From the NCBI GenBank assembly GCA_965224195.1, contig OZ245040.1, forward strand, positions 1,440,001-1,504,000: a DNA stretch of 64,000 bases. Direction: 5' to 3'. The stretch comes from Nitrosopumilus sp. (lineage in GTDB: Archaea; Thermoproteota; Nitrososphaeria; Nitrososphaerales; Nitrosopumilaceae). Positions 1 through 64,000 of the stretch are shown here, piece by piece (within the stretch, counting starts at the first letter, position 1; each line of letters opens with the position of its first letter). The position numbers were made by a program, and so were the translations under genes. The notes below the pieces were generated by a model that was not told the origin of the DNA, did no database searches, and saw only the letters and a list, made by a program, of their open reading frames with translations.

Positions 1-649
1 AACATGTAAAGCATGTGCAGCATATACTAATCAAGTTAACAAGGCAATCCAAATTCTGCAAAAGAAACCAATGTTATTTTCAATGGATCCTCACAACATG
101 GATGAGATTGTGAATTCAGTTGTAGAACTGGGTAAAATAATTGACAAAAAAGAAAAATCTAAAGAAATTGCAGATTCGCTATCAAAAAGAATTGAAAATA
201 TTAAAAAAAATCATAACAGCAAAAAGATCAAGGTTCTTGCAATAGAATGGATTGAGCCATTTTTTACTGCAGGTCATTGGGTTCCAGAAATGATAGAAAT
301 TGCAGGAGGAGTTAACATGATCAGTAAAACAGGGGAACACTCTAGAAGATTAGATATGGATGAAATTGTCAAGGCAAATCCAGATATCATCGTCTTGATG
401 CCTTGTGGTTTTGACACACAGAGAACTATCAAAGAGTATGAAAAATTTCTAAAAAACAAAGAACGGTGGAAAAATCTTGAAGCAGTCAAAAAGAATCAAA
501 TTTTTGCAGTAGATGCAAATTCATTTTTTAGTAAACCCAGTATACGTACCATAGAAGGTATCGAAATCATGGCAAAAATCATACAGCCAGACAAATTCAA
601 AAATCTCAGGGTTTCAGATGGGTCATTTGCACATATTGAAAATGACTAG
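1..649 (+). CDS. Cobalamin/Fe-siderophore ABC transporter substrate-binding protein (BtuF-like), 5' end outside window
   Basis: Frame open from base 2 (TCKACAAY...). Motifs EWIEPFFTAGHWVPEMI, NPDIIVLMPCGF and AVDANSFFSKPSIR fit periplasmic binding protein family 2. Confidence 0.8.
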   Translation, partial: TCKACAAYTNQVNKAIQILQKKPMLFSMDPHNMDEIVNSVVELGKIIDKKEKSKEIADSLSKRIENIKKNHNSKKIKVLAIEWIEPFFTAGHWVPEMIEIAGGVNMISKTGEHSRRLDMDEIVKANPDIIVLMPCGFDTQRTIKEYEKFLKNKERWKNLEAVKKNQIFAVDANSFFSKPSIRTIEGIEIMAKIIQPDKFKNLRVSDGSFAHIEND

Positions 650-821
650 GCTTAGGCTCAACTAAGTGAGTGTCGCATAGTATAACATACTAGTGGTTAT
701 GTCCAGTTTTAGGAATCAGCATAATGACAAGAACATTTGCCGGAGACCCAAAAATAGACGGCTTGTTAAAAATGACAAACAATGTTTTGGTTAAACTAGG
801 AAAAGAAATTAGATAAATTAA

Positions 822-2033
822 TTATTTTTTAGCAGCACTAACAAGGGATACAACGTCTCTATCCCTTAATTGATAATCAGTAGGCAATCTCAAATTATAT
901 CTCAAATCCTTTCCATAAAGAAGACCTTTTGTTAAATCAGAATGAATCTCTTTTGCAAGATCATTAATAGTTGCACCATCTTTTAACAAGATCAAATCAG
1001 GTAACACCCTACCTTTCTTATCAGCAAGATTTTTTCCATCAGCTACTGGATAAATGGAATTCATTTTGAGCAGTTTGAAAACAGCTACATTAATTGCAAA
1101 CTGTACACCGGTGCGCATGTATTCGCCCATAATTCCCTTTTTAATAAAATTTAAGGCATTGATTTGTTTTTCATTGAGGTCATCAGATTTTATAATTTCA
1201 AATGTTTCAGACCCAGGGGAATATTTGATTAATCCTTTTTGTTCTGCACGCCTTAAAACAAACTCACTGTCACCACTGACTGGAATTACTATAGAATCAT
1301 TATATCGCTCCCTTAATCGAGCAAAATTTTTGTCAGCACCTTCAACATCAACTTTATTTGCAACAATCAATGTAGGTTTTGATATTTTACGTAGATGCGA
1401 TGCAAATTTTTTACTATCAGCCATATCAAAGCCATCAAAATCTTTTTCTTCAAGGTTAGTTGCACGAAATGTTTCTTTAACATGGATTTTAGTAACGCCG
1501 ATTCCACGATAAAGATCGGTAATGGCATCCGATACATCAGTGCCATCTTTAATTAATTTGGAAACTTTGTCCCGATTGCCTTCTAGGATTTTATGATACC
1601 ACATGATTAGCTCCTCCTCTATATCTGCAAAATCAGATATTGGATCCCCAGTTCCAACTTCAGTAATTTTTCCAGTAGAATCAATTCCTCCAGACGCATC
1701 AACTACATGTAATAGCACATCAGATTGTGCAGCTATTGACAAAAACTGATTCCCAAGACCCTTACCTTTCCAGGCATCTTTAATGAGGCCAGGTAAATCG
1801 ATTAGCTCAATTGGAATGTATCTCCAGCCATCAAGACATTTGGAATTATTTGGATTGTCTTGAATTTCAAATTCAGGATGTACACATAGAGTAACTGCAT
1901 GCGCAACTCCAGACACAGGAGATTTGGTGGTAAAAGGGTATGATGAAATTTCTTCAGAAGATAGTGTAGCGGAATTGAAAAAAGTGGTCTTTCCAGTATT
2001 GGTTTTTCCAATTAATCCTATCTTGATTGGCAT
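822..2033 (-). CDS. ychF: YchF/Obg-family translation-associated ATPase/GTPase
   Basis: P-loop GKTNTGKTT, YPFTT, DLPGL, GLGNQFL, NKVD and a C-terminal TGS domain. Confidence 0.9.
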   Translation of the reverse strand: MPIKIGLIGKTNTGKTTFFNSATLSSEEISSYPFTTKSPVSGVAHAVTLCVHPEFEIQDNPNNSKCLDGWRYIPIELIDLPGLIKDAWKGKGLGNQFLSIAAQSDVLLHVVDASGGIDSTGKITEVGTGDPISDFADIEEELIMWYHKILEGNRDKVSKLIKDGTDVSDAITDLYRGIGVTKIHVKETFRATNLEEKDFDGFDMADSKKFASHLRKISKPTLIVANKVDVEGADKNFARLRERYNDSIVIPVSGDSEFVLRRAEQKGLIKYSPGSETFEIIKSDDLNEKQINALNFIKKGIMGEYMRTGVQFAINVAVFKLLKMNSIYPVADGKNLADKKGRVLPDLILLKDGATINDLAKEIHSDLTKGLLYGKDLRYNLRLPTDYQLRDRDVVSLVSAAKK

Positions 2034-2067
2034 GTAATAATGAACAATTAAGAATATTTATCTCTGC

Positions 2068-2427
2068 CTAGGAATTGTGAGATTTTTTTATTTTTTCTAA
2101 AGTTTGATTAAGTTCTTTTATCGCCCATTCAATATCTGAAAAATCTTCTTCAGAAAGAGATTCTTTCCACTTTTCTAAAACACTATTTGTAATTTCAGAA
2201 CAATTGTAAATCAAATTCCAGTATGGATGATGTTCAGCAGTTGTGTATGCCAGTTCAGTCACATCATTAAGTCCATTTTGTGCTCTAGCCAAAAAGGTGA
2301 TTTTTTCTCCAAATATTTTCACAATATCATTATCAAAATCTTTTTCAATTTTTAACGGAATGTTTTGATTTTCATATTTTTTAACAAGTTCTAATAAATC
2401 ATGATAAAAATTTTCAAAATCAGTCAC
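2068..2427 (-). CDS. Hypothetical protein
   Basis: 119-aa ORF overlapping the upstream gene by 4 bp; native codon usage. Confidence 0.7.
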   Translation of the reverse strand: MTDFENFYHDLLELVKKYENQNIPLKIEKDFDNDIVKIFGEKITFLARAQNGLNDVTELAYTTAEHHPYWNLIYNCSEITNSVLEKWKESLSEEDFSDIEWAIKELNQTLEKIKKSHNS

Positions 2428-2837
2428 TGTGACAATCTCCGATGTTCTGCCAGCATGCAGCGATTAAAAATCACTTTGATTCCAGCTTGTGTTGCCAATT
2501 CTTCAGCTTCAGGATTATGAATTCCTTCTTGAAGCCAAATCACTTTAGGTTTTTTCCTTATAGCCTCTTGAATAACTGGCAAGACTTGGTCAGACGGCCT
2601 AAAAACATCAATGATGTCAATTTCTTCACTGACTTCAGAAATTGAACTGTAACATTTTTTTCCCAAGATTTCATCAGTTGTGGGATTTACAGGAGTGATA
2701 TCATATCCATTGTCAAATAGATATTTCGGCACATAATGCGCCGCTTTTGAAGAATTTTTAGACATGCCTACTACAGCTACCTTGGTTAATGAAAGAATCT
2801 CACGAATTTGTTGATCGGAAAAAGAATCTCGTTCCAT
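2424..2837 (-). CDS. CoA-binding protein (YccU-like)
   Basis: VAVVGMS, PVNP, DIIDVFRP, WLQEGI and NRCM motifs. Confidence 0.9.
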   Translation of the reverse strand: MERDSFSDQQIREILSLTKVAVVGMSKNSSKAAHYVPKYLFDNGYDITPVNPTTDEILGKKCYSSISEVSEEIDIIDVFRPSDQVLPVIQEAIRKKPKVIWLQEGIHNPEAEELATQAGIKVIFNRCMLAEHRRLSQ

Positions 2838-2922
2838 GATTGAGATTATTTCAGGACAAATATAATTTTTGAATCCTAAAAAAAGGCAAAGAATTTTTTA
2901 GAAGTCAAGCAACAGAAACAAT

Positions 2923-3429
2923 ATGGATGAAGAACCAAAAGATCTCATTGTATTGGGTGCAATAAAACACGGAGTAAAGAAATTTGATAAAATTCAAAAA
3001 ATGACAAAAATCGAACCTGATGAATTAAATTTAATCTTAGAACAATTAGAAAAACGAGGATTTATTCTTGCTGAAGAAAAAAAAGGATTATTTGGAATGA
3101 AAGTAGAAATCACTGTTACCGACAAGGGATCTAATGAGACAGATGAAAGGGTTCACGAATTGCAAAAAAAATGGAATCAAATGTCATTATTATACAAAAC
3201 AGGAGACAAAGACAGATTAAAACAAGAAATGGAAGATAGCAAATCAATCATCCCCTCAATGATGTTTTTTGGGATTATGGATATGATGATGTTTTCAATG
3301 ATGTTTAGTATGATGGGGATGGCAATGACAGATTATGTGGCTCCAGAAAACATACCAGACACAGGAGACAGCAGCATGGATGATGGAGGTATGGATGACG
3401 GTGGCTTTGACTTTGACGTCGGATTCTAG
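2923..3429 (+). CDS. Winged-helix (MarR-like) protein with Met/Gly/Asp-rich tail
   Basis: N-terminal wHTH (LEQLEKRGFI...ITVTDKG) and C-terminal GGMDDGGFDFDVGF. Confidence 0.65.
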   Translation: MDEEPKDLIVLGAIKHGVKKFDKIQKMTKIEPDELNLILEQLEKRGFILAEEKKGLFGMKVEITVTDKGSNETDERVHELQKKWNQMSLLYKTGDKDRLKQEMEDSKSIIPSMMFFGIMDMMMFSMMFSMMGMAMTDYVAPENIPDTGDSSMDDGGMDDGGFDFDVGF

Positions 3430-3465
3430 TGTGTGTTTTATACTCGATATAAAAATAACACATAG

Positions 3466-4473
3466 TTGATTTACAATTCATTTGATAATCCAGGATTAGT
3501 CAAAGTACTAACATTTTTGCAAACTCATAATACAGAATATCTGTCAGGTCAAGATTTGAGTGATGTATTAAGAATTAGCAGAGTGGCAGTTTGGAAACAC
3601 ATTAAAAAAATTCAAGAATTAGGATATAATGTAGAATCAAAACAAAAGCTAGGATACAAATTAATTTCAAATTCAGAATTATTACTTCCTTGGGAAATTA
3701 CTTCAAATTTAAAAACAAAAATCATGGGAAAACAAGCATATTATTTTGATTCAATTGATTCAACTCAGAATCAGGCATTAAAAATGGCCCAGGATGTTAC
3801 AAATGACGGGACAGTAATAGTTGCATCAGAACAGACCGGAGGAAAAGGAAGAGACGGGAGAAAATGGATGTCACCAAAAGGAGGAATATGGATTTCAATA
3901 ATATTACATCCAAAATTTGATATTTCAATAACAACATTATTTCCAATTGCATCATCACTTGCATTATCATTAGCAATTGAAAAAATATTTTCAATTAAAC
4001 CAGAATTAAAATGGCCCAATGACTTGACAATAAACGGCAAAAAAGTGGCAGGGATGTTGGTGGACGTATCACTAGAATCAAACAAAATTGAAAATTTAGT
4101 TTTAGGCGTTGGAATAAATTTTGATGTAAATACAAAACAGATTGAAAAGTCACTAAAGGGAACACCTAATTTTTATGGCGTATCATCTCTCAGTGACCAA
4201 AAAAAAAATGTCAGACCAATTCAATTAGTCCAGACATTTTTGTTAGAATTAGAAAAAATTTACAAGGCTCTAAATGAAAGACAAATTAAAAAAATAATTT
4301 CAGAATGGACATCAAGATCATCAACAATAGGAAAAAATGTAGAATTGAACACAGTTGATTCTAAAATTAAGGGAAAGGCGATAAAAATTGACGATGATGG
4401 TTCTCTTATAGTCTCAGAGAACAATAAAATTCACAAAGTGATTGCAGGGGACATAATTCATTTATCAAAATAA
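3466..4473 (+). CDS. birA: Bifunctional biotin--[acetyl-CoA carboxylase] ligase / repressor
   Basis: N-terminal HTH (SGQDLS...SRVAVWKHI), DSTQ, QTGGKGRDGRKW, KWPND, KKVAGML, GVGIN. Confidence 0.95.
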   Translation: MIYNSFDNPGLVKVLTFLQTHNTEYLSGQDLSDVLRISRVAVWKHIKKIQELGYNVESKQKLGYKLISNSELLLPWEITSNLKTKIMGKQAYYFDSIDSTQNQALKMAQDVTNDGTVIVASEQTGGKGRDGRKWMSPKGGIWISIILHPKFDISITTLFPIASSLALSLAIEKIFSIKPELKWPNDLTINGKKVAGMLVDVSLESNKIENLVLGVGINFDVNTKQIEKSLKGTPNFYGVSSLSDQKKNVRPIQLVQTFLLELEKIYKALNERQIKKIISEWTSRSSTIGKNVELNTVDSKIKGKAIKIDDDGSLIVSENNKIHKVIAGDIIHLSK

Positions 4474-4475
4474 TA

Positions 4476-4702
4476 TTATTTTTTCTTTGATTTTGATTTT
4501 TTTGAAGAATTCGGAATTAGTCTATATTGTTCTTTTAGAATTTCCTTAAGATCTTTTTGTATATCAAAAACAGTTGAGAGCAATTCTTCTAGGGTTTTAG
4601 AATATTTACCATATGCATCTATCAGTTCGGTTTTCTTTTCATCAGATTTTGAAAGATATTCATTTGAACGTAACAAATTTGCAGATTCAATCATTTCAGG
4701 AA
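4476..4702 (-). pseudogene. 3' part of a coiled-coil host gene interrupted by the CRISPR-Cas island
   Basis: Reads PEMIESANLLRSNEYL... and joins in frame with 26812-26920 across the duplicated TTTCAGGAA. Confidence 0.8.
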
Positions 4703-4771
4703 AGGATGCTTGACGACTGAAACATCACAAATACCGTGATATGACCATGATATTAACAATCTTCATTTTCT

Positions 4772-4853
4772 CAGTCATAAGCTACAGTCATAAGCTAATT
4801 AACGAAATATCACAACCCAGTCATAAGCTAAATCACGGCTCAGTCATAAGCTA
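4772..4853 (+). repeat. Four copies of the 13-bp motif CAGTCATAAGCTA
   Basis: Exact copies at 4772, 4785, 4818 and 4841, about 70 bp inside the island's left end. Confidence 0.9.
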
Positions 4854-5465
4854 AACTATTTCATTATTTTTGTGTGATGATTTTTTTTGAGAATTTTCAT
4901 TAAGCGTATATTCATGCTCATTTTATGCTATTATCTTACACTGATTACATAGGTGTTTGACTGGATATTGTCATGCAGTGAATGATCATCTTCATTCTTC
5001 ATTTCTAATTACTCAAAATTGCATTAAAGTTTGTATACTTGATTGATTAATGTATATTGTCATACCCCATTCATTGCATCCATCTCAGATGGATTTGAAT
5101 TGTTTGACAAACGTCGACCTGATTGTAGAGTTGATCATTCTACAATCGCTTAATTTAGTAAGAAATATCGTGTCATCCCCAGATGATCATTTCCTGATAG
5201 CTGACAATTATGTTTCTGTGTGGAAGTGGGAATAGTCTTCATTTTCTTATATCACAAACTTTTTTTAAATATTATAATTTCAGTTACAATCAAAATAATT
5301 CCAATAATATAAAATACTATTCTTTGTATAATTCCATCCAATACCCATTCAAAGAATTGGTTTGTGGTAATTGGGGAATCTGGTTGAAACATAACAAACC
5401 TTGCAATTACAAGCAACATTAAAAAATTATAGAAAAATAATACTCCAATGGTTACAAACGCAGTT

Positions 5466-6115
5466 TCAAAAAAAATAACGGTATTGATTTATTGTGCCTC
5501 TTAATGTCGTCTTGTATTTGATTGCAATCCAGATCATGATCAAAGTTGGAAGTGCTATTAATGATAAAAAATAATTCAGATGGATTTTAAGATTATTAAA
5601 CATTAGAGGCTGCTGTTCCATTCCTTCGGCAGTACTAGTCCATTCACCGATACTGTATCTAGTATCCCATGAGTGAGAGAAATAGTTTGTCTGAGATACC
5701 AAAATCATCGTAAATAATACTGAATATGCAGATACAAGCGTTATTGTAGAAATTATCAGAGGTTTATTCCCCGTTGAGTTTGTAATCTTTTTTTGGATCA
5801 TAAAAGCTGCAAATCCTGCCACCACCCCAACAATAATCCCAGCCATTAGTCCCAGAACTTGAATAAATGGAATTACTAAAGATGCAACCTGTAATTACAC
5901 TCAATAACATCCCTGATGCTTTGATGCTTTTAGATGCCCATGAAAACAAGAACCAAGACATTAGAGAAAAAAATAAGAGTCAAGGTCATAACTATACTAG
6001 CACTAACTGAGAACCCATCTACCATAACTCTACCGCTTATATGAAATTGCAATACCTGAATCAAAGGTAGGATCACAAGAAACGCTGAAATTATCATCAA
6101 AAGTCTAGTTTTCAT
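5466..6115 (-). pseudogene. Frameshifted multi-pass membrane protein
   Basis: Three overlapping hydrophobic ORFs (5930-6115, 5764-5961, 5466-5846) beginning MKTRLLMII. Confidence 0.6.
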
Positions 6116-6125
6116 TTTCTTATTT

Positions 6126-6300
6126 TATTGAAAATAGTCTGTTCCACATTTAGGGCATTTTGACAAGTTTTTAGGATAGCGATGTTTGCAGTTAAAACAC
6201 ATCTAATTCATATTTTGGCCACGTGATTCTGAATCCTTTTTCCATAGAAAATAGACTATAACTGCAATTACTGCAACGCCTAGAATTATTGGTCATACCA
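6126..6300 (-). pseudogene. Remnant of a small membrane-anchored zinc-ribbon protein
   Basis: Minus strand encodes CFNCKHRYPKNLSKCPKCGTDYFQ, preceded by a disrupted hydrophobic segment. Confidence 0.4.
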
Positions 6301-6543
6301 TAAAACTACACAATACTTTGATCATAAATCTTTTATTATCAAGAATGATAACAATATTCAAAAAGGAATACCTACACTTTATGCATCAATTTATGAGTCC
6401 ATTTAAAAGTCAACTGAGAATTCTATTTAGTGCTACATTTATCAAAGATTGCCATTGTTCAACATAAAAAGGAATTTATAAAATAAAATATTAGAACATG
6501 CGAAAACAATTAAAATGATCATGTCCTAGATTAGTTGTTTTAG

Positions 6544-7893
6544 ATGCTAGCATATGAACTATTTCATAATAATAAGAATTCTCCTACAAATGATCAAAAA
6601 AGTCAATTTCCGATCAAGAAAATATTCTATAAACACAACAAAATCACAATTGATGAAAAAAAACTAGATGGTTATGGCTCAAAAACTACAAAAAAAACAA
6701 AACAATTACAAGAATGGCTACAAATGCCTTTGAATACCATTGATGTTCAAAAACTCAATTTACCTGATTTTAGAACAGGTAGTGCTGCAGTAAATCCATA
6801 CATTGAGGTTTATGGTTATTTGAAAACAACTAAACTTACCCTCTCAATTGGAAAAAAATCCAACAAAATTATTCATACTTTAGATTTTACCAATAATGAT
6901 AAAATTTCTTCTGATCCAAAGGAAAAAATCACATTAAAGTTAGATAAAAAAAATTATTTTTTAAACTCTAACACATTATTCTCAGAATATGTTTCCTCTG
7001 GAATTATAGATGATAATGGTTCTTTAAATGTCAAAGTGTATGATAAAATAATCCGAAAATTTCTAGAATCTGCAAAAAAACAGAAACCAGAGACTATTAA
7101 CAGATTTAATAGTGTATCATTCCGAATTTACATTTTACCTGATAACTCCACAATAGAATATCAAAAACAAACAAAAAAAGAAAATTCGGAGCAAACTACT
7201 TTTACTGATTATTTTGGAAATACTGTTTCAGAATATGCATCAACTCCCACAAAGAACACAAAATTCTTGACTTATGATGATCCTGCATTTTCCATAAACT
7301 GTATGAAAGAGAAGAATTTTTACAAAAATTTGGGCATTGGTGACAGCAGTTTAACAAAAGTATTTACTAATAAAACTAAAACATTTAAGATTTCTAATTT
7401 AGATTGGACTTTTTTTGATCTTGAAAATCCTGATTTCGAATTTAAGGAAACTGGAAAAGGCATATTGACACAGCTTTATGAAAACTATCGTAAGCTTTCA
7501 AAAGATAAAGGACCTACATCTCAATCACAACTAAAGGTAATTTGTATCAGAGAGAAATACGCAAAACAAGAGTTGTTAATTGACGAGAATTTGACAATGG
7601 ATAAAATGAAAAATATGTTTTCAAAATTCGAAGATATTCCTCCATCATGCTTAGAAGATGTGTTAATTGATAAATCTAACGAAAATCCTATTTGGAATAC
7701 GTATCTTTATGTTGTAAAGAACTTCCTTGCAGCAAATAAAATACCAAAAAATTACTTATTATCACATTTTAACAAGATACTAAAACAAAAAAGATATGAT
7801 TGGATAAAACTTGGAGATAAATCTGAACAAGAGAATTTTTTTCTAAAATCTGATTTTTGTTTAAAACATTTGTCTATATCAAATAACGCTTAA
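6544..7893 (+). CDS. cas8b: Type I-B Cascade large subunit Cas8b, N-terminal part
   Basis: 449-aa ORF heading the cas operon upstream of Csh2-type cas7. The call is mainly positional. Confidence 0.65.
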   Translation: MLAYELFHNNKNSPTNDQKSQFPIKKIFYKHNKITIDEKKLDGYGSKTTKKTKQLQEWLQMPLNTIDVQKLNLPDFRTGSAAVNPYIEVYGYLKTTKLTLSIGKKSNKIIHTLDFTNNDKISSDPKEKITLKLDKKNYFLNSNTLFSEYVSSGIIDDNGSLNVKVYDKIIRKFLESAKKQKPETINRFNSVSFRIYILPDNSTIEYQKQTKKENSEQTTFTDYFGNTVSEYASTPTKNTKFLTYDDPAFSINCMKEKNFYKNLGIGDSSLTKVFTNKTKTFKISNLDWTFFDLENPDFEFKETGKGILTQLYENYRKLSKDKGPTSQSQLKVICIREKYAKQELLIDENLTMDKMKNMFSKFEDIPPSCLEDVLIDKSNENPIWNTYLYVVKNFLAANKIPKNYLLSHFNKILKQKRYDWIKLGDKSEQENFFLKSDFCLKHLSISNNA

Positions 7894-7964
7894 TTTTTAA
7901 TTGTTATCAATCATGATAAGGTTCTGTGTAATCGTCGAGGGATAACATAAAATACGGATCTTCT

Positions 7965-9089
7965 TTAAATTGAATTTTCCTTATGTAAACTAGCATTTTG
8001 AATAATGGTTTTCCATTTGTTTTTACCATCTATTTCTACCATTGATGCTTCTGCTGGTGTTCTGCCTTGTAATGCTTCATGCTTTTTTGTGAAATTATAG
8101 TACACTTTCATTCCCTCACTAAGTGGTGTATCCATTCTTTTTAATCCTCTGAATACCTTTTCTCTGTCTCTAATCGTGCCATTGATTCGTTCCATCTTAT
8201 TATTATTATCACAGTCTCTTTTACCTGCAATGTGAATGTGTCTAACGTGGTTTGTGTCCTTTCCAAATACTTTCTTGCTTGATTTCATGTAGGCTTGTAA
8301 ACCGTCAGTAATGAAATTTCTTGGAGATTTCCCAGCTTGTCTTTTGGTTAACTCAAGTAAATTATCAGTATTATGATGAAACTTGTTGTCTGCCATGTCA
8401 CTAGCCAACCAATAGCGTGTATCATCATCCATACTTGCAAATAGGCAACATTGTTTCCCATCTACTTTAACCCATACTTCGTCAGCCCTAAACCAGTTCC
8501 CAACTCTTGGAACTATGCCATTAAGATAAACAGAAGTCATTTTAGAATATTGAGTTATCCAGTTGTAAATGGTCTTAAACGATACATCAACACCTAACAT
8601 CTCATAATGATCTGCAATCTTTCTTACGGACATTCCTGAATAATACATCTGTAATGCTCCAGTTATGGTATTCTCATTTGATTGTTTTTTCTCAAATCCA
8701 AAGTTTGAACTGAATTTCTTCCTGCAGTCCAAACACTCAAAGATTCTAACCTTACCTGACTTGTTCTTTCTGAATCTATCTTTTCTTATTCTACCTGAAT
8801 CGCAATACTTGCACAAAGATAGCTTACTTCTTTCCATAATTCGAAATATATTGTTTCTATAACACTTGTTTTTCTTGATTATCTCTAAGACTATTTTGAT
8901 GTGTTTGCAATCAGATTTTCTACAATTATGATCCTTGCATTGACATTTTAATCCATTTTCAGTTTTTGATACAATGTATCTGTTTTCTGGGGTTGATTGT
9001 GATCTAACGGAAAAACTGTTTTGGTCAATCTGTGAGCAGTAACCTACAATTTTCATCATGGATTGAGCTTTTTGTTTTCTTTGATTCAT
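7965..9089 (-). CDS. IS6/IS240-type DDE transposase with N-terminal SWIM-like and Zn-ribbon motifs
   Basis: CQC...CKH, CKYC/CLDC, HTH (GMSVRKIADH, TIYNWI), and ADEVWVK / ITDGL / NNKMERINGTIRDR catalytic segments. Confidence 0.9.
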   Translation of the reverse strand: MNQRKQKAQSMMKIVGYCSQIDQNSFSVRSQSTPENRYIVSKTENGLKCQCKDHNCRKSDCKHIKIVLEIIKKNKCYRNNIFRIMERSKLSLCKYCDSGRIRKDRFRKNKSGKVRIFECLDCRKKFSSNFGFEKKQSNENTITGALQMYYSGMSVRKIADHYEMLGVDVSFKTIYNWITQYSKMTSVYLNGIVPRVGNWFRADEVWVKVDGKQCCLFASMDDDTRYWLASDMADNKFHHNTDNLLELTKRQAGKSPRNFITDGLQAYMKSSKKVFGKDTNHVRHIHIAGKRDCDNNNKMERINGTIRDREKVFRGLKRMDTPLSEGMKVYYNFTKKHEALQGRTPAEASMVEIDGKNKWKTIIQNASLHKENSI

Positions 9090-9134
9090 ACATACACCTC
9101 AAAAATTAATAATAACTTGCAATAATACAAATAT

Positions 9135-9200
9135 GAGGGCTCAGATAGCTTTGCTGTCATCATACAGATGTCAGATCGCCAGAGACTCATCATAGCCCTC
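9135..9200 (-). ncRNA. Box C/D sRNA-like element upstream of the transposase
   Basis: Minus strand reads gagggct-ATGATGA-gtctctggcgat-CTGA-catctgt-ATGATGA-cagcaaagctat-CTGA-gccctc: consensus C, D', C' and D boxes, two 12-nt guides and a terminal stem. Confidence 0.8.
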
Positions 9201-9280
9201 AATTCTCTTGTATTTATGTAACTTATTATTAGTTAACATCTATAATAATATAACTAATATTAAGTTAAATTAAAATAGGA

Positions 9281-9520
9281 ATGAAGAAATGTAAAACTAT
9301 GACAATCTCAATTAAAACCATAAGACAGATAAATTATCTATATTTCTCATATTCTGATAATAAAACTCATAAGCAAAAATTCATTTGTTGTGGAGTAAGA
9401 TCAAAAAAAGAATCCAAGATTAAGGCATTGGAGCTTGAGCTCAATTATTTACAGGAACAAATAGCCTCATTTTTAAGAGAATCTAGTAAGATTAAGGATC
9501 AGTTACAAAATCTAAAATGA
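9281..9520 (+). CDS. Small basic protein divergent from the transposase (possible DNA-binding accessory protein)
   Basis: 79 aa with a beta-rich N-terminus (IKTIRQINYLYFSY) and coiled-coil C-terminus; lies inside the IS ends. Confidence 0.55.
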   Translation: MKKCKTMTISIKTIRQINYLYFSYSDNKTHKQKFICCGVRSKKESKIKALELELNYLQEQIASFLRESSKIKDQLQNLK

Positions 9521-9667
9521 ACGAGATGTTAACTTGGAGTAAAAAAATGTTCAAGTCTCAAAGATCACACATAACCCTGAAAATTCATTCATAAGTTTAC
9601 AAAATATGATCGACTTGTTTGATTTTACATCCGATACTATTATAAACAGAAATTAGAAAAATAAAAT

Positions 9668-9805
9668 ATGTCTCAAAAATACATTCCCAAATGGGGTGCT
9701 CTTCATACGCAGCAATCCGAAACATTTCAAAAAATATCCTCAAAGAAACACCAAACATGTTCAGATTACGGTGATTTTATGAAGTGGTTAGATGACAAAA
9801 AATAA
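9668..9805 (+). CDS. Putative antitoxin (45 aa)
   Basis: MSQKYIPKW...DYGDFMKWLDDKK; overlaps the start of the downstream toxin-like ORF; below the ORF-track length cutoff. Confidence 0.45.
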   Translation: MSQKYIPKWGALHTQQSETFQKISSKKHQTCSDYGDFMKWLDDKK

Positions 9806-10103
9806 AGCAATATGGAATATTGCTAAAATCCCCAGTTTTAGAAAAGATTTTCAAAATTTACGATTAGTCGAACAATGGAGAGTAAGTCATGCAATAAATA
9901 ATATGAGATATGTAAAAGATCCAACTAGATTATATCCTTATCCACAATGTGATAATTGTCCAAATAATATGTATCTTTTTGGAATTTCTGATGATGGTGT
10001 TGGTAATAAAGGATTAGAAATACAAATAATAGTTTCAAAGGATACTCATACTCTATACCCATTTAATTGCAGACATTCTACATTTGAAAAAAATGAAAAC
10101 TAG
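9792..10103 (+). CDS. Putative RelE/ParE-like toxin
   Basis: 103 aa; N-terminal W-x-I...PSFRKDFQNL...VSHAINNM...DP pattern resembles the RelE/ParE fold. Confidence 0.45.
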   Translation: MTKNKAIWNIAKIPSFRKDFQNLRLVEQWRVSHAINNMRYVKDPTRLYPYPQCDNCPNNMYLFGISDDGVGNKGLEIQIIVSKDTHTLYPFNCRHSTFEKNEN

Positions 10104-10327
10104 ACTAGAAAAAGCAAGATATCAAACTTCACAAATTTATCCAAAACTTTTACAACTACATGATATTTTAGAAAAAATTAAATGTTATAGTAAGCGATAT
10201 AGTTTTGGTCTCAACAGAATATTTTGTCGTTAGAAAATATGTTAAAAAAATGTTCAAGTCTCAAAGATCACACATAACCCATGATAACAACCTTTATTTC
10301 TAATGGGAGAACGTAGTAATTATTAAT

Positions 10328-10663
10328 TTGCTAATAATAAATCAAAATGAGGAATTTGCAGAAAAAATTGGCCAGATTGCTAGAATTTACATAGAATTTA
10401 AACAGGATCATGACGAAAATGATAATTCTTTATCTGATATTTTGACTTACTCAAAATACGATCGGGAAAAACTACGTTTTGTCGTAAAACGTGTAGGACT
10501 GGGTGTGCAATTATCTAAAATCATAGATGCATCTAAAAAAGATGTGACAAAAAATATCAGCCGTTTACAACCTAAAGAAGAAATTGAAGATGATGTGGCA
10601 TCAAAGGATTATTCATATTTCTTTTTTAAGGGATATTATACTAACATGGAGAAAGTAGCATGA
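10328..10663 (+). CDS. Cas8b C-terminal / Cas11-like small subunit
   Basis: Helical 111-aa ORF ending YFFFKGYY, overlapping the cas7 start (ATGA); start codon uncertain. Confidence 0.65.
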   Translation: MLIINQNEEFAEKIGQIARIYIEFKQDHDENDNSLSDILTYSKYDREKLRFVVKRVGLGVQLSKIIDASKKDVTKNISRLQPKEEIEDDVASKDYSYFFFKGYYTNMEKVA

Positions 10664-11589
10664 CTACTGAAATCTTGTTCTACTATGAATCAATGCAGAA
10701 TCCAAATGGCGATCCTGGATTTGAAAATCAACCGAGGTTGATGCCTGATGATACTATAATGGTAACTGATGTACGAATCAAGCGAACTATGCGAGATTAT
10801 GCAAGAGATGTAAAAGGCGAAACATTGTTTGTAGATTATGATAAAAATGGTAATGCAATCGCAGCAGACGGCAAAGCCGAAGAGATTACAGGTTCTCTTA
10901 GCGGAGATGTAATTGGAAAACTATTAGAAAAAACATTTGATGTACCTCTTTTTGGTGCACTTGTACCAATAAGGAAGAAAGGTTCTGACAATGAAGGCAG
11001 TTCAGAAAAATTGACAGGCCCATTACAATTTGGAATTTCTAGAAGTGTAAATAGAGTTCAGATAATTAATCCAACCATCGTTGGTAGATTTGTTGGCAAA
11101 GAAAAGACAAAAGGAAAACAATTTTCTACATTTGGAAAATTCTACTCTGTAGAGTATGCGCTAATTAAGGTGCAGGGAGCGATAAACCCTAGAAACTTGA
11201 CAAAATATGCAGACGATAAAACAATAATGAAGAAATTCACTGAAAAAGTATCTATGATTCATGACTGTTTGTGGAATGGCACAAATCAGTTAATCACAAG
11301 ATCAAAGTATCCACAACGAAGCATCCTCTATATTGATGTGGACTATAAAGACAGAATCTATAATGACTTGCCAAAGCTAGTTGATGAAAACCAATCTCTT
11401 AAAGAAATGGCAAAAAGTCTTGGTGATTCACCGTTTATTTTCTCAAATCTAATTGATATAATGTCAAAGAGAAAATCTGAAGTTAATATAATTAGAATTC
11501 GTGGTGCTGAAGATATTTCAGATGATGTACAGAATTTGGCATCAGACTTAGAAAAGAAAGGGCTCAAAGTAGAAATTCTTTCGGATTGA
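10660..11589 (+). CDS. cas7: Type I-B Cas7 (Csh2)
   Basis: NPNGDP...NQPR, VTDVRIKRTMRDY, DVPLFGA, TGPLQF. Confidence 0.95.
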   Translation: MTTEILFYYESMQNPNGDPGFENQPRLMPDDTIMVTDVRIKRTMRDYARDVKGETLFVDYDKNGNAIAADGKAEEITGSLSGDVIGKLLEKTFDVPLFGALVPIRKKGSDNEGSSEKLTGPLQFGISRSVNRVQIINPTIVGRFVGKEKTKGKQFSTFGKFYSVEYALIKVQGAINPRNLTKYADDKTIMKKFTEKVSMIHDCLWNGTNQLITRSKYPQRSILYIDVDYKDRIYNDLPKLVDENQSLKEMAKSLGDSPFIFSNLIDIMSKRKSEVNIIRIRGAEDISDDVQNLASDLEKKGLKVEILSD

Positions 11590-12323
11590 AACTAATTTCA
11601 TTTAGGATTTCAGGCGCGTTTGCAGCATTTAGAGATCCATCTGTTACATCAAACCAAACCGTATACTACATCCCATCAAAAAGTGCAATTGTTGGAATGT
11701 TGGGTGCAATGATTGGAATCAGACGATCAGATAATCTAGGTGAAATATACAGTGAAGAATTTAGGGAGTTTTTTAGAAATACCAAAATCGGCATACAGTT
11801 TGAATCTGACCCTAGAAAAGTAGTGTTCTTCACAAACCATCGCTCACTAAAGGAACCAAAGACAAAACCATTCAAAACTGAACTGGTCGAAAAACCACAA
11901 TATACTATCTATGTAATTACTGATGACGAGAGCTCTGAAAAACTTTCAAATGCAATAAAGAAAAATGGGTTTGTATTTTCTCCCTATCTTGGACATGCAT
12001 ATTGCCAAGCTACCGTTTCTGATTTTAAAGAAACTGATGTTCAAGAAGTTAATTCAGAAGGTGAGAAAACACAATGTGTGGTATTAGATGAATCAGAAAC
12101 ATACAATCCTGATTTTAAATTAATATTGATACAATCTTCTCAAAATGGATCTGTCATAATTGAAAGACATACTCATCATTTTTTCATTGATGAAAAATTT
12201 GATGGTCGCGTGTTGAAACACTGGATTCCTGTAAATAATTCAGAGTTTAAAATTAAAACAGATCAAGCAAGGAGCTTATCTAAGTTTTATAAGGTTGGAG
12301 GCCATGTTGTCTGCATGTACTAG
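11586..12323 (+). CDS. cas5: Cas5 (type I-B)
   Basis: F-x-ISGAFAAFRDP...YYIPSKSAIVGMLGAMIG and PYLG motifs. Confidence 0.95.
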   Translation: MKLISFRISGAFAAFRDPSVTSNQTVYYIPSKSAIVGMLGAMIGIRRSDNLGEIYSEEFREFFRNTKIGIQFESDPRKVVFFTNHRSLKEPKTKPFKTELVEKPQYTIYVITDDESSEKLSNAIKKNGFVFSPYLGHAYCQATVSDFKETDVQEVNSEGEKTQCVVLDESETYNPDFKLILIQSSQNGSVIIERHTHHFFIDEKFDGRVLKHWIPVNNSEFKIKTDQARSLSKFYKVGGHVVCMY

Positions 12324-14622
12324 AAAATTTCTTTCACATCCAATAGAAGATGAAAAAAATTCTCTAATTAAACATCTTTTAGAAATTGGAAAAACAGCTG
12401 ACAAAATTTTTACTCAGACAACTTTTACCAATACATCTTTGGCATTTTATTCTGGGTTATTACATGATATTGGAAAGATAAATCCATATTATCAGGAAAT
12501 GTTTCATACAACAAAAAATAATAGAGAACAGGTAAAAGAAAAAGCATTAGAAAAATATGTTGGAGAACATGCAAGATTTTCTGCTTGGACAGTAGACAAA
12601 TTATTAGAGAAAAGTGATCTTGATTATTCCACAATTCAAAAAATTACAGTATTAGTATATGGACATCACTCCACAATTAGACGAAATCTTGGAATTGTAG
12701 AAGGTGATAAATTTACTGCAACTAAAGATGCAATTTCTAAGGTATTGCCTGAATTTGCCTTACAGGTATCCGATATTCCTGAACTCTCAAAACTTAATTG
12801 GGATTCATGTTATGAAGAATTTCAATATCCTGCAATTTTTAATGTAGAATTAGAATCAAAGAATTCCCCTTATGATTATTTGGAGATGTCTTATGCATTT
12901 TCATGCCTACTTCAGGCAGACAGGGGAAGTTTTCATGAGTGGTTAGTACCAAATTTTGATCTGCACATAGACACTGAACCATTGGTCAAAAAATCTCAAG
13001 AAACAAAAACTCAACTTGGACAAATCAGGTCAGATTTTCAATCACAAGTAATGAAAAACTTTGATGACGATGAACCGATCTCTGTGATTAATGCACCTAC
13101 AGGAATCGGTAAAACCAAAGTTTTTTTAGATATTATTAGTAAATATTCAACTGATAAAGAAAAGATTCATAGTATTTTTTATTTTTCTCCATTACTTGCA
13201 TTAACAGAAGATTTTGAAAATAAAATAGCAAAAGTAATTTCAGATGAAAATGCACAAGAAGATATTTTAATTTACAACCATATGTTTTCAGATTCGCTAA
13301 AAAAAAGACAAGAAAATAATATTGAGTATTCTAACTCATGGGTATTTGAGAATGAATCCTTTAACAAGAAATTTGTCATCACCACTACCCAGAGACTTTT
13401 GATGACAATCTATTCTAACAAAACACAAGACAAAATGAAACTGGCATCATTTAGAAATTCTGTATTAATAATTGATGAAGTCCAAACCATTCCAAAACCA
13501 ATCCTGTCAAACTTAAAAGAGATATTCAAAAAGATGAACCAATACATGAGAACCAAATTCATTCTAGTTAGTGCAACAATCCCACATGAGCTTAATGATA
13601 TCAAAAAAGTCAAATTATCAAAAGATATTCTAGATGATTATCTTAAAAAAATAGAAAAACAAATCTCTTTTGCACCGCTTGATGTTACAAAAATTCCAAT
13701 TGAAAGGACATTGGTTATGGCAAACACAAGAAAAAAAGCAGTAACTCGTTACTCAGAAATTATTAAAGTCCATCCTGATAAAGACCCTAATTCAGCACCA
13801 GGTGATGCTAAATTATTTGATTCAGAAATCAAACAAACATATTCTGATAAAGACATTATCTACATTTCAACTGGTATCAAAAAACAAGATAGAAAAAAGA
13901 TCCTAAAAGATCTACAAGATCGATTCAGCAAAGAAAAAGAAAAATCAAAACCCTATGTCCTTGTGTCTACTCAAGTAGTTGAGGCAGGAGTAGACATTAG
14001 CTTCTCACATGTATTTAGAGAAGAAGCTCCACTTGATAATATCATTCAAGTCATGGGCAGACTAAATAGAGAAGGGGAAAACTCTGATGCAGAATTAGTC
14101 ATATATCCAACAACAGATGGTAAATCCACTCCGTATAGTACGTTGGAGTTTCAAGTGTCTCAAGAAAAAATTAAAAAAATAATTCAGGAAAAAACAAACT
14201 CTGTAGGACTTTATGATGTCATGGAAGAATACTATTCTGAGATTTATGAAAAAAATCTGAGCAACCAGAACGGTACACAAGAACTAGAACGATGTATAAA
14301 ACGAATGGATTTTGATGGGGTATGGGAATTTGTTAAAGAACTAGCCATTCCCAAGGATGATCGTGGTACTGTATTTATTCCAGAACCTGAAAAATGGGAA
14401 TCTGTTAGAAAAGGATTACTTGACGGTACAAAGAAAAACTTTAAAGAATTTGGAGAACTAACTGCTTCCCTTCCAATTTCAGTCTATAAACTGCAAAAAC
14501 TGAAGGGGAAAAATTACTTTGATGAAGAACTAATGGAGAAAAACATCCTGTTACCTCAAAAACAGTACTTGGAAGAAGTTTATGATAAAAATACGGGACT
14601 AGATAAATGGCTGATAGAATAA
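12295..14622 (+). CDS. cas3: Cas3 HD nuclease-helicase
   Basis: HL...LHDIGK HD domain, APTGIGKT, DEVQ, SAT, STQVVEAGVDI, QVMGRLNR. Confidence 0.95.
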   Translation: MEAMLSACTRKFLSHPIEDEKNSLIKHLLEIGKTADKIFTQTTFTNTSLAFYSGLLHDIGKINPYYQEMFHTTKNNREQVKEKALEKYVGEHARFSAWTVDKLLEKSDLDYSTIQKITVLVYGHHSTIRRNLGIVEGDKFTATKDAISKVLPEFALQVSDIPELSKLNWDSCYEEFQYPAIFNVELESKNSPYDYLEMSYAFSCLLQADRGSFHEWLVPNFDLHIDTEPLVKKSQETKTQLGQIRSDFQSQVMKNFDDDEPISVINAPTGIGKTKVFLDIISKYSTDKEKIHSIFYFSPLLALTEDFENKIAKVISDENAQEDILIYNHMFSDSLKKRQENNIEYSNSWVFENESFNKKFVITTTQRLLMTIYSNKTQDKMKLASFRNSVLIIDEVQTIPKPILSNLKEIFKKMNQYMRTKFILVSATIPHELNDIKKVKLSKDILDDYLKKIEKQISFAPLDVTKIPIERTLVMANTRKKAVTRYSEIIKVHPDKDPNSAPGDAKLFDSEIKQTYSDKDIIYISTGIKKQDRKKILKDLQDRFSKEKEKSKPYVLVSTQVVEAGVDISFSHVFREEAPLDNIIQVMGRLNREGENSDAELVIYPTTDGKSTPYSTLEFQVSQEKIKKIIQEKTNSVGLYDVMEEYYSEIYEKNLSNQNGTQELERCIKRMDFDGVWEFVKELAIPKDDRGTVFIPEPEKWESVRKGLLDGTKKNFKEFGELTASLPISVYKLQKLKGKNYFDEELMEKNILLPQKQYLEEVYDKNTGLDKWLIE

Positions 14623-15257
14623 AACTTTGTTATGTTACATTAGATTTTGATTCTAATTTTAAGGTAACACCTGTCAAACTACGAGGATTTTTAGCACATC
14701 TTTTTGTAAACATTTCAGAGTTTCATCACCACTCTGATCAATCATATCATTATCCTCTGATACAATACAAAAGAATTGATAAAAAATTGGCAATAGTTGG
14801 TATCAAAGAATTTGCAGAAATTATTTTTCAAAATATGTCAAAATTGGATCATATTGCTACTGAAACAGAAAAGATTCTACTAAACAATGTTGAGATTAAA
14901 AGTAATTCATACCAATTAGAACATATACCTACAACGTATAAATTCACATCTCCTTGGCTTGCACTAAATGAAAAAAACTATACAAAGTTTAAGGAATTAA
15001 AAAATAATGAAAAGAAATTATTTCTTGAAAAAATATTGATTGGGAATATCTTATCAATGCTGAAAGGTTTTGGAATTTTTATAGATTATAAAATCACCGT
15101 ATCTATAATAAAATTTAAAAGTATTCCAGTAACTGCACACAAAAATAAGTTTACAGGAATGTATGCAGAATTTGAAACTAACATATTGTTACCGAACTAT
15201 CTAGGTCTTGGTAAAAGTGTAACAAAGGGGTTTGGCGTAATAAGGATAATTTCATGA
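14607..15257 (+). CDS. cas6: Cas6 crRNA endoribonuclease
   Basis: LRGF, YHYPLIQYK, SPWLALN and the C-terminal GLGKSVTKGFG glycine loop. Confidence 0.93.
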   Translation: MADRIKLCYVTLDFDSNFKVTPVKLRGFLAHLFVNISEFHHHSDQSYHYPLIQYKRIDKKLAIVGIKEFAEIIFQNMSKLDHIATETEKILLNNVEIKSNSYQLEHIPTTYKFTSPWLALNEKNYTKFKELKNNEKKLFLEKILIGNILSMLKGFGIFIDYKITVSIIKFKSIPVTAHKNKFTGMYAEFETNILLPNYLGLGKSVTKGFGVIRIIS

Positions 15258-16216
15258 TTGTAGAGGTAAGCACTCATGGTAGCACCATAAAAAGAGATCA
15301 TGATTCTTTTGTGATTCAAGCAAAGGATGAAAAAACGGAAATACCTGCAGAAAAAGTTGATGCGGTAATAGTTTCTGCAAATGCCTTGATCAGTACATCA
15401 GCAGTGCGTCTATGCATTGAAAAACAGATACAGATGGTAATTTCCACATGGTCTGGAAAACCAGTTGCCAGATTGTGGTCAAGTACGCAGGGAAAATCTA
15501 CACAGCTAAGGCGTAATCAATATTTGAATCAAGATACGGTAATGGGATTTGACATTTCAGTTATGATTTTGGAGAAAAAGCTAAGAGCACAAAAAACATT
15601 TCTGACTGATTTGAAAAACAACCGAAAATCCCCACCTGTAAAGTTGGAACGCGCATCTTTTACCATAAGTAATGCGATAAAAAAAGTCAAGAACATCAAA
15701 CATTCAAAGAATTACAAGGCAACTTTGTTGGGATTGGAAGGGGCTGCTGCTGCAAATTATTTTCAGGCAATCTCTTCAATTCTGCCAAAAAAATGGTTTA
15801 CTGAAAAACGTAGTCAGCATCCAGCACATGATCCATTCAATGCAGTTTTGAATTATCTTTATGGAATGGCATATGCTGATGTTGAAAAGATTGTAATACT
15901 TTCAGGCCTTGATCCAAACGCAGGGTTTTTTCATTCTGATTCTTATGGAAAACCTACTTTATCATATGATATCATAGAGATAGTAAGGCCAATTGTAGAT
16001 AGATTGGTAGTTACATCATTTACCAAAAAGATAGTTCGTGATGATTGGTTTGAAATACAAGACGATATCACAAATGGTATATTTCTTTCAAAAAAAGCAA
16101 GACAATTTTTTATCTCAATATACGTTGAAGATGGACGAAAAACTATTGAATCCAAATCTTGGGATTTTTGTAAAATCATTATAAAACAACTACAACAAGG
16201 TAGTAATGTAACATGA
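15254..16216 (+). CDS. cas1: Cas1 integrase
   Basis: GLEGAAAANYF, DPFNAVLNYLYG, GLDPNAGFFH, LSYDIIEIVRP. Confidence 0.97.
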   Translation: MIVEVSTHGSTIKRDHDSFVIQAKDEKTEIPAEKVDAVIVSANALISTSAVRLCIEKQIQMVISTWSGKPVARLWSSTQGKSTQLRRNQYLNQDTVMGFDISVMILEKKLRAQKTFLTDLKNNRKSPPVKLERASFTISNAIKKVKNIKHSKNYKATLLGLEGAAAANYFQAISSILPKKWFTEKRSQHPAHDPFNAVLNYLYGMAYADVEKIVILSGLDPNAGFFHSDSYGKPTLSYDIIEIVRPIVDRLVVTSFTKKIVRDDWFEIQDDITNGIFLSKKARQFFISIYVEDGRKTIESKSWDFCKIIIKQLQQGSNVT

Positions 16217-16509
16217 AAAAGAATATGTATTATGCAATTTATGATATCACTGATAATTCTACACGAAGCTCAGTTATTCATATACTAAAAAATCAGGGAT
16301 TTATCAGGATTCAAAAAAGTGTTTTTTGTGGAAGTCTGTCTGGACAAAATAAAAAAGATTTGATTGAATCTATAAAAATAATTGTAAATGAAAATGATTC
16401 TTTTTATTTAATTCTTGCATGCAACCAGTGTTTTGGCAAGATCAAAATAATTGGCAAGGGATTTGACAAGGAATATGTTTCAGATAAAAAGCCTGCTGTT
16501 GTACTATGA
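16213..16509 (+). CDS. cas2: Cas2
   Basis: YDITDN...RIQKSVF. Confidence 0.95.
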   Translation: MKKNMYYAIYDITDNSTRSSVIHILKNQGFIRIQKSVFCGSLSGQNKKDLIESIKIIVNENDSFYLILACNQCFGKIKIIGKGFDKEYVSDKKPAVVL

Positions 16510-17099
16510 TTTCACCGCTAACTGTTACTGATGTCGTGGAATATGCTTTTTGTCCAAAATTTACATATTTTATTAATGTTTTGGGTTTGGAACAGTTTGA
16601 ACAAAAGAGGGGAACTGTAACTGCAGGACGTAAATTACACAACAAACATGAAAAAGACAATCTAAGATATGTTCCACAAGAATTTTCTGGAAAGAAAATT
16701 GTTGCACGAAAATTCTTTTCAGCAAAATATGGATTGTTAGGTAAGATAGACGAGGCAATTGAAATGGACAATGAGATAGTGCTAATTGAGCGAAAATACA
16801 GTGACAATCATAAAATATATCCTGCACTAAAAGTTCAGTTGGGATTGCTCTCTGTGTTGATTGAAGAGAATTTGCACAAACCTGTACAAAAGGCAATTGT
16901 AGTTTTTAGCAAAACCGAGAGAAAGGAGATTCATTTTAAAATTGATGATTTGATAAAAAAAGATTCATTAGCAATGCTTGAGAATGTAAAAAAAGTAATC
17001 AAAAATGAAATAATGCCAGAGTCTAACTTTGATAACCGCTGTCTGAATTGTTGTTTTAGAAGAGTTTGCCCTACCAGCTCTTTAAATACAATGGAATAA
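16506..17099 (+). CDS. cas4: Cas4
   Basis: FCPK, GKID, ERK, QLG and C-terminal C-x2-C-x5-C Fe-S cysteines. Confidence 0.95.
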   Translation: MISPLTVTDVVEYAFCPKFTYFINVLGLEQFEQKRGTVTAGRKLHNKHEKDNLRYVPQEFSGKKIVARKFFSAKYGLLGKIDEAIEMDNEIVLIERKYSDNHKIYPALKVQLGLLSVLIEENLHKPVQKAIVVFSKTERKEIHFKIDDLIKKDSLAMLENVKKVIKNEIMPESNFDNRCLNCCFRRVCPTSSLNTME

Positions 17100-17180
17100 T
17101 ATGTCAAGACCATGAAATTGTGAATGAAAATACAATAAAAATGAATAAAAACATGTGTAAATCATGACGTAACAGTTACA
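17100..17180 (+). promoter_or_regulatory. CRISPR leader
   Basis: 81-bp AT-rich stretch between cas4 and the first repeat. The repeat's 3' ATTGAAAC implies + strand transcription. Confidence 0.65.
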
Positions 17181-20100
17181 GTCAAAATGACAAATCCATC
17201 ATAACAAGGATTGAAACTTGCAGATTTGGGCGGATGGACTACATCTACAGAAGTCAAAATGACAAATCCATCATAACAAGGATTGAAACTACTATATTCC
17301 TTCTAGTGCAGAGTATGAAGATTTGTGTCAAAATGACAAATCCATCATAACAAGGATTGAAACATTTAGTTTACGCTAACTATGAATACAATGAAAGGTC
17401 AAAATGACAAATCCATCATAACAAGGATTGAAACGTGTAATCGATTTGCACACCGGCGCAGAAATTGCCAGTCAAAATGACAAATCCATCATAACAAGGA
17501 TTGAAACTTCCGATAATGTCATCTTTTCGCGTTTGGAAATTGTCAAAATGACAAATCCATCATAACAAGGATTGAAACAAAATATCATGACGGATATTGT
17601 AACTCTCATATGCGGTCAAAATGACAAATCCATCATAACAAGGATTGAAACGTCAGGTACGGAATGTTAACATATGAATATACTAAGTCAAAATGACAAA
17701 TCCATCATAACAAGGATTGAAACATTGGTAGGGGCTTGTCATCAGTTATGCCAAGATGTCAAAATGACAAATCCATCATAACAAGGATTGAAACTTTACT
17801 GCTGTTAAATAAATTGATGGTTGCCTAGCAGTCAAAATGACAAATCCATCATAACAAGGATTGAAACTTGTTAGTGTGGCAAAATACAAACGTGGACTAA
17901 AAAGTCAAAATGACAAATCCATCATAACAAGGATTGAAACCGCGTTATTTTCCGGCGGCAAGGATTCCATGACAACGGGTCAAAATGACAAATCCATCAT
18001 AACAAGGATTGAAACGACATTATTGCCCACACCTATAATCAAACCTCCTAGTCAAAATGACAAATCCATCATAACAAGGATTGAAACCTAAGAGAATAGA
18101 GCGTGTTGGTACCGTCAATTAGGTCAAAATGACAAATCCATCATAACAAGGATTGAAACCACACTGGCGCAACGATTGCATCTGATATACTCGTGTCAAA
18201 ATGACAAATCCATCATAACAAGGATTGAAACATTCAGGATGTGATGGGCAAGACAAAGGATACAGAGTCAAAATGACAAATCCATCATAACAAGGATTGA
18301 AACGATATATTTCTGTGGGTTTTGCTTGTGAGAATTGAGTCAAAATGACAAATCCATCATAACAAGGATTGAAACTGACTTTACTGTACATCATAATTTC
18401 TCTCCCGCATTGTCAAAATGACAAATCCATCATAACAAGGATTGAAACTCTACGACGTCTTGCTCGAAAGCATCTCTCACTGCAGTCAAAATGACAAATC
18501 CATCATAACAAGGATTGAAACTAAATTCCATGCAAAATATCCAGATGCTGGTACCAGGTCAAAATGACAAATCCATCATAACAAGGATTGAAACTTTCCC
18601 ATTGCAATGTATCCTTTTGCTGACGTCGGGTCAAAATGACAAATCCATCATAACAAGGATTGAAACTTGAATATCTTGGATGGCCTCTTGGGTCTTCAAG
18701 TAAGTCAAAATGACAAATCCATCATAACAAGGATTGAAACCTCTGCAGCCATCAGTAGTCACCGTCTCCGCTAGAGTCAAAATGACAAATCCATCATAAC
18801 AAGGATTGAAACTTATGGATGATTTCGATAACAAAGTCTACGTCTACAGTCAAAATGACAAATCCATCATAACAAGGATTGAAACCAATCTGTAGGGTCC
18901 ACAGTAGAAGTGAACCAGTATGTCAAAATGACAAATCCATCATAACAAGGATTGAAACTTGTAGTGTAGAGTGCTGTTTTTTGCATCGTGTCAAGTCAAA
19001 ATGACAAATCCATCATAACAAGGATTGAAACTTCCAGGTACCATATGTCCTTTCGAGAATACTCGTTTTCCGTTTAAAAGTCAAAATGACAAATCCATCA
19101 TAACAAGGATTGAAACTTGCCTGGCTCCAGGTATTTCGGTCTGCTATGAATTGCATTGATCGAGTCAAAATGACAAATCCATCATAACAAGGATTGAAAC
19201 AAGGTGTAATATCGCAAGATGATATTATAGCTGGAATAGGTCAAAATGACAAATCCATCATAACAAGGATTGAAACTTTGACTTGCTACCAAAACAGTAG
19301 CATGGACATACTAGGTCAAAATGACAAATCCATCATAACAAGGATTGAAACTCTCAAACTGAGTATCCCCATTTGCCTGAAAGAGGAAGTCAAAATGACA
19401 AATCCATCATAACAAGGATTGAAACTTTGCTTGATTTTGTGGGCAGAAACTGTGGCAGCCAAAGTCAAAATGACAAATCCATCATAACAAGGATTGAAAC
19501 CAAAGTCTACACGACATCAGCCACAGTAGGTAAATGTCAAAATGACAAATCCATCATAACAAGGATTGAAACTGAAATTGAAATTCCTATCGACTTTGCA
19601 TTAATCCGAGTCAAAATGACAAATCCATCATAACAAGGATTGAAACTGTTACGGATGATGCCAAAGACAAAATCTACGTCTGTCAAAATGACAAATCCAT
19701 CATAACAAGGATTGAAACAACAGTCCTTGTCTGCCTTTAAAGGAATACCTTATGTCAAAATGACAAATCCATCATAACAAGGATTGAAACGTAATAATGT
19801 GCAAGGCATGCATGACATAACAAACGTCAAAATGACAAATCCATCATAACAAGGATTGAAACTCCCGATGCCAATCTGTTGCAGCATGTTCTCTCAGGTC
19901 AAAATGACAAATCCATCATAACAAGGATTGAAACAGGCAGACGTCTTTGATTTGACAGGTTTCTTATTTTGTCAAAATGACAAATCCATCATAACAAGGA
20001 TTGAAACTGAGAAGTCATGGATTATCAACTGACACTGTTACAGTCAAAATGACAAATCCATCATAACAAGGATTGAAACTCTAAGATGATATCTGGCAGT

Positions 20101-23100
20101 TCTTCGATTTTCATGTCAAAATGACAAATCCATCATAACAAGGATTGAAACTGATATCTAACGTCATGATATCACAGCCTGCGTTGTCAAAATGACAAAT
20201 CCATCATAACAAGGATTGAAACCTATGCATAGGCATATTTTTGCTATACCTAGAAAAGTCAAAATGACAAATCCATCATAACAAGGATTGAAACATGTTG
20301 ATGCACTAAGACCTGTGGACTCATATTACGTCAAAATGACAAATCCATCATAACAAGGATTGAAACATACGGAAAAAGAAGCCCGATTATTTTGGGCTAC
20401 TTACGGTGTCAAAATGACAAATCCATCATAACAAGGATTGAAACGATGCCAAGTCAATGCCGTACATGAACCGATGATCAGTCAAAATGACAAATCCATC
20501 ATAACAAGGATTGAAACACGATTGTTCCCTTTCTGTATTCTTCCTGCTCTGAGTCAAAATGACAAATCCATCATAACAAGGATTGAAACAGACGCGAATG
20601 AGACAGCTTGAAGGATTTCAAAGAATGTCAAAATGACAAATCCATCATAACAAGGATTGAAACTTTGCCTGCCGCCTCTTCTTTTTGTCTTTCCATCTTC
20701 GTCAAAATGACAAATCCATCATAACAAGGATTGAAACCGACAATAAGAACTGATGATATTATTAAATCAGCTGCAAGTCAAAATGACAAATCCATCATAA
20801 CAAGGATTGAAACCGCCTAGCATTGCATACGACAGAACTATAACGAGTCAAAATGACAAATCCATCATAACAAGGATTGAAACAACTGATATTTCGACTG
20901 ACATTAACGGCGTGTTGAAGTCAAAATGACAAATCCATCATAACAAGGATTGAAACCCGATGACAATGATGTAACAATGCACATCACACGCAGTCAAAAT
21001 GACAAATCCATCATAACAAGGATTGAAACTCGTTGCCAAGAAAATACCACAACGAAGTACCTACCGTGTCAAAATGACAAATCCATCATAACAAGGATTG
21101 AAACCAGGTTTGCACCTCTCAGGTCTGCGTTTTGCAGGTTGTCAAAATGACAAATCCATCATAACAAGGATTGAAACCGATTGAAGCGCCGGTCTTTGTA
21201 TCGTCATATGTTGTCAAAATGACAAATCCATCATAACAAGGATTGAAACATATTATCACAGCTATATAGGCTGCCTTTAGCTGACCTTGTCAAAATGACA
21301 AATCCATCATAACAAGGATTGAAACACAGCGGGTCCAGTCTGGCTAGGTTGGGAAATCTGTAGTCAAAATGACAAATCCATCATAACAAGGATTGAAACA
21401 TAGAAATTCCAAAGATACTGTTGTTATCTACAGGTCAAAATGACAAATCCATCATAACAAGGATTGAAACCACCGACTCCAAAATGATATAGGTATAGCC
21501 TTGTCAAAATGACAAATCCATCATAACAAGGATTGAAACAATTGAAGGCTTTGTTAGTTTTCTTGATATTTTCAGTCAAAATGACAAATCCATCATAACA
21601 AGGATTGAAACACGTTGCTTACGGCTTGGTGCCATTTTCCTGCCACAGGTCAAAATGACAAATCCATCATAACAAGGATTGAAACATTATGCAGGTGAGG
21701 ACGTATATCAATCGCCAAGTCAAAATGACAAATCCATCATAACAAGGATTGAAACTACATATCATCACTATGACACGTATTGCAAATTCTGGGTCAAAAT
21801 GACAAATCCATCATAACAAGGATTGAAACCATGTGCTGCTGTTACTTCTGCTGCTGATGCTGCTGTCAAAATGACAAATCCATCATAACAAGGATTGAAA
21901 CTACAGAAGAACGGATGCAACGCCGCGAAACTCTACGGTCAAAATGACAAATCCATCATAACAAGGATTGAAACATTCGGCCATAGTCATAGTGTTATAG
22001 TGCTGTTGGGTCAAAATGACAAATCCATCATAACAAGGATTGAAACACGATAGTCCGTTTTCTGACCCAGATTTTATTTTAGGTCAAAATGACAAATCCA
22101 TCATAACAAGGATTGAAACCGAAAACAATCATCTGTGTATATGTCTGACGTGGCGGTCAAAATGACAAATCCATCATAACAAGGATTGAAACTTAAATCT
22201 GCCAAGTGAACCAAGTCCGCCATTGCGAGTCAAAATGACAAATCCATCATAACAAGGATTGAAACTTTGTGGACCTGATTTATAATTTATAATCCTACGA
22301 GGTCAAAATGACAAATCCATCATAACAAGGATTGAAACCTAGATAATCTAGGTTATTGGACTGATAATAGATGCAGTCAAAATGACAAATCCATCATAAC
22401 AAGGATTGAAACTATTGACTAATCAATGAGCTCAACAGAAACATTCCATGTCAAAATGACAAATCCATCATAACAAGGATTGAAACACAAGTGAACCAAT
22501 TATTATGTTAAGATGGATGACAGTCAAAATGACAAATCCATCATAACAAGGATTGAAACTTGTTGTAAGAAATGTTACGGCTCTGCCACCTTTTGGTCAA
22601 AATGACAAATCCATCATAACAAGGATTGAAACCAATTACTACAGATGTATACGGACTGATGTACATGGTCAAAATGACAAATCCATCATAACAAGGATTG
22701 AAACATGGTACCTGGGCAATTAGATCAAATCGCAGCAGCGGTCAAAATGACAAATCCATCATAACAAGGATTGAAACTCAGGTTTGCACCTTGCAGATAT
22801 GCACCTATCAGGTCAAAATGACAAATCCATCATAACAAGGATTGAAACACGTATCAGCTTACATCACTGACGGTACAAGAACAGTCAAAATGACAAATCC
22901 ATCATAACAAGGATTGAAACAACGGAAACATATCAACGAGGTGGGAACGGCAGAAGTCAAAATGACAAATCCATCATAACAAGGATTGAAACACGGCAAT
23001 TTGGTTGGTACCTTTTTTTTATTAGGCCAGGTCAAAATGACAAATCCATCATAACAAGGATTGAAACTGGCTTTGCACGACACCATGGGATTGCGCCAGG

Positions 23101-26100
23101 AGAAGTCAAAATGACAAATCCATCATAACAAGGATTGAAACATTGAACGCAGTGTTGGAACTGTATCATCTGTAAAAGTCAAAATGACAAATCCATCATA
23201 ACAAGGATTGAAACACACGACGGATAATAAATTACAAGAGTGGCCCCCAAAGTCAAAATGACAAATCCATCATAACAAGGATTGAAACGGTTGGAATCGA
23301 ATCGTGTTCTAGACATACAGCGTTGTCAAAATGACAAATCCATCATAACAAGGATTGAAACCGTTAAAAATGCAAAAAGTGCTGCACTTGTAGACACAGT
23401 CAAAATGACAAATCCATCATAACAAGGATTGAAACTACCGAAGAACGGATACAACGCCAAGAAAATCTGTGTCAAAATGACAAATCCATCATAACAAGGA
23501 TTGAAACATTTTGACGCGTGTATGTTTTCGATTATTACATTATGTCAAAATGACAAATCCATCATAACAAGGATTGAAACCGTTGCCAGCTTGTAAATGG
23601 CTTGATTTTGTTCATGTCAAAATGACAAATCCATCATAACAAGGATTGAAACACAACATAATCGTTGGGTAAAAATTAACATCGCCAATGTCAAAATGAC
23701 AAATCCATCATAACAAGGATTGAAACTCTACGACCTCTGGCTCAAATGCATCTCTCACCGCAGTCAAAATGACAAATCCATCATAACAAGGATTGAAACC
23801 AACAATGTGACAAAAAAATGGAAAATGGGCCCAAGTCAAAATGACAAATCCATCATAACAAGGATTGAAACTTCGTGCAAAACATCAATTATCATTTTGT
23901 TACCAAGGTCAAAATGACAAATCCATCATAACAAGGATTGAAACAATGACTAATGTAACATTATCACAAAAAGTAACAAAGTCAAAATGACAAATCCATC
24001 ATAACAAGGATTGAAACTCCGTACGAATAAACCAACGCTCGTATCGGTCATGTCAAAATGACAAATCCATCATAACAAGGATTGAAACTAATTTAATTCG
24101 TGTTTGATCAACAGCTACAGAAGGTAGTCAAAATGACAAATCCATCATAACAAGGATTGAAACTTGTATGATCTTTCAAAGTCATAGGGTGTCAGCATAG
24201 TCAAAATGACAAATCCATCATAACAAGGATTGAAACTTAGTTGTATTAGATTTCAGTGTTCTTGCTATACTGTCAAAATGACAAATCCATCATAACAAGG
24301 ATTGAAACGGATGGCTTGCTTCTTTTGTACGCTTTTACCGAAGTCAAAATGACAAATCCATCATAACAAGGATTGAAACTGAATGGCATTGATCGAGGAT
24401 CCATTAGATTTCCTTGTCAAAATGACAAATCCATCATAACAAGGATTGAAACAAGACACCTGGCGTGGGCGATAGAATCGAATCTGAAAAAGTCAAAATG
24501 ACAAATCCATCATAACAAGGATTGAAACATTATTTTTCCTATCTCGTTGAAATTAACTTCTAAGTCAAAATGACAAATCCATCATAACAAGGATTGAAAC
24601 TGGATAATCATGAAGGCGACATTATGCGTGATATAGTCAAAATGACAAATCCATCATAACAAGGATTGAAACAGAAGAAATGAATCAGTCATTCTTGTTT
24701 GGGCCTCTGTCAAAATGACAAATCCATCATAACAAGGATTGAAACTTGGTTCAGAATTTTCATCTAGGATGCTCAACTAAGTCAAAATGACAAATCCATC
24801 ATAACAAGGATTGAAACTGTGAAAAGTCATCCATTTTTCTTTTGTTTTTTATTCGCTGTCAAAATGACAAATCCATCATAACAAGGATTGAAACTCACAC
24901 ACCTCATGGCCATTTCACCTTTTCCATGTCAAAATGACAAATCCATCATAACAAGGATTGAAACTGTTGTTGTAATGTTACGACTTCATCGAACATTTGA
25001 AGAGTCAAAATGACAAATCCATCATAACAAGGATTGAAACCGACTTCAGGAACGCGAGCTATACAGGCTTGGCTAGGTCAAAATGACAAATCCATCATAA
25101 CAAGGATTGAAACTGCAGGAATGTACGGAAAGTTCCCACGCAACTGCCAGTCAAAATGACAAATCCATCATAACAAGGATTGAAACCATTGAATTAATCA
25201 AAAAAAATATGGGATTACCCAAAGTCAAAATGACAAATCCATCATAACAAGGATTGAAACACAAGCTCTGCTCCTAATCCTGGTGCTACTTCTGCTGTCA
25301 AAATGACAAATCCATCATAACAAGGATTGAAACTGTGATCATATTCATCTCTATGTCTGCCGTGCTCCAAGTCAAAATGACAAATCCATCATAACAAGGA
25401 TTGAAACCATTGTCTCCATCAGGCCAGGAAACATTTCCAAAGGTCAAAATGACAAATCCATCATAACAAGGATTGAAACGCTTTAACTCCCAGTTCTTCC
25501 ATCATTGCAATTCGTAGTCAAAATGACAAATCCATCATAACAAGGATTGAAACTGAGATGATATATTTGCCAAGATTTGGGTAATATGGTCAAAATGACA
25601 AATCCATCATAACAAGGATTGAAACATTTGGGTGACTCAAACTATGAGGAGCTGTACATGCAGGTCAAAATGACAAATCCATCATAACAAGGATTGAAAC
25701 ATGTAGTATTATCATCAATCAAATTTCATTTCCCCAGGTCAAAATGACAAATCCATCATAACAAGGATTGAAACTTCACTATCAGGGATATTCAGGTCCC
25801 TTATTTTTGTGTCAAAATGACAAATCCATCATAACAAGGATTGAAACCAGCGTGAAAAAGAATATCGACAAAGACCAGATGGTCAAAATGACAAATCCAT
25901 CATAACAAGGATTGAAACGATGTACAAATCGAATCAAACAATGCGGCACGTATAGTCAAAATGACAAATCCATCATAACAAGGATTGAAACCGTATGCCT
26001 CAGTATTTTGCATTCGGGTTCTTAGGGTCAAAATGACAAATCCATCATAACAAGGATTGAAACATGGGAACAACTAGTCCACAAATACAAATCTCCACGG

Positions 26101-26783
26101 TCAAAATGACAAATCCATCATAACAAGGATTGAAACAGGACACCCTAAAGGCAACTGACCCAAAGTTTACGGGGTCAAAATGACAAATCCATCATAACAA
26201 GGATTGAAACTGGCCTTGCACGACACCATGGGATTGCGCCAGGAAAGTCAAAATGACAAATCCATCATAACAAGGATTGAAACATTTCTTTGTCAAGCTG
26301 AATTAATTCGATTCTGTGTCAAAATGACAAATCCATCATAACAAGGATTGAAACATAAGTTCCCATCCCCTATTGCCATTCCCTCAGGTCAAAATGACAA
26401 ATCCATCATAACAAGGATTGAAACGGATGAATGACAGCACTGTCGGGCCGCCACTTGATAGTCAAAATGACAAATCCATCATAACAAGGATTGAAACTCA
26501 GAGCAAGAAAACTACCGAAAGGGAACAATCAGTCAAAATGACAAATCCATCATAACAAGGATTGAAACAGCAATATCGATAAAAAGATTGCAATTCCAAA
26601 AGGTCAAAATGACAAATCCATCATAACAAGGATTGAAACAACATTCCTTGACGCCCTTTGAAGGTATATCTTATGTCAAAATGACAAATCCATCATAACA
26701 AGGATTGAAACTATCCGATTGTTCCATCTGATGAATATCTCATGTTGTCAAAATGACAAATCCATCATAACAAGGATTGAAAC
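17181..26783 (+). CRISPR. CRISPR array, 37-bp repeat GTCAAAATGACAAATCCATCATAACAAGGATTGAAAC, ~132 repeats / ~131 spacers (32-48 bp, mostly 34-38)
   Basis: Manual count. Repeats look invariant including the last one; AATCC/GGATT hairpin; ATTGAAAC 3' handle. Confidence 0.99.
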
Positions 26784-26811
26784 ATTAGATAGACACATCA
26801 CAAATACCATC

Positions 26812-26920
26812 TTTCAGGAATATTCTTTGCAGGCTACCCCAGTTGTTCTAAATCAAATTGTATTTCTTGAATTTTCTTCTGTAAATCATAGGTAATTTCT
26901 CCAGCACCAATATTTGTCAA
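26812..26920 (-). pseudogene. 5' part of the host gene interrupted by the island
   Basis: TTG start; MTNIGAGEITYDLQKKIQEIQFDLEQLG*PAKNIPE, in frame with MIESANLL at 4694. Confidence 0.75.
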
Positions 26921-27057
26921 TATAAAATCACGGGATTATTAACGAATTAAAGATTTTCTAAAGAGTACAAATAATGAAAAACATTCATGCAAAAAAGAGC
27001 CTAAATGAAGTATAATTTGGAAACAACCTATAAACAAAATAAAAATACAAAAAACCC

Positions 27058-28485
27058 ATGATGAGAATTTTTTGTTTTTTATTTGTAATTTTGATCAGTG
27101 TAGGAATTACTAGTGAATCAGCATTTGCTCAAACAGAAAATGATCTTGAAGTAATGTTCAATCAAGCTAAAGAGCACTTTGTAAATGGAGAATACAAACA
27201 GGCAATTGCAATTTATGATGAAATACTAGAGATCGCCCCAAGCAATATTTCAACTTTAAAAATGAAAGGTATTGTTCAAAGTAATCTTGATGAGCATTCT
27301 AGTTCACTAAAACAATTTTTCAAAGTATTACAGCAAAAACCAAATGACATTATTTCTTTAACAGGTATGGGAGTAGGTTTTGGAAATTTGGGAGAATATC
27401 AAGAATCAATTACATATTTTGAAAAAGCGTCAATTGAAAAACCAGACAGCATAGTGATAAATAATTATAAAGATTTTATCAACAATGTAATTTCAAAATA
27501 CCCATACACACCAACTGAAAAGCCCGAACAAACAGAATCAGCGCAAATAATATCCATTCCAGAATGGATAAGACCAATAGCAAAATGGTGGTCAGAAGGA
27601 GACATAGAGGATTCAGAATTTAATTCAGCCTTAATGTATTTAATAGAAAATAAAATAATTCAAATTCCACCAATAAATACAATCAGCCAATCAAATGAAG
27701 AAATTCCAGAGTGGGTAAAAACTAATGCAGGATGGTGGGCAGATAAACAACTAGAAGATACAGAATTTGTATCAGGCATTCAATATTTAATTGAAAAAGG
27801 CATCATCAAAATAAAAATAGAAAATCAGCCAGGAAAATCTCAAAAAGAACTAGAACTTGAGTTTTACTTGTTTGAAAAATATCTCAGAGATATTTCAAAT
27901 AATATATCTAAAGAAAAAAGATACATTGAATTTCCCAACCCAAGTCAAGATGTCATAAAAAAATTCCTTAGAGATTATATTAAATGGAATTTTGAAGAGG
28001 AGGTAAAAAAAGCATCATCGAAATTCCCAGATCCTGCTTATCAAATTAACGATGGAGCATACATTATCAACTACAAAGTATTCATAAATGATCAGCCCAC
28101 CGGCCTTCCATTAAACCATGTAAGTACATTAGAAAATTCTTTTAGTTTTTGGGAAGAACAGGAATTGACAACGGATAATCAAAGTGCAAAAATAAAATTT
28201 GCTGTAACTAATCTCAAACACGAAGCAAATGTCTGGGTAACATGGGTTGTGCGCGATATTGGAGATGGTGTATTAGGGCATGCACATATTGGAAAGGGAG
28301 TAGTAGAAGTCACATTGGGGGATTACAATTGTGACGGTAGTTTTCAGTTATACGATGTAAATAGTGTTGAAACAATCATGACTCATGAATTAGGTCATTC
28401 AATTGGATTGAAACATGTTAGTGAAAAAAACAACATAATGTATCCATCATTTACACCATCATATGCATACTGTTTGCTGAATTAA
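27058..28485 (+). CDS. Secreted TPR-containing matrixin-like (metzincin) metalloprotease
   Basis: Signal peptide, TPRs, two IPEW...AxWW repeats, HELGHSIGLKH and the Met-turn IMYP. Confidence 0.85.
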   Translation: MMRIFCFLFVILISVGITSESAFAQTENDLEVMFNQAKEHFVNGEYKQAIAIYDEILEIAPSNISTLKMKGIVQSNLDEHSSSLKQFFKVLQQKPNDIISLTGMGVGFGNLGEYQESITYFEKASIEKPDSIVINNYKDFINNVISKYPYTPTEKPEQTESAQIISIPEWIRPIAKWWSEGDIEDSEFNSALMYLIENKIIQIPPINTISQSNEEIPEWVKTNAGWWADKQLEDTEFVSGIQYLIEKGIIKIKIENQPGKSQKELELEFYLFEKYLRDISNNISKEKRYIEFPNPSQDVIKKFLRDYIKWNFEEEVKKASSKFPDPAYQINDGAYIINYKVFINDQPTGLPLNHVSTLENSFSFWEEQELTTDNQSAKIKFAVTNLKHEANVWVTWVVRDIGDGVLGHAHIGKGVVEVTLGDYNCDGSFQLYDVNSVETIMTHELGHSIGLKHVSEKNNIMYPSFTPSYAYCLLN

Positions 28486-28597
28486 ATTTAAAAAAGCTAG
28501 ATCATGTTCTAGAAATTTAGAATTAGGATTAGCTCAACCTACACACAATTAACCTGCAGATATTTCGTAGAATGGATAATAAGGTATTTTTATAGTT

Positions 28598-29521
28598 ATG
28601 TGTATTGTGCTTAAAAATACAATGATCAATAGTCCAAAATGTCCATCGTGTGGAGATAAAAAAATGATCACAGATCAAAATACAGGTGAATTGTTCTGTA
28701 GTAAATGCGGATTAGTAGTTACAGATAAAATTTTAGACACAGGTGCAGAATGGCGTTCGTTTTCAAATGATGAAGGAAACAAAGCTAGAACAGGTGCAGG
28801 TACATCATTAACAATGCACGATATGGGATTATCAACTGTAATCGGTGCTGTAAACAAAGATGCAACAGGCAAACCACTATCTGCAAGTGTTAAAAGTTCA
28901 ATTGAAAGATTAAGAACTTGGGATAGTAGAAGTCAAGCACATTCATCAGCAGATAAAAATTTGAGGCAAGCACTTAATGAAATGGACAAATTAAAAGATA
29001 AACTCGCCTTAACTGATGCAGTAATTGAGAAAGCAGCTTACATTTACAGAAAGGCAATGGAGAAAAAACTTGTGAGAGGCCGTTCTATTCAAGGATTAGT
29101 AGCAGCATGTCTTTATGCGTCATGCAGAAATACAGAAACACCTAGAACATTAGATGATATTGCAAAAGGAATCAACATTAAAAGAAAAGATGTTGCCAGA
29201 TGTTATAGATTAATTTTCAGAGAACTTGAACTAAAAATGCCAGTTGTAGACCCCGTAAAAGGAGTTTCTAGAATTGCAAGTATTGCTGAGCTTAGCGAGA
29301 AAAGCAAACGAAAAGCAATTGCAATTTTAAATCAAGCAAAAGACCTAGGAATAGTAGCAGGAAAGGATCCAATGGGGATTGCGGCAGCTGCACTTTATCT
29401 TGCATGTATCAGTATAGGTGAGGTAAAATCTCAAAAAGACATCTCTATTGCATCAGGAGTTACAGAGGTAACAATTAGAAATAGATGCGCAGGATTAAGA
29501 CAAATGCTAAAAAACGAATAA
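28598..29521 (+). CDS. tfb: Transcription initiation factor IIB
   Basis: Zn ribbon CPSC...CSKCG, EWRSF, HDMGLST, two cyclin repeats, VTEVTIRNR. Confidence 0.97.
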   Translation: MCIVLKNTMINSPKCPSCGDKKMITDQNTGELFCSKCGLVVTDKILDTGAEWRSFSNDEGNKARTGAGTSLTMHDMGLSTVIGAVNKDATGKPLSASVKSSIERLRTWDSRSQAHSSADKNLRQALNEMDKLKDKLALTDAVIEKAAYIYRKAMEKKLVRGRSIQGLVAACLYASCRNTETPRTLDDIAKGINIKRKDVARCYRLIFRELELKMPVVDPVKGVSRIASIAELSEKSKRKAIAILNQAKDLGIVAGKDPMGIAAAALYLACISIGEVKSQKDISIASGVTEVTIRNRCAGLRQMLKNE

Positions 29522-29528
29522 AAAAGAT

Positions 29529-29937
29529 TATTTTGTAGACGTTTGAAACTCTATTTTATCCCAAGGGAATACAACATAGCCATCATTATCAGTTTCTTCA
29601 CCGTAAATTAATTGTGAAGGGAATTTTTTCCACGCCTTGCAAATAAAGTAGCATAAAGTAATTTTGAAGAGTCCTCAGATTTTGAAATAATTTTCTCAAA
29701 AGTCTTACCAGAATCAAAAATGTCATCAACAACTAGAGAGTTAGAAGAAATAACTTTTTCATCAACACGTATTTTTTCAATTCCCAAATGATCTGCTAAT
29801 AATCTAGAAGGCACCAACCTACCTCTACTCAGAGTGGCAATACTAGAAAAATTCTTCTTTGATTTTAAAATAAGACTAGAAAGTCGTTCAATCAGTGAAT
29901 CGATTTCAGACCAGCTAACATGTTGTTCTTTATCCAT
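29529..29937 (-). pseudogene. Phosphoribosyltransferase with a frameshift near the 3' end
   Basis: VVDDIFDSGKT PRPP motif. The conserved tail (...GYVVFPWDK) continues in another frame after an A-run near 29625. Confidence 0.7.
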
Positions 29938-29975
29938 GATTAGAATATAAAAAAAGGTGAATTAAGTTGTTATGA

Positions 29976-30368
29976 TTAGAAAGTTTTCATCGGGGATTTT
30001 TTCAAAGGTTCTATGATTTTAAGAACATTAAAAGGCAATTTTCCAAAATCAATTTTTTTTTCACAAGACAATAGCAGTACATCATCATTACTGAGAGGGA
30101 AACTCATTACAATGACTTTATCTCGATAGGACATTGAAAAATATACTTCGCCGAATTCGCCATCAAATTCATGTCTCATTCTAACACGTAATGCAAGTTC
30201 CAGGAACATCATTTCGTCTTGCTTTTGAGCCTCAAGTGAAAGTAAACCATCCTTCATCCCACCAGCTGTAAGGTGTCCTCTACTATTGATGAACCTGGCT
30301 GAACGCATTTTTGGGTCTAAAGCAATAATGTTTTGACACATTTTTTCAAGCTCTTCAACATTATCCAT
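29976..30368 (-). CDS. Thaumarchaeal Roadblock/profilin-like small protein
   Basis: MRSARFINSRG...EFDGEFGEV...RDKV...SFP; paralogue of 35959-36366. Confidence 0.65.
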   Translation of the reverse strand: MDNVEELEKMCQNIIALDPKMRSARFINSRGHLTAGGMKDGLLSLEAQKQDEMMFLELALRVRMRHEFDGEFGEVYFSMSYRDKVIVMSFPLSNDDVLLLSCEKKIDFGKLPFNVLKIIEPLKKSPMKTF

Positions 30369-30421
30369 TAGTCTAATTTAGTAATCGAACTATTTATTGC
30401 GATCTGCAATAATAGATATCT

Positions 30422-30994
30422 GTGCAAGAAGATCCCTCAAAAAGCATCACAGATTACTACAAGCATTTGTCGTTATTTTGGACTGACATTATACATTTGA
30501 TGTCAAGCAAGCCGCAGGCATTAACATCCACAGGGCCTATGAGAGCATTTGCAGCTAATTCAAAGAAAGTAACTACAGAATTAATTGAAATTAATGAAGA
30601 TTTGATGGGATTTAATCAATACCTTACAGAATATTACAAACAATTGTCAGGAGCTTGGGAAGTTGCTCAAAAGAAAGTTAATCTCAAAGCACCTGAAGTA
30701 CCTCAAGATGTAGAACAAATTGAAGCTTTCAAACGAATTTGGATAGATATTTTTGATAATGACTTCACAGAATTATTTGATTCTAAAAAATTTGGAGAGA
30801 ATTATGGAAAACTCGTTTCAAAAGAACTTGAATTAACTAAACATTGGAACAACATTACAAATGTAATATTACAATCTGTCAATCTTCCAAGTAAAGAAGA
30901 GATTGATGAAGTATACAAGGAACTTCACTCGCTCAAAAAAAGAGTGGGGAAACTAGAATTAGAATTAAAGAAAAAAGAGATGGCAAAAAAATGA
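30422..30994 (+). CDS. phaE: Class III PHA synthase subunit PhaE
   Basis: WIDIFDNDF...F and NLPSKEEIDEVYKELHSLKKRV; directly upstream of phaC. Confidence 0.85.
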   Translation: MQEDPSKSITDYYKHLSLFWTDIIHLMSSKPQALTSTGPMRAFAANSKKVTTELIEINEDLMGFNQYLTEYYKQLSGAWEVAQKKVNLKAPEVPQDVEQIEAFKRIWIDIFDNDFTELFDSKKFGENYGKLVSKELELTKHWNNITNVILQSVNLPSKEEIDEVYKELHSLKKRVGKLELELKKKEMAKK

Positions 30995-32055
30995 ATAGTG
31001 AATCAGGAATAGATCCAAAAATAATTGAAGAGATTTTAAAATTTAGCAAAAATGTTATTGATGCTCCAAAATTAGTATCAGCCCCGGATGAAATTAGTTT
31101 AGAAGTAACACCGCACGATACAGTTCACGAATTAGATAAAACAAGGCTATTGCGTTATAGACCACTTACTGAGAAACAACATAAAACACCATTGATAATT
31201 TCATATGCATTAATCAACAGATATCACATATTAGATATTCAGCCAGAAAAAAGTTGGGTAAAGAATCTACTTGAACAAGGTTTTGATGTATACATGTTGG
31301 ATTGGGGAACACCAACCAGCATGGACAAATATTTAGATTTTGATGATTATGTAAATGGATATTTAGATTCTGCAGTAGAGCATATCAAAAATGAGTCATC
31401 CACAGAAAAAATTTCACTTCAAGGATATTGTACCGGAGGCACTATTGCTACAGCATATGCGGCATTACATCCAGAAAGTGTAAAGAACTATGTTGCAACA
31501 GCGCCAGTCATTGATGGGTGGCGAGATACTACAGTGATCAGCAATCTTGCCAAACATATGGATGTGGACAAAATGGTTGACACAATTGGCAACATGCCTC
31601 CAGAATTCATGTATTACTGCTTTTCAGTTTTAAAGCCATTTGAGCAGGGGATTGAAAAATATGTGAAATTTTTCAAAAATATAGATAATAAGAAATTTGT
31701 AGATAATTTCCTCAGAGTAGAAAAATGGCTGGGAGACACCCCACCAATTCCAGGGGAGTTATTCAAACAATGGATAAAAGACATCTACCAAGACAATTTA
31801 CTTATTCAAAATAAGATGTACGTGGGAGGAGAGCACATAGATTTGAAGAAAATAGATATGCCTACATTTACTCAGATTGCCGTAGGAGACCATTTAGTAT
31901 CTCCAGAGTGTAGTATGCCATTACATTATGCCATAGGAAGTGAAGATAAAACTTTGCGAATGTACCCCACAGGTCATGTCGGTATGATAGCTAGTTCATT
32001 ATCCCAGAAAAAGGTTCTACCCGAATTAGGAAAATGGCTATCTGAAAGATCATAA
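30991..32055 (+). CDS. phaC: Class III PHA synthase subunit PhaC
   Basis: ALINRYHILD, LDWG, lipase-like box GYCTGG, catalytic Asp (GDHLV) and His (TGHVG). Confidence 0.93.
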   Translation: MNSESGIDPKIIEEILKFSKNVIDAPKLVSAPDEISLEVTPHDTVHELDKTRLLRYRPLTEKQHKTPLIISYALINRYHILDIQPEKSWVKNLLEQGFDVYMLDWGTPTSMDKYLDFDDYVNGYLDSAVEHIKNESSTEKISLQGYCTGGTIATAYAALHPESVKNYVATAPVIDGWRDTTVISNLAKHMDVDKMVDTIGNMPPEFMYYCFSVLKPFEQGIEKYVKFFKNIDNKKFVDNFLRVEKWLGDTPPIPGELFKQWIKDIYQDNLLIQNKMYVGGEHIDLKKIDMPTFTQIAVGDHLVSPECSMPLHYAIGSEDKTLRMYPTGHVGMIASSLSQKKVLPELGKWLSERS

Positions 32056-32078
32056 AAAAGGAAAAAATTAGTTTTCCA

Positions 32079-32507
32079 CTAGTTTGTTTTTGTAGTGAAG
32101 GCAGAAATCCAAGATTGTAGAATGTTTCTGTTTAGGTCAGCAAATGATTTTGCATTATCGTTGAATGTTTTGATATTCTGCTGTGTTGCATCGATAGTTG
32201 CAAGTGTTACTTGATTTTGTATTGAAGCTGCCTTTACAAATTCTTCAGTAGTATCATGAATTGCTTTTAATGTTGCTTCAGGAATGTTTGCTGCAATACC
32301 TGCTTTTTGTACATATTCTTTTTGTAGTGTGATAGTTGAATCTACTACGTTCTCATATGCTTGTAGGTATTCCTGTTGTACATTAGTGATTGATTGATGA
32401 TATTGCGGTACTGATTGTTTAATACCGTTGAAGATTTTGTCAACGTTTTCTTGATATACAGAAAATACATCTTTAGATTTTGTTTGTGTTGCTTCGTTTT
32501 TACTCAT
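32079..32507 (-). CDS. Probable phasin (PHA granule protein)
   Basis: 142-aa amphipathic helical protein in the PHA cluster. Confidence 0.55.
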   Translation of the reverse strand: MSKNEATQTKSKDVFSVYQENVDKIFNGIKQSVPQYHQSITNVQQEYLQAYENVVDSTITLQKEYVQKAGIAANIPEATLKAIHDTTEEFVKAASIQNQVTLATIDATQQNIKTFNDNAKSFADLNRNILQSWISAFTTKTN

Positions 32508-32929
32508 TTTTTCACCTCTTTATTTTTTGATTTTTTTGCTATTGGTAAGATAATGACTTGGACTAAATCACCATCTCCTAAACCAAGTGCATTACGTTCA
32601 GCTTCAGGGATAGAGATTCTTCCATTACTACTGATAGTAGTTTTGTAAGCACCCCAATTCATGAAGGAAGGAAGCATTTGGCCGATAGAAAACATGGTGT
32701 CCATACTTTTACTTTGCATGGTAGACATGTTATCCATCACATTAGATTGAGTTTGTCGTGAAGTGTCAGAAACTCCTTTTAGAGTTTGCAAAGGATTGAA
32801 TGTTTGACTAGTTTGATTTGTCATCAAAGAACCAAAATTTTTCATAAATTCTGCTTGAGCACGTCCACTTTTTTGAATCCAAGATTTAAACATCTCAGAA
32901 GGGTCGTATAGGTTTTGGTTACCACTCAT
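32504..32929 (-). CDS. AbrB-domain regulator (PhaR-like)
   Basis: C-terminal ISSNGRISIPEAERNALGLGDGDLVQV AbrB motif; overlaps the phasin-like gene. Confidence 0.75.
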   Translation of the reverse strand: MSGNQNLYDPSEMFKSWIQKSGRAQAEFMKNFGSLMTNQTSQTFNPLQTLKGVSDTSRQTQSNVMDNMSTMQSKSMDTMFSIGQMLPSFMNWGAYKTTISSNGRISIPEAERNALGLGDGDLVQVIILPIAKKSKNKEVKK

Positions 32930-32964
32930 AGGTAATAGTTGGAATAATCAGTATTTAAATGGAT

Positions 32965-33810
32965 CTAAGCGCCATTTAAGAATTCTAATACTTTTGAAGT
33001 AAAGAGATAAGGGTTTTGAACATAAGGAGTATGCCCACATCCATCCATTCTAAAAAATCTACAATCTTGGATTGCTGAAACAAAATCATCGGCATAATTA
33101 ATTGGAATTACAGGATCATTTCCACCCCAAATAATCAAAGTTGGCGTCAAGATAGATTGGAGTTTAGAAGTTATGGATTCAGAATTTTTTAATCCCAACA
33201 CAGTAGACATGAATGCAAGTTTAGCATTTGGCAATTGCATTCTTTCTACAAATCCATCAATAATTTCAGGATGAACATCTATACCAGAACCTTCCATCAT
33301 TTCAAAAGCATTTTTTGCACTTGTTTTATTAGGATATAATGCAGCCATAATATATGCATCAAGTGCAGGAGTAGACTTTTTCATCAATCCCGCAGGAGAT
33401 ACAAGAATAAGTTTTTCAAGATCGTCAGAATGAGATGCAGCATATTCTGCAGAAATTTGACCACCCAATGAAGAACCTATGACATTAGGTCGAGTAATTT
33501 TAGCAGCAGAAAAAAATTTTTCAAGAAAGTCTGAAAAAAAATCAGAAGTATAATCTACAGTAGGTTTGTCACTATATCCAAAACCAATTAAATCAGGAAC
33601 TAATACACGAAAATTATCTTCAAAGAGAGGAATAACTTGATTCCATCTTTCTGCTGATGCTCCCAAACCATGAATGAGTACAAGGGTATTTTTTGAACTG
33701 CCAGATTCCAAATATCTAATTCTATGTCCATCAATTTCAAGAAATTTTTGTTCCAACATTTTAGCTACAATTACCATCACTAGATAAGTTTTAGTGAATT
33801 GTGCGATCAA
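32965..33810 (-). CDS. Alpha/beta hydrolase
   Basis: HGLG, PDLIGFG, GSSLGG nucleophile elbow, DPVIP, GH. Confidence 0.9.
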   Translation of the reverse strand: MIAQFTKTYLVMVIVAKMLEQKFLEIDGHRIRYLESGSSKNTLVLIHGLGASAERWNQVIPLFEDNFRVLVPDLIGFGYSDKPTVDYTSDFFSDFLEKFFSAAKITRPNVIGSSLGGQISAEYAASHSDDLEKLILVSPAGLMKKSTPALDAYIMAALYPNKTSAKNAFEMMEGSGIDVHPEIIDGFVERMQLPNAKLAFMSTVLGLKNSESITSKLQSILTPTLIIWGGNDPVIPINYADDFVSAIQDCRFFRMDGCGHTPYVQNPYLFTSKVLEFLNGA

Positions 33811-33889
33811 TCAAACATAGATCAGAATACACTTTCATAATATAGAAAATGGGAAGTATGTTTTTTAGTATCAAAAATAGTCAAAAAGT

Positions 33890-34321
33890 GTGATAAAAAA
33901 GAAAATTTCAAAAATTTTAGTTCCATTAGATGGATCTAAAAATTCCATAAGAGGTTTAGAAACAGCAATTACATTAGCTAGAAATTGTGGAGCCACAATT
34001 ACAGGAATATATTCAATTTATGCCCCACCTCATTCAGAATTTAGAGGCGTAGGTTCAGTAGAAAAATCACTAAATGTACAAGTTAAAAAATTCATGGAAG
34101 AGGCAAAAGTTTTGGCTGCTAAAAATGGCATTGTATTTAATAAAAAAATAGTCAGAGGGGAAATTGGATATAACATAGTCAAGCTTGCACATGGAAAAAG
34201 TAATTTTGATATGATTGTGATGGGTTCACGAGGACGGAGTTCTACCAAAGAAATGTTCTTTGGAAGTGTATCAAACTATGTAATTCATACAGCAAAGATA
34301 CCTGTTGTTATTGTAAAATAA
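33890..34321 (+). CDS. Universal stress protein
   Basis: ILVPLDGS...VMGSRG...FGSVSNYV. Confidence 0.93.
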   Translation: MIKKKISKILVPLDGSKNSIRGLETAITLARNCGATITGIYSIYAPPHSEFRGVGSVEKSLNVQVKKFMEEAKVLAAKNGIVFNKKIVRGEIGYNIVKLAHGKSNFDMIVMGSRGRSSTKEMFFGSVSNYVIHTAKIPVVIVK

Positions 34322-34322
34322 T

Positions 34323-34778
34323 CTAAGAAAATCCGTGTTTTTTGAAATATTTTTGGTGATACTCTTCAGCTTTGTAAAATGTTGGAGCTGGAACTATTTC
34401 AGTAACAACTGGATTATCAAATTTGTCTGATTGGTCTAATTCTTGTTTAGATTTTTCTGCAATTTCTTTTTGTGTCTCATCATGATAAAATATAGATGAG
34501 CGATATTGAATTCCAACATCAGGGCCTTGACGATTCAATGTTGTAGGATTGTGATTTGACCAAAATACAGACAGTAATTCTTCAAAAGAAATTTCATCAG
34601 GATCGTATTCAACTTCGACAGCTTCGGCATGACCAGTTTTATCAGTACATACTTCCTCATATGTGGGATCAGATAGTTGTCCTCCGATATATCCTACAGC
34701 AGTAGATTTAACACCTTTAGTTTTATTTAATAAATCCTCAACATGCCAAAAGCACCCCGCACCAAATGTAGCTTTCAA
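34323..34778 (-). CDS. msrA: Peptide methionine sulfoxide reductase A
   Basis: GAGCFW, PTYEEVC, GHAEAV, RQGPDVGIQYRS, AEEYHQKY. Confidence 0.95.
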   Translation of the reverse strand: MKATFGAGCFWHVEDLLNKTKGVKSTAVGYIGGQLSDPTYEEVCTDKTGHAEAVEVEYDPDEISFEELLSVFWSNHNPTTLNRQGPDVGIQYRSSIFYHDETQKEIAEKSKQELDQSDKFDNPVVTEIVPAPTFYKAEEYHQKYFKKHGFS

Positions 34779-34830
34779 TTTAATTTCTAATAAAACATGC
34801 TAAATTAAAACTATTTGTTAAAAATAATAT

Positions 34831-35952
34831 CTAATTAATTGTAATAATCCCCTCTCGTATAAGATATTCTAAAGAATTGATAAAATCATCTTCAGAAATT
34901 AAACCTTGTGACCACCAGTGAGCATTATTACGAACCCAATCAGGGATTTCTTCAGTAGAAGAATTACCAGAAGAAGAAATTCCAGAAACCATAATGATGT
35001 TGTTCTCCAACATGAATTCAAGTCCAGCCACAAATTGAGAATCATCAACATCTCCAATTGCCCACCATTCAGCATAATCTCTAATCCATTCAGGCACAGA
35101 TACAGGATCTTCATAGCCTAAAATATTGTAAATTGAAGAATTATGAAACTGAGAATCAAACCAAGATTTGTAACTTGACTCATGATTGTATCTGTCAATA
35201 TAGTATTGTGGAGATTTATCAAATGCAGGGAAATTATCTACATGGGTTTGTTTATAATCTACAACGTCATGTATGGAATTATTTGGAAACTGAGAATCAA
35301 ACCAAGATTTGTAACTTGACTCATGATTGTATCTGTCAATATAGTATTGTGGAGATTTATCAAATGCAGGGAAATTTGGAATACTAAACTTTAGTGTATT
35401 AAAAGTAGAAATAGGTTCTGGATTTTCCAGAGTATTTGTCTGAGGTTCAGGTGTTGGTTCAGGTGTTGGTTCAGGTGTTGGTTCAGGTGTTGGTTCAGGT
35501 GTTGGTTCAGGTGTTGGTTCAGGTGTTGGTTCAGGTTGTGTAGATTCTGAAAACTCTTGATACTCAATAGATTTTTCTAAATTTCCATCATAAGTTACTT
35601 TGATTGGATAAATTCCATCAGATGCCCAGGTAGGGCCACCGACATTAAAGGTAGCAGAAAAACTACCATCAGGATTTGCAGGAATTGTATTAAAATCTGC
35701 AAAATTAGATTTTCCAGGAGTAAATATTTGAATGGTTACAAAAGGAATTTCCGAATCATATGAAACAGTACCAGAAATTGTTAATTGATCACCTTGATGA
35801 TACAAAGATTTGTCAGTTGTGAAATCATCAACAGTGGCAAATGTAGGTAAAACAATATTTGGAATTAATAAAAGTAAGAAAAGAATGTGAAAAATAGTCA
35901 TTTTCTGAAAATTGATTTTTTGCATAAATAAAGAATTCGCCAGATTACTCAA
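34831..35952 (-). CDS. Secreted protein with a PEPT linker and IPDW-x-R...WW surface repeats
   Basis: Signal peptide, Ig-like N-terminus, (PEPT)7, internal duplication, two C-terminal WW repeats. Confidence 0.8.
   Translation of the reverse strand: MSNLANSLFMQKINFQKMTIFHILFLLLLIPNIVLPTFATVDDFTTDKSLYHQGDQLTISGTVSYDSEIPFVTIQIFTPGKSNFADFNTIPANPDGSFSATFNVGGPTWASDGIYPIKVTYDGNLEKSIEYQEFSESTQPEPTPEPTPEPTPEPTPEPTPEPTPEPTPEPQTNTLENPEPISTFNTLKFSIPNFPAFDKSPQYYIDRYNHESSYKSWFDSQFPNNSIHDVVDYKQTHVDNFPAFDKSPQYYIDRYNHESSYKSWFDSQFHNSSIYNILGYEDPVSVPEWIRDYAEWWAIGDVDDSQFVAGLEFMLENNIIMVSGISSSGNSSTEEIPDWVRNNAHWWSQGLISEDDFINSLEYLIREGIITIN
35145..35376. repeat. Exact ~91-bp intragenic duplication (period 141 bp)
   Basis: Copies at 35145-35235 and 35286-35376 encode NFPAFDKSPQYYIDRYNHESSYKSWFDSQF. 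Confidence 0.85.
35444..35537. repeat. 12-bp tandem repeat GGTTCAGGTGTT (~7.5 copies)
   Basis: Seen directly; encodes the PEPT linker. Confidence 0.95.
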
Positions 35953-35958
35953 TTAGAC

Positions 35959-36366
35959 TTAATTAACATCAGTAAAGATCTCTACTACTTTTTTTGCCAA
36001 GCTTTCAATATTGACAGAAGGTTCTGCAGAAATTAACAATAAAATTTGAGTGATGGGAAATGGGAAACTTATTAAAACTGCTTTATCACGTCTTGCAGCG
36101 AGGTAATTTATCGGTCCTAGACTTTCATCAAATTCTTTTCGTATAGAAGCTTTTGAAACAAAATCAAAAAAGGACTGCAATTTAGTCTCATCGCCCTCAT
36201 AAGGAACAAGTCCTTCTTTAAAACCACCAAAAGATAATTGCCCATCTTTATCAACAATTCCAGCAAAACGAATTTCAGATTCTTCTAATAATTTAGCACA
36301 TTTTTTAGCATATAGACTATCAGACATATTTTTCAAATAAAATATCAAAAATAAAAACCTAGCCAA
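35959..36366 (-). CDS. Thaumarchaeal Roadblock/profilin-like small protein
   Basis: IRFAGIVDKDG...RKEFDESLGPINY...RDKAVLISFP. Confidence 0.7.
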   Translation of the reverse strand: MARFLFLIFYLKNMSDSLYAKKCAKLLEESEIRFAGIVDKDGQLSFGGFKEGLVPYEGDETKLQSFFDFVSKASIRKEFDESLGPINYLAARRDKAVLISFPFPITQILLLISAEPSVNIESLAKKVVEIFTDVN

Positions 36367-36384
36367 TGGTTTTCTAAAATCTAA

Positions 36385-37242
36385 CTACAAATGGCATTTT
36401 AACAATACATAGTCAATTACCCCTTCTTGTGATGCCTTTTTCATTTTTTGAATAGATTTGAATAATATTTTTTCAACAAATGGGGAATATTGTTTCAAAA
36501 TAGATTTTTTCAATTTATCTCTATTTTCAACATAATAATCAGCCAAAGGATCGTAAACAGATGAACCAATCATTTTTTCTTCAGAAATTACAAATCCATT
36601 TGAAACAATAATTTTTCTCACTTCATTTAAACTATAATGTTCTGATGACCAAGTGAATTTTAAAATTCCTAATTTTGAAATTGATGAAGATGAAAGAGTG
36701 ATAGGGAGTGCCAAAATCATCAATCCAGAGTCAGATAAAATTCTTTTAGATTCTAAAATAAAATCAGAAAAAGGTTTGAAATGTTGCGAAGATTCCAACG
36801 CAAGTATGCGCTCTACAGATTTATCAGTAAAAGGTAATTTTGTAGATGAAGAATTTAAAAAAGTAATTTTTTGTTGAGGTCCCGAATAACAAAGTTGATC
36901 ATAATTAATATTGATACAAAATATAGATAAATTTTCAAAATTGTTTCTCCAAAAAATTGCAGGTGCAGATAAACCACTACCAACATCTACAATATTTTTA
37001 CAAGAATTTAATTCTGCCATTTTTGCAAAAACAGCACATAGATTTTCTTGTGCAGAAATAGGATCATTATTTTCAGCATCCCAATATCCAAAATTTAGCA
37101 TATTTCCACCAGTTGCAAGTTGCATAACAGGTGATAAAGCATTGTAAAGATTTACCACATCTTTTTCATTTCTACGAATAGTCCATAAAAAAAGATCAAG
37201 GGGGTTGATAGAAGTCAAAAATATTTTCAAATTTAATATCAA
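36385..37242 (-). CDS. SAM-dependent methyltransferase
   Basis: LNFGYW, VDVGSG, LPF and LESSQHF motifs. Confidence 0.85.
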   Translation of the reverse strand: MILNLKIFLTSINPLDLFLWTIRRNEKDVVNLYNALSPVMQLATGGNMLNFGYWDAENNDPISAQENLCAVFAKMAELNSCKNIVDVGSGLSAPAIFWRNNFENLSIFCININYDQLCYSGPQQKITFLNSSSTKLPFTDKSVERILALESSQHFKPFSDFILESKRILSDSGLMILALPITLSSSSISKLGILKFTWSSEHYSLNEVRKIIVSNGFVISEEKMIGSSVYDPLADYYVENRDKLKKSILKQYSPFVEKILFKSIQKMKKASQEGVIDYVLLKCHL

Positions 37243-37259
37243 TTATAGACTATTAATTC

Positions 37260-37391
37260 CTAAGGTAACCCTTCAGAATCTTCAGCACAATGTTTATGCA
37301 CCCATTCTTCATCTTGATTTTTTGTAATCTCTTTTCCTGGTTGAATTTTATCACCACAAGAGATGCAAGATGTAGCAAATTTTGCTTTCAT
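37260..37391 (-). CDS. Small zinc-binding protein (43 aa)
   Basis: MKAKFATSCISCGDKIQPG...WVHKHC. Confidence 0.65.
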   Translation of the reverse strand: MKAKFATSCISCGDKIQPGKEITKNQDEEWVHKHCAEDSEGLP

Positions 37392-37485
37392 ACAAATAGA
37401 TAGATTATGAATGATAAATCATCTAGCATGTGTTTTTAGTTAACTAATGATGAATATATTTTAGGGATTTAGAAGTAGTAATCAT

Positions 37486-37971
37486 ATGTCTGATCCAGAA
37501 TCCACTACACCATCAAAAATGATTCTAGCCAAATGGACAGACAGGTTTGTCGCATGGCTAATTGACTTTGTAATAATTTCCATCATCTCCACATCCATTA
37601 TTTTTGCATCGTTTGGAACAATGTATTATGAATTTGAAGGAGAAGCGTTTTGGGCTGAAAGTTCTCAATACATTCCTACAAGTAGTATTTTCTTTGTGTA
37701 TTGGATTATTTTAGAATACAAAACAGGGCAGACCATAGGGAAAAAAATCCTAAATTTAAAAGTCATTAATATTTCTGGAGATAAAGTCAGTTTGAAAGGC
37801 GTGTTAATCAGTAGTTTTGGAAAATCATTTTTGCTACCCATAGATGTAATTTTAGGATGGGTTTTGACTAATGAAAAACGTCAAAGAGTGTTTAACAAAT
37901 TAGGAGATACAATAGTTATCAAAATTAAAGACGAAGTAGTTGTTTCAGACTTAAAATATACAAAAGACTAG
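37486..37971 (+). CDS. RDD family membrane protein
   Basis: RFVAWLID, GQTIGKKILNLKV, QRVFNKLGDTIV. Confidence 0.88.
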   Translation: MSDPESTTPSKMILAKWTDRFVAWLIDFVIISIISTSIIFASFGTMYYEFEGEAFWAESSQYIPTSSIFFVYWIILEYKTGQTIGKKILNLKVINISGDKVSLKGVLISSFGKSFLLPIDVILGWVLTNEKRQRVFNKLGDTIVIKIKDEVVVSDLKYTKD

Positions 37972-38051
37972 ATTTAGTCATATTTTGTTAAACAATTACT
38001 CTGAAGATTTTATCAACAGATCTATTAGCTAGATTAGATCTTTGAGAAATT

Positions 38052-38502
38052 ATGTCTAAGGAAAGTAAACAATGGTGGTCAGGATTGCCAGAGGAACTTC
38101 AAAAAGATATAGAATTTGAAGAATAATCAGTCTCAGAATAATTCCCAATCACGAAGAGATATCCTCAATCAATTGGGATTTTAATTGTAAATACAGTTGG
38201 CTTATTTGAAAAATGATGAAAATAAACAAATTGATTCATTTACAGATTATACAACATTTTTCGTGCTGCCTGCAACAGGAGATGACATGATTCAAAAGAA
38301 TATAGAAAACAAAAAAGGATCTTTCAAACAGAAAGATGGTATTTCTAAACTTGGCGAACAATCAGGTTGGGATGGTTCATTTGAATTTAAAGGGCCATCA
38401 GGAGATTACAAAATGAATTTCTTTTTACCATTTTCAGATGACAATGTTGATGGTTGTGATAACTTTTCAGGATTTGCAGTTGATGTAACTATCAGGTCTT
38501 GA
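38052..38502 (+). pseudogene. Decayed gene of unknown function
   Basis: ATG at 38052 is followed by in-frame stops and a frameshift into ORF 38197-38502. Confidence 0.45.
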
Positions 38503-38701
38503 AAAATAGAACATAGTTTCCACTAATGGATTTCAAATAATTAAAACACCATAGCTTACGCTAGGGAAAATAATTATCAAATTAAAAATGTATATCTAAC
38601 GCTATGTATGATTTGAAATGAAATCATCGTACAAGTCGTGTATTATGTAATCCACTTGATGATATGAAATATGATCATCGCGCATAGTCTCTATGTAAAT
38701 G

Positions 38702-41697
<2,996 letters not shown>

Positions 41698-41850
41698 TAT
41701 ATTCAGCCATATATTACACGACTATGCACGACGATCATTGCAAGCCACCGGTAAGTGGCTCACTACATCCTTCATACACCACTTTCGTGATGCATTGCAT
41801 CGATGATTTCAATGTGAAGATTATGTACACCCGTACACTTTCCATGTCTA

Positions 41851-43321
<1,471 letters not shown>

Positions 43322-43701
43322 CTGAATATATTTTGTATTTTGATTATAGAAGTACACTTGTACTTTAATTTGGAATTGACGGATGCACATAATCTTCACA
43401 TTTCAGATATTGATCTTTCAATCAAATCCTCATACTTGTATGCGTAACTGGAGGTCCATGAATCACAAAGTGGCATCTTGCCATACTTCATCACGAGCGC
43501 CGCCTATTGCGTTACGTATGCAGAAGCCAACAAAGGCAGAATCCATATAAACCATACGTGAAATTATGCCTGATCGGGCCAAAAAATTGTAAAAATTACA
43601 CATTTTATTTTCAATATTCACCACCAAGTCCCAGATAATGAATAAAATCCTCAGAATCAAAGGTATTTTGACACTTAAAATGGTAGATCTCATTTTGAAA
43701 A

Positions 43702-44988
43702 TTGCTTTTGAGTCACATTATAGAATATAAAAAAAAGACAAAAAATTCTGCAAAAATATTTGCAAAGTCTTTGAAACTTCATGTAAATGGTGTTTCTCAT
43801 AACATAAGATTTTATGAACCATATCCATTTGTTGTAAAATCATCTTCAGGTAAAAACCTGGTTGATGTAGATGACAACAAATACACAGATTATTGGATGG
43901 GTCATTGGAGTTTAATTTTAGGTCACGGTCATAAAGATGTCAAGAGTTCTTTGAAAAAACAAATTGAAAAAAGTTGGATGTATGGAACTGTAAATGAGCA
44001 GACAGTAAAACTTTCAGAATTAATATCTAAAGCAGTTCCAGTAGCTGAAAAAATTCGCTATGTAACATCAGGTACAGAAGCTACAATGTATGCAGTTAGA
44101 TTAGCACGTTCAGTTACGGGGAAAAAAATTATTGCAAAAATTGATGGTGGATGGCATGGATATACTTCAGATTTATTAAAAAGTGTTAACTGGCCATTTA
44201 CAGAATCAGAAAGTTCGGGAGTAGTAAATGAAGAGAAAATTGTTTCCATCCCTTACAATGATTTAGAAGGTTCTCTTAAAATTCTTAAAAAATATGCAAA
44301 AGATTTAGCAGGTGTAATCATTGAGCCAATGTTAGGGGGAGGTGGATGTATTCCAGCCACATCAGATTATCTTAAAGGTATTCAAGAATTTATTCATAAA
44401 AATAAATCATTATTTATCCTAGATGAAATTGTTACAGGGTTTAGATTCAGATATGGATGCTTATACCCTACAATGAAACTAGACCCAGACATTGTTACAT
44501 TGGGGAAAATTGTCGGAGGAGGAATGGCAATAGGTGTAATGTGTGGCAAAAAAGAAATCATGGATTACGCAGATACTACTGGAAAGAAGAAATCAGAAAG
44601 GAGTTATGTAGGAGGAGGAACGTTTTCTGCAAATCCAGCCTCAATGGCATCAGGGCATGCAACTCTATCTGTTTTGAAAAACAACAGTTCCATATACTCA
44701 AAAATTAATGATTTGGGAGAATATGCTAGAAAGGAATTAACCAAATTTTTTGATGGTAAAGTAATAGTCACAGGGAAAGGATCTTTGTTTATGACCCATT
44801 TTATAAAAAATGGAATTTCAGAAATCACCAATGCCACTCAAGCATCAATGTGTGATGTTAAAGCTCTACATGACTATCATTTTAAGATGATAGCACATGA
44901 CGAAATATTCTTTTTGCCAGGAAAACTAGGAGCTATATCTAATGCACATACAAAGGCAGACATTAAAAAGATGGTTAATGCATCTTAG
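43702..44988 (+). CDS. hemL: Glutamate-1-semialdehyde 2,1-aminomutase
   Basis: [36 protein letters not shown] (PLP Lys), GGTFSANP. Confidence 0.9.
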
Positions 44989-45000
44989 AATTATCAAACA

Positions 45001-45363
45001 TCAAGAGTCATTTGGAAAAACTCTATTTTTCCATAAAGTGAGTTCTGTAAAAACATCAGCATAATTTTTAGATTTAATAGTTACATGAACATGTGCTAAA
45101 AGATTCTCAAATTGCGCCTCAAATATCATAGTACATTCTTTTTTAAAAAGAGGTACAGTTATTCCAATTTTTTTCAGAGAAATGAATTTGAAATTTTCAA
45201 TTTGAATGGTATTTTCATTTATTGTAACTTGTTTTTTTCGAGGGTTTTTGTTAATTGAATCATCTAATTCTTTTTGAACAGAATCACTCCAAAGTGGACC
45301 ATCCTTAGGCCATCTATGAACATGAACTTTATCACAAAGATATTGAATTTCAGAATTAGACAA
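45001..45363 (-). CDS. Hypothetical protein
   Basis: 120-aa ORF with native composition. Confidence 0.6.
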   Translation of the reverse strand: MSNSEIQYLCDKVHVHRWPKDGPLWSDSVQKELDDSINKNPRKKQVTINENTIQIENFKFISLKKIGITVPLFKKECTMIFEAQFENLLAHVHVTIKSKNYADVFTELTLWKNRVFPNDS

Positions 45364-45468
45364 TAATCAAATTAATTTTCAATACAAATTAAGCGTATCT
45401 GGATAAAATAAAAGTTCAAAAAAATACCAACATTACATCTACAGAATGCATCAAATATGAAAGATAGC

Positions 45469-47266
45469 CTAATTTACAACAAGTTGTGGTGCATCTTCAT
45501 TATCATATACTGTTGTTGCACCTTCTTTAGATGCAAACTCCACACGATCAGATTGACCATTAGGTTTCTTTACAATCCAATTACATTCATCGTCACCTGC
45601 TAGAATGCATGTATTGACATCTACAGTTACATCAAACTCTATGAACTGATTAACTAACCCATTTGTTATTGTGACAGTATCAGTTGCTGCTGCAACAAAG
45701 TTCCACCATTCCATTTTGGATTACAGTTAGCTTGTTGATTATTTATTTCAGAGTCAACGGAACACTTCCAAGTTACACCATTTCCATTACCTCCGTTTTT
45801 AAATTGATTAAACTCAGATTGTGACAAATTACCGGGTTTCATATTAGCACCATCACATTCTACCCAGGTTTCAGTTATTCTATGTACGTCAACTGAACAT
45901 CCATCAGGGGCCCCCAATTGTTTGCATTATGAACTATGAACAATCTAAGAGTTGCATTATCAATAGGACCAGTAAAGTCTGTTACGTTAAATGAAACTAA
46001 TGCACGATTGTTTCCACTTGCACGAACTACCATGTTTGGATTTACACCTTCATTGGTGTTAGAATTGCCTGATCTTAGGAAACTATCTTTTGTTGAATTC
46101 AGTGTTTGTAAAAGTATTTTTGTATTCTCAAATATACATTCTACAGAGTTACCCAAAGTCACGTTAAATTTTAGAATTGTTCCAAGTGAGAAACCATTTT
46201 TCTCACAATCAGCTGAATCAAGAATCCAACTAGCAAGTACTGTTTCAGATACAGAATAGTTGCCAGGTAGTACAGATAATGGTACAGTCATGTTACTAAT
46301 GGCAGTATTTGCAATGTTAACTATAGTAGAGTTGGTAGGATTTGTTGCGTTGAATATTGTAAAGTCAAATGCACCATCAGCATTTGTGGCATTCTTTGTA
46401 ATCTTAATTGTAGGATTACTAAATTTTGTATTCTCAAATATACATTCCACTACATCATTTCCAACTATAGTAAAATTTGTAATTGTTCCAAGTGAGAAAC
46501 CATTTTTCTCACAGTCTGAACCAGTTAATTCCCATTCTATTGGAATAATTTCAATTACAGTATAGTTTCCAGGTTGTACTTCTAATGGAACAGTCATGTT
46601 ACTAATTGCAGTGTTTGGAATACTAACTATAGTGGAATTGGCAGGGTTTGTTGCGTTGAATATTGTAAAGTCAAATGCACCATCACCACCAATTGCATTC
46701 TTTGTAATCTTAATTGTTGGTAAAGAAGCAATACTAAACACCTGTACGCGTTGCTCAGCACCATTACTACCAGTAACTAAAACAAAGTCAGTACTGTTTG
46801 TAGTTATACCACTAAGACTAGTAAATTGTCCGTTACCAGTACCAGGAGAATTAAACAAGAATTCAAAGTTACCAGATGGATCAAACACTTGAATACGGTT
46901 ATTGCCAACATCTGTAATAAAAATAAGATCAGTATTACTTGCTGTTATATCAGAGGGGCTAATGAATTGACCATTGACATTGCCAGGTGAACTCAACTGA
47001 GAAACATAATTACCAGATGGATCAAATATTTGAACATGTTGATTATTACCATCTAAAACAAAAGTAAAATCAGTACTGTTTGTAGTGACATCGTTAATGC
47101 CAGAAAATTGTCCGTTACCAGTACCAGCTGAACCAAATGTAGATTCAAAAAGTAAAGTAGAATCTGCAAATGCAGTTGAAAATGTAAGAGAAGAAAATAC
47201 AATAGTTACCAATATCAATAAAAATATGGTTTTCTTCAGGACTACACAAACTAAATCTAGCAACAA
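45469..47266 (-). pseudogene. Secreted NHL-repeat + two Ig/prealbumin-like domains + DNRLRE-like domain protein, two frameshifts
   Basis: Signal peptide, FGSAGTGNGQF / DVGNNRIQVFD repeats, duplicated TIKITKNA...VECIFENT domain, KDSFLRSG...NEG...NNRALV. Continues in ORFs 45666-45917 and 45469-45714. Confidence 0.75.
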
Positions 47267-47513
47267 ATACTATCAGTCACAGATCGCTTAACTGAATATT
47301 TTAATATTTACGAATATTCCTATAAACATTACATATTTGAGTATGATTTTCATAGAATAATTTAAAATAGGTATTAAAAAAATAGAACGATCTGCATGGA
47401 ATATTCTAAATGCCTAGAAGAGAAAGGCATTTGGAAAAATTATAAAAATTTCATGAATTAATTCAAAATCAATCAATACACTAGAACATCGATGATTGAA
47501 ATAAAGTAATATT

Positions 47514-47678
47514 TTAAGCTAGAATTGCAACAGACTCAACCTGTTCAGGATCATTAAAACAACTCTTTCGCTGATAACAATCCTCACATACCATCCATTG
47601 AGAAACACGCCCACTACTTTGAGGGTGATGATAAGTAATCAAATACTTGTGGTCGTGTCTATCATAACAATAATCCAT
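47514..47678 (-). CDS. Small Cys/His-rich protein (54 aa)
   Basis: MDYCYDRHDHKYLITYHHPQ...WMVCEDCYQRKSCF... Confidence 0.5.
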   Translation of the reverse strand: MDYCYDRHDHKYLITYHHPQSSGRVSQWMVCEDCYQRKSCFNDPEQVESVAILA

Positions 47679-47815
47679 TTCTAACTAGCCTATACCCCAT
47701 TGCGTTATAGAAACCTCGGAAAAAACTCAAAGTATAAGGATCCCAATTGGCACATTTGTATAAATTTTAGAAGGTCAAGCCAAACTTTCATTAGCAATAT
47801 CATTTTGGAGGAATT

Positions 47816-48637
47816 ATGGGGTTATTTGGTTCTAAAGTGGATACTGAAGATTTATTGTATAATGCCATGTCACTAATGGAAAAGAATCAGCCAAAGGGAG
47901 CCATTTCATTATTTAATAAAGTTCTAAAACAAGAATCAAAAAATACTTCAGCATTATTTAACAAAGGCCTATCTTTAAACCAGATAAAAAAATACAGTGA
48001 CGCAATAACATGTTTTGATATTTTGATAGAAATTAATTCCAAAAATTCTCAAGCATGGAATAACAAGGGCATAGCAATGGCAGAAAATGGAAACATACAA
48101 GCTGCTGCTGAATGTTATGATAAAGCAATAGAAGTAGATCCAAAAAATGCAGCATCTTATTTTAACAAAGGAGTACTATTAGACAAATTACAAGAACGAG
48201 AAGAAGCATTGCAAGTTTTAGATAAAGCAATTACAATAGAACCAAGGAAACCAAATGCGTTATTTTACAAAGGGATCATCTTAAGCAAAATGAAAAAACA
48301 CGAAGAAGCATTGAATTGTTTTAATTCAGTACACAAGAATAATCCTAGTCACATGGATGCATTTTTTCATAAAGGCATTGAACTTGCAGAATTAGATAAA
48401 CATGTTAAAGCAATTGAGATTTTTGATAAAATATTATCAAAACATAAAGACAATGTAAATATTATTTATGCAAAGTCAAGAAGTAAAGCTGCATTAGGAG
48501 AATACCCTCAAGCATTAGAATTGTTAAAACAATCAATCTCTAAAAATCCAAAAATCATTAGAAAATGGGCAAAAGAAGAACCTATTTTTAACAAGTTACA
48601 TTCCAATGATCAATTTAGAAAATTGGTTAAACTATAA
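47816..48637 (+). CDS. TPR-repeat protein
   Basis: Repeated ALFNKG / AWNNKG / YFNKG / FYKG TPR units. Confidence 0.92.
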   Translation: MGLFGSKVDTEDLLYNAMSLMEKNQPKGAISLFNKVLKQESKNTSALFNKGLSLNQIKKYSDAITCFDILIEINSKNSQAWNNKGIAMAENGNIQAAAECYDKAIEVDPKNAASYFNKGVLLDKLQEREEALQVLDKAITIEPRKPNALFYKGIILSKMKKHEEALNCFNSVHKNNPSHMDAFFHKGIELAELDKHVKAIEIFDKILSKHKDNVNIIYAKSRSKAALGEYPQALELLKQSISKNPKIIRKWAKEEPIFNKLHSNDQFRKLVKL

Positions 48638-49399
48638 CACAACCAATTTAACTTCATAAGGCATAAAATTAGTTTGTTAAAATATCAGTTCCACAATAAA
48701 TGCAAAAATAAGAGCCATTAGAAGGCCAATAATGTTCACAATCTGAATCAGTCATGTTGTATGTTTGAATATTAATTCAATAACTCCAAAGATCAGAATG
48801 TTATACAAACACAGAAAAAAAATTGATGTAAATTCTAAACACTTTTGAACTCAAAAAGAGTAGTTTTCCTTGGTTATTTTATATACAGATGATTTGCTGA
48901 GAAAATGCTGTAAAGTAGTTTATTGATAAAGATTGGAGGATAAAAAAGCATCTATTGGGGCCCTAAAAATCTGTCACCATCAAAATGAATCATATGTGAA
49001 GGCGCCTCTGCAATTCACACGTCTGCTCCCAAGAAATATTATTGAAATATTTCAACATCTACAAACTGCCTCAGCATTATTTTGTACATGAATCAGAAAT
49101 AGAGTTGAGTGGTGAAACAAAGGAATTGCTGATGGAGATTGTTGTTTAGTTATTGTAGATATCCCTCCCTTGCAAATGAAAGATCTTCTTTCAATGTTGA
49201 AACGTCTTCAATTAGATCAAATTCACCTGAAGGCACAACATTAATTGCTTGTTTGTGTTGGCCACATGACGTGATTGGATTTGGAATATGTGCGATGCAT
49301 TTTACATCTTTATCTGCGGCACGAATGTTGTTAGAATCATAGACAAATGATTTTGTTCTAAACAGAGCTCCCTCTTTATCTTGCACATCAAAAGAAAAT

Positions 49400-49846
49400 G
49401 ATCCCCCAACAAATTCATAAACGGCAATAAATAAAAATAACAGATTGAACCTTGAGGACTTTGGCAAGAAATGCAGGATAAGATATGATGTCCATAATGA
49501 GAGAATGTCTGACGGCATAATGCGTTTCTGCATATGATGCAGGGCTTCAGAATTATACGGCATATATTTACGAGACTGCCTCTGTTGCTATTTTTGCATC
49601 TATTCGCGGCAAAGACTTTGAGTTGCATGCGCTGTTGCATCTGTTATGAATATGCAGTATTCTAAATATCAAACTTTGGTGTACTTGGATAGTTTTTCAG
49701 ATTATGATGATCTTACTGTATGTTATTTTTTAGACCGGTTCAGGTTTGCTGTTGATGATTATACTGCAACACACCATGCACATTCTGAAAAGCTTGGCAT
49801 GTCTGTAATTGAGGATATTACCACGAATTTTCTAGAAAGGCAATAA
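49400..49846 (+). pseudogene. Decayed gene, paralogue of 53308-53755
   Basis: LNLEDFGKKCRIRYDVHNE...ACAVASV...FLERQ, read across frameshifts. Confidence 0.6.
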
Positions 49847-49856
49847 CTAATATCTG

Positions 49857-50746
49857 TTACAGTAAATTATGATCCACGCCAAGCAGTTCACGCTTTTTTG
49901 CCGCAAACTCTGACTCTGAAATCACGCCAAGCTCAAGCAGATCATGATACTTGCGGACTTGGCTTATCACATCATCAGAAGTACCGGTGCGTTTTAGTTT
50001 TTCCAAAAAATCTTTATTTTTTTTAACCGCAGTCTTGGCGCCTTGTACTATTTTTGGTGCCTCATGTCCGGCTGTCTGCCTTAGTGCAGACGTGGCAGAC
50101 TTTTTTCCTGATGTTGCAAGCCTGCTGCCATTAGAGTAAAATGACTTTATAAGATCAGTTAAAAATCCAATGCATTTGTTGCGGTAGTTGTTGGCACGAT
50201 CCCAGTCTCTTCTTGATTTGTGCCCGAATTTTTCAAGATTGTAGAGGCTAGTCCACTTGAACATATAGTAAATTATCAGCACAATTGAGCCAATGTACAC
50301 AATCCAATTCCACAGCACATCCAAAGAATAGGCTATGGCAAAAACCAGGTCCTCTGTATAATACTCCGGCAGCACATATCCTGATTCAACCCCATAAGCG
50401 AAGAGGCCCTCAACAAGGGATTCAATCGTATCTAAATATGAAAAATCTCCTCATCATCCAAAATTTCCTGCTTCATGTCGTCCTCAACAAGGGATTCAAT
50501 CGTATCTAAATATGAAAAATACCAAAAATCTACAAAATCAAGACTCTCTATATCCATGCTAGAAGCGTATAGCAGGCCATCTGCAATGTGTACCACAAAA
50601 ATATACAAAATAAACAAGACAATCCACTTGCGTGTCTTTTGCATTTTCTGAGTCCATAAGAGGCCAAAAATTGTAATTGAAGACACGCAGGCCCAAAAAC
50701 GACTCACTGGCCTTTCTGTTATATTTTGAGCTTTATGATCAGACAC
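49857..50746 (-). pseudogene. Membrane protein with C-terminal SHOCT domain, split by a 74-bp insertion/duplication
   Basis: TM helices and LLELGVISESEFAAKKRELL. ORFs 50432-50746 and 49857-50375 fuse in frame if 74 bp is removed. Confidence 0.7.
50408..50520. repeat. 39-bp direct repeat around a unique 35-bp segment
   Basis: CCTCAACAAGGGATTCAATCGTATCTAAATATGAAAAAT at 50408-50446 and 50482-50520. Confidence 0.9.
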
Positions 50747-51006
50747 TGAACTGTGAAAATATGCAAGAAATAAAACAGTTGCTACTCATGTGTTATGTTA
50801 AAATAAAAAAATCTATCTGGATTAATATAAGAAATTGATATTATTACATCATCCCTGTTTTTGCAGTTTGAGTATTTTTTTAAGATACAATTTTTATTTT
50901 TATATTGTATGATGCATCGACATGAATTTTATAACATTGCGGTTTTATTTTACATTCATCCAAATTTACATCAATTACAACTTGTGATGTATAATAATAT
51001 CGAAAT

Positions 51007-51663
51007 TCATTTTTCAATACAATAGTTGAATGAATTCACACCATCAAACTCTATTTTTCCTATACATGGATCATAGATTTTTTTAAAATCCTCTGATCTA
51101 CTTATTGTCTTTATTCCTGCAAATGCACGAATGTTGGCATTGGGAAATGCATCTCTCAATCTATTTGCAGCACCAATGAATGTAGATCCCCTTGTTATAA
51201 AATCATCTATTAATAAAATTTCATCAGGTTCAGAAAGCTCTTTTTGAACTGCCATTGTATCATAATGTTCTTGAACTTTTGGTCTATTTGCACTTGAGCT
51301 TGTATGAGATTTTCGTAAAGGACTTGTACGTTCAAGACATGAACTAACTTTCTTTCCAAGACCATTATTCATTAAAGCAGTTGCTAAACGTTGTGGAATC
51401 CAAAGTGTGTTTGTTTGAGTAAGAGAACTACTTGGAATTGGAATAAGGATAGGATTTACTTTAAAGAAATCAGAAAAAGGAAGTTTTCCCAAATTATTTT
51501 TAATTCCTTTTGCTATGTATTCTGTCATCAGAATATTTTCTTTTTCTAAATATCCATCACTCTTCAATTTTGCTTTAAATGTTCTTGAACGAGCCTCCGC
51601 ATCTGTATTTCCACGAGGAGAATATGTAAGAAGAGACCCAAAAACAATCTTATTAATTTTCAT
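51007..51663 (-). CDS. ComF-like phosphoribosyltransferase (putative ShosT-like toxin)
   Basis: LIPIPSS, RKSH...R...H, ILLIDDFITRGSTF PRPP-binding loop. Confidence 0.8.
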   Translation of the reverse strand: MKINKIVFGSLLTYSPRGNTDAEARSRTFKAKLKSDGYLEKENILMTEYIAKGIKNNLGKLPFSDFFKVNPILIPIPSSSLTQTNTLWIPQRLATALMNNGLGKKVSSCLERTSPLRKSHTSSSANRPKVQEHYDTMAVQKELSEPDEILLIDDFITRGSTFIGAANRLRDAFPNANIRAFAGIKTISRSEDFKKIYDPCIGKIEFDGVNSFNYCIEK

Positions 51664-51665
51664 AA

Positions 51666-52367
51666 TTATTGAAAAACATCAATTACTTCAAAACGTGTAG
51701 GGAGTACTTCAAGTATATCTGATGGATTAGATAATTCTACTGCCCCATGCTCAATCATCTCTATTGGCCAATCTAATTCTTTATCATTCACAACAGATTC
51801 CCAAATGAATAATGGTCTTCCCATTCTAAGTGTTGCCCATCCTTGATGTTTTGAACCACTTGTTTTACCTGCTTCTACAATTACGGAAGCATCAGAAATA
51901 AGTGCCATTGTTCTGTTTCGTATTACAAAATTTTTCCCAGTAATTGGATAACCTGTTGGGAATTGTGAAACTACTAGATGACTTTTCATTAATTCTTGTT
52001 GAAGCTCATAATTTATTTTTGGATATGCCTTGTTTAATGGTGTACCAATTACAGCAATAGTTTTTCCGTTCATGTTTAATGCTGTTACGTGTGCTGCAGT
52101 ATCAATTCCTTCAGCAAGTCCACTAACAATAATTACTTGATTTTCAATCAACACTTTTGCAATTTTTTGGGCATTCTCAATTCCATGTGTAGATGCTTTT
52201 CTGGAACCAACGATTGACACTTTTGGGCATGGTAGTGGAATATCTAAAGAACCTTTTACGAAAAGTTGTTCTGGATCAGCTTTTGATTCAATATTATTAA
52301 GTGGGCGACCTAGAAGTTGTGTCACATTAATTGATGAGTGCACTTTTTCTTCAAGCATTACTATCAT
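51666..52367 (-). CDS. dprA: DprA/Smf family protein (putative ShosA-like antitoxin)
   Basis: SIVGSRKAS, VSGLAEGIDTAAH, AVIGTPL...YP, FVIRNRTMA, IVEAGKTSGS. Confidence 0.9.
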   Translation of the reverse strand: MIVMLEEKVHSSINVTQLLGRPLNNIESKADPEQLFVKGSLDIPLPCPKVSIVGSRKASTHGIENAQKIAKVLIENQVIIVSGLAEGIDTAAHVTALNMNGKTIAVIGTPLNKAYPKINYELQQELMKSHLVVSQFPTGYPITGKNFVIRNRTMALISDASVIVEAGKTSGSKHQGWATLRMGRPLFIWESVVNDKELDWPIEMIEHGAVELSNPSDILEVLPTRFEVIDVFQ

Positions 52368-52397
52368 GTCTTATGAGATCTGGTCTTTTTAATACTT

Positions 52398-52748
52398 TTA
52401 CATCCAATCATTGATCGTCATCAGGCTTGTCTCTTTTAGACGCTGCAATTTCCTTATCCATTTTTTTAGAAACCAATTCCTTTGTAAAAGACTGAATATT
52501 TTTTCAGATTCCAAACAAGGTTCTACAAGTGCCAAACGAACATTCATGAGATCATAAAGTCGTTTAAAGTCATCTCGCAACAGCTGTTTTAGTTTTTTTA
52601 CCTCTCTTTGATCCTTTTTATGCTCCCAAAAAATTGAAATTGAAAACCCAAAGCCAGCTCCAAGTATTGCTCCGATAAATGCAAATATCATGCCGTAAAG
52701 TGATAGGAAAATCATGTAAAAAGCCTTTTTTCGCTCAAAAATTGCCAA
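52398..52748 (-). CDS. Membrane-anchored hypothetical protein, possibly truncated
   Basis: N-terminal TM helix followed by a charged helix. Confidence 0.45.
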   Translation of the reverse strand: MAIFERKKAFYMIFLSLYGMIFAFIGAILGAGFGFSISIFWEHKKDQREVKKLKQLLRDDFKRLYDLMNVRLALVEPCLESEKIFSLLQRNWFLKKWIRKLQRLKETSLMTINDWM

Positions 52749-53307
52749 CCATCATCATCATCATGTTACAGATGTCAGTCCATTATTCTTTTTTTCCCGA
52801 AAACAGCCCGTTGTAAATAATATGAATCCTCCAATTTTTATCATGGCATAACATTGCTACAATCGTTTCCATAATCCCCCCTAGGGTATTGAGATTAAAG
52901 GCGACAATAAGCGGTTGACAATTATTCAAATACCCCAAAAGGGTAAATAAATCATTCCAAGTTATTTTTTTAAAATGCGTTGTCGAATTTGCAGCATTGC
53001 TTTTAAAAATACAAGACGTAATTTTATACGGACAGAATACCGACTCTGTAAAAATTGCATGCATCTAATAGAGATTTTTATGTGGAATGGAGACAGGCTT
53101 GGGCAATAGCTGCAGTTAAAATAATTAATTTTTTATCAACCTTTTTTAGATCAATGGATAGATTGTCATATGCAATGCAACAGTATACAAGTATAACCAA
53201 TGTTCATATAATTTTAGCATATGAATGAAAATTGCATTTTTCAGAAAATTTTTACAAGTTCACGCAAATATTCGCCAAAAAGAGTGAATCCTTATTGCAT
53301 GCAGCAA

Positions 53308-53755
53308 TGCCCCCAACAAATTCATAAGCGGCAGCAAATAAAAATTACAGATTGAACCTTGAGGACTTTGGCAGAAAGTGCAAAATTAGATATGATGTCC
53401 ATAATGAGAAAGTGCATGGCGATATTGTTCGCTCCGTTTATGATGTCGAATTTGGCGAATATCTGGCTAGCATCTACGAGACCGTATCTGCCAGTATAAT
53501 TGTGTCAGTCAAGGGGGACTTTGACTTTGCATGTGCTGTTGTGGCCGTTTTGAGCAGACAGTACGCCCTTCTCTGGGAAATAATGAACTGTCAAGTCTTT
53601 TGCTTCTGCAAAGTTGTCCAGATATGCTATTGACTGGTATCTGGCGTGGCTGCAGCTGATGAGTACATTGCAGTGAACCATCCAAAGTCTGAAAGAATAG
53701 AGATGTCAGAAATCGAATCCATTGCCGCAAGGTTTCTCAAAAGGCAGAGGTAGGC
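53308..53755 (+). pseudogene. Decayed gene, paralogue of 49400-49846
   Basis: LNLEDFGRKCKIRYDVHNE...FACAVVAV...FLKRQ; ~100 bp highly similar to 49403-49500. Confidence 0.6.
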
Positions 53756-53907
53756 CCTGCTGCACATTGCAGCCCCAGATCTTATATTGCAGCTGATTCC
53801 ATTGCATCAATTCCAGATGGTCCTTAGATTATTTTGGACAATTCTGACGTTCCTAGCTGGGTCTGAATCAATCCAGGAAATGGGGAAATGGCCAGGGCTT
53901 GGGTTTA

Positions 53908-54720
53908 TCAAAGATCACTGGCATTTGCCGGGGCCGCAGCAGATGCAGAGGAGGCCAATTTTGCTGCCTCTTCTTTTCGGCGCTGGTCGTATTTTTTTCT
54001 GTATTCTTTTACCTCGGGGCGCTGGCTGTATTCCTTTTGATGCTTTTTTCTGTATTCCTTTACCTCGGGGCGCTGTCTGTATTTTTTTTGATGCTTTTTT
54101 CTGCGCTCCTTTACCTCGGGTAGCTGGTCGTATTTTTTTCTGTATTCCTTTGTCTCGGGTAGCTGGCTGTATTCCTTTTGATGCTTTTTTCTGTATTCCT
54201 TTACCTCGGGGCGCTGGCGGTATTTTTTTTGATGCTTTTTTCTGCGCTCCTTTGTCTCGGGGAGCTGGTCGTATTTTTTTATCTTCTCCTTTGTCTCGGG
54301 TAGCTGGCTGTATTTTTTTATCTTCTCCTTTGTCTCGGGTAGCTGGCGGTATTTTTTTCTGCGCTCCTTTGTCTCGGGTAGCTGGCTGTATTTTTTTATC
54401 CTCTCCTTTACCTCGGGTAGCTGGCTGTATTTTTTTATCCTCTCCTTTACCTCGGGTCGCTGGTCGTATTTTTTTCTGCGCTCCTTTGTCTCGGGTCGCT
54501 GGTCGTATTTTTTTTTGTATTCTTTTACCTCAGGGCGCTGGCTGTATTTTTTTATGTATTTCTTTTGATATTCCTTTTGATATTTTTCACTACACGCAGG
54601 CGAGCAGTTCTTCTTTTTTGCAATTGTACTGCACCTGAACACCCTCATACATGTCACACATTTTCTGTCTTCACTTAACTTGATTTTAATTCGTCCTCCT
54701 CCTCCTCTCGCTTTTGGCAT
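53908..54720 (-). CDS. Zn-finger (CxxC...CSxxC) protein with ~13 K/R/E-rich 14-18-aa repeats (KKY[RSD]Q[RL]PE[VT]KE)
   Basis: Direct translation; 42/54-bp tandem DNA repeats at ~53980-54560. Confidence 0.75.
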   Translation of the reverse strand: MPKARGGGGRIKIKLSEDRKCVTCMRVFRCSTIAKKKNCSPACSEKYQKEYQKKYIKKYSQRPEVKEYKKKYDQRPETKERRKKYDQRPEVKERIKKYSQLPEVKERIKKYSQLPETKERRKKYRQLPETKEKIKKYSQLPETKEKIKKYDQLPETKERRKKHQKKYRQRPEVKEYRKKHQKEYSQLPETKEYRKKYDQLPEVKERRKKHQKKYRQRPEVKEYRKKHQKEYSQRPEVKEYRKKYDQRRKEEAAKLASSASAAAPANASDL

Positions 54721-54865
54721 AATTATATTTTTTCTGCTGCTGCTGCTCTCTTGATCATGATAAATTCCAGATGCATCTAGGGAACATTGACTGAAATTTT
54801 TTGCATAGCCCTGGGCATTTTTGTGGCATTTAAAAAAAGAAAAAGGGGGAAATTTGAACTAGTTT

Positions 54866-57800
54866 CTAACTCACAGTTATCGTTATATCGACTGGAGGAC
54901 TTAGCGCAGTTGGTTTATCAACTGACTCCCATGCAAATGCAGTAACAGAAAAGCTACCACTTTGTGGTGGAATCCATGATAGTGCCGGTGCAAATGATTG
55001 ACCAGGATTCAATGAACCTTTAAGCCATGCCAATGAAACGGTTACCCCGGTTTCATCTTGAATCTGTACCAAGTATGCAAATGCTTGCTCTCTGTCCTGA
55101 CCATTACTCAAATCAGCTGTTATCTCCACCTGTTGATCAACGGAGACAGCATCCAAGCTGTTTCCAAATGCATCAACTGTTCTCAAGTTAGTAATTGGTA
55201 CTCTCTCAAGAGGTGGTACTACAGTACCGATTAGGGTAGTGGCAGTGACATCAAGCTCGTCTGCAGTTGTGTACGGATTTGGAAGTGTATTGTCCCCATA
55301 TTCTGCGGTGACAGTGTCACCTTCTGCGACTCTGAGTCTGTGGCCGGATGATCCGTCGGTAATTGTGAAGAACACAGTACCTTCGAATATTCCAGTTGCC
55401 TCATTAGTCTCAGTTACAGTAAGGGCAATACCTCCAGAATCCGAATCAGAGTACACGTCAACGGTAAAGTTGTCGACTGATTCTGGATTTAAGTTCATGT
55501 CTGGGTCAATAATTCGCAAAACACCTGTTCCGCTAGCTGGATAGCTTGCCTCAAGCCATTGTACCTCACCAATATTCCATCTAATTAATGATGAACCGAT
55601 TACTGTTTCATCCTCTGAGTATTCAAAGGATACGGACAGTCCGTCATCATCAGCAGCAGGCAAGTATCCACTTGTTGGACCTGCTCCTCTAGCTTGGTTG
55701 GATATCACATCATTACCTGATGCATCACCAGTTGTACTGTCACCATCAGCATTGTGTGGAAATCCTGTTAGGATTACTTCACCTGTAAATATGCCTGTGT
55801 CAGCACCAGTCTCGACTAGCTTGTATTTGTCAAGATTAGATCCTCTGGTAGAGACCTTTATGGGGTCTGCATCAGTATTTCCAATCTCATCAATCAAGTC
55901 GCCATCGAAGTTATGATCTGGAGCTACTATGGTAATGTAGACTTTGTCAGTCCATGTGTAGACTTTTTGGTCAAGTTCTATCGTTGCGCCAAAGTTGGAT
56001 GTGAAGAGTTTGACATTTACGTCCTCATCTTCATGTCCTACATAATTGGCACCACTTGGACCCCAGTCAGTATACTCGAGTTCGATCTCTTCGCCTCGTT
56101 CAAGTCCAGCATCGTTTATAGATTCTGGAATCTCAATTACAATCTGGAAGATGCCTGTAGCATCACCTGTTTCTCTTAGATTAGATGGCTCAGGATCAAA
56201 GGCTGCAGGATCATCACCATGGTTACCCATGGTAGTGGTTGCTGCACTAGAGTCCCATTCAATCAAATCCAAGTTATATGTTTCTGCCTGGTCATTGTCC
56301 AGATCAAAGTCTGGTTCAATGAGGGTTAGAATCATATCTGAACCGATAATGTATACAGACTTGTCAGTTTGTAGTACACCGTTTCTAAGGTCAAATGTTG
56401 CGGAGTCAGTAATTGTGTTAGCGTCACCGGATGCATCAGTAGGATCATTGTACTCTACAGTAAGAATATCTCCTTGTAGGATACAATGTTTGTTACTTGT
56501 AGTAGCTTCTGTTCCATTATAGATATGCTCGACAGCCTTATCAGTACTGGTTGGACAAGAGTTATTCTCAGGTCCATCAGTGTATGCTATTTTCAAGTCC
56601 AGTTCAAAGATTCCACTGTCAGGTGAAGTCTCTGTGATTGGACCATATTCTTTTGTCTTTACTTCTTTTGTCTTTTCATCTCTTATAATTTCAGAGCCAC
56701 TAGTAATTTGACCACTGTTTGCATCTTTAGCACCGGCAGTTCCAAGCAGCATAGTTTCAGAGCCTCTAGTAACCATGACCTTTACAGGACCATATGGTTT
56801 ATCTACAGCGATTTTATCCTGACCACTTCCAGAGACATCGAAATCCGGATCATTTACTCTGACATGTATAGTCAGAATACCTGAATCCAAGTGACGTCCT
56901 TCATCTGTTACTGAATCGTCTTTGCCAATTCCAGTAGCATGTATTGGGAAGTATGATTTGGATAAATCGGATGGATCGGATATATATGGTTGACCAAATG
57001 GAACTGGGTAGACAGTTCTATCAAAGGATACAGAACCAGTAGTGGCTCTAATCCCTGCGCTGTCTCCAACTTCAATTGTTTCACCAGATTTATCTCTAAA
57101 GTCTTGATAGTTTACCTCCATGTCAAGTCCAGTTACACTTTCTGCACTATCCTTAGTAGGACAGTATTTGTCTGGAATTTGGAAGTTTGTGGTAAAGACA
57201 CCTGTGTCCTTTCCAGTCTCCTGCAAACTGCTAATTACATTACCAAGTCCATCAATGTCCTTGGTTATGTCATTCTTATCAGTTACAGAACATCTCTTCC
57301 AAGCCTTGTCATCAAAGGTTACATCTAATACCAAAGCTCTTTTGTTTCCTAGGAGGCCTATAGTATCAACTGCTTCTCTTCTGTCATCTTTTTTATCACT
57401 GCTTACAACAGTGTAAATATCAATGACATCACTATCAGTGTTCAAGTCTCTGTCTTCTAGCGTAATTGTAACGGTATCGGCTACTTTGTAGTTGTCACCA
57501 TCAAAGGAAACCACACCTGAATATGTCGGAGCATCAATCTGAGCTGATGTCTGGGTTTCAACACCCTGTCCATCTCTATCTAGATAAATTAGCTCTACTG
57601 CGTCTTCGTCTGTCATATCTTCAGCAACAATAATATCCAGATCGACACCAATGGTGTCAAGTCCAGTAAATGTTGATTCTTTGAAGATGTTGATTTGATT
57701 TAGCATTACATATTCTAGCGTACCGCTATAAATGCCTGTGTTTGTACCAGTCTCTTCTGCTTCTAATCTGTATATTGCATCGTTGTATCTTGTGCCGTCT

Positions 57801-60027
57801 TCAGCTTGGCCGAATTTGAAAAAGTCCAAAGCCACATTATACGTAGCATCAGTATTTCCAGATTCTAATCCGGTAGTAATTACTACTTGTATCTTGCCAG
57901 TCAATGATTTTAATTTATCATCTGAAAGAATTACAAGACCTGATGATGCATCTTTTGATGTATTATAAAGTACTTCAGCAGTTTCACCATCTGCAACTTT
58001 TTCTTGAACTATTACTTTAGAAGGTGATAGTGATTCAAAGTTGTAGTTGAGTAACTGATGAACTCCGTCCTTATTGACTGTGGCATTAAGAACCTTGAAA
58101 TCCAAATTAGTATCGATAGTTATTATTGGATTGTCAGATATTTCAATATTTCTCCTCTCAAGACTTAGTAATTTACTAAATTTTAGAGATTTATGATCTA
58201 TTGATACTTTGCCAGCAGATGTATCAGTTGGTACTAATAGTTCCTCCAACACTTTAATTCTTTTTTTGGACTCATCAAACTTTGCAAGTGCGTCGGTATC
58301 AGTACTATCTAATTTATCATTGACTGCTTTTGTGGCTTTTTCTAGCTCAAGTTTAGCATTGACAAGATTAGTGTTAGATTACCTACAAAACCACTTGATG
58401 CATCACCAGCTACAGCATTGTCACGCATTGTTTGGTTTGCTGTAACAAAGCCTTTCCATGGTTTGTTTGGGTGGCAGTTTCATCAGTTGTTTTGGCATTA
58501 ATTAAATTAATGGCGGCTTGTTTGAATCCACAAATTCTTGCAGTGTTGCTAATTCAGCTTCACTTTCAATTTTCAAATAGATACTTGCCGTTAAACTTTG
58601 ACAATCCAAACACCTGTAGTGATTTCAGCTAGAGTTTTTGGACTGCCAATTTCTACAGTTGGAATTCCGCCAAAGCTACTATCGCTTACATCAAAGTCGT
58701 CATCCTTCAAGGTGTTCTTGTTTTCATCTTGGTCTGTAATATTGACAGTCAAGGATTCGCCTGAACCCCAGTCTGATGCAATACTAGTCAGATCCATCTT
58801 GACAAGACCTTGGAAGAATTTTACGATAAAGTTGTTTGTTGTATCATTGTAGTCGATAGTAAAGTCAAGACCACGCAGTTTCTCATCGTCAGTTGTTTTC
58901 AAAACAGAGTCGTGTGCATTGTCAGTGCTGGAAAATACACCAGAGTTTGATGATGTCTCTTGTACTGTAACAATTGCTTTACCCACTAGGATATTTTCTG
59001 GAGATAAAGATGCTACGTTTTGATTACCATTGTTTTCAAACCCGATAATATCTTTATCACCAGAGTTTGGACTAGGATCAATAGTTAAGACATCCATTAT
59101 CTCCAAAATTAGCTTTTTCTTGTAGAGTAGGCCAATAATTAACCAAATTACTATCTGATGCAGTAGCAACACCACTTTCATCAAATACATAGTAATATGT
59201 TTCAGTACCGTCAGATAGTGAACGTCCAAGTATCTTCATCAGTTGGATCAATGTTTAATTGATTGTCACTGATGGTTAGATGAACATCTGCATCATGAGG
59301 ATAACTACTTCTATCTAAAGAGTAGCTAGCATCATCACCTATAGATTCACTATAGGTTAGACGGACTTCTTGGTTTGAACCTCCTGCGTTATAGACGACC
59401 TTGATTGTAGCATCGTCTGTAAAGTCAAAGAGTTTGGATGAATGGCCAATGATTAGCAGATTTTAAATCAGTATTACCGATTTGGTCATCTGTATTCCAT
59501 TTTGGTTTAGAGTTTTCAAGGCTTTTACAGGTATTCCATACATTAACTTCTGCTACTGTTGAACTAGTCACAGTCGATCCTCCAGATGACATAAACACTT
59601 TCACGAATCTATTTTAGTATTCAAAAATAGTGTCTGCACTTATATCAGTACATTCTTTACCAAAGTCTAAACTAGCTCCTTGTGCATCAACAGTATCAAC
59701 ACTGTCTTTATCAGCAACATATGCATACCAATAACCATCTGTGGCTTGGACCATTCTAAGGTCGTTGCCATCAAAAGTTACGTCAGGTTCAGCCTTATCT
59801 TCATCAGTTTGTGATAAATTAGGATCTCTAACTATAACTTCAAGAATCATTGGTCCGCCAAACTTGGTGGCAGATACGTATAGATTTGCAGTTTCGCCTG
59901 GTTGTGCGCTAACATCTGGCATGACACCAGGAATTGCGATGGTCATACCACCGGCAAGCATGATAGTCATGAGTGTTAGACTAGTTATTTTTCTTTTTGT
60001 TTGTTGTTTTATTAGATTGTCGTGCAA
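54866..60027 (-). CDS. Nitrosopumilus-type S-layer protein, 5' half broken by several frameshifts
   Basis: Signal KITSLTLMTIMLAGGMTIAIPG, MVQATDGYWYAY, repeated ETGxxTGIF Ig-like modules, C-terminal AWESVDKPTALSPP. Fragments at 59614-60027, 58591-59229 and 54866-58252. Confidence 0.85.
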
Positions 60028-60056
60028 GTTATTAGATCATATTTGATAAATATAAT

Positions 60057-60172
60057 ATATAAAGATAATGAACGACTGTTCCTTTGTGAGCATGCTGCTA
60101 GTCCAGCAGATGATATAAAGATAATGAACGACTGTTCCTTTGTGAGTATGCTGCTAGTCCAGCAGATGATAT
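60057..60172 (-). promoter_or_regulatory. 56-bp tandem duplication including the S-layer gene TATA-like box
   Basis: Two near-identical copies (one mismatch), each containing minus-strand CTTTATAT. Confidence 0.7.
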
Positions 60173-60237
60173 TATGATAACTGCTAAAACAAAACCAAGT
60201 AAGGATCTCAATGAATATTTTGAAATATTTAACGCCA

Positions 60238-63200
60238 TTATTTGTTTCTGTTTATTCTAGTATTGATTTTAGATTCCAATTTATCCAAAATAGTCTTTTT
60301 TTCATCCTCATTAAATCCTAATATCTGAAATACAGTATTATCCAATTTTGCCTTATCAAAATCATCTCTATAATCCAACCAAGCTTTAGACATTTTTGAT
60401 AAATCCCTGTCAGATAATTTATCAAAATTTGGGACTAGTGCAGTCTTATAATCATTAATTAGAAATTGTAAAGCTCCACCACCAGCAATATGTCCATTAA
60501 TTTCTAACAACAATGCAAAATATGAAGAAGAAAGATATGATAAGAAGGCATGAACATGATCAATCTTATTTGGTGTAAGATATGCAAAATTATCCCTAGC
60601 ACAAAAGGAGTTATTATTTTCATAGAATTTCATTTGATGATGTGCAAATCTAGCTAAGAAAATTGCGGGCTTGTCAGTAAGATCAAGTGAATACCACATC
60701 TTGCGATTTTTCACAGTAGACAGTTCAGATATTAAACAAGGCGTGTTATTTTTACCTCGTTTAGGAATAATTTTTGTCTTTTCGCCATATTCAATATACT
60801 TTAAGACATTTTTACCATTCTCACTTTTTACTAATTTACCTTTTGAATCATTAGCATTTAGTAGATATTCTGAAGCATCAGTATCAATCAACAATCCTTC
60901 GTGTATGTTGCCAGATAAAACAGGTTTTCTGTATTCTTTAGTAATTCCATATTTTTCGATAATATCTTTAGTTAAAACAAAAAAATCATTATAGCCCGTA
61001 GTCTTTCCTCTTTTAATAAATCCTAAATCTTGCATTTTTACCATCTCAATTTTTGGCATAAAATCAAATTCTGAAAAATGATTATTCCAGTTATCAGGGA
61101 TAAATTCCTTTTGTGGTTTTTTGTTGATATTAAAATTTTGGCTTTCAAACCCGCCCTTATTGACAGTTTTAAACAAAGCTTTATGATGTTTTGTTTGTGA
61201 TTTTCTTAATAGTATTATTGCAGCTGAAATATCTGCATCCTCAAATACATTAAAATTAATTTTTGTTATTTCCAAAATATCAGAATTATCTAAAAACAAC
61301 TTCTGAATGCCAAACCCATAACCAAAATGTAGCCAAGAATCACTGGAAATAAAACCAAGAATTCCATCTTTTTTTAACAAATTCAAAGCATGATAATGAA
61401 AATAACAGCTCAAATCAGATTTAGGATCAATAGTATATTTTTCAGGCAATATCAAAGTGTGATTATCCGGCAAGGTCATTTTTTCTTTATGATCTAGTAT
61501 TTCTTGTCTAACGTATGGCGGATTGCCAATTATAACATCAAAACCATTGTCCAGGTCAGGGTGTAATACTTCTGTAAAATTTGCATGCCATTCAAAAGCC
61601 ATGGAATCAATTTCTTTATCATCAATTACGCTATTACCTGCTTTGATTCTATCAGATAATCCTATTAGTTTTCTATTGTTTGAAGCGATTTTAAGAAATA
61701 TGCTTAACTGTGTAATTTCGACAGATTCAGAATTTAGATCGACCCCATAAATATTATTTTCAACGATAAATCTAATTTCTGATTCCTCATCAAAATTAGA
61801 AGTTATTTGCTTTTGTTCATTAGAATACACACACCACCACCCCCCCCCCCGATGGACTTTTTGAGTTGGATTTCTCGATTTATCTCCAATAATACATCAA
61901 TAGATTTAATCAAAAATGCCCCCGAACCGCATGCAGGATCTAAAATCTTAATTTCTTGAAATTTCTTTTCTAAAACCTCGATATTGTTTTCATACTCATC
62001 TATTAGTATAGAAATTTGATTAGTTCCAGTTTTTGACAAATAAGGAATTATTGTATTTCGGCAAATATAATCCGTAATATATTCAGGTGTATAATATACA
62101 CCCTCTTTTTTTCTCTTTGAATCAGTTTGATTTTTTAGCCCTTCCAAATCAGATATTGATTGCTCGAAAATATGCCCTAAAATATTAACGTTAACTTCGG
62201 TGTTAAAATCAAAAGAATCCATAATTAACAAATTTGAAATTATAGGATTTAGTGAATTATGTTTTTTAATAATATTTTCTGCCTTTTCAGATAATTTTGT
62301 TGATTTTAATAATTTGGAATTTTGTTTTACATCATCATAAAACTTTGAATCCATAAGATCATTAAAAAATATCTTATCAGGGATTACGCCATTAAACAAA
62401 CCGCCATTAAAACCAAAGACCCCTAAAATATCAGAACCCTTATCAAACGAAATAAACAATTCCTTTACATCGTCATAAATTTTCTTAGAATGTTCAGTCA
62501 ATTGCCCCTGATCTAAAATGTTTAAAATTCTATTTGTGAATAATTTTGAATTAGAAATAAATCCTCTATCTTCTACAAAAAATATGAAAATTAATCTATT
62601 AAGAATTAATTGTGTATAGTAAATAGCTTCATTATTTCCACAATTTCTGTTTTCTTGAAAAGACATCTTTAACATTAAACGCGTTTCATGGTATAGCTTG
62701 TAAAATTCCTTAGTGAATTCTTTTTCTTCATTGCTTGATTCAGCATATAGTTTTTTGATAAAGCCTTCTTCAATGATTCTATCTTTTGAGAAAATCGCGA
62801 TAAACTCTTTTAGTTTGTCTTCATTTTTTGATATTGAAATAAAATCAAATTTATGCTCTTTGGTATATCCTAACTCTTTTGTAATCAAAATAAATTCCTT
62901 GTAATTTGTGCAAATTCCATAATCAAGCCCCACACTTCCCATGTAATCCCATGTTTGCTTAATCGGTGTTTCATGTTCTTTTTTAAATCTATGCTGTATT
63001 GCATGAAGATCTTTAGTTCCAGTTCCTTTAACCTCAAAGCATAATATTTTTTTCCCGTCTTTATTTGAGAATTGAAAATCCATATTGTCAGTTTCAAAGT
63101 CTATCTCTTTTATCGGATAACCCAAAATGCCATCTAAAATTATAGACATGAATTTTGGATAATTGCTTTTTTCATCCTCAAGATTGTTATCTTCCAATAA

Positions 63201-63305
63201 TTTTAACCATTCCTTAGATGATTCTTTTTGTTTGTCAGAAATTTCTATATCTGAAATTAATCTATCAAGTGTCTTTTTATTGAAAAGCTGATTATATTGG
63301 GTCAT
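60238..63305 (-). CDS. Type IIG (Eco57I-like) fused restriction endonuclease-m6A methyltransferase, frameshifted at a G11 tract
   Basis: N-terminal D...EVK nuclease motif, GGLF, GVYYTP, ILDPACGSGAFL, IYGVDLN, IIGNPPY. Frame break at C11, 61840-61850. Confidence 0.88.
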
Positions 63306-63803
63306 TGAATTACTTTGGTATAGCAGTGTTGTTATAACTCTTATTTCAAATTTTTCAATTTAGAGAAAATTCATATCCCTTGACAAGCTAGCAGAACCTG
63401 ATATGCAATAATGTTATTGCCAAAAATTATTTTTAAAAGGCGATGATGAGCCGCATGCTTTTTGATTTTAAACAACAAAACTAGGCTATTTTTTTAGTAA
63501 AAAATTTTACTCTGTAATTAAGACATCATCTCTCGTCTGTTCTGAGCATTTTACCAGTAGTGCAGAATGCAATAGAGGAATCATCATTACTTGGATCATT
63601 CAGAGCCAGGGGACAAGGGAATAGAGAACTGATGCATATAGTAATATAATGACCAATATAATGAACCAATCATTAGCCAAACTCATGGGCCGCAATCATA
63701 TAATTTTGTGTTTGTGTCTTCATGTTCCAATCCCGATTGCGGCCCCATCAAAGCATTAAAAATAAATCAACCTGGCATAAGGTCAACTTTTAATCAAGTA
63801 TTG

Positions 63804-64000
63804 CTAGATTCTCTTTACGACTTGAACCGTCTGCAGTTGTCTTCTGTTTTTCGTGTTGCGCGGCCTTGTCCTTAGCACAAAATTACAGCATGGACAGTGC
63901 CTGCCTTCCCAGTACATGAAAACCCCGCATATGGAGCACATCTTTTGTCCCTGGATGTAGCGGTTAATGCCATGAACTCTTTTTGCCTTGTGTCGAGTAC
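63804..64000 (-). CDS. Thaumarchaeal small Zn-finger protein, 5' end outside window
   Basis: RYIQGQKMCSICGVFMYWEGRHCPCCNFVLRTRPRN. Confidence 0.75.
   Translation of the reverse strand, partial: TRHKAKRVHGINRYIQGQKMCSICGVFMYWEGRHCPCCNFVLRTRPRNTKNRRQLQTVQVVKRI

What the first reader, a model, noticed from the sequence alone, without database searches (positions are those of the whole stretch)
4694..26920. Entire type I-B CRISPR-Cas locus inserted as one 22-kb unit into a host gene, with a 9-bp direct repeat and no dedicated integrase
Seen: a minus-strand gene starts at 26920 (MTNIGAGE...KNIPE) and resumes in frame at 4694 (MIESANLL...). TTTCAGGAA occurs at both junctions, and removing 4703-26820 restores a ~108-codon frame; one TAG in the 5' half suggests later decay. 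A 14-bp direct repeat, ACATCACAAATACC, sits near both ends. The array's last, still perfect, repeat ends only 28 bp from the right junction. The only recombinases inside are Cas1 and an IS6 transposase that has its own separate 8-bp TSD. Inference: a mobile CRISPR cassette, moved either by transposition with a 9-bp TSD or by site-specific recombination at a 9-bp att core using an enzyme supplied in trans or since lost. It does not match Tn7-like CASTs (5-bp TSD, tns genes) or casposons (polB, TIRs).
Basis: partly seen in the sequence, partly recalled or inferred. Interest (0 to 1): 0.8.

Follow-up and report, generated by a model that had tools for sequence, protein, structure and literature searches.

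The report
Integrase-less integrated element carrying CRISPR-Cas
A complete type I-B CRISPR-Cas locus sits in this Nitrosopumilus genome as a 22-kb integrated mobile element that split a small host gene; its ends match a family of elements moved by a tyrosine recombinase, but its own recombinase gene is gone.

Summary
Bases 4703-26820 (22,118 bp) are an insertion. All 11 relatives' loci examined carry the two flanks side by side, as one small gene with one copy of the site.

The 9-mer is best read as an att core, not a target-site duplication. Three related elements (8.5, 11.7 and 12.4 kb), each with a clean empty site in this genome, are flanked by the same core, TTTCWGGAW. The left arm is shared: core, about 19 nt, 14-mer, GTGATAT.ACCATGATAT, then four iterons. 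In relatives it lies about 0.6 kb upstream of a 450-aa protein that folds as a tyrosine recombinase. That gene is absent from the element and from this genome. There are no terminal inverted repeats.

A sister genome carries the homologous cas cassette in a 13.4-kb element with its own tyrosine recombinase and a different att. cas8b here is split by an IS6-type unit.

Thaumarchaeal integrated elements carrying I-B CRISPR-Cas are already in print (PMC6563490). This is an integrase-less variant.

The parts
4476..4693 (-). 3' fragment of the split host gene (72-aa ORF as listed, 4476-4694)
   Evidence: One search lists the ORF. It is collinear with residues 37-111 of the intact G015 orthologue.
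4694..4702 (+). Left copy of the att core, TTTCAGGAA (attL crossover region)
   Evidence: Homology to the host in relatives ends here. Homology to related elements begins at its TTC.
4703..26820 (+). The inserted element, 22,118 bp, counted with one core copy
   Evidence: Empty sites in 11 of 11 relatives' loci examined.
4722..4753 (+). Left arm: the 14-mer ACATCACAAATACC followed by GTGATATGACCATGATAT
   Evidence: It is conserved in G144, G158 (two copies) and G069, upstream of their recombinase genes.
4772..4853 (+). Four perfect direct iterons, CAGTCATAAGCTA
   Evidence: One search finds only these 4 copies in the genome. Iterons at the same positions but of element-specific sequence occur in G158, G069 and G144.
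5466..5846 (-). 126-aa ORF of unknown function, hydrophobic on my reading; part of the non-cas 'backbone' 4703-6537
   Evidence: No Pfam hit. No homology to the other cas cassettes.
6544..7893 (+). cas8b, N-terminal part (truncated by the IS unit)
   Evidence: tblastn of the intact 563-aa G158 Cas8b: residues 1-452, 67% identity.
7920..10279 (-). IS6-type unit: transposase at 7965-9089, ends GGTTCTGTG / CACATAACC, and an extra copy of the right end at 9540-9577. It is flanked by the 8-bp duplication CATGATAA (7912-7919 and 10280-10287).
   Evidence: (D12).
10328..10663 (+). cas8b, C-terminal part
   Evidence: Residues 456-563 of G158 Cas8b, 73% identity.
10660..11589 (+). cas7
   Evidence: PF05107, 2.2e-36.
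11586..12323 (+). cas5
   Evidence: PF09704, 4.2e-12.
12295..14622 (+). cas3 (HD plus helicase)
   Evidence: TIGR01587, 6.9e-41; TIGR01596, 2.1e-17.
14607..15257 (+). cas6b
   Evidence: PF17262 and PF17955.
15254..16216 (+). cas1
   Evidence: TIGR00287, 8.5e-69.
16213..16509 (+). cas2
   Evidence: TIGR01573, 2.2e-12.
16506..17099 (+). cas4
   Evidence: PF01930, 7.5e-13.
17181..26783 (+). CRISPR array: 132 identical 37-nt repeats and 131 spacers. I place the leader at 17100-17180.
26795..26808 (+). Right arm: second copy of the 14-mer. Its ATCAC lies 10 nt before the core, as at attR of G003 and G113.
26812..26820 (+). Right copy of the att core, TTTCAGGAA (attR)
26821..26920 (-). 5' fragment of the split host gene, with TTG start at 26918-26920 and an in-frame TAG at 26834-26836
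   Evidence: Compared with G015 and ten other orthologues.

Best explanation
Bases 4703-26820 are an integrated mobile element. It entered the middle of a conserved ~110-aa host gene by site-specific recombination, catalysed by a tyrosine recombinase of a Nitrosopumilaceae-restricted family. That family shows no Pfam domain and, where a source gives a name, almost only 'hypothetical protein'.

Recombination took place between a short core on the element (TTTCAGGAA) and a matching host site. This is why one core copy lies at each junction. The element keeps the family's recombination arms:
- Left: core, 19 nt, the 14-mer, GTGATAT.ACCATGATAT, then four iterons.
- Right: the 14-mer, 3 nt, then the core.

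The recombinase gene lies about 0.6 kb inside attL in relatives and is no longer present here. About 92% of the element is one cargo: a full type I-B cas operon and a 131-spacer array.

The element now looks stranded:
- There is no cognate integrase in the genome.
- cas8b has been split by an IS6-type insertion.
- The orphaned 5' gene fragment has picked up a stop codon.

Shown: the insertion, its exact borders, homology of its ends to integrase-bearing elements, the conserved core at independent sites, and the recombinase fold. Inferred: that this recombinase family made the insertion, that the arms and iterons are its binding sites, and when the gene was lost (before or after integration).
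For: 1. Empty sites. The flanks are contiguous in G015, where the two matches overlap by 7 bp, and in all 11 relatives' loci examined.

2. A conserved core at independent sites. Three elements each have both flanks adjacent in G000, with overlaps of 8, 9 and 12 bp:
- G069: 8.5 kb, direct repeat TATTCTGGAAT.
- G003: 11.7 kb, TTTCTGGAAA, next to tRNA-Ala.
- G113:C8: 12.4 kb, TTTTCTGGATTAC.

3. Homology of the left arm.
- Window 4734-4874 is 77% identical to one G158 locus and 69% to another.
- A five-way alignment with G144, G158 (two copies) and G069 has 71% mean column identity, starting at the TTC of the core. Sequence to the left of the core is unrelated.
- Each element has its own iteron sequence at the same positions.

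4. The recombinase.
- In all these relatives the arm lies about 0.6 kb upstream of a 450-aa ORF.
- Its model (pLDDT 74) matches Tn1549 Int, XerA, XerH, Cre and lambda Int at Foldseek probability 1.00 and E from 2.8e-4.
- R249, R407, H408 and Y440 are invariant in 7 sequences.

5. The right end. ATCAC lies 10 nt before TTTCWGGA in G000, G003 and G113. G069 has GTCAT at the same distance.

6. No terminal inverted repeats. The local alignment score of 14 equals the shuffle mean of 14.2, and 305 of 500 shuffles reach it. The direct 17-nt match scores 29, which 2 of 500 shuffles reach.

7. A comparator. In G113:C1 the homologous cas8b-to-array cassette lies in a 13.4-kb insertion.
- It is flanked by an approximately 11-bp direct repeat, T(A/T)TTTTTAAAA. 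The two copies differ at one base.
- It has an empty site in G000.
- Its own 405-aa protein folds as a tyrosine recombinase (Cre, XerA, lambda Int; E from 3.6e-4).

8. Precedent in print. Thaumarchaeal cryptic integrated elements with I-B CRISPR-Cas, and att sites as short as 8 bp (PMC6563490, sections 6 and 15 read).
Against: - No recombinase of the family is in the element or the genome. tblastn of 7 family members gives only weak C-terminal hits at C1:180.8-181.2 kb, to a different recombinase. The enzyme's role is therefore inferred from relatives.
- No sibling with the same iterons plus an integrase was found in genome contigs or metagenome contigs.
- The direct (not inverted) 14-mers either side of the core are not the usual core-site geometry of tyrosine recombinases. 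Their role is unknown.
- G158's junction reads TTCCTGAA, which departs from the consensus. Right ends could not be defined for G158, G144 or G166.
- The genome holds 216 TTTCNGGAA sites, so the core alone cannot explain the choice of site.
- Foldseek TM-scores are low (0.3-0.5). A sequence profile found no recombinase in the PDB and Pfam finds none.
Confidence: 0.8

Rival explanations
1. The element is still mobile. It would be a non-autonomous, att-flanked cassette that excises and integrates when a family recombinase is supplied in trans by a co-resident element or strain.
For: - The arms are pristine: two identical 14-mers, two identical cores and four perfect iterons.
- In run X22 the flank contig (depth 104.6) ends exactly at 4702, and the element contig (depth 59.2) starts at 4673. 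That is a 30-nt overlap, the signature of a branch in a k=31 graph exactly at the crossover, with no re-merging. In X21 one contig runs through.
Against: - No family recombinase was found in this genome.
- The alternative path in X22 was not displayed, so an empty site is inferred and not seen.
- Depths inside the element also differ (59 against 76), so the depth drop is weak evidence.
- The 5' gene fragment carries a stop codon and cas8b an IS. Both suggest residence for some time.
Confidence: 0.2
2. Transposition: a DDE-type transposase acting in trans inserted the unit and made a 9-bp target-site duplication.
For: - A short perfect direct repeat lies at the borders, and there is no recombinase inside.
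- The genome is rich in IS copies.
Against: - There are no terminal inverted repeats.
- The 'duplication' has the same sequence, TTTCWGGAW, at four independent sites, which a TSD would not.
- The end is homologous to regions next to tyrosine recombinase genes.
Confidence: 0.04
3. IS6/IS26-type mobilisation of the cassette, by a cointegrate or a translocatable unit.
For: An IS6-family transposase lies inside the unit.
Against: - The IS unit is internal, with its own 8-bp duplication inside cas8b.
- No IS6 end lies at either border of the 22-kb unit.
Confidence: 0.01
4. Cas1-driven (casposon-like) integration of the locus.
For: Cas1, Cas2 and Cas4 are encoded.
Against: - No TIRs and no polB among the listed ORFs.
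- The repeat is 9 bp. I recall casposon TSDs as about 14-15 bp.
- The ends match a tyrosine-recombinase element family.
Confidence: 0.01

Closest known systems
[quoted passage not shown] 2019, PMC6563490; sections 5, 6, 13 and 15 read)
   Same: - It is integrated in a thaumarchaeal chromosome.
- It has short att direct repeats; the paper reports 8 bp and up.
- It carries a complete I-B cas set plus an array as cargo.
- Protein-coding genes can be targets.
   Different: - There is no integrase, which the paper treats as the defining CIE gene.
- The host genus is Nitrosopumilus, not Nitrososphaera.
- Insertion is in the first third of the gene and destroys it. The paper describes insertions in 3'-distal regions.
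- Cargo is almost only CRISPR-Cas.
- The paper's supplementary tables could not be seen. Whether this integrase family or this core is listed there is unknown.
The TTTCWGGAW-targeting Nitrosopumilus elements defined here (G069 8.5 kb, G003 11.7 kb, G113:C8 12.4 kb; attL only in G158 twice and G144)
   Same: The core sequence, the attL arm layout, the iteron positions, the attR spacing, and direct repeats of 9-13 bp.
   Different: - Those elements carry the 450-aa tyrosine recombinase and cargo with almost no Pfam assignment.
- This one lacks the recombinase and carries CRISPR-Cas.
G113:C1 13.4-kb element (L098 about 10348-23770)
   Same: - The cas8b-to-array cassette is homologous: Cas7 is 78% identical and the repeat differs at 1 of 37 bases.
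- It has a short direct repeat and a clean empty site.
   Different: - It has its own 405-aa tyrosine recombinase of another family directly upstream of cas8b.
- Its att is T(A/T)TTTTTAAAA.
- Its iteron-like repeats lie at the right end.
CIMEs, the cis-mobilisable, att-flanked, integrase-less derivatives of integrative elements described in streptococci (recalled; no paper read here)
   Same: It is flanked by attL and attR of an integrase-driven family, but has no recombination module.
   Different: - This element is archaeal and its cargo is a defence system.
- Mobilisation in trans has not been shown.
Tn7-like CRISPR-associated transposons and casposons
   Same: CRISPR-related genes lie on a mobile unit.
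   Different: - Against CASTs: no tns genes, and Cas3 and the adaptation genes are present.
- Against casposons: no polB and no TIRs.
- The repeat is a conserved core, not a TSD.

Membership tests
Tyrosine-recombinase integrated element (CIE as defined in PMC6563490) | Precise insertion flanked by direct repeats (attL and attR), relative to an empty site in relatives | tested here: met
   There is a 9-bp repeat, and 11 of 11 relatives' loci examined are empty.
Tyrosine-recombinase integrated element (CIE as defined in PMC6563490) | Encodes an integrase of the tyrosine recombinase superfamily | tested here: not met
   There is no hit in the element by Pfam or NCBIfam, or by tblastn of either recombinase family.
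TTTCWGGAW-core element family (defined here) | The core TTTCWGGAW is duplicated at both junctions | tested here: met
TTTCWGGAW-core element family (defined here) | attL arm: about 19 nt, a 14-mer, GTGATAT.ACCATGATAT, then 4-5 iterons | tested here: met
   (71% mean column identity over 5 sequences).
TTTCWGGAW-core element family (defined here) | attR: ATCAC 10 nt before the core | tested here: met
   Present in G000, G003 and G113; G069 has GTCAT instead.
TTTCWGGAW-core element family (defined here) | A 450-aa wHTH-tyrosine recombinase about 0.6 kb inside attL | tested here: not met
Type I-B CRISPR-Cas | cas8b, cas7, cas5, cas3, cas6b, cas1, cas2 and cas4, plus an array | tested here: met
   cas8b is identified only by homology to the intact genes of relatives, and it is split by an IS. 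The subtype name follows Cas6b and the gene order, and is my reading.
Casposon | Terminal inverted repeats, polB, and a Cas1-type integrase | tested here: not met
   No TIRs and no polB among the ORFs. Cas1 lies in a standard adaptation module.
Tn7-like CAST | tnsA/B/C and tniQ genes, and 5-bp TSDs (the features themselves are recalled) | tested here: not met
   The ORF list and family scans show none. The repeat is 9 bp.
IS6 pseudo-compound transposon | IS6 copies or ends at the borders of the mobilised unit | tested here: not met
CIME-like non-autonomous integrative element | Mobilised by a related element's integrase | not testable with these tools
   There is only the hint from the contig break in run X22.

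The most novel reading that the evidence does not exclude
The I-B CRISPR-Cas locus of Nitrosopumilus may be a modular, exchangeable cargo that rides on at least two unrelated tyrosine-recombinase backbones. In this genome it may survive as a non-autonomous att-flanked cassette that is still polymorphic in a natural population, with occupied and empty alleles. That would mean it is excised or integrated in trans by recombinases of co-resident elements: a trans-mobilisable immune system in ammonia-oxidising archaea.
Probability: 0.2. Interest if true: 0.6.

Novelty: new variant of a known kind. Interest (0 to 1): 0.45.

Why it matters
- It gives base-pair-exact borders for horizontal movement of a whole CRISPR-Cas system in marine ammonia-oxidising archaea.
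- It ties that movement to a recombinase family that carries no Pfam domain and, where a source gives a name, almost only 'hypothetical protein' (70 clusters).
- It defines that family's short core, TTTCWGGAW.
- It shows that integrase-based screens for integrated elements would miss such cassettes.
- It shows the same cas cassette on different backbones at different chromosomal sites within one genus. This fits CRISPR-Cas being traded as mobile cargo rather than inherited vertically.

Tried and rejected
Spacer targets. The 131 spacers were compared with the G000 genome and all fetched loci. There were no hits outside the array itself, except one 24-nt, 92% match. No shared spacers with G158, G113 or G149 were found.

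Arm-pattern scan of 151 genus genomes.
- 36 genomes have a match at up to 2 mismatches.
- All 19 two-mismatch loci fetched lack iterons.
- The one-mismatch hit in G142 also lacks them.
- Only G000, G069, G144 and G158 (two copies) are real.

G144. A match of the G000 left flank 24 kb from the G144 integrase proved to be the ordinary intact host gene, not a second insertion at this site.

Right ends. None could be defined for G158 (both copies abut a 157-bp repeated sequence), for G144b or for G166.

Recombinase detection by sequence.
- Pfam and NCBIfam give no recombinase hit for either family.
- A PDB profile search returned only a wHTH repressor at E = 0.26.
- The assignment therefore rests on fold and conserved residues.

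A sibling with G000's iterons. There were 0 records in genome contigs and 0 in metagenome contigs. The arm pattern found only the G144 record in genome contigs, and nothing in metagenome contigs.

Reads. The element (22.1 kb) is longer than the 20-kb limit of read laying, so no read or contig could be seen to join the two flanks. Twenty of the 24 runs listed hold shares of at most 0.08, and X24 has no share on record. X24 was laid; the 20 low-share runs were not. I draw no habitat conclusion.

Other points.
- The resemblance of the left end (CGACTGAAAC) to the CRISPR repeat's 3' end was judged chance, because relatives have other letters there.
- GC content does not mark the element as foreign: 0.27-0.36 against 0.336 for the genome.
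- The supplementary tables of PMC6563490 were not available.

Full report
**1. What is there**

The window holds birA (3466-4473; PF03099) and a TPR-metalloprotease gene (27058-28485). Between them lie 22.1 kb that relatives lack.

The left flank (3700-4702) and the right flank (26812-27800) each match 22 of 24 same-genus genomes drawn. In the closest relative, G015 (85-87% identity), the left match ends at C38:18621 and the right match starts at 18615, so the flanks abut there. G015 has an intact 111-aa minus-strand ORF with one site, CATTTCAGGCATATTC.

I examined the 11 best loci, L002-L012.
- All 11 have the two gene halves adjacent, with a single site.
- 10 of 11 give an uninterrupted ORF of 91-111 aa within the extracted span.
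- L004 gives 50 aa.

The host gene has no family assignment.

In G000 the gene is cut after codon 36.
- The 5' fragment is 26920-26821. It has a TTG start and a TAG at codon 29, where relatives have Asp or Glu.
- The 3' fragment is 4693-4476.
- TTTCAGGAA stands at both junctions.

**2. Interior**

| Coordinates | Feature |
|---|---|
| 4703-6537 | Non-cas 'backbone': arm, four iterons, small ORFs without family hits |
| 6544-7893 and 10328-10663 | The two halves of cas8b |
| 7920-10279 | IS6-type unit separating them |
| 10660-17099 | cas7, cas5, cas3, cas6b, cas1, cas2, cas4, all open |
| 17181-26783 | 132 repeats with an identical 37-mer, and 131 spacers |
| 26784-26811 | 28 nt holding the second 14-mer |

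The IS6-type unit has the duplication CATGATAA, ends GGTTCTGTG / CACATAACC, and a second copy of its right end at 9540-9577.

GC content is like the rest of the genome.

**3. What kind of end is this**

The 14-mer occurs exactly twice in 2.07 Mb. The iteron occurs only four times, all in this block.

The first 140 nt inside the left junction match two loci of G158, at 77% and 69%. In both loci the block lies about 590 nt upstream of a 458-aa ORF. Homologues of that ORF occur in 9 of 150 other genus genomes and not in G000.

Upstream of them the layout recurs:
- a junction motif (TTTCTGGAA in G003 and G166, TTCTGGAA in G069 and G144, TTTCTGGAT in G113, TTCCTGAA in G158);
- then about 19 nt;
- then an arm;
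- then 3-5 iterons whose sequence is specific to each element.

A five-way alignment (G000, G144, G158 twice, G069) is conserved from the TTC of the core rightwards, with 71% mean column identity. It is unrelated to the left of the core.

**4. The relatives are true insertions with the same core**

For G069, G003 and G113:C8 a second copy of the junction motif lies 8.5, 11.7 and 12.4 kb downstream. In all three, both flanks map side by side in G000, overlapping by 8, 9 and 12 bp.

The junctions read as follows:

| Element | Direct repeat | Note |
|---|---|---|
| G069 | TATTCTGGAAT | |
| G003 | TTTCTGGAAA | abuts tRNA-Ala |
| G113:C8 | TTTTCTGGATTAC | |
| G000 | TTTCAGGAA | |

Four independent sites share the sequence TTTCWGGAW. 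That is what an att core looks like. It is not what a target-site duplication looks like.

At the right ends, ATCAC lies 10 nt before the core in G000, G003 and G113.

G000's ends have no inverted repeat: the score of 14 equals the shuffle mean, and 305 of 500 shuffles reach it.

**5. The enzyme**

The 450-aa protein has no Pfam or NCBIfam hit. A profile search found no PDB sequence match beyond a wHTH.

An AlphaFold model from 7 sequences (pLDDT 74) matches Tn1549 Int, XerA, XerH, Cre, lambda Int and TelA. Foldseek probability is 1.00, with E from 2.8e-4 and TM 0.3-0.5.

R249, R407, H408 and Y440 are invariant. The residue 10 before the Tyr is H, or W in one member. Reading these as the catalytic set of tyrosine recombinases is my own assignment.

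The family has 70 clusters among 5.8 billion proteins. Where a source gives a name it is almost always 'hypothetical protein', and none has a Pfam domain.

G000 has seven other PF00589 matches elsewhere, but none belongs to this family.

**6. The cas cassette on other backbones**

Related Cas7 occurs in 12 of 150 other genus genomes. Four loci were fetched.

- **G113:C1.** The cassette lies in a 13.4-kb insertion with a clean empty site at G000 C1:963615-963625. It is flanked by an approximately 11-bp direct repeat, T(A/T)TTTTTAAAA, whose two copies differ at one base. A 405-aa ORF sits directly upstream of cas8b. That ORF folds as a tyrosine recombinase: Cre, XerA and lambda Int, with E from 3.6e-4. 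Its family is annotated only as HTH proteins.
- **G158.** The last repeat lies 20 nt from host DNA. Those 20 nt (CACATCTACAATAC…) resemble G000's 14-mer. The left side is rearranged by an IS.
- **G149 and G140.** The flanks correspond to yet other G000 regions.

The cassette therefore sits at a different chromosomal place in each of the five genomes.

**7. Mechanism**

The most likely route is that a circular form, carrying attP, recombined with the host site inside the small gene. The attP would read: …14-mer, ATC, TTTCAGGAA, AGGATG…, 14-mer, arm, iterons.

The recombinase gene has since been lost, or was already missing so that the enzyme came from another element.

The iterons could be arm-type recombinase sites or a replication origin. 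This is not decided.

**8. Is it still moving?**

Contigs of two runs were laid on 3000-22999.
- In X21 one contig of depth 354 spans 3000-9569.
- In X22 the flank contig (depth 104.6) ends exactly at 4702, and the element contig (59.2) begins at 4673.

Such a 30-nt overlap is what a branch in a k=31 graph gives, and the branch lies at the first base of the element. The other path was not among the rows shown. An unoccupied allele in that sample is therefore a hint, not a finding.

Three things argue against recent activity here: the stop codon in the 5' fragment, the IS in cas8b, and the lack of a cognate recombinase.

**9. Comparison with what is known**

Krupovic et al. 2019 (PMC6563490; I read sections 5, 6, 13 and 15 and searched passages) describe 74 thaumarchaeal integrated elements.
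- Their att sites are as short as 8 bp.
- Some integrate into protein genes.
- Two cryptic integrated elements of Nitrososphaera (NitVie-E4 and NitEve-E4) carry full I-B CRISPR-Cas.
- They treat the integrase as the defining gene of such elements.

Two full-text searches found no paper describing an integrase-less CRISPR-Cas element in Nitrosopumilus or the TTTCWGGAW core. The paper's supplementary tables could not be read.

**10. Verdict**

The element is an integrase-less variant of a known kind. Interest is moderate.

Noticed in passing
G000 contig C2 (7,434 bp; outside the window): A small separate contig with GC 31% and no megablast match to the chromosome. It carries a 633-aa ORF (2946-4847) with an FDVES-type motif, which might mark a protein-primed family-B polymerase. 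It could be a small extrachromosomal or viral element. No spacer of the array matches it.
   Followed up: partly
window 7920-10279: The IS6-type unit in cas8b carries two identical 38-nt copies of its right end (9540-9577 and 10243-10280), with a 103-aa ORF (9792-10103) between them. It looks as if the IS had captured 0.7 kb behind a second end.
   Followed up: partly
window 20520-20554 / 26496-26530, and 23068-23099 / 26211-26241: Two spacers are 89% complementary to each other, so they come from the same target on opposite strands. Two others are nearly identical (31 of 32).
   Followed up: no
L098 about 10348-23770 (G113:C1): A 13.4-kb integrated element made of little more than a tyrosine recombinase, a full I-B cas operon, a 46-repeat array and about 400 nt of GTGACA-type repeats. 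It is flanked by an approximately 11-bp direct repeat, T(A/T)TTTTTAAAA, and has a clean empty site in G000.
   Followed up: yes
G000 C1:179980-181189 (outside the window): A homologue of the G113 cas-element recombinase, in two reading frames (40% and 62% identity). It is probably frameshifted and lies next to an IS copy at 181215-182278.
   Followed up: no
L054 1313-1469 and L057 (G158): Both G158 copies of the recombinase element abut a 157-bp sequence ending in TTCCTGAA. That sequence recurs at least twice more in G158 as part of a longer repeat. The element seems to have inserted into a repeated sequence and then been duplicated with it.
   Followed up: partly
window 4673-4702, run X22: A contig break falls exactly at the attL crossover, with a drop in depth from 104.6 to 59.2, in one public run but not in another run from the same study.
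   Followed up: partly
window 6089-6124: A motif of about 36 nt upstream of cas8b recurs at 85-100% identity at many places in G113, G158 and G076. Its nature is unknown.
   Followed up: no

Follow-up and report, generated by a model that had tools for sequence, protein, structure and literature searches.

The window analysed here is a stretch of 64,000 nucleotides from Nitrosopumilus sp. (assembly GCA_965224195.1, contig OZ245040.1, positions 1,440,001 to 1,504,000 of the forward strand). Part of it is occupied by an IS6-family transposon that contains, on the strand of its transposase gene and upstream of that gene, a short region with the boxes, guides and stem of an archaeal box C/D small RNA (sRNA). 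From left to right, the element consists of a duplicated left repeat, a passenger segment, a divergent 79-amino-acid open reading frame (ORF), the C/D RNA and the transposase (Table 1).

Table 1 Transposon, leader and box C/D features, by position in the window
Feature	Position	Strand	Sequence or evidence
Target-site duplication, right side	7912–7919		CATGATAA on +, TTATCATG on −; identical 8-mer abutting both ends
Right terminal inverted repeat (IRR)	7920–7959		Core GGTTCTGTGTAATC inwards on +; homology end; pattern match, 0 mismatches
IS6-family DDE transposase, 374 aa	7965–9089	−	Pfam and NCBIfam profiles
Conserved leader motif, including Shine-Dalgarno-like GAGGTG (9095–9100)	9095–9110	−	ATTAATTTTTGAGGTG; near-invariant in 5/5 aligned leaders
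External helix, 3′ arm enclosing the C/D core	9104–9130	−	Inverted repeat I3, 27 nt, 81% complementary
Box C/D sRNA	9135–9200	−	Boxes, regular expression, Rfam alignment, family model R1, stem covariation
Closing stem, 6 bp	9195–9200 / 9135–9140	−	GAGGGC/GCCCTC
Box D	9141–9144	−	CTGA
D guide, 12 nt	9145–9156	−	
Box C′	9157–9163	−	ATGATGA, exact
Box D′	9171–9174	−	CTGA, exact
D′ guide, 12 nt	9175–9186	−	
Box C	9187–9193	−	ATGATGA
External helix, 5′ arm	9208–9234	−	Overlaps AT-rich TATA-like tract; 13 leaders compared upstream
79-aa ORF, divergent from C/D–transposase unit	9281–9520	+	No family match
Inner left inverted repeat copy, 38 bp	9540–9577		100% identical to 10243–10280
Passenger segment between the two left repeats, 665 bp	9578–10242		Holds 103-aa ORF, 9792–10103 (+)
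Outer left terminal inverted repeat (IRL)	10243–10279		GGTTATGTGTGATC... inwards on −
Target-site duplication, left side	10280–10287		8-mer same as 7912–7919

An IS6-family transposon

The transposase matches the Pfam profile DDE_Tnp_IS240 (PF13610) with 43 bits against a cut-off of 27, and its best NCBIfam model is IS6 (95.5 bits, E = 3.5e-27, under the equivalog cut-off of 125); a CxC...CxH (SWIM-like) motif can be made out by eye at the N terminus. The homology of other copies of the insertion sequence (IS), in the genome and in the genus, ends at 7920, the start of GGTTCTGTGTAATC, and inverted copies of this right-repeat core, with 12 of 14 bases in common, lie at 9563–9576 and 10266–10279 within an exact 38-bp direct repeat. 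The 8-bp target-site duplication (TSD) is perfect. Because it fits the outer and not the inner left repeat, the flank of which has no match to the TSD, we take the unit that last moved to be 7920–10279, a length of 2,360 bp. The element thus has the marks of the IS6 family: its transposase is a DDE enzyme of IS6/IS240 type, its ends are short inverted repeats and its insertion duplicated 8 bp of target. A preliminary description of this DNA had placed the RNA inside the ends of an insertion sequence, and the repeats located here, which begin at 7920 on the right and at 10279 on the left and are both abutted by TTATCATG (minus strand), agree with it; whichever left end is chosen, the C/D RNA falls within the element. 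That description had recognised neither the length of 2.36 kb nor the duplication of the left end. The passenger segment has 73% identity to another stretch of the genome (C1:660065–660482). The contigs of four sequencing runs over this region break at the 38-bp repeats and give no informative joint, and one contig of run X4 spans the 7920 boundary unchanged.

Architecture of the box C/D RNA

Read from 9200 to 9135 on the minus strand, the window sequence is gagggct-ATGATGA-gtctctggcgat-CTGA-catctgt-ATGATGA-cagcaaagctat-CTGA-gccctc. Box C lies near the 5′ end and box D near the 3′ end, next to a terminal stem (K-turn), and between them are internal D′ and C′ boxes and two guides of exactly 12 nt. 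These boxes, guides and closing stem are letter for letter those of the preliminary description, which was also right to place them upstream of the transposase; its distance of 46 nt to that gene is corrected here to 45 nt (9134–9090).

A regular expression for the full C/D′/C′/D architecture has one match in the 2.07-Mb genome, at this locus, and none in each of five shuffled sequences; by this search the window copy is the sole fully canonical C/D sRNA of the genome. A relaxed scan yielded two further plausible, less canonical candidates, at C1:859544 and C1:1697448, its remaining matches being situated in apparent acidic coding repeats, and block shuffles gave 0–1 matches. Around 20 Rfam models of archaeal C/D RNAs align over their full length to the window RNA, all under their gathering scores; the top model, sR1, reaches 26.2 bits (E = 1.2e-4) compared with a gathering score of 45, and the Rfam matches to this RNA include no C/D family of the Nitrososphaerota. 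The family covariance model described below (R1) has the window copy as its top match in the genome with 75.8 bits, a score obtained by construction, as the window copy is among the 37 sequences from which R1 was built. The genome encodes the core proteins of C/D ribonucleoproteins (sRNPs), namely fibrillarin (293.9 bits), Nop5 (226.6 bits) and L7Ae (92.3 bits). We regard it as confirmed, at the level of sequence, that 9135–9200 on the minus strand matches an archaeal box C/D sRNA far beyond chance. The predicted RNA has a length of about 62–66 nt, with a K-turn formed by boxes C and D and a K-loop formed by boxes D′ and C′.

Leader, external helix and reading frame

The C/D core is enclosed by two arms that form a predicted bipartite helix, with a duplex energy of −19.0 kcal/mol (z = −4.2) that 1 of 300 shuffles equals. 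The AATACAA/TTGTATT extension of the closing stem given in the preliminary description is real and is longer than stated there; the arms measure 27 nt. Folding of the whole 147-nt leader of the window gives −39.4 kcal/mol (z = −2.9), and the Shine-Dalgarno sequence is unpaired in the predicted fold. Across the leaders of the family, external helices have energies of −11 to −30 kcal/mol, calculated for the duplex of each sequence separately, and at 9 of 12 loci no more than 1 of 300 shuffles is as stable. RNAalifold recovered just the 4-bp inner stem from 12 leaders because the spacing of the helix varies.

The five aligned leaders share a near-invariant ATTAATTTTYGAGGT with a Shine-Dalgarno-like GAGGT. 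Among 19 distinct upstream regions of related transposases, 12 have neither a C/D RNA nor the leader motif; in IS6 relatives without a C/D RNA, a TATA-like tract abuts the ATG and the leader motif is absent. The C/D-bearing elements have repeat-flanked TATA modules of a similar type upstream of the C/D RNA. From this comparison, made by eye, the C/D RNA and the Shine-Dalgarno leader therefore look like a module situated between promoter and start codon. The promoter and the transcription start are probably in the AT-rich, TATA-like tract that the 5′ arm of the helix (9208–9234) overlaps, a placement based on AT-rich motifs that were read by eye.

The frame that begins with the ATG of box C is open across the whole RNA at 9 of 13 leader loci, where the other two frames have 3–7 stops, and at 7 of these 9 it ends at a TGA that overlaps the transposase ATG. 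At the other four loci it is closed after four codons, and two of these four have a full-length or near-full-length transposase gene downstream. In the window copy, the upstream ATG is replaced by ATA, with the helix kept by compensating changes. We do not rely on this upstream frame because its conserved residues coincide with the boxes of the RNA.

The same arrangement upstream of other transposases

A leader-type pattern (box C, box D and leader motif) has 22 matches in 16 of 269 genomes and none in a reversed control. Thirteen matches, in seven Nitrosopumilaceae genomes, also have stem and leader features. A transposase homologue lies directly downstream at nine of these 13 loci, and at none of the nine remaining matches; the homologues extend from full-length proteins down to remnants of 35–52 amino acids. 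Canonical C/D RNAs also stand beside decayed transposases, at C1:1278574 (a 35-amino-acid remnant) and at locus L216 (52 amino acids). The preliminary description had proposed that conserved boxes with variable guides be looked for upstream of related transposases, and this is what these loci contain.

A copy in genome G291 has a C/D RNA that is identical to the window copy at 64 of 66 positions, both differences being in the D′–C′ loop, followed by a 45-nt linker and then the transposase; the DNA beyond this unit is unrelated to the window. All 24 guide bases are the same in the two copies, and identity is 63% in the upstream flank, 71% in the linker and 70% in the transposase gene. This conservation of the guides points to selection on some target or to a recent exchange of the module. 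The element in genome G371 has different guides, and its transposase protein is 48% identical to that of the window; it is 3,380 bp in length, with perfect terminal repeats of 40 nt and a 7-bp TSD, and among its cargo genes is one for a DNA methyltransferase. In genome G287, an element of 1,970 bp with 30-nt repeats and a TSD that matches at 7 of 7 visible bases has a C/D RNA with yet another stem and guides. C/D RNAs thus occupy the same place within TSD-bounded IS6 transposons of three genomes: that of the window, G371 and G287.

A transposase tree with 14 rows, each an ORF 300 amino acids long or more (L213 and L227 are among the loci left out, and the row for L084 was relabelled by hand), does not group the three that have canonical C/D RNAs into one clade, and one C/D-bearing transposase is sister to a C/D-less copy with support of 98/98. 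On this tree, the C/D module has undergone repeated loss, exchange, or both. Because the C/D-bearing transposases do not form one clade, the guide identity between the window and G291 could reflect a recent recombination of the module and not selection.

A wider family on mobile-looking DNA

The pattern GGGC-N-ATGATGA...CTGA-GCCC is present in 13 of 401 Nitrosopumilaceae genomes and absent from a reversed control. Its matches often occur in tandem arrays of 3–8 units: G080 has eight units of approximately 150 bp, G274 has one array with five pattern matches and another with four, and there are further arrays of five (G014), three (G369) and three (G016) matches. The copies outside insertion sequences have as neighbours genes for an actin/ParM-like ATPase, an extra TBP, a nuclease and restriction–modification functions. 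These neighbours suggest that such copies ride on integrated elements; no transposase was found near the arrayed members.

The stem covaries beyond the fixed GGGC/GCCC among 37 family sequences, with a score of 0.224 compared with 0.081 and none of 500 shuffles as high. Because related sequences are not independent, the shuffle controls, here and in the other family comparisons, overstate significance. Pair 9–89 is GC in 27 sequences and AU in 7, and pair 10–88 is AU in 29 and UA in 5. Leader-type loci differ from one another in the entire stem, of which the versions are GAGGGC, GACTGGC, GATTGGC, GAGAGAG and ATGGC. In the window's own genome, the family covariance model found the leader-type copy with a GAGAGAG stem beside the 35-amino-acid transposase remnant (C1:1278574) and four sites of a subfamily whose stem is AGAAGGC. 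Further transposase-leader variants came from a search with the leader motif, one at C1:536262 and one at C1:1508255.

Guides and targets

Family guides were compared with the rRNAs and tRNAs of the window genome, allowing at most one G–U pair and requiring that the fifth base be included. Among 60 distinct guides taken from the pattern matches, 14 form at least 10 bp with 16S rRNA, 23S rRNA or tRNAs (20 shuffles: mean 4.7, maximum 6), and six reach at least 11 bp (shuffle mean 0.8, maximum 2). On the ribosomal side, GTTCCATTCATT, which is present both in arrays and in one IS leader, forms 11 bp with 23S rRNA; guides ending in GGCGTTGAT are complementary to GTCAACGCCAGA at a helix-31 site of 16S rRNA; GTGAAACGACGT pairs with 16S rRNA near position 1398 (in our own numbering); CAGCCTGTTATT, also present at C1:1278574, pairs with GATAACAGGCTC of 23S rRNA; and ACTTGTTACGAA, the guide at C1:536262 and C1:1508255, forms 10–11 bp with the 3′ region of 16S rRNA. 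For tRNA-Ala(UGC), it is the anticodon loop that is matched, by the guide GCCGCGTGCAAT. Family guides therefore surpass shuffled ones in their complementarity to rRNA and tRNA, and the family would, on this evidence, behave as methylation guides.

Taken as a whole, the family has rRNA or tRNA complementarity covering the fifth base from either D-type box; the window copy has none above chance. When its two guides are compared with the rRNAs and tRNAs of the same genome, one is equalled or surpassed by 190 of 200 shuffles and the other by 195. Genome-wide there is no perfect 12-mer target for either guide except the antisense strand of the gene itself, and near-matches show no excess over a rough hand estimate of chance. 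Because neither has a target above chance, both window guides are orphans. The absence of a full complement in 16S or 23S rRNA had already been noticed by eye and is borne out by this search; the loose resemblance to tRNA positions 7–12 that had been put forward amounts to a 7-bp match, which 195 of 200 shuffled guides equal. By hand comparison, the D′ guide of the window shares just a 7-bp core (CGCCAGA) with a 16S site to which its siblings are complementary over 9–11 bp. For the guides of three elements, matches to both strands of their own transposon were not above those of shuffles.

Relation to known systems

The window RNA has the boxes, two 12-nt guides, terminal stem and length of approximately 60 nt of known archaeal box C/D sRNAs (Rfam sR1, sR14, sR28 and snoPyro_CD). 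It likewise has L7Ae, Nop5 and fibrillarin in its host, and siblings that are complementary to rRNA or tRNA. It differs from them in being located inside a DNA transposon, in the leader of a transposase; in an unusually long external helix of around 20–35 bp; in a mesophilic Nitrosopumilus host with very few such RNAs; and in guides that are orphan and scores that are under every Rfam gathering threshold.

In the available part of a study of Pyrobaculum calidifontis (Lui et al. 2018, PMC6009581), MITE-like C/D sRNA elements were proposed to mobilise guide genes. As at the loci described here, C/D units there are flanked by inverted repeats, occur in several copies and lie in unstable regions; according to the same text, those elements are non-autonomous, with degenerate internal boxes and no linked transposase, whereas the window C/D RNA is canonical and lies beside the transposase in a complete, TSD-bounded IS6 element. 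As far as the accessible text of that study goes, this transposase-less, MITE-like element of one Pyrobaculum species is the closest precedent that we found, and the only archaeal one. A 2021 review states, in the portion available, that the mobile features of archaeal C/D genes remain undiscovered (PMC7994747). Among main texts, drawn largely from outside subscription journals, we found no publication on a C/D sRNA carried by an insertion sequence, or on any C/D sRNA in Nitrosopumilus, and the words sRNA and snoRNA are absent from the accessible parts of surveys of thaumarchaeal and archaeal mobile elements (PMC6563490 and PMC13343696).

A K-turn in the Shine-Dalgarno-led leader of an archaeal gene is also known from the autoregulation of L7Ae (Daume et al. 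2017, PMC5539422). There, as described in the part of the paper available, a single K-turn abuts the Shine-Dalgarno sequence, whereas the window has a full dual-guide C/D RNA around 35 nt upstream: the RNA ends at 9135 and GAGGTG is at 9095–9100, so the sequence is neither abutted nor masked. The TIGR-Tas paper (Faure et al. 2025, PMC12045711), in its available part, links C/D ribonucleoproteins, IS110 bridge RNAs and guide arrays. In common with those systems, to the extent of that text, the loci here have a dual-spacer guide RNA upstream of a recombinase gene on a mobile element, and tandem arrays; unlike them, the window element has no nearby Nop-domain effector, its guides miss the transposon ends and targets, and its K-turns are of L7Ae type. 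As an insertion sequence, the element resembles IS6/IS26 in its DDE IS6 transposase, in terminal repeats that start with GGTT and in its 8-bp target duplication, and departs from them in that the transposase is extended by a zinc finger at its N terminus, an RNA gene occupies a long non-coding 5′ part, the left end is duplicated and there is passenger DNA.

A probable mobile guide gene and its alternatives

We consider it likely that the window copy is a genuine guide sRNA gene that has been mobilised by a DNA transposon, is co-transcribed with the transposase and belongs to a mobile C/D family. As the sequence evidence stands, the gene would be an integral part of the 2,360-bp IS6 element, placed between a promoter region and a Shine-Dalgarno-led transposase gene, and the C/D family of the Nitrosopumilaceae would travel on mobile DNA, both in IS6 leaders and in tandem arrays on other integrated elements. 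The preliminary description had offered, as one possibility, a transposon-borne orphan guide that uses the C/D proteins of its host. The TSD-bounded elements, the host proteins and the orphan guides support that proposal, which we widen to a mobile family with other guides that do match rRNA and tRNA.

Transcription would start around 20 nt upstream of the sRNA and continue into the transposase gene, and the long external helix would juxtapose boxes C and D, on which the L7Ae, Nop5 and fibrillarin of the host could assemble. Nucleases would then trim the transcript to the protected sRNA, and the resulting sRNP would 2′-O-methylate guide-paired RNAs at the fifth base from box D or D′. Because the sRNA and the transposase would share one transcript, assembly or processing of the sRNP probably also affects the amount of transposase. 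The net outcome would be a DNA transposon that moves methylation-guide genes between genomes.

Two K-turns in the leader could also act purely in cis, binding L7Ae or the sRNP and setting the translation of the transposase or the stability of its mRNA, with the guides serving as spacers; a double K-turn switch for the transposase was the other possibility offered in the preliminary description. The fixed position of the RNA in diverged elements, around 45 nt before the ATG and around 35 nt before the Shine-Dalgarno sequence, would suit such a role, as would the company of a Shine-Dalgarno-led leader where C/D-less relatives look leaderless, the orphan guides of the window copy, the box C frame (open at 9 of 13 loci and ending at the transposase ATG in 7) and the repression by Sulfolobus L7Ae of its own mRNA via a 5′-UTR K-turn, as given in the available text of PMC5539422. 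We nevertheless judge it unlikely: 24 of 24 guide bases are kept between copies with only 63–71% identity in their flanks, the spacing of the guides is exactly 12 nt, the rRNA and tRNA matches of sibling guides greatly exceed those of shuffles, the family also has arrays near which no transposase was located, and the C/D RNAs remain canonical after the transposase has decayed. The frame is, moreover, closed after four codons at 4 of 13 loci, two of them with a full-length or near-full-length transposase, and the K-turn lies around 35 nt from the Shine-Dalgarno sequence with no overlap, unlike the Sulfolobus case. A further reading takes the window RNA as a neutral passenger, a once-functional guide that was captured by the insertion sequence, drifted off its targets and is now inactive. 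Neither window guide has a target, and the D′ guide keeps just the 7-bp core of the 16S match of its siblings, as such a history would predict; yet a drifting relic should show changes in its boxes or guides, and boxes, stem and guides are all intact in G291 despite a divergence of approximately 30% around them, which makes this quite unlikely.

By analogy with IS110, the guides might instead pair with transposon ends and target DNA and so direct IS6 insertion, as do bridge RNAs. The non-coding location upstream of a transposase and the dual-guide architecture invite this comparison, and a kinship of box C/D ribonucleoproteins, IS110 bridge RNAs and TIGR-Tas has been proposed in the available part of PMC12045711. 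It is highly improbable here: in the ends and flanks of the three TSD-bounded elements the longest complement to a guide is 5 nt, which 198–283 of 300 shuffles equal; complementarity within the elements is not above that of shuffles; the transposase is of DDE type and gave no match to a Nop domain; and genomes G274, G080, G014, G369 and G384 each encode just the host Nop5. A bolder version of the mobilised guide gene, which we rate as rather doubtful, is that the C/D guides on IS6 transposons and on other, array-bearing integrated elements are programmable cargo that rewrites the methylation of host rRNA and tRNA at decoding-centre, peptidyl-transferase and anticodon-loop sites, perhaps shielding them from RNA-cleaving toxins deployed in defence or competition; that sRNP assembly gates the IS6 transposase; and that much of the C/D repertoire of these mesophilic archaea has come in horizontally through transposons.

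Implications

How archaeal C/D guide genes multiply, relocate and acquire targets is a question that these transposon-borne copies address. Canonical guide genes in complete, TSD-bounded transposons of several genomes offer a testable route for horizontal spread and domestication, a route with which the variable guides between copies and their persistence after transposase decay are consistent. The loci may also constitute a natural system in which the assembly of a guide ribonucleoprotein and the expression of a transposase take place on one shared transcript, and they suggest that strains of abundant marine ammonia oxidisers may differ in rRNA and tRNA modification because of mobile DNA.

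Further observations

A Tas-like effector was considered and rejected: each of the five C/D-carrying genomes searched has a single Nop-domain gene, in no case at the C/D loci. Beside the window element there is likewise no Nop-domain gene, the single one of its genome being far away. A wider scan of contigs with the C/D pattern returned mostly bacterial records among the matches listed, which we take as chance. Within the window itself, the family covariance model also picked up a weak fragment, at 63428–63498.

Reading frame across leader-type box C/D RNAs

Thirteen leader-type loci (L212–L217, L224–L229 and L208), at which a C/D sRNA shows the stem and leader features, were surveyed for reading frame. 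The frame set by the box C ATG is open across the entire C/D RNA in 9 of the 13, and at 7 loci its stop codon, TGA, shares bases with the transposase start codon (ATGA). Of the nine open frames, eight start at an ATG further upstream, usually ATGAATCAA, a copy of the opening codons of the transposase.

Variant, interrupted and tandem loci

Two near-identical C/D variants, at C1:536262 and C1:1508255 (−) in the same genome (L004/L013), lie in transposase leaders and carry a small hairpin in place of the D′ box. Guide searches used the 16S–23S rRNA operon of the window as the target set; the D guide of these variants pairs with the 3′ region of 16S rRNA over 10–11 bp. Both are followed by a truncated transposase, with DNA homology extending for around 420 nt (C1:536262) and 236 nt (C1:1508255).

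At L077/L228 (genome G384; positions ~1670–2740), the C/D leader is followed by an insertion of higher GC content with two ORFs (182 and 196 amino acids), which by eye resembles an IS630/Tc1-type element. L065 is a decayed copy with a 197-bp MITE-like unit bearing IS6-type ends (1660–1856).

C/D sRNA genes also occur in tandem arrays of 3–8 with a unit of around 130–150 bp, in which adjacent units differ at a few guide bases (for example, GACACCAACAGT, GACACACACAGT and GACACCCCCAGT). The arrays adjoin ParM/MreB-like, TBP, nuclease or restriction–modification genes.

Features and tandem arrays
Feature	Location	Strand
Exact 38-bp direct repeat of the transposon left end	window 9540–9577 and 10243–10280	
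665-bp segment between the repeats	window 9578–10242	
103-aa ORF in the segment	window 9792–10103	+
Cas7 gene	window 10660–11589	
16S–23S rRNA operon	window 38704–43321	−
Tandem C/D array	L146 (G080 C2) 5740–7170	
Tandem C/D array	L162 (G274) 4044–4916	
Tandem C/D array	L050 (G014)	
Tandem C/D array	L054 (G369)	
Tandem C/D array	L157 (G016)	

The transposon and its surroundings

The segment between the duplicated left ends could be a small mobile unit in its own right. It is 73% identical to C1:660065–660482, elsewhere in the genome; in sequencing run X4, a contig over it is around five times as deep as the sequence on either side, and at 10248 this contig runs on into different sequence. The ORFs on either side of the transposon encode 449 and 111 amino acids. 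As the Cas7 gene lies directly past its end, the transposon is at the edge of a cas locus; a very large CRISPR array spans 17181–26783, with 132 CRISPR-DR7-type repeats listed (Rfam).

A weak match to the family covariance model (19.1 bits) at window 63428–63498 (+) lacks box D; it has box C, a D′-like TTGA and a guide similar to the one that sibling copies carry for tRNA-Ala, and is probably a decayed member of the C/D sRNA family.
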